A DNA stretch of 32,222 nucleotides from an archaeon (GTDB lineage: Archaea > Nanobdellota > Nanobdellia > Pacearchaeales > GW2011-AR1): positions 1 to 32,222 of the forward strand of contig DAOWDJ010000015.1 in assembly GCA_030639065.1 (NCBI GenBank), in the 5' to 3' direction. Below are positions 1-32,222 of this stretch, piece by piece. The translations under genes were made by a program, and so were the position numbers. The notes beneath the pieces were generated by a model. The model was not told the DNA's origin, searched no databases, and was given only the letters and a program-made list of their open reading frames with translations. Position 1 is the stretch's first letter. Every line of letters begins with the position of its first letter.

Positions 1-81
1 AATAGTTTCAATATGACAAAACTTGTTTGATACTTTTTTAAAGTATCTCTTAATATTTTTTGGATATATCTTTGTTTTCAT
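1..81 (-). CDS. 5' part of a hypothetical protein running off the window start
   Basis: ATG at 81 reads open to the edge (MKTKIYPKNIKRYFKKVSNKFCHIETI...), with a TATA-like TTATATA about 25 nt upstream. Confidence 0.45.
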   Translation of the reverse strand, partial: MKTKIYPKNIKRYFKKVSNKFCHIETI

Positions 82-132
82 AATTATTTTAAGAAAAAAC
101 TGTATATAACTAGTACGTGAAACGTAATGAAA

Positions 133-948
133 CTAGTTCAGGGAAATTTTTTTTTCGTTTCCGTAGCTTTTTCTTTTTATCAAGTTTTTTTCTGCTAAAC
201 TTCGAAGTTTTCTACTTAGTCTTACTTTTGGAATCCCTAATTCTTTTACTAGCTCTTTTGTCCAAGAAGATTTCTCTTTTTTTGATAATAGATATTCTAT
301 AATCTTTTTCTCGTCGCCAAATAAGTTTTTTGTTACACTAACTTTTTTTAAATTTTTAAATTTTTGTTTTGCTTTATTTTGTTTTTTCTTGATTAGATTT
401 ATCTTTTTCTTAAATCTTTTCTGCTGGAAGTATAAAACAATTGCTATAATAATTAACAATGTTCCAACTATAATATAATAAGAAAAGTTTGACGTTGGAA
501 TTCCTTTGTAAAAGATTATAATCTCGCCCTCGCTAAAATCTTTCCATTCGAAGATTATGTTTTTCCCATTTGTTGAAACACTATAATCTTTTGGGAATAT
601 TAAATTATCGGATAAAATATGGTTTTTAGGAAGATAGACTTGAATATTTGAATTTGAATTTGATGGCCTTGGTAGAACAAAAAGATGTTCGTCTCCAGTT
701 TCTCTAATATAATCTTTTGTAATAAATTTGATAGTAGCTTGATCTGTAATTAATCTATTATTAGATAATATATATTTCTCGGTAGATTCTAATACTGAAT
801 AACTTTCAGGTAAAATAATTATTTCTTCCCTATCTGCTTCAATCTCGACTAAGACTTTCTCCCCAACTATTGTATAAGTTATATCTGTCGCAGAAACAAA
901 ACTAATAAAAAACACCGCTAATAGCAAAAATTGACATAACCCCCTCAT
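133..948 (-). CDS. Membrane-anchored protein with C-terminal winged-helix HTH (COG2512-like)
   Basis: Signal peptide, extracellular domain, one TM helix (YYIIVGTLLIIIAIVLYF), then C-terminal wHTH (WTKELVKELGIPKVRLSRKLRSLAEKNLIKRKSYGNEKKISL). Confidence 0.75.
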   Translation of the reverse strand: MRGLCQFLLLAVFFISFVSATDITYTIVGEKVLVEIEADREEIIILPESYSVLESTEKYILSNNRLITDQATIKFITKDYIRETGDEHLFVLPRPSNSNSNIQVYLPKNHILSDNLIFPKDYSVSTNGKNIIFEWKDFSEGEIIIFYKGIPTSNFSYYIIVGTLLIIIAIVLYFQQKRFKKKINLIKKKQNKAKQKFKNLKKVSVTKNLFGDEKKIIEYLLSKKEKSSWTKELVKELGIPKVRLSRKLRSLAEKNLIKRKSYGNEKKISLN

Positions 949-987
949 GAGAAATAATAGTTATTTTACTATTTAAACTTGGTGAAA

Positions 988-1647
988 TTAAACCGAATAT
1001 TCAAAAACTTTGTCGTAGGGAATAAACCATTTTGTGGCGGTTTTTCTAGAAGTTTTTTCCATAATTTTTCTAAATAACCTAATGGAATTTCCGTGTGCAG
1101 AAATTGCAACATTAACTTTATTTTTTCTCATATATTTTTTTAAATATTTAATGAAACTCCCCACCCTTTTTTCAACATCAGCGAAAGATTCTCCGTTTGG
1201 CGCTGCAACATTATATCCCCTATGAATTGCCTTGTATTCTTCTTTTCCAAGAAACTTTTCTACTTTGACTTTTAATTTTGGTTCAAGATTTTCAATTGCG
1301 TCGCCATGGATTCTCAAATTATAACTCCTTTCTCCAATTTTGTTAATAAATTGTTCATGAGTTGTACCTTCTAATTTTCCATAACTTCGCTCAATCATTC
1401 TATTATCTTCTAGAATGGTCTTACATTCAGGATGGAATTTTAAAGAAGGTTTTAGGGTATTTTTGGATCTTGACAGTCTGGTTTGAATTGCTACTTCAAA
1501 TTTTTTAGTTTTTAGTTTTTTAGCAATAATCTCTGCATGTCTCCTTCCTTCTGCTGTTAATCTTGCTTCCATCTGTCCAGTAAATCTTCCATCTCTGTTA
1601 AATGTAGTTTTTCCGTGTCTAAATAAATAAATCTTGTACCTCTTCAT
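988..1647 (-). CDS. gpmA: Histidine phosphatase family / 2,3-BPG-dependent phosphoglycerate mutase-like
   Basis: LFRHG, ERSYGKLEG, PNGESF and SAHGNSIR motifs. Confidence 0.75.
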   Translation of the reverse strand: MKRYKIYLFRHGKTTFNRDGRFTGQMEARLTAEGRRHAEIIAKKLKTKKFEVAIQTRLSRSKNTLKPSLKFHPECKTILEDNRMIERSYGKLEGTTHEQFINKIGERSYNLRIHGDAIENLEPKLKVKVEKFLGKEEYKAIHRGYNVAAPNGESFADVEKRVGSFIKYLKKYMRKNKVNVAISAHGNSIRLFRKIMEKTSRKTATKWFIPYDKVFEYSV

Positions 1648-1707
1648 ATTATAATTAGAATTAACTGGTATAAAAAGATTTTTATAGCTTAAATCTTTTT
1701 ATTATAC

Positions 1708-2028
1708 ATGATAGCTAATTGGGTGATAATAGGCATGTGTGTTCTTATAGGATTGTTTCTCTTAAAGATGGAGCATCACACTAGAAAGATTAAGGTTATT
1801 AGTGTAATTATAATTGGCTTTATACTTTATTTTTCAATAGTTGGAATGTTTACATCTGAACAAGTTGATCTTAGTTCTTCACGAGGGGTAGTTAATGCAG
1901 TCTATCTTTATTTTGGATGGATTGGTCAAACTGCAACAAATCTTTGGGATATTGGTACGAATACCGTAGATTTGGTTGGGAATGCTATAAAGATTAATAA
2001 TAGTGATGAGAGTTTTAAAAAGAGATAA
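1708..2028 (+). CDS. Hypothetical membrane protein
   Basis: 106-aa ORF with two hydrophobic segments, divergent from the neighbouring gene, with an upstream TATA-like sequence. Confidence 0.7.
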   Translation: MIANWVIIGMCVLIGLFLLKMEHHTRKIKVISVIIIGFILYFSIVGMFTSEQVDLSSSRGVVNAVYLYFGWIGQTATNLWDIGTNTVDLVGNAIKINNSDESFKKR

Positions 2029-2032
2029 GCTA

Positions 2033-3217
2033 TCAGGTGTTGGATATATTATCTAATTTTCTTTTTAGAAAAGGGTAAATGCTTAATAAAATAACCAACA
2101 TGCAGATACCTAAAATCAAAAAACCTAAACGAAAAGAGATTGTCATAATAAACCCTATAGCGAATGCAGCTCCTGATTGGAATAATGCCAATATTTGCTG
2201 TTTAATCGAAAGCATGGTGGCTTTGTATCTTTTATTTATTAAGAAATTATTAAGATAATATTCTTGGATTATTGGATATCGACCAAAATAATATCCACTT
2301 GATATAGCAATCATTAGACCAATAATATATGGATTGCTTAACTGTGAAATTATTATAATTAGTCCTGAAAAGAAGAATGCCTCATAAAGTAATAATGTTT
2401 GTAATTTTATCTTTTTTAATAATTTTAAATTGTGTCCAACAATAAACCATATCACTCTTGATAATGCCATTATAGAACCAATAAAAATAATTGGGAATCC
2501 TAAGGATTGTACGAAAGGTCCCCTGAAAGGAGAGCTTGCCATGAAGAGTCCTCCAAGAATTCCAAGAAATAATGATGTAGTATAAAACCCAATTCCTTTA
2601 AATCTTTTTAACTGTGATAATATTTTTTCTCCTTCTTCGTCTTCTGCGTTATATTTCATTTTAGGAGAATGTAGGGAAAATGCTACAAAAATACCAATCA
2701 CGTCAAAGATTAAATATATTTTAATAGGCATAATTAATGAAATTTTTGTTAACAGTGGTAATAATAGAATCATTCCCGCAGCAACTAATGAAACTTTCGC
2801 GCTAATCTTGCCACTAATTTCTCCGTATTCTTTTTCTTTTTTTAATCCAATAAGTGTGTTATGTAAAAACGCCCCTGCTGTTCCAGATGTAAATGCAAAA
2901 CCTAAAGAAATAAAAGTTGAGCCTAAAATAAAATATGGAACTGAGTTGCCAAAGATGAAAAATAAAGTCGATGCTAGCATAAAAAACTTTGTTAAAATTA
3001 GAGTTTTCTTATGTCCAAATTTGTCTGAAAAATAGCCTGAAGGAATTTCTAGAAGAAATCCTACAAACCAGCCAATTCCAACAAATAATCCTATTTGTTG
3101 GGCAGTAGTATTGGGAAGTGTTAAAAAATAAATGGAGAGAATAGGAATATAATTTCTTCTATTAGTTAATATGAATAAAAAATATTTCCAAATATTTGAT
3201 TTTAATTCCTTTTGCAT
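2033..3217 (-). CDS. MFS transporter
   Basis: About 12 hydrophobic segments; MFS motif A variant EIPSGYFSDKFGHKKTL. Confidence 0.9.
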   Translation of the reverse strand: MQKELKSNIWKYFLFILTNRRNYIPILSIYFLTLPNTTAQQIGLFVGIGWFVGFLLEIPSGYFSDKFGHKKTLILTKFFMLASTLFFIFGNSVPYFILGSTFISLGFAFTSGTAGAFLHNTLIGLKKEKEYGEISGKISAKVSLVAAGMILLLPLLTKISLIMPIKIYLIFDVIGIFVAFSLHSPKMKYNAEDEEGEKILSQLKRFKGIGFYTTSLFLGILGGLFMASSPFRGPFVQSLGFPIIFIGSIMALSRVIWFIVGHNLKLLKKIKLQTLLLYEAFFFSGLIIIISQLSNPYIIGLMIAISSGYYFGRYPIIQEYYLNNFLINKRYKATMLSIKQQILALFQSGAAFAIGFIMTISFRLGFLILGICMLVILLSIYPFLKRKLDNISNT

Positions 3218-3264
3218 AATGGTAATAATTTTTAGTAATTTATAACCTTATTGGGGAAATTAGA

Positions 3265-3368
3265 AAGCCACATCTAGGGATCTACTCACAAAATACACTT
3301 CGAAAAAATATCTAAAAAATTAATTTTTCTCGAGGTGTTTTGCTCGCCCGGGACTGTCCCGAGTTTGA
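3265..3368 (-). repeat. tRNA-Thr 3' cassette: inverted T-arm copy, plus duplicated tRNA 3' third with a 64-nt hairpin insert in the T-loop
   Basis: 3265-3282 matches 3368-3385 at 17/18 nt. 3356-3368 is an inverted copy of 3384-3396. 3347-3354 is a direct copy of the variable loop/T-stem. The insert at 3283-3346 is a hairpin. Confidence 0.85.
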
Positions 3369-3443
3369 AGCCACATCTGGGGATCAAACCCAGGACCTCG
3401 TCATTACCAATGACGCGCTCTATCAAAACTGAGCTAATGCGGC
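3369..3443 (-). tRNA. tRNA-Thr (GGT)
   Basis: Cloverleaf: acceptor GCCGCAT/ATGTGGC, anticodon arm CGTCA-TTGGTAA-TGACG, T-arm CTGGG-TTTGATC-CCCAG; no encoded CCA. Confidence 0.95.
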
Positions 3444-3492
3444 ATATTTTTTTATCTCCCCGTAAATTTATAAATGCTACCATCACACTTAA

Positions 3493-3975
3493 ATGATGGA
3501 AAATGATGAGTTTGATTTAGAATCGGCATACAACAAATTAAAGACGGAATATGATTTACCTGAATTTGAAAAAATATCTGAAGATTTTGATGTTGAAAAA
3601 AACATAGACAAAGAACCTGTTTTTTTAATGAGAGACATTCGACGAATTATTGTAGAAAAAACTTCTGCATACCTCCAATTATTTGAAACTTTAATTAATC
3701 CAAATTCTCCACCTATGTTTGTGTTTTCAATTTTAAGAAATGTATCCACGGAAGACAAAGATACTATAAAAGAAATTTATAAAATACTGTCTAGAATACA
3801 GATTGAGGCTATGAAGCTAGACATTATCTATAAGGAAGATGCTGAGGCGAAATTTATTGTTGAGACTTTTAATGTGTGGCAAAAATCAAAACTTACAATT
3901 TACAAACTTATAGAAAAATTTGAGATGAATTTTGAAAGCGATGATACCTCAAAGAAACGAAGTTATTTTGCCTGA
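3493..3975 (+). CDS. Hypothetical protein
   Basis: 160-aa ORF with protein-like composition and TATA box (TTTATAAA) about 20-25 nt upstream; convergent overlap with pheT. Confidence 0.8.
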   Translation: MMENDEFDLESAYNKLKTEYDLPEFEKISEDFDVEKNIDKEPVFLMRDIRRIIVEKTSAYLQLFETLINPNSPPMFVFSILRNVSTEDKDTIKEIYKILSRIQIEAMKLDIIYKEDAEAKFIVETFNVWQKSKLTIYKLIEKFEMNFESDDTSKKRSYFA

Positions 3976-5624
3976 TTTAAAAAATCTGTTTCAATTTCTA
4001 GTGCTACCATTGGCATTTTTATTTTCCAATTTTTTAAAACTCTTGGTGCAACTTCCCCTATAAAACCAATATCTTTATCATTAACTATAATCTTCCCGCA
4101 TCTTCCAATAATGTAATTTGAATTTTCTACCGCTTCTATAGAATATTTTGTATTTAACATCTTAAATAAATAATCTAATATCTGTTTTAATTCTGTAAAA
4201 TTAACTTTTTCGTCGATTAGAGAGATGGCCAACCTCTCATTTTCATGTACCCCAACTTCCGAATCTTCAGATAAATCTCTAGAGAAAACTTGTCCCATTT
4301 CAAAAATCTTTTGTGGATAGGCTGCGTCTGAGTTTTCTGATGATATTTGTAGTAAGTTGGTTAGTATGTCCATCCTCAAAATGTTTCTTTCTGTTTTTGA
4401 TTCTTCAACCTCTATAAAATCATTAAAATCATAGTGCATCTTTTTTATGTTTTTCTTTGTGGTTAGATGAAATGAAGATGTTTCCAATAGTCCAAGTCCA
4501 GCTAAAATGTTTCCTATTAATCTTTTTGTTTTATCTACTGGATCTTCGTGAGCGATTGTTGAGATGTCTGGAATTTCTGGTACAAAATTTTCATAGCCAT
4601 ATGCGATTGCGACTTCCTCTGCTAAATCAATCCAATGTAATATGTCTGATCTGTAAGCTGGAATTAGGGCTATCGATTTTCCTTTTTTATTTTCATAACC
4701 AATGCCCATCTGTGCTAAATAATTTTTAATATCCTTTTCGTTCAAATCTATTCCAAGTGTTTTCTCTATATTTTTGATACTAAATGCCAATCTTTCTGTC
4801 GACATATCTGGCGAAATAAAACTTCCATCTTTTCCGTCTTTAATATTCATTGCATAAACTTTTCCTCCCATCTCTGAGATTGAAGCTACAATAATGTTTA
4901 AACATTTTTTTAAATACACCAAATTGTGTCCTGAACATTCAATAAATACCTCTTTAGTATTACAACTAATTCGTCCGGTCTTCTCTGAATTGATAATTGG
5001 CGGCATACTTAACACTTCATTATCAGCGTCGATAAAAACGGGAAATATCCCTTCGTCTTTAAGTAAATCTCCATATTCTCTACCTGCTGGATGTCCTCGC
5101 AAGATTTGTCTACCGGTCATTTCTCTTGTAGATTCCAGAGGTTTAAACTTGATATTGTCTGGATTCCTACCGACAAATCTTATAGGTAATTTAATTTTAT
5201 CTAGTGGGTAAATTCCGATAGCTATCTTCTTACGCTTCCTCCCAATTGAATTATGGAGTTTTTCTTGAACATCAACAATTTCTTTAATTTTCTCATCATT
5301 AAATTTTAACCCTTTAATAATTGTGCAAACCGTATGCGGACGCACAGCTTTTACTGATTTATCTATAATCACAGCATAATTTTTTTCTGGTTTATTTATT
5401 CTGAATTCTGCTATTCTCGTTCTTTTGTTAAATTGATTAACTGCTCTTGCAAAATTTCCCATTGATAATAAATCTGGTCTATTTGGAAAAACCTCTACCG
5501 AAACTTCAGAATCTGTCACTTCTTCAATTGGGGTTCCCATATCAGTTATTTTTTTTTCTAACTCTGCCGTAATCTTCCCTATTTTTTTCTCAAGTTCTTT
5601 TCTATTTAGTGTTAGTATTGTCAT
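3963..5624 (-). CDS. pheT: Phenylalanyl-tRNA synthetase beta subunit (archaeal type)
   Basis: PNRPDLLS, B3/4 domain (QEKLH...GRKRKK, SMPPIINS), PAYRSDILHWIDLAEEVAIAYGY; follows pheS. Confidence 0.97.
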   Translation of the reverse strand: MTILTLNRKELEKKIGKITAELEKKITDMGTPIEEVTDSEVSVEVFPNRPDLLSMGNFARAVNQFNKRTRIAEFRINKPEKNYAVIIDKSVKAVRPHTVCTIIKGLKFNDEKIKEIVDVQEKLHNSIGRKRKKIAIGIYPLDKIKLPIRFVGRNPDNIKFKPLESTREMTGRQILRGHPAGREYGDLLKDEGIFPVFIDADNEVLSMPPIINSEKTGRISCNTKEVFIECSGHNLVYLKKCLNIIVASISEMGGKVYAMNIKDGKDGSFISPDMSTERLAFSIKNIEKTLGIDLNEKDIKNYLAQMGIGYENKKGKSIALIPAYRSDILHWIDLAEEVAIAYGYENFVPEIPDISTIAHEDPVDKTKRLIGNILAGLGLLETSSFHLTTKKNIKKMHYDFNDFIEVEESKTERNILRMDILTNLLQISSENSDAAYPQKIFEMGQVFSRDLSEDSEVGVHENERLAISLIDEKVNFTELKQILDYLFKMLNTKYSIEAVENSNYIIGRCGKIIVNDKDIGFIGEVAPRVLKNWKIKMPMVALEIETDFLNQAK

Positions 5625-7172
5625 TTATTTTCTCCAGAATTTCATCTCTCTCAATTTATTTAAATCGTTTTTATATACTTCTCGTAAATCATTAATTTCG
5701 AAAAACTCTGTGATAATTCTGTCAAAACCCTGTCCCCATGCTAGGACGGGAATATGTTTTCCAAACATCGGAATTGTAACTTCTGGTCTAAACATCCCAG
5801 CGCCACCGAGCTCAACCCATTTCTTATGAACCGGGTGAAAAATATCTATTTCTAGTGATGGCTCTGTATATGCAAAATATGCCGGCCTGATTCTAATCTT
5901 TTCGAATCCCATCTTCTTATAAAACTGAGTTAGGTATCCAAGTAGTTGTCTGAAATTTGCATTCTCGTCAATTACTATTCCTTCAGTTTGATTAAATTCA
6001 AATCCGTGTGACCAATCAACTGTCTCGTTTCTAAAACATTTCCCGAGGGCAAAATATTTTGCGGGGAATTCTTTTGATTTTCCTATTTCCTGAAGTTTTC
6101 TAACAGAGAGAGAAGTTGTATGAGTTCTAAGTAATACTCTTTTCGCATCTTCCTCCTCCCATTTATATTGCCATCCTTTGCTCTCGTCGATTCCCCCTTC
6201 ATGCGCTCTTTGAACATTAAACAACACACAATTTTCTTTTTTCTTACATCGAGCTGGCAACTTTCCCATCATTCCTTTCAGATAAAAAGTATCCTGCATT
6301 TCTCGAACAGGATGATCTTGCGCTGTAAATAAACTATCAAAAACCCAAAATCCAGTTTCTACGATATTCCCTGTCATTTCTTTAAATCCCATTTCCAACC
6401 AGATTGATTTTGCATAATCTTTTGCTTGATTTACAAAATGTCTTTTCCCTCCATACACCCTTGGAGCTGGTGATGTTAAATCATATCTACGAAATTTTTT
6501 CCCTTTCCAAGAATTTTGTTTTAAAATTTTAGAAATGAAAGCTGCGTGTGAATTTTTATTTATATTCATTCCAACAATCTTCTTACCTAATTCTGTTAGC
6601 TTAATTTTTATTGTTTTTTGCTCTTCTACCTCAATAATATCTTTTCGTTTTTTTAAGTTCTCAAATGCTAATTTGTCTAAGTCGATAATCGATTCTAAGT
6701 CCATCGGCAACTTCTCTAGAAAGATTTCTTCAATCATCTTATTTGTTATTTCTTCCGATTTTGCGTTTAAATTAATTTTTCCTTGCCTAATCTCAACTAA
6801 TGCTTTTTTCTTTAGTGTCCCTAGCGCAATTTTGGCTTCATTATCATTTAGATTGCAAACATTTTTAATTTCCCCAATTGGAATTATTTTTTTTTCAGCC
6901 AATTTATTCAGTAATGTTCGCTCGGGTAATTCTTTCTTTAGATAATTAATTCCCAGGATTCCTAAAATAACAACTTTTTTTTCTGAAGATTCTTGTTCAA
7001 CTAACTTTTTATTTTTCAAAAATCCCGTGGCTCTCAAAATTGTGGTTTTATCTAAATTTATTTTGTCTGAAAAATCTTTGATGTCTGAAAAATCTTCGTT
7101 TAATTTTGGGAGAACTTCCCTTTCCATAGGGGATAGGGATTCAATAATTAATTCTTCGTCCATAATAATCAA
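5625..7172 (-). CDS. pheS: Phenylalanyl-tRNA synthetase alpha subunit (archaeal type)
   Basis: QDHPVREMQDTFY, LLRTHTTS, FRNETVDWSHGFEFNQTEG, AYTEPS, ELGGAGMFRPEV. Confidence 0.98.
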   Translation of the reverse strand: MIIMDEELIIESLSPMEREVLPKLNEDFSDIKDFSDKINLDKTTILRATGFLKNKKLVEQESSEKKVVILGILGINYLKKELPERTLLNKLAEKKIIPIGEIKNVCNLNDNEAKIALGTLKKKALVEIRQGKINLNAKSEEITNKMIEEIFLEKLPMDLESIIDLDKLAFENLKKRKDIIEVEEQKTIKIKLTELGKKIVGMNINKNSHAAFISKILKQNSWKGKKFRRYDLTSPAPRVYGGKRHFVNQAKDYAKSIWLEMGFKEMTGNIVETGFWVFDSLFTAQDHPVREMQDTFYLKGMMGKLPARCKKKENCVLFNVQRAHEGGIDESKGWQYKWEEEDAKRVLLRTHTTSLSVRKLQEIGKSKEFPAKYFALGKCFRNETVDWSHGFEFNQTEGIVIDENANFRQLLGYLTQFYKKMGFEKIRIRPAYFAYTEPSLEIDIFHPVHKKWVELGGAGMFRPEVTIPMFGKHIPVLAWGQGFDRIITEFFEINDLREVYKNDLNKLREMKFWRK

Positions 7173-7201
7173 TAACTTAGAGCTTTTTAAGTTTTAGTAA
7201 A

Positions 7202-7810
7202 TTACAAAATTTTCAAGGCCAAAAGAATACCAATTATAATTATTATCACTCCACCAATTCTCTCTGGGTGTTTGAAACTTTTCAATCTATCGGAAAGAGA
7301 ATGAGCAATTATCAATGAAACAAATGTCGCAATCATAACACCACTACAAATAGCTATCCATGAACCTTTTACCATTATCAAATTTGAATAGGCGAGAATA
7401 TCATCAATTCCCGTCGCGAAAAAAAGTATCATTCCAATTCCAACAAATTTCAAGTTACCTATTCTTGTCAAAGGTTCTTTATCTATATGTTTCTTCATTC
7501 TTGTGAAATGTATTTTCTTCTGATGTTGCGTCCCCTTCCCGTGAGTAAAAGATAATAATCCAAGCGTGATCAGAACTGCGCCGCTTATCAAATGCCTAGA
7601 AGGGATTGCTTCCATTAACGACCCGGCTAGGACTGCGATTGTTAGCGCAATGATTGTTCCTATAATTATCCCTAAAGAAATTAATCTTTTGTGATCTTTT
7701 TTCCTGTTGTCTAAATATGAACCAGCATAAGCCACTGTGTCGTCGATTCCTGTCGCGAAAAATGCAACAAACCCAATAACTAAAAGTATAAACGTACCTA
7801 TCAACTCCAT
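7202..7810 (-). CDS. Cadmium-resistance transporter (CadD)-like, LysE superfamily
   Basis: Internally duplicated FFATGIDD motif and about 6 TM helices. Confidence 0.7.
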   Translation of the reverse strand: MELIGTFILLVIGFVAFFATGIDDTVAYAGSYLDNRKKDHKRLISLGIIIGTIIALTIAVLAGSLMEAIPSRHLISGAVLITLGLLSFTHGKGTQHQKKIHFTRMKKHIDKEPLTRIGNLKFVGIGMILFFATGIDDILAYSNLIMVKGSWIAICSGVMIATFVSLIIAHSLSDRLKSFKHPERIGGVIIIIIGILLALKIL

Positions 7811-7840
7811 ACAAAATGAAAAGCTATTTTCTTTTTAAAT

Positions 7841-8401
7841 TTATGTTTTTATAACCTTACTAACTTGCTGACTAGACATTCCTAAGCTTGCGCCAAATGA
7901 CACTCTACTTTTCTCATCTATAATATTATTTTTATTATTCGCTAAACTTACAATTTTAATATCACATTTAGCTTTTCTGCAAATTTTTACATTTTGAATT
8001 AACCTTTCTAATCTTCTAACCTTTTCTACGCTAGTTAGTTTAGCAATATCGGACATGCTAATAATGATTGTAATGTTTCGCTTGGCTGCCTCTTTGGCAA
8101 CGACATGATTAATGCCCGAATCTCTCTGTTTTAAATTATTATTCTTTGGCTTAATCTCTGGAGAAACTAAATAATTAATTCGTAAAGTTTCAATTGCTCT
8201 ACGATTAAATGCATCGTCCCCACCTTCTATGGCAATTTTTTTCCCAGAACCTTTTAGGGATTCTATAATTCTTCTAGCTTCTTTTTCAGATGAACTAATT
8301 AAAAATCCATCACACTCTTTATCCTTGGAAACCTCTGCTTTAGATTTCACCTTCTTTAAGAAAATTGAATCTTTAGTTCGAAATAAGTTTATGTCTTTCA
8401 T
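7841..8401 (-). CDS. rnp3: Ribonuclease P protein component 3 (Rpp30)
   Basis: GGDDAFNRRAIE, RDSGINHVVAKEAAKRNI, NVKICRK motifs typical of archaeal Rpp30. Confidence 0.85.
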   Translation of the reverse strand: MKDINLFRTKDSIFLKKVKSKAEVSKDKECDGFLISSSEKEARRIIESLKGSGKKIAIEGGDDAFNRRAIETLRINYLVSPEIKPKNNNLKQRDSGINHVVAKEAAKRNITIIISMSDIAKLTSVEKVRRLERLIQNVKICRKAKCDIKIVSLANNKNNIIDEKSRVSFGASLGMSSQQVSKVIKT

Positions 8402-9078
8402 TCACTGATTAAAGTTCCTATAAACTTTTTGTTTTTTAAGATTTTATCAATTGCCCCAAGTGACCCTACAAGATAAGTTGTAATTTTTTTATCTTGAATT
8501 GTCTTTGCTGCGGACTGGTCCAAAACAAAATGCTGCCCCGCTTTATATTTTACTTTTTTGGCAATTTCAATAAAATCTTTCCATGTTATTTTAGAGATAA
8601 ATTTTGCTTTTTTATTTTTAGTAGGATCTGAACTATAAAGTCCCTTAACATTCGTTAAATTGATAAATGGACATTGTAAGTATGATGCAATTTTTGCGGC
8701 GGTTCCATCTGAGGTATTTTTTCGACGATACCTTAATGCTCCACAGAAAACAACTCTATTTTTTGCCAATAAGTTTTTAACTTTTTTCATATTGGTAGGA
8801 ATCTCTTCGTTTGTAATTTTGCCAAAAAACCTTGCCATAAATTCAGCGTGTAATCTTGTAATAGCAATACCTTCCTTTGATTGTGCCTTTGTTTTTTTTC
8901 CTAATTTCTTTAAGGCTAAAATATATTTTCTAGCTGTTGAACCCCCTCCTGTTACTACTACAAATCTCTGTGATTTATGTGAACTAATTAATTGTTTAAA
9001 TTTTAATAAAAATTTATCGTCAACTTCTCCTGGAATAATTCTAGAGCCACCAAGACTAATCACCCATGTGTTTTTCAT
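8398..9078 (-). CDS. pyrH: UMP kinase
   Basis: VISLGGS, VVVTGGGSTARKY, TNVKGLYSSDP, AGQHFVLD. Confidence 0.95.
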   Translation of the reverse strand: MKNTWVISLGGSRIIPGEVDDKFLLKFKQLISSHKSQRFVVVTGGGSTARKYILALKKLGKKTKAQSKEGIAITRLHAEFMARFFGKITNEEIPTNMKKVKNLLAKNRVVFCGALRYRRKNTSDGTAAKIASYLQCPFINLTNVKGLYSSDPTKNKKAKFISKITWKDFIEIAKKVKYKAGQHFVLDQSAAKTIQDKKITTYLVGSLGAIDKILKNKKFIGTLISE

Positions 9079-9116
9079 ATATCGAAGAGAAGAATATGGC
9101 TTATATATATTGCGGA

Positions 9117-9398
9117 TTAACAGACTGTAAATAATTTATTATCGTGTACGTCGAATATCTTTAAACGAACTCCGGAATCTAGCCAACCGTGTGCGTAATT
9201 TAAAGCTGCAAAAGCATTTACCCAATCATCTTTGCTTTTAAAATGATGAGCATCTGAAACATAATTCTCAACCATGTCAATGATTTCTTTTGATTCTGTT
9301 TCTTTCCCTTTAATAATATTTTTTTTTACTTCAACCAACGCCTTTTCTGTTAGGTTAAAATATTTCTCTAATTTTGCTGAACTAATTTTATTATCCAT
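9117..9398 (-). CDS. DUF357 family protein
   Basis: YVSDAHHF...DWVNAFAALNYAHGWLDSG signature. Confidence 0.9.
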   Translation of the reverse strand: MDNKISSAKLEKYFNLTEKALVEVKKNIIKGKETESKEIIDMVENYVSDAHHFKSKDDWVNAFAALNYAHGWLDSGVRLKIFDVHDNKLFTVC

Positions 9399-9404
9399 GT
9401 TAAT

Positions 9405-10103
9405 CTATTTTATAGTTCCCATATTAGGTGCTGCATGTGTTGCCTGTTTTTTAATTATAAATCTTGAGCCAATCATCTCGGAAATCACTGCATTAATTGA
9501 AAAATTATCAACGGCTGCCCGGAATACCCCTTCGAGTAGTGGGATGTGGACAGCGTCGGAAACTTTATCTAATATTTCTTTAATATCTTTATCACTTAGT
9601 ACAATCCTTGTTAGCTGCTTCTGCCCGATACGGATAACCATTATCGGTTTTCCTACGCCCTGACATTCGATTACAGATATTGATGGATCATTCAATAGTG
9701 GGGTAATCTTACCATAACCTTGACTTGGTCCTGCCTGTGTTCCTGGCGGCGCTGCTGGCGGTACGATTTGAGGAGCCGGAGTTACTCTTTGGGGAATAAG
9801 AGTGGTTTTTTGAGGAATCGATGAAGGTAATGGGGGGCGTGTAATCTTAGGTTTAATCGTAGCCATTTTTGGAATGATTTCTTTTTTATCCATTATTGAC
9901 TGGGTGCTATTAATTGGAGCTCCTCTTCTCTCTCCCAATGATGCATGCATAACTTTTCTAGAAACTTTTGGGACTAAATCTGAATGAATAATTTGCTTGT
10001 TTTCATAATTAAAATTTTTTGCACGAATGTTTTGAATGATTGCAAATACAAATTTTTGAATAAAGGGTTCCTCCGCTATACTAGAAATTGCTTTAGAATT
10101 CAT
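9405..10103 (-). CDS. Hypothetical protein: Pro-rich linker plus the N-terminal domain of type II/IV secretion ATPases, with no ATPase domain
   Basis: GYGKITPLLNDPSISVIECQGVGKPIMV resembles the FlaI/TadA N-domain; no Walker A motif. Confidence 0.65.
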   Translation of the reverse strand: MNSKAISSIAEEPFIQKFVFAIIQNIRAKNFNYENKQIIHSDLVPKVSRKVMHASLGERRGAPINSTQSIMDKKEIIPKMATIKPKITRPPLPSSIPQKTTLIPQRVTPAPQIVPPAAPPGTQAGPSQGYGKITPLLNDPSISVIECQGVGKPIMVIRIGQKQLTRIVLSDKDIKEILDKVSDAVHIPLLEGVFRAAVDNFSINAVISEMIGSRFIIKKQATHAAPNMGTIK

Positions 10104-10558
10104 ATCCTTGGAAGTGGCCTTGGATTAGCATGAGGCATCTCTACTTTGGCTTGCATCATTTGTGGTTCCTCAACTCGTCCTCTTAATCTTCCTTCCATCA
10201 AAATTAGACCTTTTGCTATAGTTTTATTTTGATCTAGTAATGAATCAATTTTGTTCAACATATCTTTGTCGTTGCTTTTTCCCCCAGTAATAAAACCTTT
10301 TGCCGCTTCCTCAAAAACTTGTAATAATTTATTGATATTATCTGAAAGCCCTCCAAATTTAACCGACATGTTTGTCATAGCGTGCTGTAACCCAACAAAG
10401 TTTTCAATTAGAAGTTCTTCTCTTTCTTTTGCGGTCATCTTTTTTTCTTTTGGTTTTTTTGTAGTATGCTTTGGGGCATGCTCTTTTGCTGTGGAGGTTT
10501 TTGATTTATCCTCAACAACAGCCTTTGTCGTTGTTGTTTTTGCCACATGTTTTACCAT
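10100..10558 (-). CDS. Hypothetical coiled-coil protein
   Basis: 152-aa ORF with an upstream TATA box and an ATGA overlap with the downstream gene. Confidence 0.8.
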   Translation of the reverse strand: MVKHVAKTTTTKAVVEDKSKTSTAKEHAPKHTTKKPKEKKMTAKEREELLIENFVGLQHAMTNMSVKFGGLSDNINKLLQVFEEAAKGFITGGKSNDKDMLNKIDSLLDQNKTIAKGLILMEGRLRGRVEEPQMMQAKVEMPHANPRPLPRI

Positions 10559-10599
10559 GTTAGAGCTAAGATAAACTTATTTATAAAAGTATTGGGGAT

Positions 10600-10716
10600 A
10601 TGGGCGCGGCAGGAATCGCCTTCGTGTCACAAGGACACTCGGAACGGAAATTAAAATTTCCTAAAGAAAAAGCTAGTTTGTAATTTTCCTTAAACCCCAA
10701 GGGGTTCGATTAAGGA
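10600..10716 (-). repeat. tRNA-Trp 3' cassette: inverted T-arm copy, plus duplicated tRNA 3' end with a 74-nt insert
   Basis: 10600-10618 is identical to 10716-10734 (19 nt). 10699-10711 is an inverted T-arm copy. 10693-10698 is a direct T-stem copy. The insert at 10619-10692 has two hairpins. Confidence 0.85.
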
Positions 10717-10803
10717 TGGGCGCGGCAGGAATCGAACCCACTTCTTCCGGGGTCTCCGAGTAAATTTTTGGAGCCGGACATTCTACCACTATACTACGCA
10801 CCC
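10717..10803 (-). tRNA. tRNA-Trp (CCA) with 16-nt intron at 37/38 (intron 10752-10767)
   Basis: Acceptor GGGTGCG/CGCGCCC and anticodon stem TCCGG/CCGGA. Intron GGAG pairs with CTCC (positions 32-35), followed by a 3-nt bulge (relaxed BHB/BHL). T-arm GTGGG-TTCGATT-CCTGC. Confidence 0.9.
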
Positions 10804-11267
10804 ACATTATGCACTTCCCTATGACAATTAGCGCATAATAATATACATTTCTTCACTTCTTTTAAAGCCTTCTCTTTTGATTTATTCTTAATGATATGAG
10901 CAATATTATCTTCCTTATCCCCCAAGTGATGAAACTCCAGTGCAGATACACATTTGTTATAACCGCATCTAGAACATTTCCCGCCTAGGACATTTATCAA
11001 ATCAATTTTTATTTTCTTTAGCCGTTTTATTTTGGTGTTGTAAATTTCTACCCTATTTTTTTCATAATACCGTTTATCAACAATATTTCTATGTTCTTTA
11101 TTTTTAGGTTTATTGGCTGGTGCTTGGCCTCTTGATAGCCCAAGTCTTGCAGCCTTCTGTTTTATGGAACGAACACTTCTGTTTAAATAAGCTCCAAGTT
11201 CTTCTAGGCTATTATAGGAATTATAATTTTTCTTTAATTCTTCCACATCCTTACTTGTCCATTCCAT
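10794..11267 (-). CDS. HNH endonuclease with N-terminal Myb-like HTH and zinc-binding CxxC pairs
   Basis: WTSKDVEELKKNY...RSVRSIKQKAARLGL; CSRCGY...LEFHH...LLCANCHREVH; the stop codon lies inside tRNA-Trp. Confidence 0.88.
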   Translation of the reverse strand: MEWTSKDVEELKKNYNSYNSLEELGAYLNRSVRSIKQKAARLGLSRGQAPANKPKNKEHRNIVDKRYYEKNRVEIYNTKIKRLKKIKIDLINVLGGKCSRCGYNKCVSALEFHHLGDKEDNIAHIIKNKSKEKALKEVKKCILLCANCHREVHNVGA

Positions 11268-11335
11268 ATTATCTATTAAGAAATAAGTTATTTAAATGCT
11301 CGTACCCTTAGGAAAGTTATGGAGCCAATCAAAAA

Positions 11336-12010
11336 TCAAGCTAGCTTTTTCATCTCTTCTATCTCTGTTGAGGAAATTGCTGCACCTTTAAATTTAACTC
11401 CATAGAGTAATGCGTCTAAAAGATCTTTGCTTTTTTTAATAGAAATTAAATTTTTCTTATATGCTATGAATAGTAATTCAGCAGATCTAATAAATTTGAA
11501 TTTCTTTACTTTACTTAGCAATGATAATTCGGCATCTAGGGATGTGTGCAACTTTTTTTCCATCATTTTTTCTAAATCTTGTGGAGCCTCGGTTAACATT
11601 CTTGTAGTTCTTTCGTCAATAACAATAACATTATCAACTCCACACAAATTTGAAAATGCGAGACAAGAAGCTTCTCCTTCGTGAATAATTTTTATTTTCT
11701 CTCCTGTCTGCGTTGTCCTTAAAACTCCGTTTGTTGTTTTTAGAATTTGTTTAATTTCTATATCTAATTTTTGATTTGGTATGATCTCAGTTGATAATTT
11801 AAAAATACCTCTTTCAATCATATCGTTGACCTGAATTGCCTCTAATTTAAATTTTTTAATCTTCATCGGCCTATCAACAACCTCGTTTCTAACATATGGC
11901 GTTAAAATAAATTCTCCATCGAAGACTCCTTTTAATTTTTCTATAATTGGTAGCATTCCGTTCATCGTCAGAGAAATTATTGGACCAGCGTCGAAGATTA
12001 GGTATTTCAT
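11336..12010 (-). CDS. PIN-domain protein (DUF3368/COG2405-like)
   Basis: LIFDAGPII, V..EVV, HEGEASCLA, VIDERTTR acidic PIN motifs. Confidence 0.75.
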   Translation of the reverse strand: MKYLIFDAGPIISLTMNGMLPIIEKLKGVFDGEFILTPYVRNEVVDRPMKIKKFKLEAIQVNDMIERGIFKLSTEIIPNQKLDIEIKQILKTTNGVLRTTQTGEKIKIIHEGEASCLAFSNLCGVDNVIVIDERTTRMLTEAPQDLEKMMEKKLHTSLDAELSLLSKVKKFKFIRSAELLFIAYKKNLISIKKSKDLLDALLYGVKFKGAAISSTEIEEMKKLA

Positions 12011-12567
12011 CCAAATATCTCCTCTACTATTTTAATCCTTTTTGCAACTGGCATACTAATTGCAAATTTTGAATCTCCAATTGATGACTGCCCAATATAT
12101 GATGCTAAATCCCAAAGACTGACTCCGAGTAATTTTGCTGTTTGTTCTGATGATAAACCGTGCTCGTATAATCTAAACGCTTTATTGATTTCGGCTTTTC
12201 GAAAAATATCTTTAATATATCTTCCCAAATCTCCAGAAATTTTATTTAGTGAATTTCGAATTCTTCCTAGATAGATTCTTGCATTTTCTATGTTGTTTTT
12301 TTCTAATGCACTGATTGTTAATTTTAAATTCTTAATAACCGCATTGTAAAAATCTGGCCACTCTTCCATTTCTCTATAGTGACTTCGTTCTGAAATTTTT
12401 CCTAGAGAATATACTAGAACTGCAACAATAATATTATCCCCATCCTGTGAAATCGCTGCTGAGTGTACTGTTTGTTTTGATAGTGTTTTTAGCTCGTCTG
12501 TTTTATCCTCTTTAATCAAACGCAATGTTTCCCGTAAAATTCGTAAAATATTATCAATCTCTTTCAT
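12007..12567 (-). CDS. Hypothetical protein with C-terminal UPF0175-like HTH
   Basis: AFRLYEHGLSSEQTAKLLGVSLWDL; ATGA overlap with the PIN gene. Confidence 0.7.
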   Translation of the reverse strand: MKEIDNILRILRETLRLIKEDKTDELKTLSKQTVHSAAISQDGDNIIVAVLVYSLGKISERSHYREMEEWPDFYNAVIKNLKLTISALEKNNIENARIYLGRIRNSLNKISGDLGRYIKDIFRKAEINKAFRLYEHGLSSEQTAKLLGVSLWDLASYIGQSSIGDSKFAISMPVAKRIKIVEEIFG

Positions 12568-12617
12568 ATTTAGTCAAATAACTAAACTTATATAAATCTT
12601 CCTTAACTTTTAATAAG

Positions 12618-13001
12618 ATGGAAATATTGCTCGATACGAATTTTATTTTGACGTGTGCTAAGCAGAAAATAGATTTTGCTAGTCTTGCTGATAATATTAT
12701 TGATGAGGAAATAAATTGGATCATTCCACAGGATGTTTTGAATGAGTTAGGTGCCTTAAAAGATAGGGTTGGAATGAAGACCAAAGATAGAGATGCGGCA
12801 AAATTGGGCTTTGAAACAATACAAGATTTAGATGCTCAAATTGTTCAATTACCCGGTAAAAATCCGAATGTTGACATAAAAATCGTGAGTTATATTACGG
12901 ATAAAAATATAGTTCTAGCTAGTATGGATAAGAATTTGAAGTCCCGGATTAATAATAAAATCTTAACGATTCGTGGGAAAAATGACTTGGAATTGGTTTA
13001 A
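12618..13001 (+). CDS. PIN-domain ribonuclease (Fcf1/Utp24-like)
   Basis: ILLDTNF, VLNEL, VD, LASMDKNL; conserved position upstream of rpoE1. Confidence 0.88.
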   Translation: MEILLDTNFILTCAKQKIDFASLADNIIDEEINWIIPQDVLNELGALKDRVGMKTKDRDAAKLGFETIQDLDAQIVQLPGKNPNVDIKIVSYITDKNIVLASMDKNLKSRINNKILTIRGKNDLELV

Positions 13002-13037
13002 CACAACCTTTTTAAATCAAATTTTTCTCACTAGAAT

Positions 13038-13640
13038 ATGTTCTATGAAATTTTAGTAACAGATCACGTAAGAGTAGAGCCAAATAAATTTGGAATGAAT
13101 ACCGATGAGGCTGTGCGAGTGCAATTGGAAGAGTCTTATTCTGGGTTTCAGGATAAAGATATTGGAACTGTAGTCGCGGTTCTTGAGGTTCTCGACGTTA
13201 AAGAGGGAATCATAATTCCTGGTGACGGTGCTGCATATTATGAATCTACTTTTAAAATAATTGTTTTTAGACCAGAATTACAAGAATTAATTTATGGAAC
13301 AATCGAAGAAATTACGAATTTTGGAGCATTTATGAGCATGGGTCCAATTCGTGGAATGATTCATATTTCTCAAACTATGGATGATTTTGTGTCATTTTCG
13401 GACTCTGGAGTCCTTACAGGAAAAGATGGAAAGAAAAATCTAGTTCAGGGGGATAAATGTATCGCGCGAATTGTTGCGATTTCTTATAAGGGTGAGGAAC
13501 CTAAAATTGGTTTAACTATGAGACAACCTGGATTGGGTAAATTGGATTGGGTAAAGGCAGAAAAAGAAAGAAATGACAAACAAACTGAACAGGCTGCGGC
13601 AATTGAAGCTAAGGCTGCTAAAAAGGAGAAAAAGAAATAA
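13038..13640 (+). CDS. rpoE1: DNA-directed RNA polymerase subunit E' (Rpo7)
   Basis: GIIIPGDGAAYY, S1 domain FGAFMSMGPIRGMIHISQ, KIGLTMRQPGLGKLDW. Confidence 0.97.
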   Translation: MFYEILVTDHVRVEPNKFGMNTDEAVRVQLEESYSGFQDKDIGTVVAVLEVLDVKEGIIIPGDGAAYYESTFKIIVFRPELQELIYGTIEEITNFGAFMSMGPIRGMIHISQTMDDFVSFSDSGVLTGKDGKKNLVQGDKCIARIVAISYKGEEPKIGLTMRQPGLGKLDWVKAEKERNDKQTEQAAAIEAKAAKKEKKK

Positions 13641-13831
13641 TGGTAGCAAAAGAAAAATCTTGTTTGAATTGTAAAAAAATTTATTTTGGAGATAAATGTC
13701 CTAATTGTGGAGAGACTCCGGCAAGTGAATCTTTTAAAGGACGAGTCCATATCTTCGATGCGAAGAAATCCGAAATAGCAGATAATATGAAAATAAATAG
13801 TGAAGGCGAATTCGCAATTAAATCGAAATAA
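13640..13831 (+). CDS. spt4: Transcription elongation factor Spt4 (RpoE'')
   Basis: CLNC...CPNC zinc ribbon, SEIA, GEFAIK; follows rpoE1. Confidence 0.95.
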   Translation: MVAKEKSCLNCKKIYFGDKCPNCGETPASESFKGRVHIFDAKKSEIADNMKINSEGEFAIKSK

Positions 13832-14283
13832 TGGAAAGTAAAATAATCAAACAGGAAAAGAACTCTTTTTTGGAGAGAGAAGAAATTGTTTTGGAAATTA
13901 AAAATGATGTTACACCTACCTACGAAGAAGTTAAAACTGAGCTTGGCAAGGATGCAGAATTGACAGTAATAAAAAGAATTAATACAAATTTTGGAAGACG
14001 AATTTTTAGTGTAGATTTGGTTGTATACGATAATATTGAAGCGTTAAAAAAGATCGAGACAATTCCACAAAAAGTTCGAAAAAAAATAGAAGTTGATAAG
14101 AAGGCGAAAGATGAAGCTGATAAGAAGGTTGCTGAAGAAGCCAAGAAAGCTGAGGCTGAGGCAAAAGTTACTGAGGAGCCAAAAGTTGAAGAAGTAAAAC
14201 CTGCCGAGGACATTAAAGAAGGGACTAAAACTGAGGAAGTTAAAGAAGAGACTAAAACTGAGGAGAAAATAGAAAATGATTAA
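13831..14283 (+). CDS. rps24e: 30S ribosomal protein S24e with acidic C-terminal extension
   Basis: KNSFLEREE, TP, INTNFG, VYDN; conserved synteny. Confidence 0.9.
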   Translation: MESKIIKQEKNSFLEREEIVLEIKNDVTPTYEEVKTELGKDAELTVIKRINTNFGRRIFSVDLVVYDNIEALKKIETIPQKVRKKIEVDKKAKDEADKKVAEEAKKAEAEAKVTEEPKVEEVKPAEDIKEGTKTEEVKEETKTEEKIEND

Positions 14284-14509
14284 GTCGAAAATTAAGGGGA
14301 AGAAAAAGCATACTAATAAGCCAACTTCTGTGAAATATAAAAAGTATACTGTCGAGGGTGATAAGATTATTAAGAAGGCGCGAAGTTGTCCAAGATGCGG
14401 ACCTGGAATTTTTTTATCTGTCGGGAAAGGCCGAGCGTATTGTGGACGATGTCATTTTACTGAGTTTGAGAAAAAAGAAGTTGAGTTGAAATTGGAAAGT
14501 GCTGAGTAG
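14276..14509 (+). CDS. rps27ae: 30S ribosomal protein S27ae
   Basis: CPRCGPGIFL...RAYCGRCHFTE. Confidence 0.96.
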   Translation: MIKSKIKGKKKHTNKPTSVKYKKYTVEGDKIIKKARSCPRCGPGIFLSVGKGRAYCGRCHFTEFEKKEVELKLESAE

Positions 14510-14559
14510 ATTGAGAAGTAGTTTTAAAAGTTTATTAAGTTTGATTTGGTTGTTGTTTT

Positions 14560-14769
14560 ATGAAAAAATGGTATACTAGTCTATGGTTTCTTGGTTTACT
14601 GGGAGGTTTAGCATATCTTAGTGATGTGGCTAAAATACCTATAGGAATGATTATATTTGGTATTTCGATTTTGATTCTTGGATTTATAAGATGGAGAGAC
14701 AAACCTAAAGTAAAATGGGAAAAATCCCCAGGTATAATAAAATCCTTTATTTCTGTGATGAAAGAATAA
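14560..14769 (+). CDS. Small hypothetical membrane protein
   Basis: 69 aa with two hydrophobic segments and an upstream TATA-like sequence. Confidence 0.6.
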   Translation: MKKWYTSLWFLGLLGGLAYLSDVAKIPIGMIIFGISILILGFIRWRDKPKVKWEKSPGIIKSFISVMKE

Positions 14770-14845
14770 TTCTTCACTGCCCTAAACTTCAATAGTTTAT
14801 CTTGAGTCTTACATGATTTGAATTATATAGCAGAGATTATTCATC

Positions 14846-14945
14846 GGGGTTTCAAATTTTCGGAGAAAATTATCAAACCCTAGGAGATGCAGTAAAGCGC
14901 TAAAATAGATGCCTTACCGCTCTCTCCTGGGGAAAAAGAGGTGAT
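14846..14945 (-). ncRNA. Candidate structured non-coding RNA
   Basis: Long hairpin CCAGGAGA..GCGGTAAGGC/GCTTTACTGC..TCTCCTAG, whose mismatches are G-U only on the minus strand, plus a second hairpin. BRE/TATA-like CGAAAGCTTTAAAAA lies about 22 nt upstream. Confidence 0.5.
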
Positions 14946-15051
14946 AGTATAACTAATCAGTAATACTTTTTAAAGCTTTCGGTCTGTTGTAATTGGTCAG
15001 TGACACTATGCTATAGAAAATCTTTATTAACTTAAATTATTTTTTAGAGAA

Positions 15052-15837
15052 ATGGAAAAAGGTGATAAAATTAATCAGGATCAATTCTTTAATTTAATTT
15101 CTAGTGAGGAACTGGGTTGGCAGACTATACTTTACGATCTTATTAAAACCGAGCAGTTAGATCCTTGGGATATTAATCTAGGAGTTTTGGCTGATAGATA
15201 TATTGAGGTAATTCAACAGATGGAAGATGCGGATTTTTTTGTTTCGTCTAAAATATTGCTTGCTTGCTCTATCCTCTTACGACTTAAATCTGAGATATTA
15301 ATTAATTCGTATATTCAGGATTTGAATAATGCACTTTACGGGGAGAAGGAAGATAAAAAATATGAAATTGAAAGAATTATGATTGATGAAGATGATTTGC
15401 CGGTTCTGGTTCCGCGAACGCCGATGGCGCGTCATAAGAAGGTAACGTTGAAGGAGTTGATGAATGCTCTTGATTCGGCGATTAATACTGAGAGTCGTCG
15501 TATTAAAAAAGAAATTAAGGGACGTCAAGCAGAAAAATCCATATTGACTGTTATGCCAAAAGGTAATTTTGTTCCATTAAAAGTGAGGATTAAAAGTATT
15601 TTCGGCATTGTCAAAAACCATATTGAAAATAATAATTCTCATATAAAATTCTCGTATCTTGCTCCGACAAAAGAAGAAAAACTTGCATCTTTCGTCCCAA
15701 TGTTGCATCTTTCAAATAATAGTGAAATTTTCCTAAGGCAACCTATCCATTTTGAGGATATACATATAGCTTTGAAGATTCACGATGACGAACGTAGAGA
15801 ATTTGAAAAAGAATTAGGGTTTATAGAAGAAGAATAG
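15052..15837 (+). CDS. scpA: Segregation and condensation protein A (kleisin)
   Basis: LDPWDINL, LLRLKSE, KVTLKELMNAL, FVPMLHL...LRQPIHFEDI. Confidence 0.92.
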   Translation: MEKGDKINQDQFFNLISSEELGWQTILYDLIKTEQLDPWDINLGVLADRYIEVIQQMEDADFFVSSKILLACSILLRLKSEILINSYIQDLNNALYGEKEDKKYEIERIMIDEDDLPVLVPRTPMARHKKVTLKELMNALDSAINTESRRIKKEIKGRQAEKSILTVMPKGNFVPLKVRIKSIFGIVKNHIENNNSHIKFSYLAPTKEEKLASFVPMLHLSNNSEIFLRQPIHFEDIHIALKIHDDERREFEKELGFIEEE

Positions 15838-15935
15838 TCCTCTTTAATATTCAATCTACCCCCTATATATTTTTAAATAAAAAACTTCTTTGGTTTAGAT
15901 GAATTATTTGAAAGGAGGTTTATGAAAAAGAGAAA

Positions 15936-17015
15936 ATGCCATTAGATTTTGCAAAAGAAGCAATTCAAAACGTAGAAGCTAACTCTATTAATTTTGATGA
16001 TTTGAAAGCTGGAAAAGCTAACATCAAAGTTTTCGGATGCGGTGGATGTGGATGTAACATGGCGACCTGGCTTTTCAATAAGGGTATTAATGGTGCTACC
16101 ATTTATGGTATCAACACCGACGCACTCCATTTGTCTATCACAAAATCCGACGAGAAAATTCTTATTGGTAGGGAACTGACACGTGGTTTAGGGTGTGGGG
16201 GTTATCCTAAGAGGGGAAGAGAAGCTGCCAAAGAATCTCTTACTGACCTGAAAAAAGCTGTTTCGAATTCGGATATGGTTTTTGTTCTGGCTGGTTTGGG
16301 AGGTGGATCCGGAACGGGTTCAATTCCGGTAGTTGCTCAATTAGCTAAGGAAGCTGGAGCGGTAGTAATCGCAGTTGTTACAATGCCTTTCGAGGCAGAA
16401 AAAGCAAGAATTGATAAGGCAGAGTTCGGTCTTCAAGAACTTCGAGAAGCTGTCGATACAGTGATTGTATTAGATAATAATCGATTAGTCGACATCGCTG
16501 GTCAGTTACCAATGGAGCAAGCTTTCGCAGTCGCAAACGAATTAGTTTCCACGATGATTAAGGGAATTGTTGAAACAATTACATTACCGTCGTTAATCAA
16601 TCTAGACTATGCAGATGTTTCTTCAATTATGAAGAACGGTGACGTAGCGGTGATTGGTATTGGTGAAGACAATTCAAACGCGCGAGTGGATGCGGCAGTA
16701 CAGCAAGCTTTGACTCATCCGTTATTGGATGTAGATTATCGAGGAGCAACCGGTGCATTGGTTCATATTACGTGTGGTCCTGATTTAAAACTTGAAGAAT
16801 TTGATACTATTGGACGTCTTGTAACAGAAAACTTGTCACCAGAAGCACAGGTTATTATAGGAGCAAGAGTCAATAAAGAATTCCAGGGAAGAGTAAGAGT
16901 CATTACAATAATGACGGGAGTTAAATCTCCTTACATCTTAGGGAAAAATTCTAGTACTTTTGATAACGACGATACAATTAGCGCCAACGAACTCGGCTTA
17001 GACGATTTAAGTTAA
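15936..17015 (+). CDS. ftsZ: Cell division protein FtsZ (archaeal FtsZ2-like)
   Basis: GLGGGSGTG tubulin signature, INTD, LINLDYAD, PLLDVDYRGA. Confidence 0.97.
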   Translation: MPLDFAKEAIQNVEANSINFDDLKAGKANIKVFGCGGCGCNMATWLFNKGINGATIYGINTDALHLSITKSDEKILIGRELTRGLGCGGYPKRGREAAKESLTDLKKAVSNSDMVFVLAGLGGGSGTGSIPVVAQLAKEAGAVVIAVVTMPFEAEKARIDKAEFGLQELREAVDTVIVLDNNRLVDIAGQLPMEQAFAVANELVSTMIKGIVETITLPSLINLDYADVSSIMKNGDVAVIGIGEDNSNARVDAAVQQALTHPLLDVDYRGATGALVHITCGPDLKLEEFDTIGRLVTENLSPEAQVIIGARVNKEFQGRVRVITIMTGVKSPYILGKNSSTFDNDDTISANELGLDDLS

Positions 17016-17046
17016 AAACAAAACCAATTTTTTATTTTATTTTATT

Positions 17047-17071
17047 TTCTCGCTTCTTATTGAGGCGAGAA
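17047..17071. terminator. Hairpin with T-rich flanks between convergent ftsZ and nitroreductase genes
   Basis: TTCTCGCTTC-TTATT-GAGGCGAGAA stem-loop and oligo-T tracts. Confidence 0.5.
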
Positions 17072-17083
17072 TCAAATTATTTT

Positions 17084-17650
17084 TTAGTGAACACTTCTGC
17101 TGACTTTGACTTCTTCGATCATCTTCTTGTTTTCAAATTTATCAAAGTAAATAATATTATCTAACCCCTTCTTTCGTTTTGCTTTAGCTTTAATTTTTGT
17201 TTCTTTTCCAATTGGGAAAAGTGCTTCTACATGTAGTCCTTCAGGAATATCTAAAGTTCTTTTGACTTGTTCGTCATAAAAATATCCTATCCAGGTCGTT
17301 ACTAATTTTTGTTCTGTTAATGCTAGTAAAAAGTTTTGAATTGCGGCTCCTGCTTGCTGGGCACAATAACGAACGCCTCGCTTGTCGTAATCTCTTATTA
17401 AATTTGAATCATCCGAAACAGCCACGACAACATATTGAGCTTTTCCTACAAAACCCTGCTGAGAGGCAGCTGCTAATTTTTCTATCTTCTTTTCATCTGA
17501 AACTAAAATAAATTTTGTCACAAATTGATTTCCTGCGCTTGGGGCAAATCTAGCTGCATCAATAGCTCGAATAATTTTTCGCCAATCTGGTTTTTTTAAA
17601 TCAAATTTTTTTACACTCTTTCTTTGTTCAATCGCATCTTTTAATTGCAT
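17084..17650 (-). CDS. Nitroreductase family protein
   Basis: AIEQRKSVKKF, ARFAPSAGN, AAIQNFLLA, WIG. Confidence 0.92.
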   Translation of the reverse strand: MQLKDAIEQRKSVKKFDLKKPDWRKIIRAIDAARFAPSAGNQFVTKFILVSDEKKIEKLAAASQQGFVGKAQYVVVAVSDDSNLIRDYDKRGVRYCAQQAGAAIQNFLLALTEQKLVTTWIGYFYDEQVKRTLDIPEGLHVEALFPIGKETKIKAKAKRKKGLDNIIYFDKFENKKMIEEVKVSRSVH

Positions 17651-17707
17651 AAAATAATATAGGATAAGAAGTTTATAAATTATCTGGAAGTTATTTTATT
17701 TAAAATT

Positions 17708-18655
17708 TTATTTTATTGTTTTTAAAATCTTTCTAATATCTGATGCTCTTCCACTATACCCTCTAGATAATCTATCTCTCTTTGTCCTAAATGGCTGCAA
17801 TTCTTCTTTAAATTTTTCATAATTATTTAAAACCTCCATAATTTCCCTTCTCAACTGGTCCTCATACTTCTTAGAATTTATTTTTTCAGGATCAATTTCT
17901 ATAATTCTATTTCTAAAAAAATCAGCATCTTCAACTGGAAGATCGCTCAACAATATCGTTCCAGATGCAGGAATTTCATAGAACTTTTTTAAAGGTAATC
18001 TCCAATGACTTGATCCACCTGTAGCTATTTTTGCCTGATTTAATAAATTCGAATAATCTTCTTCACAATTATTTTCTTTTCCTGGAAAATATCCTGGATG
18101 TTTTTGCTGATGAATATTTAAGCCTTCCTTGATACCAATCTTCGGCAAAACTTCAGCCAACCAATTTCTCACAGGATAAACCCATGGTTCATGAGTTCTA
18201 GTTGCACCACTCATTAAAATATCTATTTTTCTTTCTAAGCCATCATCTTGGAAAATTTCATCATTATAGCTAATAGCAGAAGGATAAAGATTAGAAATTT
18301 CCGCATATGGCTCTAGAAACCTAGGATTGAAAGTGACCGTATGATTAATCCCATTATCTAAAATATACTTTTTCTTTTTATCAACAGCCCAAGGAATCCA
18401 GTGATCTTGGAGAAATTCTACGACAGGAATATTGCAATTCGTTAAGCTTCCTTCTAGTTGATGAAAATGCTCGTCAGGTATTAAAACATGTGTAAATTCC
18501 CCCCTTTCGATATATTCATTTAATTCAGCTATATCCTTTGGAGATTGGGTTACCTCGTCAGAAACAGCATGCAATGTGGATACAAAATGTCTATCCATCA
18601 TGTCATCTAATTTAGAGAGATTTGCATAACCTAAAATTTTTAAATCTTTTTCCAC
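17708..18655 (-). CDS. Glycosyltransferase, GT-B fold (Glyco_trans_1_2/CgeB-like)
   Basis: RKIDILMSG, YPVR, YSNLLNQAKI, KFYEIPASGTILLSD. Confidence 0.8.
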   Translation of the reverse strand: MEKDLKILGYANLSKLDDMMDRHFVSTLHAVSDEVTQSPKDIAELNEYIERGEFTHVLIPDEHFHQLEGSLTNCNIPVVEFLQDHWIPWAVDKKKKYILDNGINHTVTFNPRFLEPYAEISNLYPSAISYNDEIFQDDGLERKIDILMSGATRTHEPWVYPVRNWLAEVLPKIGIKEGLNIHQQKHPGYFPGKENNCEEDYSNLLNQAKIATGGSSHWRLPLKKFYEIPASGTILLSDLPVEDADFFRNRIIEIDPEKINSKKYEDQLRREIMEVLNNYEKFKEELQPFRTKRDRLSRGYSGRASDIRKILKTIK

Positions 18656-18669
18656 GCCAAGCCGTCTCC

Positions 18670-19587
18670 TTAATCTCTACGAGAAACAGGTCTTACTCCC
18701 CAAACATTTTCAAAATGATCTGTGCTCTCTTTTATCGTTTTAACTTTTCTTCTTATTGCTTCATAGTCTTTAAATTCTTCAGTTGTAGGATGATCATGGG
18801 TAATGAGACATTCTGGTTCAAAAATTATTTTTGCTAAAGGCTTATTTTCTCCATTCATCAATTCTGTTAATGAAATCCATCCTTCTTGGCCTCCTCTTAA
18901 CTCGCTCCAATACTCAAATGATTCTTTTGTCAAACCTAAAGTTTTTAATGAAAGACTAAAATCCTCCCAACCTATTTTATGTCCTTCATCATATCCTCCG
19001 ACTTTCTTAATAAATTCTGGAGTTTTTGCACTTGTTCCTAATATAACATCTGATTCTAATCTAGAAATTCCACTTCTTTTTTGAGGGCTTCCTTCTCCTG
19101 GCACTTCATATTCTAATTTTAACTTCTTATTTTTAGAATCAATCATAAAACCCATGTTGGCATTATAAAACGGACTTCCATCTGGCTGAATTAATTTGGG
19201 ACAAACCACCTGTGCCCCCTCCTCTCGAATAGCACTAGTTATTGCTTCATCATACCCTTTGTGAACTAAGCAATCATTATCTAAACTTAAAACCCAATTC
19301 AAATCATCTCCGTATTTAGACATTGCATATTCTATGATTTTGTTTCTTCCTTTAGAAACCCCCAAATTCACATCACTTGTTAAAACAGTAACTCTCTCTG
19401 AATATTGTGACTTTAAATCATTTAAATATTCTAAAGTTCTATCTTTAGACCCATTATCTAGAAAAATCATCTTTACATCCTCGTGACTATTTTTTATAAT
19501 TGAATTAACAGCTCTCTCTGTCAAAGAAAGTCTATCAAGAGTTAGTATGCTTACTATGTCTTGTTTTGGCGTATAATCTTTTTCCAT
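18670..19587 (-). CDS. Glycosyltransferase family 2
   Basis: FLDNGSKDRT, NLGVSKGRN, LDND, GGYDE, WEDFSL. Confidence 0.9.
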   Translation of the reverse strand: MEKDYTPKQDIVSILTLDRLSLTERAVNSIIKNSHEDVKMIFLDNGSKDRTLEYLNDLKSQYSERVTVLTSDVNLGVSKGRNKIIEYAMSKYGDDLNWVLSLDNDCLVHKGYDEAITSAIREEGAQVVCPKLIQPDGSPFYNANMGFMIDSKNKKLKLEYEVPGEGSPQKRSGISRLESDVILGTSAKTPEFIKKVGGYDEGHKIGWEDFSLSLKTLGLTKESFEYWSELRGGQEGWISLTELMNGENKPLAKIIFEPECLITHDHPTTEEFKDYEAIRRKVKTIKESTDHFENVWGVRPVSRRD

Positions 19588-19701
19588 TTTTTTTCGTTTT
19601 TAAATCTTACTAATTTATAGCACAACTATTATAAATATCTATCGGTTTATTTATAAGTCTTGTGTTCAATTATATAATAACAACACCGTTTTTGATGAAA
19701 T

Positions 19702-19941
19702 AAAGTTTTTGAACATATTTAATCACAAAATGCATTTCACAAAACTATAGAATTTAGATTGTTTTTTCTCGAAGCGTTTTGCTCACACCGACCATCTGCG
19801 GTTTGATGTCCTAAAAACAACGCTTTTGAGAGGACTCTACTCAAACTTCACTCTGAAATTTTTCTAATCACTTCGTTGAGAAAAATTCGAGCAAAGGTTT
19901 TCGCCTCCGACTTGTCTGCGGTTCGACGTCCTAGAAAGCTA
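19702..19941 (-). repeat. Two tandem tRNA-Asn 3' cassettes of about 120 bp each, carrying different 66-nt inserts
   Basis: 19820-19837 is identical to 19941-19958. Inverted T-arm copies lie at 19913-19932 and 19794-19812. Inserts lie at 19838-19903 and 19720-19785. Confidence 0.88.
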
Positions 19942-20014
19942 CGCTTTTGAGAGGACTCGAACCTCCGACATCACGGTTAACAGCCGTGCGCTCTACCTAC
20001 TGAGCTACAAAAGC
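19942..20014 (-). tRNA. tRNA-Asn (GTT)
   Basis: Acceptor GCTTTTG/CAAAAGC, anticodon arm CACGG-CTGTTAA-CCGTG, T-arm GGAGG-TTCGAGT-CCTCT. Confidence 0.96.
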
Positions 20015-20076
20015 ATAATCAATTATCAAAAATTGGATATATAAAACTAACGATTAAGGCATAAATATATTCTATC

Positions 20077-20421
20077 TTATTTAAAATCTTGAACAATTTC
20101 TAAGAGATTCTTTTTTTCGCTTGATGTTATTTCAAATTTTTTAGAAAACTTTTTGAATCCTCTAGATGAAAACTCTTCATCTATATTTGGACATCTAGCA
20201 GAATACTCTATCATATCTATCCTAGTACTCCCACATACTGAAACTTGTTTCTTTTTATGAAAAATATAAATTTCGTCTACACTATCATATTCCCCACTAG
20301 ACATCATATGTTCTCCAATACCTTTAGCAACCTCTAAGTAGCCTTTTTTTGCCCTCTCTGTGAAGACATTTCTTGTCTTATCATCTTTTGGTAAATCAAA
20401 TTCTATTCCCATCTTTACCAT
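20077..20421 (-). CDS. Hypothetical protein
   Basis: 114-aa ORF with an upstream TATA box (TTTATA); no recognised motif. Confidence 0.65.
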   Translation of the reverse strand: MVKMGIEFDLPKDDKTRNVFTERAKKGYLEVAKGIGEHMMSSGEYDSVDEIYIFHKKKQVSVCGSTRIDMIEYSARCPNIDEEFSSRGFKKFSKKFEITSSEKKNLLEIVQDFK

Positions 20422-20455
20422 TTTGGAATTACAACAGACTATATAAATTTATCTA

Positions 20456-20992
20456 TTAATTATCCAGCTCCTCTTCTATCCCTTTCTTTAGGCCGAGGTC
20501 ATCTCTCTCGAATTTACGTTTTGAGATATTTTGCTTTTCTAAATATGCAAAAACATTCCCGTGTTTTGCTCCTTGAATTAGTGATTCGATTCCCTGCATA
20601 ACCGCATCCAAATGATCGGCATCTACAATTACACCGACAGTATTTCCTTGAATTACAATTTCTGATCCGGTTAAGTTTTGAATTGTTTTCCGGGCTTTTC
20701 CCCCAGTTCCAATTAATCTTGCACGTACATCTTTTAAATTTTTCCGATGTGTGTGCTCTTTAACCTCTATAAATTCTAAAAGAAAATTATCGCTCATTAA
20801 CAATAATGCATCGTCGATATTAAACCCAAAATCTACTGCTCTTATTACTTTTTCAACTAAATATTCGTTTAATTCGCTTCCCTTAATGGAGATATTGCCC
20901 TTCCCAAACCCGATTTTGACTTTTACTTTATTTTCAATTACAGGCACAGCTTTCTTAATCTTATTCATGTTTGTAACTATGACATTTCTCAT
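20456..20992 (-). CDS. KH-domain rRNA-processing protein (Dim2/Pno1/Krr1-like)
   Basis: RAVDFGFNIDDALLL, ARLIGTGGKARKTIQNLT, GAKHGNVFAYLE. Confidence 0.92.
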   Translation of the reverse strand: MRNVIVTNMNKIKKAVPVIENKVKVKIGFGKGNISIKGSELNEYLVEKVIRAVDFGFNIDDALLLMSDNFLLEFIEVKEHTHRKNLKDVRARLIGTGGKARKTIQNLTGSEIVIQGNTVGVIVDADHLDAVMQGIESLIQGAKHGNVFAYLEKQNISKRKFERDDLGLKKGIEEELDN

Positions 20993-21099
20993 AACGTATG
21001 AAAAGAACAGAAGTTTATAAAATTTGGGGACTCCTTGAATTTTGTGTATAATCCGCTAATAATAAACTTTTTATACCAAATTCTCGCTAAATTACTAAT

Positions 21100-21171
21100 G
21101 ACGGTTGTAGTTCAATGGTAGAATGTACGGTTGTGGTCCGTGAGACGCGAGTTCGATTCTCGCCTTCCGTC
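21100..21171 (+). tRNA. tRNA-His (GTG), with encoded G-1 and C73
   Basis: Anticodon arm TACGG-TTGTGGT-CCGTG and T-arm GCGAG-TTCGATT-CTCGC; the acceptor stem has two U-U mismatches. Confidence 0.88.
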
Positions 21172-21331
21172 TATTTTCTTTTTTCTTCTGTGATTTTAAC
21201 AGAAAAATAACCCTTATGTACGCTAGTACACTACGGAACATTTTTCAATGAAAATCTCTCGAATTAAAAAGAAAATGTTAGCTTTTGTTATTTTTAGGAA
21301 ATGATATAAAGGCTTTTTTGCTTATTCTGTA

Positions 21332-22495
21332 ATGAGAACACAAACAGTGAAAGGTTTCCAGGATTTTACAAATAAGGAAGCTTTGAAACGAATGAAGATG
21401 AGAAAGATTATCCAAAGACAGTTTGAACTTTATGGTTTTGAACCTGCGGAGACTCCAACGATTGAGTTTGAAGAATTTGTAAAAGGGGCCAATCCTAATG
21501 ACGAGGCTGTACGCGATGTATTCCAGTTGGAAGATAGGGGAAGGCGAGAGTTGGCGTTGAGGTATGAGTTTACTTTTCAATTAAAGAGAATTGCGAAGAA
21601 TCAAAAATTGCCGTATAAAAGATATCAGATTGGGAAAGTTTTTCGGGATGAGCCAATAAGAAAAGGGAGACTAAGAGAATTTGTTCAGTGTGATGCTGAT
21701 ATTATTGGGAGTTCCATGAAGGATGAAGCTGAATGTTTGAAACTTGGAAAGAATATTTTTGAAGAGTTGGGATTGCCAGTAAAAATTTATGTTAATAATA
21801 GAAAATTGATAAATGAAATTTTGACTTCGGAGAGTATTAAAGAAAAAGATAGAGAGCAAATTGTTAGAGAACTTGATAAATTAGACAAGTTGTCGAAAAA
21901 AGAAGTTGCAGATAATTTGAAAAAACTTGGAGCAGAGAAACTGTTGAAGATTTTTACTGGAGATGAGAAGAGTTTTGAGAAATATAATTTCTATAAGGAA
22001 ATTAAGGAATTAAAAAAAATGTGTAAAATTTATGGATTTAAAGTTGAATTCAGACCGTTTTTAGCGAGAGGACTTTCATATTATAACGGGACTGTTTTTG
22101 AAATCTGGTCAAAGAATTTAAATGTCTCTCTTTGTGGAGGTGGAAGTTATCTTATTGATGATATTCAATCTACGGGAATTTCTTTCGGACTAGAACCAAT
22201 ATCTTTATTGTCAAAAATCAAAGGTAATACAACTAAAATCCAAATTATTTCAATTGGCGAAGACGGGGATGCAATTAGATTGGCTGAGAAATTGAGGGAT
22301 AATGATATTTCAGTTAGTCTTTTATTAGATAAGTCAATTGGAAAGGCAATGGATTATGCAAATTCGAAAGGAATTGAAAAAGTGATTTTTGTTGGAAAAG
22401 AAGAGGTTGCGAAAAAGAAATTTAAGGTTAAGGATATGAAAAGTGGGAAAGAGGAATTTATTTCTGCAGAAAAAATCTTGGTTAATATTAAGTAG
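21332..22495 (+). CDS. hisS: Histidyl-tRNA synthetase
   Basis: ALRYEFT, motif 2 FRDEPIRKGRLREFVQCDADI, ARGLSYYNGTVFE, C-terminal anticodon-binding domain. Confidence 0.92.
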   Translation: MRTQTVKGFQDFTNKEALKRMKMRKIIQRQFELYGFEPAETPTIEFEEFVKGANPNDEAVRDVFQLEDRGRRELALRYEFTFQLKRIAKNQKLPYKRYQIGKVFRDEPIRKGRLREFVQCDADIIGSSMKDEAECLKLGKNIFEELGLPVKIYVNNRKLINEILTSESIKEKDREQIVRELDKLDKLSKKEVADNLKKLGAEKLLKIFTGDEKSFEKYNFYKEIKELKKMCKIYGFKVEFRPFLARGLSYYNGTVFEIWSKNLNVSLCGGGSYLIDDIQSTGISFGLEPISLLSKIKGNTTKIQIISIGEDGDAIRLAEKLRDNDISVSLLLDKSIGKAMDYANSKGIEKVIFVGKEEVAKKKFKVKDMKSGKEEFISAEKILVNIK

Positions 22496-22496
22496 A

Positions 22497-23510
22497 CTAT
22501 TTGTTTTCTAAGAATTCTCGAATGTTCTGTTTAAACCTGTCTAAATCTTCTGCAAGAATCATTCCGCCAGCTGCTCGTACATGCCCACCTGCTGAACTAT
22601 CTTTTAATCCTAATGTTCCTTTCTTCAATAAATCTATCGCATTTATTTCCTTAAAGGCATTTCTTGCTGAAAGAGAAATCTGTTTTCCATTTTCTTTTGG
22701 TGAGGCAAAAATATATACTTCGTCTACATTTTTATGAGAAATTATTCCGGTTACAGCTCCCTTAACTGAAAGTTTTGGTTTGAAGTAATAAAAATTAACA
22801 TCTCCTAATTTTTCTTTATTCTTCTCATATCTTTCCACAAATTCTTGTATTTCGTCCTCTATTTTATCTGCATATACCCTTAGAGATGCAACGTCTTCTA
22901 ATGATTTTAATTCTTCTAATAATTTGAATGTCTTATTGGGATCTTTATCGAGATAATTTATTGTGTTTGAAACTACACTTGAGATATTTTTTTTAAAATC
23001 ATCTAAAGAAATATTGAGTTTATCTAAATGAGAATTTATGTAATCCTGATTCTCCTGATACAAATCTCCAGCGTCGGTAATTGTCCCAATTAATGCCAAG
23101 AAGGGTTTCAATCCTGTTAGCTCCCCTGCTGTTCTCGATGAAGGAATATATTTTCCATCGTCTGTAATAAATGTTAAAATATTTTTAGGGAAAACTCCTT
23201 TTTCAGGGTGATGATCGAGGTATAAAACTTGCTTATTTGAAATAATGTTAAGTTCCTCTGCTACAACTTCAGAAGTTATATCAGTTAGAATAATTTTATT
23301 AAATTTTTCTAAACCAAAATCTTTTATTTTGGATTTATTAAGCACATAAGTAAATTCCTCAACCTTTGCACCTTTTTGTTTACACCAGTCGTAATATAAA
23401 ATCCCGGAGCAAAAGCCGTCTCCGTCGTCATGGTGAATAATTGCAACATTGTCCTCGTTGTCTATATCATCTAAAAATTCTTTTGCTTCTTGAAATGTTA
23501 TTTTTGGCAT
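22497..23510 (-). CDS. DHH family phosphoesterase with DHHA1 domain (RecJ/NrnA-like)
   Basis: HHDDGDGFCS, LDHH, GTITD, SAGGHVRAAG. Confidence 0.9.
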   Translation of the reverse strand: MPKITFQEAKEFLDDIDNEDNVAIIHHDDGDGFCSGILYYDWCKQKGAKVEEFTYVLNKSKIKDFGLEKFNKIILTDITSEVVAEELNIISNKQVLYLDHHPEKGVFPKNILTFITDDGKYIPSSRTAGELTGLKPFLALIGTITDAGDLYQENQDYINSHLDKLNISLDDFKKNISSVVSNTINYLDKDPNKTFKLLEELKSLEDVASLRVYADKIEDEIQEFVERYEKNKEKLGDVNFYYFKPKLSVKGAVTGIISHKNVDEVYIFASPKENGKQISLSARNAFKEINAIDLLKKGTLGLKDSSAGGHVRAAGGMILAEDLDRFKQNIREFLENK

Positions 23511-23511
23511 A

Positions 23512-23838
23512 TTAGTTTTTTAGTGCAACATATTTTAATTTTATCTTTTTTATTGTGGTTTTGGAAAGTAATAAAGATTGCTGTTCTATATCTCTTATGT
23601 TGCCAGATTCTAGGAGATAGATTAATTTAAACTTTGTTCCAAATTTTTTATCTGGTTTTCCGTCGCCATTTTCATCAAGAACATCTAGCAGTTCAGCATC
23701 ATACCAAAGCCATGCTGTAGGAATTAGAGTTGCTAGTGAGATTTTATTTCTTTTAAAGACCCTTTCTACTTCTGTAGTTGTATGGATTTCGGTTTGAAAT
23801 TTTTTGAAATTTAACTCTCCAATTTTTTTAGTTTTCAT
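23512..23838 (-). CDS. Hypothetical protein
   Basis: 108 aa; translationally coupled between gatA and the DHH gene. Confidence 0.7.
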   Translation of the reverse strand: MKTKKIGELNFKKFQTEIHTTTEVERVFKRNKISLATLIPTAWLWYDAELLDVLDENGDGKPDKKFGTKFKLIYLLESGNIRDIEQQSLLLSKTTIKKIKLKYVALKN

Positions 23839-25166
23839 TCAAAATCCTTTGCTAATTTAAAAATTAATTCTTCTTGGAAATGTGGTGCTAAAATCTGAAG
23901 TCCTACATCTTTTTCTTTTATTTTTCCTACAGGAATTGAAATTGCGGGGATTCCTGCTATCGAGGCTGGTGTTGTAAATAAGTCATAATTATACATGTCC
24001 TTAATTGGAATAGATTCGCCAATTTTGTGAGGAAGTTTGGGTACGGTTGGAAGAATTATTGCATCGACTTCTTGAAATATCTTTTCAAACTGCTGTTTGA
24101 TAAAATTCCTTGCCTTTAATGCTTCATGGTAGTATTTCCCTTCGTGTTCTGCTTTTGTTATTTCAGAGCCTCCAATGATTCTCCTAATGACTTCTGGACC
24201 AGCTGTTTCTTCAATTTTTTTCCCGAATCTCCGTCCATCAAATTTCCGTGTTGTCGAAAAAAATTCGGTATAAACAATTATGTAATAGGTCTGAATTGCA
24301 ATATCTAGTGGCAAGTTTATCTTCTTAATTTTCCAATTATTTTTTTTCGCGATTTCATCTGTTTTGGTTTTAATTAATTCTGTAATTTCTTTCGAGCAAA
24401 AATCATGAACATTTACTAACCCTATTGCCCTTTTTTTTGATAGCTTATTTTTTGTGGTATCTTTGGTAGTTTGATCGAAATTATCTTGTCCCTTAATTAC
24501 ATTAAATATTAATTTTGCATCTTCTGAAGAATGTGTTAATGGACCGATGCAATCGAACGACATCGCCATATCGATTAGTCCGTATCGCGAGACTGCTCCG
24601 TAAGTCGGTTTTAGTCCGACTATCCCACAATGTGATGCTGGATTTCTAATTGAACCACCCGTATCTGAACCTAGTGAGAAGTCACATAATCCTGCTGCTA
24701 CCGAAGCTGCTGCACCAGAAGATGAACCTCCTGGAATTAACTCTGGGTTTTTAGGATTTTTTGTAGGACCGAACGCCGATGTTTCTCCTGAGGCCCCACA
24801 GGCAAATTCATCCATGTTTAGCATCCCTAAAAGAATCGCGTCTTCGGCTAAAAGTTTGTTTACAACCGTTGCATTATAAGGCGAAACGTAACCTTCTAAG
24901 ACTTTTGAACCGCAATTTGTTTCCATCCCCTTCGCTGATATATTTGATTTTATAGCGAAACATAATCCTGCTAATTTTCCTGCTTTATTTTCCTTAATTC
25001 TTTTATCTATCTTTTTTGCTTGTTCAATTGCATCTTCGTTTAGAGATAAAAAAATATTCAGATCTTTTGTTTTTGGAGTCGCGATTTCTTTTGAGAAATT
25101 CATTACATTTTTTAGTGCTGAAAGTTTTCCTTCTTTGATTTGTTTGAGTTTATGTTTTAATGTCAT
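23835..25166 (-). CDS. gatA: Asp/Glu-tRNA amidotransferase subunit A
   Basis: Amidase signature PGGSSSG, LGSDTGGSIRNPASHCG, KPTYGAVSRYGL, GPEVIRRI. Confidence 0.95.
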   Translation of the reverse strand: MTLKHKLKQIKEGKLSALKNVMNFSKEIATPKTKDLNIFLSLNEDAIEQAKKIDKRIKENKAGKLAGLCFAIKSNISAKGMETNCGSKVLEGYVSPYNATVVNKLLAEDAILLGMLNMDEFACGASGETSAFGPTKNPKNPELIPGGSSSGAAASVAAGLCDFSLGSDTGGSIRNPASHCGIVGLKPTYGAVSRYGLIDMAMSFDCIGPLTHSSEDAKLIFNVIKGQDNFDQTTKDTTKNKLSKKRAIGLVNVHDFCSKEITELIKTKTDEIAKKNNWKIKKINLPLDIAIQTYYIIVYTEFFSTTRKFDGRRFGKKIEETAGPEVIRRIIGGSEITKAEHEGKYYHEALKARNFIKQQFEKIFQEVDAIILPTVPKLPHKIGESIPIKDMYNYDLFTTPASIAGIPAISIPVGKIKEKDVGLQILAPHFQEELIFKLAKDFE

Positions 25167-25167
25167 T

Positions 25168-25587
25168 TTATTTTATATCTCCTTTTTCGATTAAGAATTG
25201 TGTGTAGGGAGAAACTTTGTGTTTCCATTTGTCTATGTCTTTCAAGTCAAGCCAAATTATTTCCTTTGTTTCATCCGTAGTCTTTATCTTTCCTTTATTT
25301 TTTAGTTTTGCCAAATAGCTTGTAAGAATTATCGCCATTTTTTCTTTTGTGTGAGGGTTCTCCCATAATACCTTTGGGCTAAGTGGCTTCATGATATCTA
25401 TTTCTCCATTAATTTCCTCTTTTACTTCTCTTTTGCATGCTCCCTCCAAATTTTCCTTTTCTTCTAAGGTTCCTCCAGGAAGTTTATAAAATTCATCATC
25501 TCCTTCTTTAACTGTCAACAATTTTCCGTTCTCGATTATTATTGGACCCGAGACAACGATATATTTTCCTTCCATTATTTTTTCCAA
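25168..25587 (-). CDS. NUDIX hydrolase
   Basis: Nudix box PGGTLEEKENLEGACKREVKEE. Confidence 0.92.
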   Translation of the reverse strand: MEKIMEGKYIVVSGPIIIENGKLLTVKEGDDEFYKLPGGTLEEKENLEGACKREVKEEINGEIDIMKPLSPKVLWENPHTKEKMAIILTSYLAKLKNKGKIKTTDETKEIIWLDLKDIDKWKHKVSPYTQFLIEKGDIK

Positions 25588-25835
25588 GCCCCCTTTTCAG
25601 CTATTATAAAATCGTCTTCAACAAAAGGCGCATTCAAAAGCGTCAAGTCTCTAAAATCTGGGTCAGTATTCCATCCATCTCCTTCTTCTCTGACTCCTTC
25701 TCCATTTTCAAAATGTGCTTCTGTAGTTTTTATTTTGGATAACTTAGATGAAAATTCGTTCAAGAGGTTTTTAGATTCTTTTCTAATTTTTTCTTTTTCT
25801 TTCTCGCTGACTTCGTGCCAAAGTGAATTACTCAT
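25575..25835 (-). CDS. gatC: Asp/Glu-tRNA amidotransferase subunit C (divergent)
   Basis: GVREEG...LLNAPFVEDDFI resembles the GatC C-terminus; lies upstream of gatA. Confidence 0.7.
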   Translation of the reverse strand: MSNSLWHEVSEKEKEKIRKESKNLLNEFSSKLSKIKTTEAHFENGEGVREEGDGWNTDPDFRDLTLLNAPFVEDDFIIAEKGAWKK

Positions 25836-25920
25836 ACTAAAAATAGTTCGATAAGGTTTATAAAATTGATGATATAGTTTTTGTAGTAAAGTTTAAAAGA
25901 TTTATATCTCATTATCGCAC

Positions 25921-26355
25921 ATGATTAATTTTAATGAAAGATTTGAAAAAACTAGAAAGACAGTAATTCCTACCAATTGTATAGGTAGTGCCCTTTATTA
26001 TTCTGGTAAAAGAGATATCGATAGATTTTGCCCAAGTGATCATTTTTATCCTAAGTATTTTAATGATTTAGTGAAGATTGAAGATTTTGAAAAGGGATGT
26101 TTTGTTGCTTGGGAGTCTAGAAGAAAAGAATCCGGGAAAGATCCATTTCCTTGGTCTAAAGTAAACGAGGAAGAAAGATATTTGCATCATTTAGCCGTAG
26201 TTTCTTCTATTAATCCTCCAGCTTTAATTCATCGTCCAGGTGCCTGGGTTGAAGATTTCGGTAACGCTTATGCAAAAAGAGGGTCACTGGAAGATGTTGA
26301 TAAAGGATACCACGGAGAAGATGTAGGGCTTGTTCTTTATAATTGGAAAAAATAA
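25921..26355 (+). CDS. Hypothetical protein, possible papain-like Cys-His fold
   Basis: TNCIGSAL ... HHLAVV ... LIHRPG. Confidence 0.6.
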   Translation: MINFNERFEKTRKTVIPTNCIGSALYYSGKRDIDRFCPSDHFYPKYFNDLVKIEDFEKGCFVAWESRRKESGKDPFPWSKVNEEERYLHHLAVVSSINPPALIHRPGAWVEDFGNAYAKRGSLEDVDKGYHGEDVGLVLYNWKK

Positions 26356-26416
26356 TTTATTTTCATTTAATTATTATGATACTATAAGCTTATAAAATTG
26401 GGGTTGTTATGTTTAT

Positions 26417-26767
26417 ATGGAAGAGTGCGTGTTTTGTAAGATTATTGTGGGAGAGATACCAAGCGAGAAGGTTTTTGAGAATGATAGTTTTATTGTGATT
26501 TTGGATATTAATCCAATTTCGGAAGGACATGTGTTGATTATCCCCAAGGAACATTATGAAACTATTTTAGATATGCCAGATGAATTGGGAACTGCACTTG
26601 TTGGCTTGGTTAAAAAAATTGGTGGAGATTGGATCAGCCAAAAGAATAGCAACGGATTTAATTTAATTCAAAGTAATTTTAAAGCGGCACAACAAGAAAT
26701 TCCACATTTGCATTTTCATATTATACCAAGAAGTGAGGATGATGGTTTAAAGTTGAAATTTAAATAA
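26417..26767 (+). CDS. HIT family hydrolase
   Basis: CVFCKI, GHVLIIPKEH, HLHFHIIPR. Confidence 0.96.
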   Translation: MEECVFCKIIVGEIPSEKVFENDSFIVILDINPISEGHVLIIPKEHYETILDMPDELGTALVGLVKKIGGDWISQKNSNGFNLIQSNFKAAQQEIPHLHFHIIPRSEDDGLKLKFK

Positions 26768-26828
26768 ACAATAGAATTTAAATAGGTGAATGGTTAATAA
26801 AATGAATAAAAAGAGGAGGATATTCAAA

Positions 26829-26933
26829 ATGAAAAAGTTTTTTCAAAAATTGTTCGGGAAAAAAGAAGAAGTGGAAGCAGAAGCAGAGATAAAAGAAGAA
26901 GTGGTAGAAGTGAAAGCAAAGAAAAAGAAGTGA
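26829..26933 (+). CDS. Small protein (34 aa) with N-terminal amphipathic helix
   Basis: GAGGAGG SD upstream; MKKFFQKLFGKKEEVEAEAEIKEEVVEVKAKKKK; below the ORF-track size cutoff. Confidence 0.55.
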   Translation: MKKFFQKLFGKKEEVEAEAEIKEEVVEVKAKKKK

Positions 26934-27051
26934 GGCTATATTGAGTAGCTTCAATAAAAAGAGATTATTATATTTTTTTTTAGAGGATAGTTTTAGGTAG
27001 GAGTAATGTGTGATGTTTGGAAATAAATTTAAAAATTTATTGAGATAAGTT

Positions 27052-28449
27052 TTACTTTTTAGAAGTAGTTTTTTCTTGTTTGGGTAAATCCAATTTGATG
27101 TGAATATCTTTGAGTTGTTTGTCAGAAACTGAACTTGGCGCATCCGTCATTAGATCCCGAGCTTCTTTGTTTTTTGGAAACGCAATTGTTTCTCGAATTG
27201 ATTCTGCATTTAATACGGCTTGTACTAATCTATCTAGTCCCCATGCAATTCCACCATGAGGTGGTGCTCCAAATTTCAAAGCATCTAGTAAGAATCCGAA
27301 TTTATCTTTCTGTTCTTTTTCGTCAATTCCTAGAACTTCGAAAACTTTTGCCTGAATATCTGCTTCATGGATTCTAATTGATCCTCCTCCTATCTCTGTT
27401 CCATTCAATACAATATCGTATGCTATAGCTTTAGCAGTTTGTGGATTTTTGGTAAAACTTTCCATTTCTGGGTGTGTAAAAGGATGGTGAACCGCTGTAT
27501 ATTTCCCGTGCTCTTTTGAATATTCAAACGATGGAAAATCTGTCACCCAGCAAAATGCATATTCATTAGGATTATTTTTATCTTTTCTTAAATCCGGTCT
27601 ATCAATTCCATATTTTTTCATAGATTCATCGTAGGTTATTCTTTGAAATGGTGTTTTTATATCCACATTTAAAATTTCTTTCCATATTTTTTGAAGTAAT
27701 TTTTCTGTTAAATTAATTACATCGTCTTGTGAAACAAAAGACATCTCAATATCTAGTTGTGTAAATTCTGGTTGTCTATCGCTTCGAAGATCCTCATCTC
27801 TCATGCATCGTGCAATTTGAAAATATTTTTCAAAGCCTGCAACCATCAGAAGTTGTTTAAATAATTGGGGAGATTGTGGAAGCGCAAAGAATTTTCCTGG
27901 TTGTGTTCTTGAAGGAACTACATAATCTCGTGCTCCTTCTGGAGTTGATTTGGCAAGCATCGGAGTTTCGAATTCGTTAAACCCTTCTTCAAATAAAAAA
28001 TCTCTAATTAGCTTAATTATTTTTCCTCTGAGAAGTAAATTCTTTTGCATCAATGGTCTTCGAAGATCTAGGTATCTATATTTTAATCTAATGTCTTCCC
28101 CAACTTCTTCGTTATCAATATCGAATGGAAGCACTGGACATCTTGTGTATATCTCTAATTCTTCGATTTTAATTTCAACATTTCCTGCAGGAGAATTTTT
28201 ATTTTGTGTCCCCTCCGGCCTAGGTTTTACTTCTCCCTTAATTCTAATACAGGATTCTTTGGAAAGAGATTTTGCGATTTTGAAATTGATTTCATCTTTT
28301 GCTGTTGTAATTGTCTGAACTGTGCCGGTGATGTCTCTAGCCTCTATGAAAATTAATTTCCCGTGTTCCCTGATTGTATCTACCCACCCTTTGATATCAA
28401 CGTTCTTTCCTTCCATCGAGGATAAATCTTTAATCATAATTCTTCCCAT
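27052..28449 (-). CDS. aspS: Aspartyl-tRNA synthetase, bacterial type lacking the GAD insertion
   Basis: RLKYRYLDLRR, STPEGARDY, ALPQSPQLFKQLLM, DRQPEFTQLDIEMSF, GAPPHGGIAWGLDRL. Confidence 0.96.
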   Translation of the reverse strand: MGRIMIKDLSSMEGKNVDIKGWVDTIREHGKLIFIEARDITGTVQTITTAKDEINFKIAKSLSKESCIRIKGEVKPRPEGTQNKNSPAGNVEIKIEELEIYTRCPVLPFDIDNEEVGEDIRLKYRYLDLRRPLMQKNLLLRGKIIKLIRDFLFEEGFNEFETPMLAKSTPEGARDYVVPSRTQPGKFFALPQSPQLFKQLLMVAGFEKYFQIARCMRDEDLRSDRQPEFTQLDIEMSFVSQDDVINLTEKLLQKIWKEILNVDIKTPFQRITYDESMKKYGIDRPDLRKDKNNPNEYAFCWVTDFPSFEYSKEHGKYTAVHHPFTHPEMESFTKNPQTAKAIAYDIVLNGTEIGGGSIRIHEADIQAKVFEVLGIDEKEQKDKFGFLLDALKFGAPPHGGIAWGLDRLVQAVLNAESIRETIAFPKNKEARDLMTDAPSSVSDKQLKDIHIKLDLPKQEKTTSKK

Positions 28450-28522
28450 TCCTTTTTATATAAATCCTGCTTTAAAAGAATTGCGGGGATAGTTTTTTAA
28501 ATTAAATTTTGTTGTTTTTCTT

Positions 28523-28756
28523 ATGGATGCCAATGATTTAGAAAGTGCGATTAACTCTGCAAAAAAGTCAAACGATGTAAATGAGAAGATTGAATCATCT
28601 GAAATGTCTAGTGATCAAGAAATTGGTTTTCACAAGGGTGCATTAAATACGCTTATTGCCGAGAGAACCGAATTGGTTAAAATTATAGGAAATATAGAGG
28701 GGATCATGCAGGCACATATTAAAAGATTGAAAGATCTGGGAGTGGATATAAAATGA
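28523..28756 (+). CDS. Hypothetical protein
   Basis: 77-aa helical ORF with an upstream TATA-like sequence. Confidence 0.75.
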   Translation: MDANDLESAINSAKKSNDVNEKIESSEMSSDQEIGFHKGALNTLIAERTELVKIIGNIEGIMQAHIKRLKDLGVDIK

Positions 28757-28914
28757 ATGTAAAAAAAAGATGTGTAATTATTTCTGGACTTGGTGCTGGT
28801 ACTGGTGGTGCATTGGGTGCCGTTAGTGGTTCAAATAGTTGGATCGTTGTAACTATCGTTTCTGCTGTATTTGCAGTTTTGATGGCTTGGGGATTTGATG
28901 GAATAGTTAAGTAA
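28753..28914 (+). CDS. Small glycine-zipper membrane protein (53 aa)
   Basis: ATGA overlap with the upstream gene; MNVKKRCVIISGLGAGTGGALGAVSGSNSWIVVTIVSAVFAVLMAWGFDGIVK. Confidence 0.65.
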   Translation: MNVKKRCVIISGLGAGTGGALGAVSGSNSWIVVTIVSAVFAVLMAWGFDGIVK

Positions 28915-28946
28915 AAGAATAAATAGGCTGCAACTGTTTGATTAAG

Positions 28947-29882
28947 ATGATAGGAAAAATAATTTTGGTGATATTTATGTTGATTTTATTAGCATTTTCT
29001 TTAATGTTTATGTATCAAAATATCCCGCAGGACCCTATTGAAATGAAAATGGATCGTATTTTTCCTGAACAGATTACCATTATTCCTTATGGAACTACTC
29101 CCGTGTTTGTTGAAAATTTGAGATTTAACCATAATAATATTTCTTATTTTATAGAGAAAGAATGTGCTGGCGTCAGGGAAGATGCGATGCTAGAGGCATT
29201 TAATATTTTTGAAAATAAAATGGATCTGATATCGTTTTATGAAGTTAAAAATAAAACTGAAGCGGATATCAACGTCGGATGTTCGGATAATTATATCGAG
29301 CTTGGTGAAAATTTGTTTGTGGCTGGAGAGGGTGGTCCTTCGAGGATAGTCAATACTAGTATATTTAAATTAATTGAAAAAGGAAAAATTTCTTTATACA
29401 ATGATCCACAATGTAATTACCCTGTTGTTGAATTGCATGAGCTGTTACATGTTTTTGGATTTGATCATTCGGATAACCCCAAGAGTATCATGTATAATAT
29501 GTCAAAATGTGATCAGAGAATCACTAGTGACATGATCGAATTGATTGATAAGTTATATTCTATTGAACCGTTGGCAGATGCCTTAATAAGTGAGCTAACG
29601 GCTGTTAAGAAAGGAAAGTACTTAGATTTTAATATTACTATTTTAAATGAAGGGCTTGTTGGAATTGATGCGATTAATTTGGCTATTATGGTAGGGGATA
29701 AGGAAGTTTATTTGGTTGATTTAGATGAACTTGGTGTTGGATATGGCCGAACGCTAAAGGTAACTAATGTTAAGTTGCTATCGAGAAATGTGGAAAAAGT
29801 AGATTTTGTTTTGGATCCTGAAAATATTATTAGAGAAATTAATGAAGAAAATAATTTTATACAAATGAGCGTTTCGGTTTAA
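28947..29882 (+). CDS. Membrane-anchored matrixin-like zinc metalloprotease with C-terminal CARDB-like domain
   Basis: N-terminal TM helix, HELLHVFGFDH zinc motif, Met-turn SIMY, DPENIIREINEENN; ATG start chosen over TTG at 28938. Confidence 0.88.
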   Translation: MIGKIILVIFMLILLAFSLMFMYQNIPQDPIEMKMDRIFPEQITIIPYGTTPVFVENLRFNHNNISYFIEKECAGVREDAMLEAFNIFENKMDLISFYEVKNKTEADINVGCSDNYIELGENLFVAGEGGPSRIVNTSIFKLIEKGKISLYNDPQCNYPVVELHELLHVFGFDHSDNPKSIMYNMSKCDQRITSDMIELIDKLYSIEPLADALISELTAVKKGKYLDFNITILNEGLVGIDAINLAIMVGDKEVYLVDLDELGVGYGRTLKVTNVKLLSRNVEKVDFVLDPENIIREINEENNFIQMSVSV

Positions 29883-29916
29883 TAAAATTTAAAAGGTTGT
29901 TCTGGATAAAATATTA

Positions 29917-31803
29917 ATGGAAATTGAGGAATTAAAAAGAGATGACTCTCTAGACTATGTTAAAATTTTGAGGGCATTAATGGAATTGCCATTTCAGGTC
30001 GGGAGAAATCTGTTGGTAGATTTTCTAAATGGAGATTATGGGAATAAATCAGTTACAAAAAATAGACTAGATGAGTTAGATAATTTTGGGAAACTACTTT
30101 GGGGCAAAGACAAAATATTCAGAAAGATAGATGAATTGGTGACTAATGGGTTTATTGAGTTGGTGACTAGCGACTATAATAAATTTGTAAAGGTTTTATC
30201 GTTGACAATTAGGGGCCGAAACGAAATCGTGAACCCGACTTTATCTGAAAAAAAACTGGCAAACAAAATTGAATTTAAAAAAACAGAGATTAGCAATGAA
30301 GATCGTAAAAGGTTTGAGGGACTAAATGGGTTCTTGGACCATTTTAATGATGAGCAAAAAAAGGCAGTTATTTCGGAAAATTCAAATATACTTTGTGTTG
30401 CTGGTGCAGGATCTGGAAAGACTATGGTTTTAACTAAGAGAATTGAATTTTTAGTAAAATATAAGGGGGTTGATGTCTCCAAAATTTTAGCTATTACATT
30501 TACTAGAAAGGCTAGGCAGGAAATGGAAAAGCGGCTTCTTGAGCTGGGTATTAAGGGTGTTGTAATTCATACTTTTAATTCGTTTTGTGAAAGAATTTTA
30601 AGAATACACGGGGCTGAAATTTATGGCCGAACGATTCGAGTACAAGGATATGGGGATAAAATTCTCGCGATAAATATGGCTTTAGCGTCGATGGGTTTAA
30701 ACATAGAGGAGGTTGTGAGTAATTATTTTACATCGTCTCAGAAAAAATTTAAAAATAAAGGTCAGCTTACAAACAGTTTTATGAATGATTGTTTTTCGGT
30801 AATGGATTATTTTAAAGTAACTGGAGATGAGTACGATTTCAGTAGGAATGTCGACGAGAAAGAAAAAGATAATGCTCGGAGAATTTATCAGATTACTCAA
30901 TATCTAAAAGAGCATATGAAAACGCAAGGGCTTAGAGACTACACTGATCAAATTATTGATACGATTAAATTTTTCAAAGCTAGTCCCAATAGCATACCTT
31001 CGTTCGATCATGTTCTAGTTGATGAATATCAAGATGTAAACGCTATGCAAATTGAGCTGATTGAATTATTAGCTTCTCCAAACTTGTTTGTCGTCGGAGA
31101 TCCTCGACAGTCCATTTTCGGATGGAGAGGTTCTGATATAGGTTATATTTTGGATTTTGAAAAAACTCATACTAATGTTGACTTAATTCATCTAACTAAA
31201 AATTATCGGAGCGCTAAGGAGATTGTTAAGTTTATGAACCATTCGATCAGTGATATGGGTTTGCCTGATTTGGAACATCATAATGAATTTAGAAATGTTG
31301 AAATTAGGATTTTGGATTTTGAGGGTGAGAAAGCTGAGCAGGAGTTTGTTATAGGGAATATTCTTAATTCAGATGTAGCGAACGAGGATATTTTTGTTTT
31401 GGCTAGAACGAATAGGCAGCTAATGGAATTGTCGCAATCTATGAATGCAAGAGGGATTCCTCATCTTGTGAGGGCAGATATGGGAGTTGGAAAAGGTGAT
31501 AATGAGGGAATCAAAGAAGGAAAAGTTACGCTTGCTAGTGTTCATGCAATTAAAGGATTAGAGACAAAAAAAGTTTTTGTAATTGGAGCTAATGAACAGA
31601 ATTTTCCTTGTAAGGCAAGTGACCATCCTGCAATTGAAATGATAAAAGATGATGATTATAATAAAGAAGAAGAAGAAAGACGATTATTTTACGTGGCAAT
31701 TTCGAGGGCAAAAGAAATTCTGTATGTAACTTATTCCGGGAAGAAACCGACTCATTTTATCAGTGACGAAATGAAACAGATGAATGTCGGCGCTACAAGA
31801 TAG
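29917..31803 (+). CDS. UvrD/REP-family SF1 helicase with N-terminal RQC-like winged-helix domain
   Basis: AGAGSGKT, LAITFT, VDEYQD, VGDPRQSIFGWRG, NYRS, EERRLFYVAISRAK; N-terminus resembles the RecQ RQC domain. Confidence 0.92.
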   Translation: MEIEELKRDDSLDYVKILRALMELPFQVGRNLLVDFLNGDYGNKSVTKNRLDELDNFGKLLWGKDKIFRKIDELVTNGFIELVTSDYNKFVKVLSLTIRGRNEIVNPTLSEKKLANKIEFKKTEISNEDRKRFEGLNGFLDHFNDEQKKAVISENSNILCVAGAGSGKTMVLTKRIEFLVKYKGVDVSKILAITFTRKARQEMEKRLLELGIKGVVIHTFNSFCERILRIHGAEIYGRTIRVQGYGDKILAINMALASMGLNIEEVVSNYFTSSQKKFKNKGQLTNSFMNDCFSVMDYFKVTGDEYDFSRNVDEKEKDNARRIYQITQYLKEHMKTQGLRDYTDQIIDTIKFFKASPNSIPSFDHVLVDEYQDVNAMQIELIELLASPNLFVVGDPRQSIFGWRGSDIGYILDFEKTHTNVDLIHLTKNYRSAKEIVKFMNHSISDMGLPDLEHHNEFRNVEIRILDFEGEKAEQEFVIGNILNSDVANEDIFVLARTNRQLMELSQSMNARGIPHLVRADMGVGKGDNEGIKEGKVTLASVHAIKGLETKKVFVIGANEQNFPCKASDHPAIEMIKDDDYNKEEEERRLFYVAISRAKEILYVTYSGKKPTHFISDEMKQMNVGATR

Positions 31804-31842
31804 ATTTATGAGTGATGCCATTTAGGGGGTTCAAATCATGAG

Positions 31843-31916
31843 TGAGGCTGGTAGGATTTGAACCTACGACCCCCGCCTTATCAGAGCGATGCGCTACCTG
31901 ACTGCGCCACAGCCTC
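31843..31916 (-). tRNA. tRNA-Ile (GAT)
   Basis: Acceptor GAGGCTG/CAGCCTC, anticodon arm TCGCT-CTGATAA-GGCGG, T-arm GTAGG-TTCAAAT-CCTAC. Confidence 0.95.
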
Positions 31917-31991
31917 ATGTAATTAGTCAAGAAAATTTCGATTTATAAAACTAATGATTAACTTTAAAAACCAATTTTTAATGAATATAAT

Positions 31992-32222
31992 ATGGGAGTT
32001 ACAAAATATCTTAGGGCAGCGTGGAAGAATCCGGATGTGAAGTTACTTAGGGCGAGAATGATTGAGTGGCGGAGAGCTGGTGCGATTACTCGGGTTGATA
32101 AGCCGTTGAGGTTGGATAGGGCACGATCTTTGGGTTATAAAGCAAAGAAAGGAGTGGTTGTTGTCAGAGTTAAAATAAAACGGGGTGGACATAAAAGGTC
32201 GCGTCCGAATAAAGCGAGGAGG
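31992..32222 (+). CDS. rpl15e: 50S ribosomal protein L15e (5' partial)
   Basis: [14 protein letters not shown]...EWRR...[29 protein letters not shown]. Confidence 0.95.

What the first reader, a model, noticed from the sequence alone, without database searches (positions are those of the whole stretch)
3265..31916. Recurrent tRNA-templated 'mirror cassette' 3' of several different tRNA genes: candidate undescribed T-loop-targeting element or pre-tRNA switch
Seen: on the tRNA strand the order is [tRNA] - [inverted copy of that tRNA's own variable loop/T-arm] - [direct copy of its own T-stem 5' strand] - [64-74 nt hairpin insert at the T-loop] - [its own 3' end from position 56/57 to 73]. Thr: TCAAACTCGGGAC / GTCCCGGG / insert / GATCCCTAGATGTGGCT. 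Asn: AGGACGTCGAACCGCAGAC / GTCGGAGG / insert / GAGTCCTCTCAAAAGCG. Trp: AATCGAACCCCTT / GGGGTT / insert / CGATTCCTGCCGCGCCCA. Ile has a vestige. The flanks are tRNA-specific while the inserts are shared between loci, so one process appears to copy whichever tRNA it hits. Known: integrase att sites duplicate tRNA 3' ends but do not produce an inverted T-arm copy, and no integrase gene is visible here. Inference: either a non-autonomous miniature element inserting at the conserved GTTCRA T-loop with fold-back synthesis, or a trailer that refolds the pre-tRNA and offers a second 3' end.
Basis: partly seen in the sequence, partly recalled or inferred. Interest (0 to 1): 0.9.

Follow-up and report, generated by a model that had tools for sequence, protein, structure and literature searches.

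The report
Hairpin repeats nested beside tRNA genes
In this tiny archaeal genome and its relatives, many tRNA genes are followed by a roughly 100-base insert made of a shared hairpin repeat wrapped in direct and mirror-image copies of that tRNA's own end, which looks like an undescribed kind of small mobile element that leaves the tRNA gene intact.

Summary
In the window's genome (a 463-kb DPANN-type archaeal MAG), 10 of 30 tRNA genes carry a near-exact copy of their last 16 nt 64-108 nt downstream, against 0 in 200 shuffles. About six more carry partial or upstream versions.

The unit is [0-9 nt spacer][inverted copy of about positions 45-60][direct copy 45-53][hairpin of about 65 nt][copy of 57-73].

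Orthologous loci in relatives are either empty or filled, and sometimes filled by different hairpin families. Hairpin family A has conserved wobble pairs and compensatory changes. In every context I read, it is flanked by tRNA-derived sequence. It matches no Rfam family, phage, plasmid or viral contig.

Best reading: non-autonomous hairpin repeats (MITE/REP-like) that enter loop-coding sites of tRNA genes. The target-derived direct and inverted pieces would then be by-products of the repair that keeps one intact tRNA copy.

No transposase, integrase, Cas1, HNH or RT family tracks them. The mechanism is therefore inferred, not shown. The "pre-tRNA switch" idea is not supported.

The parts
3369..3443 (-). 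tRNA-Thr(GGU), intact
   Evidence: ARAGORN; Rfam tRNA 58.5 bits
3356..3368 (-). Thr cassette: inverted copy of the tRNA's own positions ~46-58 (2 transitions)
3347..3354 (-). Thr cassette: direct copy of variable loop plus T-stem 5' strand (1 mismatch)
3283..3346 (-). Thr cassette: hairpin family A' (64 nt)
   Evidence: (-26.9 kcal/mol on this strand, -21.4 on the other)
3266..3282 (-). Thr cassette: copy of tRNA positions 57-73 (16 of 17 identical)
10717..10803 (-). tRNA-Trp(CCA) with 16-nt intron after position 37
   Evidence: Rfam; ARAGORN -i
10701..10711 (-). Trp cassette: inverted copy of T-stem 5' strand plus T-loop
10618..10700 (-). Trp cassette: repeat family B (multi-hairpin; also at Gly on C16 and the tRNA on C9)
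10601..10617 (-). Trp cassette: copy of tRNA positions 57-73, followed by the flank that directly follows the tRNA at empty orthologous sites
19942..20014 (-). tRNA-Asn(GUU), intact
19914..19932 (-). Asn cassette 1: inverted copy of ~45-65 (T-stem part differs from the present tRNA)
19904..19911 (-). Asn cassette 1: direct copy of 45-53
19838..19903 (-). Asn cassette 1: hairpin family A (66 nt)
19821..19837 (-). Asn cassette 1: exact copy of tRNA positions 57-73
19720..19812 (-). Asn cassette 2: inverted copy (19794-19812), degenerate direct copy (19785-19792), hairpin family A' (19720-19784); no 3'-end copy
31843..31916 (-). tRNA-Ile(GAU), intact
31828..31837 (-). Ile vestige: 10-nt inverted copy of T-stem/T-loop only
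21101..21171 (+). tRNA-His, no cassette (internal negative)
10794..11267 (-). HNH-motif ORF abutting tRNA-Trp; belongs to the surroundings, link to the cassettes not shown

Best explanation
The cassettes are insertions of small, non-autonomous hairpin repeats. There are several families, here called A, A', B and others. They are specific to one DPANN genus labelled Pacearchaeota/Woesearchaeota/Nanoarchaeota in public records. They enter loop-coding places of tRNA genes, most often replacing positions 54-56 of the T-loop.

What is seen in genomes is the survivable outcome. One intact tRNA copy lies next to a partial copy that carries the hairpin, and the two are joined head-to-head through a short inverted copy.

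Shown:
- the whole block [spacer + inverted copy + direct copy + hairpin + copy of 57-73] is extra DNA relative to empty orthologous sites;
- the hairpin is a conserved, strand-specific structure.

Inferred:
- a break in or beside the tRNA gene is repaired by re-copying the tRNA from an intact template, with a strand switch (snap-back). This gives the inverted piece and the duplicated end;
- the hairpin is carried in by an unknown trans-acting enzyme, or by template switching from another cassette at conserved nucleotides (G53, R57-A58);
- later unequal exchange makes arrays.
For: 1. Frequency: 10 of 30 tRNAs in the genome, against 0 in shuffles. Partial or upstream versions occur at Arg-CCU, Ser-GGA, Ile, Arg-UCG, Val and Ser-AGA.

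2. Empty versus filled sites:
- tRNA-Trp is followed directly by the same conserved flank in two relatives. In the window (family B) and in G002 (family A) that flank follows the duplicated 3' end.
- Of 17 relatives' tRNA-Asn loci with downstream sequence, 5 have A/A' cassettes, 1 has a hairpin-less footprint, 3 have other inserts and 8 are empty.

3. Exclusive link to tRNAs:
- Of 69 distinct family-A hairpins from genomes, 45 have a tRNA just upstream on the same strand. The other 24, all read by eye, lie in arrays, at contig ends or in upstream pseudo-copies flanked by tRNA-derived sequence.
- Of 74 from metagenome contigs, 52 have a tRNA upstream on the same strand. Another 8 have a tRNA in a different arrangement and 14 have no tRNA call. 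The 8 internal ones among those 14 were read and show tRNA 3'-end repeats.

4. Regular anatomy: the direct copy is about 8 nt wherever the hairpin sits (45-53, 53-60, 39-46, 29-37). The 3' copy runs from the insertion point to the tRNA end, at 10-11, 17-18 or 23 nt.

5. Structure: in 61 aligned copies there are three conserved wobble pairs (59, 60 and 53 of 61). Compensatory pairs occur at four positions, for example C-G in 29 and A-U in 28. Family-A and family-A' copies fold better on the tRNA-sense strand.

6. Independent assemblies: 59 stretches from 22 assemblies (my count of accession prefixes) and 83 metagenome stretches.

7. DNA-level signs:
- the hairpin occurs in either orientation;
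- the upstream pseudo-copy of Arg-UCG includes the duplicated promoter;
- a 23-nt hairpin family E shows the same X-hairpin-inverted X-X layout in TATA-box-like sequences of protein genes.
Against: - No mobilising enzyme is identified. In 41 genus genomes, Y1 transposase is found in 8, TnpB in 5-7, Cas1 in 1, the HNH family in 14 and RVT_1 in 15. None of these except the HNH ORF is in the window's genome, which is 69% complete.
- The duplicated segment has no fixed length, unlike a transposase target duplication.
- In 21 of 32 pairs the copy stops within 0-2 nt of the annotated tRNA 3' end. A purely DNA-level process does not obviously explain this, and it hints at an RNA template or a defined cut.
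- Mismatches of the inverted copy cluster in the T-stem. Simple copying does not predict this.
- Cassettes at one tRNA share quirks across species, for example the Asn inverted copy. Part of the pattern is therefore inherited rather than newly inserted.
- No transcription or population data could be obtained.
Confidence: 0.55

Rival explanations
1. Campbell-type integration. Tiny tRNA-specific circles or fragments [direct copy-hairpin-3' copy-spacer-inverted copy] recombine with the tRNA's 3' segment. The recombination uses a tyrosine recombinase such as the host Xer-type enzyme, or homologous recombination after DNA uptake from relatives. The 3' copy is then an att-like repeat, and each tRNA has its own element lineage.
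For: - The insert is flanked by direct repeats of the tRNA 3' segment, as at integrase att sites.
- In G023 the distal Asn 3' copy carries the acceptor sequence of another Asn allele found in G017/G019.
- In three loci the 3' copy is followed again by spacer plus inverted copy, ending at the palindrome centre, as for a circular unit.
- One Phage_integrase gene is present in the genome.
Against: - The insert is only about 100 nt and carries no gene.
- More than 20 tRNA species carry the same hairpin families with tRNA-specific flanks, so a de novo copying step is still needed.
- Repeat length varies from 10 to 23 nt with the hairpin position.
- No matching viral contig, phage or plasmid was found.
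Confidence: 0.12
2. RNA-mediated origin. A reverse transcriptase copies a hairpin RNA joined to, or followed by, tRNA fragments, jumping between templates. The chimeric cDNA is fixed at the tRNA locus, or the tRNA transcript serves as the repair template.
For: - Copies end at the tRNA 3' end (0-2 nt beyond it in 21 of 32 pairs). The upstream copies begin at about the 5' end and run to position 15. These are the ends of tRNA transcripts and of loop-cleaved tRNA fragments.
- The hairpin has RNA-like conserved wobble pairs.
- Short untemplated spacers sit at the joints.
- RVT_1 genes occur in 15 of 41 genus genomes.
Against: - No RT was found in the window's genome (69% complete). From recall, RTs in such archaea are usually of the diversity-generating kind; this was not tested here.
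- No CCA follows the copies.
- The inverted copy contains an intact T-loop complement, whereas the adjoining direct copy has the hairpin. A single snap-back cDNA does not give that.
- Promoter duplication occurs at Arg-UCG, and family E sits in promoters.
Confidence: 0.12
3. Functional trailer RNA. The block is co-transcribed with the tRNA and acts as a folding switch, a decoy, or a guide RNA (hairpin scaffold plus a 17-nt 3' tail identical to the tRNA end).
For: - Most copies are sense to the tRNA: 45 of 69 and 52 of 74.
- There is no T-run between the tRNA and the cassette in the window's three loci.
- The hairpin is strand-specific and conserved.
- The inverted copy is kept but weakened exactly where it would pair most strongly with the T-stem.
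Against: - Orthologous tRNAs do without it.
- Copies decay distally, and some lack the 3' copy.
- Reversed hairpins occur in the same layout.
- A T4-5 run inside the 5' arm may stop archaeal transcription (the termination rule is recalled).
- No Rfam family matches at E up to 1.
Confidence: 0.09
4. No present mobility. The blocks are old tandem partial duplications of tRNA genes into which a repeat once spread. They are now inherited vertically and reshaped by gene conversion and deletion.
For: - Asn cassettes in different species share the same deviation in the inverted copy.
- The direct copies stay identical to the tRNA while the inverted copy diverges, as expected if only direct repeats are homogenised.
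Against: - Different hairpin families occupy the same Trp site, and clean empty sites keep an identical flank.
- 8 of 17 Asn loci are empty.
- Stem sequences are nearly invariant across 61 copies from many genomes.
Confidence: 0.08

Closest known systems
Prokaryotic and organellar hairpin repeats: MITEs, REP/BIME, IS200/IS605-derived palindromic elements, mitochondrial repetitive hairpin-forming elements
   Same: - Short (about 65 nt), multi-copy and non-coding.
- Near-palindromic with conserved ends.
- Present or absent between relatives, with several families per genome.
- A paper on sponge mitochondrial hairpin elements appeared in a search listing only (PMC2800124).
   Different: - In every context read, the hairpin is flanked by tRNA-derived sequence.
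- The insert carries a direct and an inverted copy of the target.
- The duplicated target runs to the end of the tRNA instead of having a fixed length.
- No matching transposase was found.
Integrase att duplications at tRNA 3' ends, and the model of tRNA gene disruption by integrating elements in Caldiarchaeum (PMC3293823; outline and abstract read)
   Same: A tRNA fragment is left beside an intact tRNA gene after the insertion of foreign DNA. The 3' segment is repeated directly.
   Different: - There, a 1.8-kb element encodes a recombinase at one tRNA. Here, the inserts are about 100 nt, carry no gene and occur at more than 20 tRNA species.
- Here there is an inverted target copy, and a hairpin lies inside the T-loop place of the fragment.
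Casposons (listing and abstract starts only: PMC5137440, PMC4779613)
   Same: My recollection, not stated in the abstract starts shown: insertion at the 3' end of a tRNA gene, with duplication of a stretch of about 14-15 bp of the target.
   Different: - Casposons are large and encode Cas1 and a polymerase.
- Cas1 was found in 1 of 41 genus genomes and not in this one.
- The duplication length here is 10-23 nt and there is an inverted copy.
Templated insertions of microhomology-mediated end joining (snap-back or loop-out synthesis); recalled from the eukaryotic literature, no paper read here
   Same: Short direct and reverse-complement copies of sequence next to a break, with 0-3 nt between them.
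   Different: This was not described as a recurrent, regular architecture tied to a repeat family and to tRNA genes. No Pol-theta-type enzyme was looked for here.
Transposition of archaeal tRNA introns in Thermoproteales (recalled; it appears only as a search term)
   Same: Related short sequences are found at different positions of different tRNA genes, including loops.
   Different: - Those sit inside the working gene and are spliced at bulge-helix-bulge motifs.
- Here an intact tRNA stands beside the interrupted copy, and I could draw no such motif by hand.
- One metagenome contig (L116) is an exception, with the hairpin in the only visible copy.

Membership tests
MITE | Terminal inverted repeats or a palindromic body | tested here: met
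   17-pair consensus hairpin in 61 copies
MITE | Target-site duplication of fixed short length | tested here: not met
   The duplicated segment is 10-11, 17-18 or 23 nt and always runs to the tRNA end. There is also an inverted copy.
MITE | Autonomous element with the same ends and a transposase | tested here: inconclusive
   In G000, half-sites with 1 mismatch or fewer occur only as pairs at the four known loci. The genome is 69% complete, and other genomes were not scanned for half-sites.
IS200/IS605-derived palindromic elements / REP-RAYT | Y1 (HUH) transposase in the same genomes | tested here: not met
   PF01797 in 8 of 41 genus genomes and not in G000. The hairpin part of the query hit 15 of 24 genus genomes by my reading.
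IS200/IS605-derived palindromic elements / REP-RAYT | Strand-specific imperfect hairpins | tested here: met
   Conserved wobble pairs in 59, 60 and 53 of 61 copies. Folding energies are better on one strand.
IS200/IS605-derived palindromic elements / REP-RAYT | Insertion without target duplication, next to a fixed short word | tested here: not met
   Duplication and an inverted copy are present, and several insertion positions are used.
Integrase-mediated integration at tRNA (att) | Direct repeat of the tRNA 3' segment at both ends of the insert | tested here: met
Integrase-mediated integration at tRNA (att) | Insert encodes, or is accompanied by, a site-specific recombinase; one target tRNA per element | tested here: not met
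   Inserts are about 100 nt. At least 20 anticodons are hit. The single Phage_integrase hit is on contig C23.
Casposon | Cas1-family integrase | tested here: not met
   PF01867 in 1 of 41 genus genomes
Archaeal tRNA intron | Lies within the only functional copy and is bounded by a bulge-helix-bulge motif | tested here: inconclusive
   An intact tRNA lies beside the interrupted copy at all window loci. I could draw no such motif by hand, and no dedicated program was run. L116 has no intact copy in view.
TnpB/IscB-type guide RNA | RNA scaffold next to a flank-derived guide, with the nuclease gene in the genome | tested here: not met
   PF07282 is over its cut-off in 5 of 41 genus genomes and absent in G000. 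The scaffold is a single hairpin of about 65 nt.
Any Rfam family | Covariance-model match | tested here: not met
   Only tRNA matched: at gathering score in the window and at E up to 1 in three cassette-rich loci.

The most novel reading that the evidence does not exclude
The cassette is the working part of a self-propagating, tRNA-templated system. Its transcript is a hairpin scaffold plus a 17-nt tail identical to tRNA positions 57-73. In the genome that tail sequence is preceded by the universal GTTC only in the real tRNA. The transcript would direct a still unknown nuclease or recombinase to the tRNA gene's 3' border. New units would then be added next to the tRNA, oldest outermost, much as spacers are added to a CRISPR array, while the tRNA stays intact.
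Probability: 0.08. Interest if true: 0.92.

Novelty: new variant of a known kind. Interest (0 to 1): 0.62.

Why it matters
tRNA genes are the classic landing sites of integrating elements, yet the known cases carry their own recombinase and copy only the direct 3' repeat. Here a gene-less hairpin of about 65 nt occupies about half of the tRNA loci of a genome under 1 Mb, and each copy is wrapped in sequence copied from its own target on both strands.

If the copying is part of the insertion reaction, this is a way for an element to enter an essential single-copy gene without killing the host. It would also be a natural record of strand-switch repair in archaea, whose end-joining pathways are poorly known.

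It matters for annotation too. The partial copies mimic tRNA fragments, split tRNAs or att sites, and they break assemblies at tRNA loci. Many copies found here lie at contig ends.

Tried and rejected
- **Rfam.** The gathering-score scan of the window and the E<=1 scan of three cassette-rich loci gave only tRNA.
- **Viral contigs, phages, plasmids.** No match to the family-A pattern or to the Asn cassette.
- **Enzymes.** TnpB, Y1 transposase, Cas1, Pfam HNH and RVT_1 were searched in G000 and/or in 41 genus genomes. None tracks the hairpins.
- **Window proteins.** Pfam scans of ten proteins near the tRNAs found only housekeeping families.
- **Bulge-helix-bulge, K-turn, C/D and H/ACA readings of the hairpin.** Considered by eye and dropped. 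The unpaired stretch on the 3' side is too long for the splicing motif. The tandem G-A pairs at the hairpin base have the wrong polarity for a K-turn. No box motifs are conserved, because the loops vary between copies.
- **Core-type recombinase site in the inverted/direct palindrome.** Rejected, because the half-sites point the wrong way relative to the T-arm.
- **Expression.** No RNA holder was listed for the window, so nothing can be said about transcription.
- **Other families of the order.** 13 tRNA genes in 9 loci of 8 genomes had no exact 11-mer copy of their 3' end within 230 nt. This is a small sample and mostly tRNA-Asn.
- **Literature.** Seven full-text searches found no description of such cassettes. 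Subscription journals are not covered and supplements were not opened.
- **Correction to my notes.** An early note said the hairpin occurs in 23 of 24 genus genomes. That tally included the tRNA-Asn part of the query. By my reading, the hairpin part hit 15 of 24.

Full report
**What the window is.** The window is a whole 32.2-kb contig (C5) of a 462.7-kb, 29-contig assembly with about 33% G+C, estimated 69% complete. The tRNA genes encode no CCA, and tRNA-Trp has a 16-nt intron after position 37. Public records holding the same hairpin repeat are MAGs labelled archaeon, Nanoarchaeota, Pacearchaeota or Woesearchaeota. DNA runs holding the window are cold-seep and marine-sediment metagenomes. 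The proteins I scanned around the tRNAs are housekeeping ones: HisRS, a UvrD-type helicase, a glycosyltransferase, a nitroreductase and an MFS transporter.

**The observation.** On the tRNA strand each locus reads as follows:
- the intact tRNA;
- 0-9 nt of spacer;
- an inverted copy of about positions 45-60;
- 0-3 nt;
- a direct copy of 45-53;
- a hairpin of 64-66 nt (Thr, Asn) or an 83-nt multi-hairpin repeat (Trp);
- a copy of positions 57-73.

Positions 54-56 are missing from the second copy.

Genome-wide, 10 of 30 tRNAs have a copy of their last 16 nt (2 mismatches or fewer) downstream. The distances found were 64-108 nt. No such copy appeared in 200 shuffles, and other tRNAs' 3' ends matched in 6 of 870 cross-pairs. 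Inverted T-arm copies occur in 11 of 30 trailers, against a shuffle mean of 0.045.

Further partial forms exist:
- Arg-CCU, cut by a contig end.
- Ser-GGA, with a reversed A' hairpin and a diverged 3' copy.
- Arg-UCG, with an upstream pseudo-copy including the promoter and a family-A hairpin at the 37/38 place. It also has a downstream inverted plus direct copy of the anticodon arm.
- Upstream cassettes at Val, Gln-UUG and Ser-AGA. In these a copy of positions 1-15 is followed by a 23-nt hairpin (family E) and an inverted copy of about positions 6-13.
(All.)

By my count, roughly 16 of 30 tRNA genes are touched.

- In the Trp-type repeat the supposed direct copy belongs to a left end shared by three loci.
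- The inverted copies are imperfect in a patterned way. Over 30 distinct cassettes, 59 mismatches fall on T-stem positions 49-53, 8 on positions 46-48 and 12 on positions 54-58.

**It is inserted DNA.** At the orthologous tRNA-Trp locus, two relatives have the tRNA followed at once by a conserved flank. In the window (family B) and in G002 (family A) the same flank follows the duplicated 3' end. The block [spacer, inverted copy, direct copy, hairpin, 3' copy] is therefore extra, and two different repeat families entered the same place.

At tRNA-Asn, of 17 relatives' loci with downstream sequence:
- 5 carry A or A' cassettes, one of them with two in tandem;
- 1 has the inverted and direct pieces joined to the 3' copy without a hairpin;
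- 3 have other inserts;
- 8 are empty.

In arrays the tRNA-proximal 3' copy is identical to the tRNA. Distal ones are truncated or diverged. In G023 the distal copy carries the acceptor sequence of another Asn allele, seen in G017 and G019.

In three loci the last 3' copy is followed again by spacer plus inverted copy, and this breaks off within 2 nt of the palindrome centre.

**The link to tRNAs.** The family-A pattern gave 59 stretches in the species-representative genome collection and 83 in metagenome contigs. The 59 stretches come from 22 assemblies by my count of accession prefixes. It gave none in viral contigs.
- Of 69 distinct hairpins from the genome sets, 45 have a tRNA upstream on the same strand. 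Another 7 have a tRNA in a different arrangement and 17 have no tRNA call. I read all 24 exceptions. Each lies in an array of tRNA 3' copies, at a contig end, or in a pseudo-copy upstream of an intact tRNA.
- Of 74 from metagenomes, 52, 8 and 14 fall in the same three classes. I read only the 8 internal 'no call' cases, and all show repeated tRNA 3' ends.
- More than 20 anticodons are represented.
- In G000, half-sites of family A with 1 mismatch or fewer occur only as pairs at the four known loci.

One metagenome contig (L116) has a tRNA-Thr body joined directly to the hairpin-bearing copy, with no intact T-loop in view. This could be a simple insertion, or a deletion between the two 8-nt direct copies.

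**Regularities.**
- The direct copy before the hairpin is about 8-9 nt for family A wherever the hairpin sits: 45-53, 53-60, 39-46 or 29-37.
- The 3' copy then runs from the insertion point to the tRNA end, at 17-18, 10-11 or 23 nt.
- I compared what follows the tRNA with what follows its copy. Identity stops 0-2 nt beyond the annotated 3' end in 21 of 32 pairs. In 6 pairs it runs 16 nt or more, as arrays or a repeated spacer plus inverted copy.
- The hairpin can be reversed within the same layout, at Ser-GGA in G000 and at two Met loci. It can also sit in upstream pseudo-copies, at Tyr, Phe, Glu and Arg.

**The hairpin.** The 61 aligned family-A copies give a 17-pair consensus hairpin.
- U-G is kept in 59, G-U in 60 and G-U in 53 of 61 copies.
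- There are compensatory changes at four pairs: C-G in 29 versus A-U in 28 at the outermost predicted pair, and three pairs near the loop.
- The stem sequence is nearly invariant and the loops vary.
- The Asn and Thr cassettes fold to -34.6 and -26.9 kcal/mol on the tRNA strand, against -25.6 and -21.4 on the other strand. The Trp repeat shows no such difference.
- The element is therefore read as a single strand of one polarity, either RNA or single-stranded DNA.
- A run of four or five T sits in the 5' arm.
- Nothing in Rfam matches.

**Who moves it.** No candidate tracks it.
- In 41 genus genomes, Y1 transposase is in 8, TnpB over its cut-off in 5, Cas1 in 1 and RVT_1 in 15. None of these is in G000.
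- By my reading, the hairpin part of the Asn query hit 15 of 24 genus genomes. Among 16 genomes of other families it gave only one weak 24-nt match.
- In other families of the order, 13 tRNA genes in 9 loci of 8 genomes had no downstream copy of their 3' end.
- An ORF with an HNH-type zinc-finger motif abuts tRNA-Trp in the window. Homologues are in 14 of 41 genus genomes.
- In 9 of the 11 fetched HNH loci from relatives, ARAGORN finds a tRNA gene within a few hundred bases. The other two show tRNA sequence by eye.
- This looks like a free-standing homing-endonuclease family living beside tRNA genes. It could supply breaks, but that is only a lead.

**How it most likely works.**

Shown:
- Insertion of a block that contains target-derived sequence on both strands.
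- A strand-specific hairpin.
- Polarity of decay in arrays.

Inferred:
- A break in a loop-coding place, or at the 3' border, of a tRNA gene is healed so that one end regains a full tRNA by copying an intact template.
- The other end keeps the hairpin, copies about 8 nt of target, switches strand for 14-19 nt across the insertion point, and is then joined. This yields the spacer-less palindrome.
- The hairpin may be brought in by an unknown enzyme. It may instead be copied from another cassette by template switching at G53 and R57-A58, which border it in nearly all T-loop cassettes.
- The clustering of mismatches in the T-stem part of the inverted copy would then reflect selection against a strong pairing that would misfold the precursor or extrude a cruciform.

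I give this reading 0.55 for 'insertional hairpin repeat with repair-derived target copies'. The details of the path are much less certain.

**Rivals.**
- Campbell-type integration of tiny tRNA-specific units (0.12).
- An RNA/RT route, suggested by copy ends that coincide with tRNA ends and by frequent RT genes (0.12).
- A functional trailer or guide RNA (0.09).
- Old, now immobile duplications (0.08).

**Known kinds.** It works like a MITE or REP-type hairpin repeat, and it leaves an att-like direct repeat. It fails defining tests of each: no fixed duplication length, no transposase or integrase, many targets, and an inverted target copy. The closest published idea I could read is the integration-driven model of tRNA gene disruption in Caldiarchaeum (PMC3293823, abstract), which involves a 1.8-kb recombinase-encoding element. 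Seven literature searches found no description of these cassettes.

**Verdict.** The finding is a real, recurrent, lineage-wide feature and not an artefact. I file it as a new variant of small hairpin mobile elements with an unusual target-copying footprint at tRNA genes. The mechanism remains open.

Noticed in passing
window 10794-11267 (- strand); loci L102-L112: A 157-aa ORF with a CxxC...HH...CxxCH (HNH-type) motif overlaps the 5' end of tRNA-Trp. Homologues occur in 14 of 41 genus genomes and lie next to tRNA genes (Trp, Arg/Leu, Met) in the fetched loci. This is a possible homing-endonuclease family associated with tRNA genes.
   Followed up: partly
G000 contigs C7:851, C10:~1418, C15:2597, C8:9938, C9:11689, C12:5076, C18:4725, C19:1300 and 1346, C24:14215, C27:525, C29:5734: A 23-nt hairpin (family E; the scan listed 11 copies at up to 4 mismatches, and the C10 copy was seen) is flanked by a duplicated target ending in TAA and by an inverted copy of it. 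It sits upstream of three tRNAs, in the D-loop place of a partial copy. It also sits in TATA-box-like or start-codon sequences of protein genes, sometimes in tandem.
   Followed up: partly
L116:9605-9860 (metagenome contig): A tRNA-Thr(GGU) body with an 18-nt anticodon-loop insert runs straight into a hairpin-bearing T-arm copy and then a second cassette. No intact T-loop copy is in view.
   Followed up: no
genus genomes: Reverse-transcriptase (RVT_1) ORFs of about 300-600 aa occur in 15 of 41 genomes of this small-genome genus. None is in the window's genome. Their kind was not determined.
   Followed up: no
G000 contig C1:2304-2465: tRNA-Glu(CUC) has an 87-nt intron with words resembling C and D boxes. 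Orthologues in relatives have 86-104-nt introns at the same place.
   Followed up: no
G002 contig C11:5228-5575: A Y1 transposase ORF lies about 1.5 kb from the cassette-bearing tRNA-Asn of that genome. This may be coincidence.
   Followed up: no
G000 contig C6:12188-12500: The tRNA-Arg(UCG) locus has an upstream pseudo-copy with its own duplicated promoter and a family-A hairpin at the canonical intron place 37/38. It also has a truncated cassette built on the anticodon arm downstream of the intact gene.
   Followed up: partly
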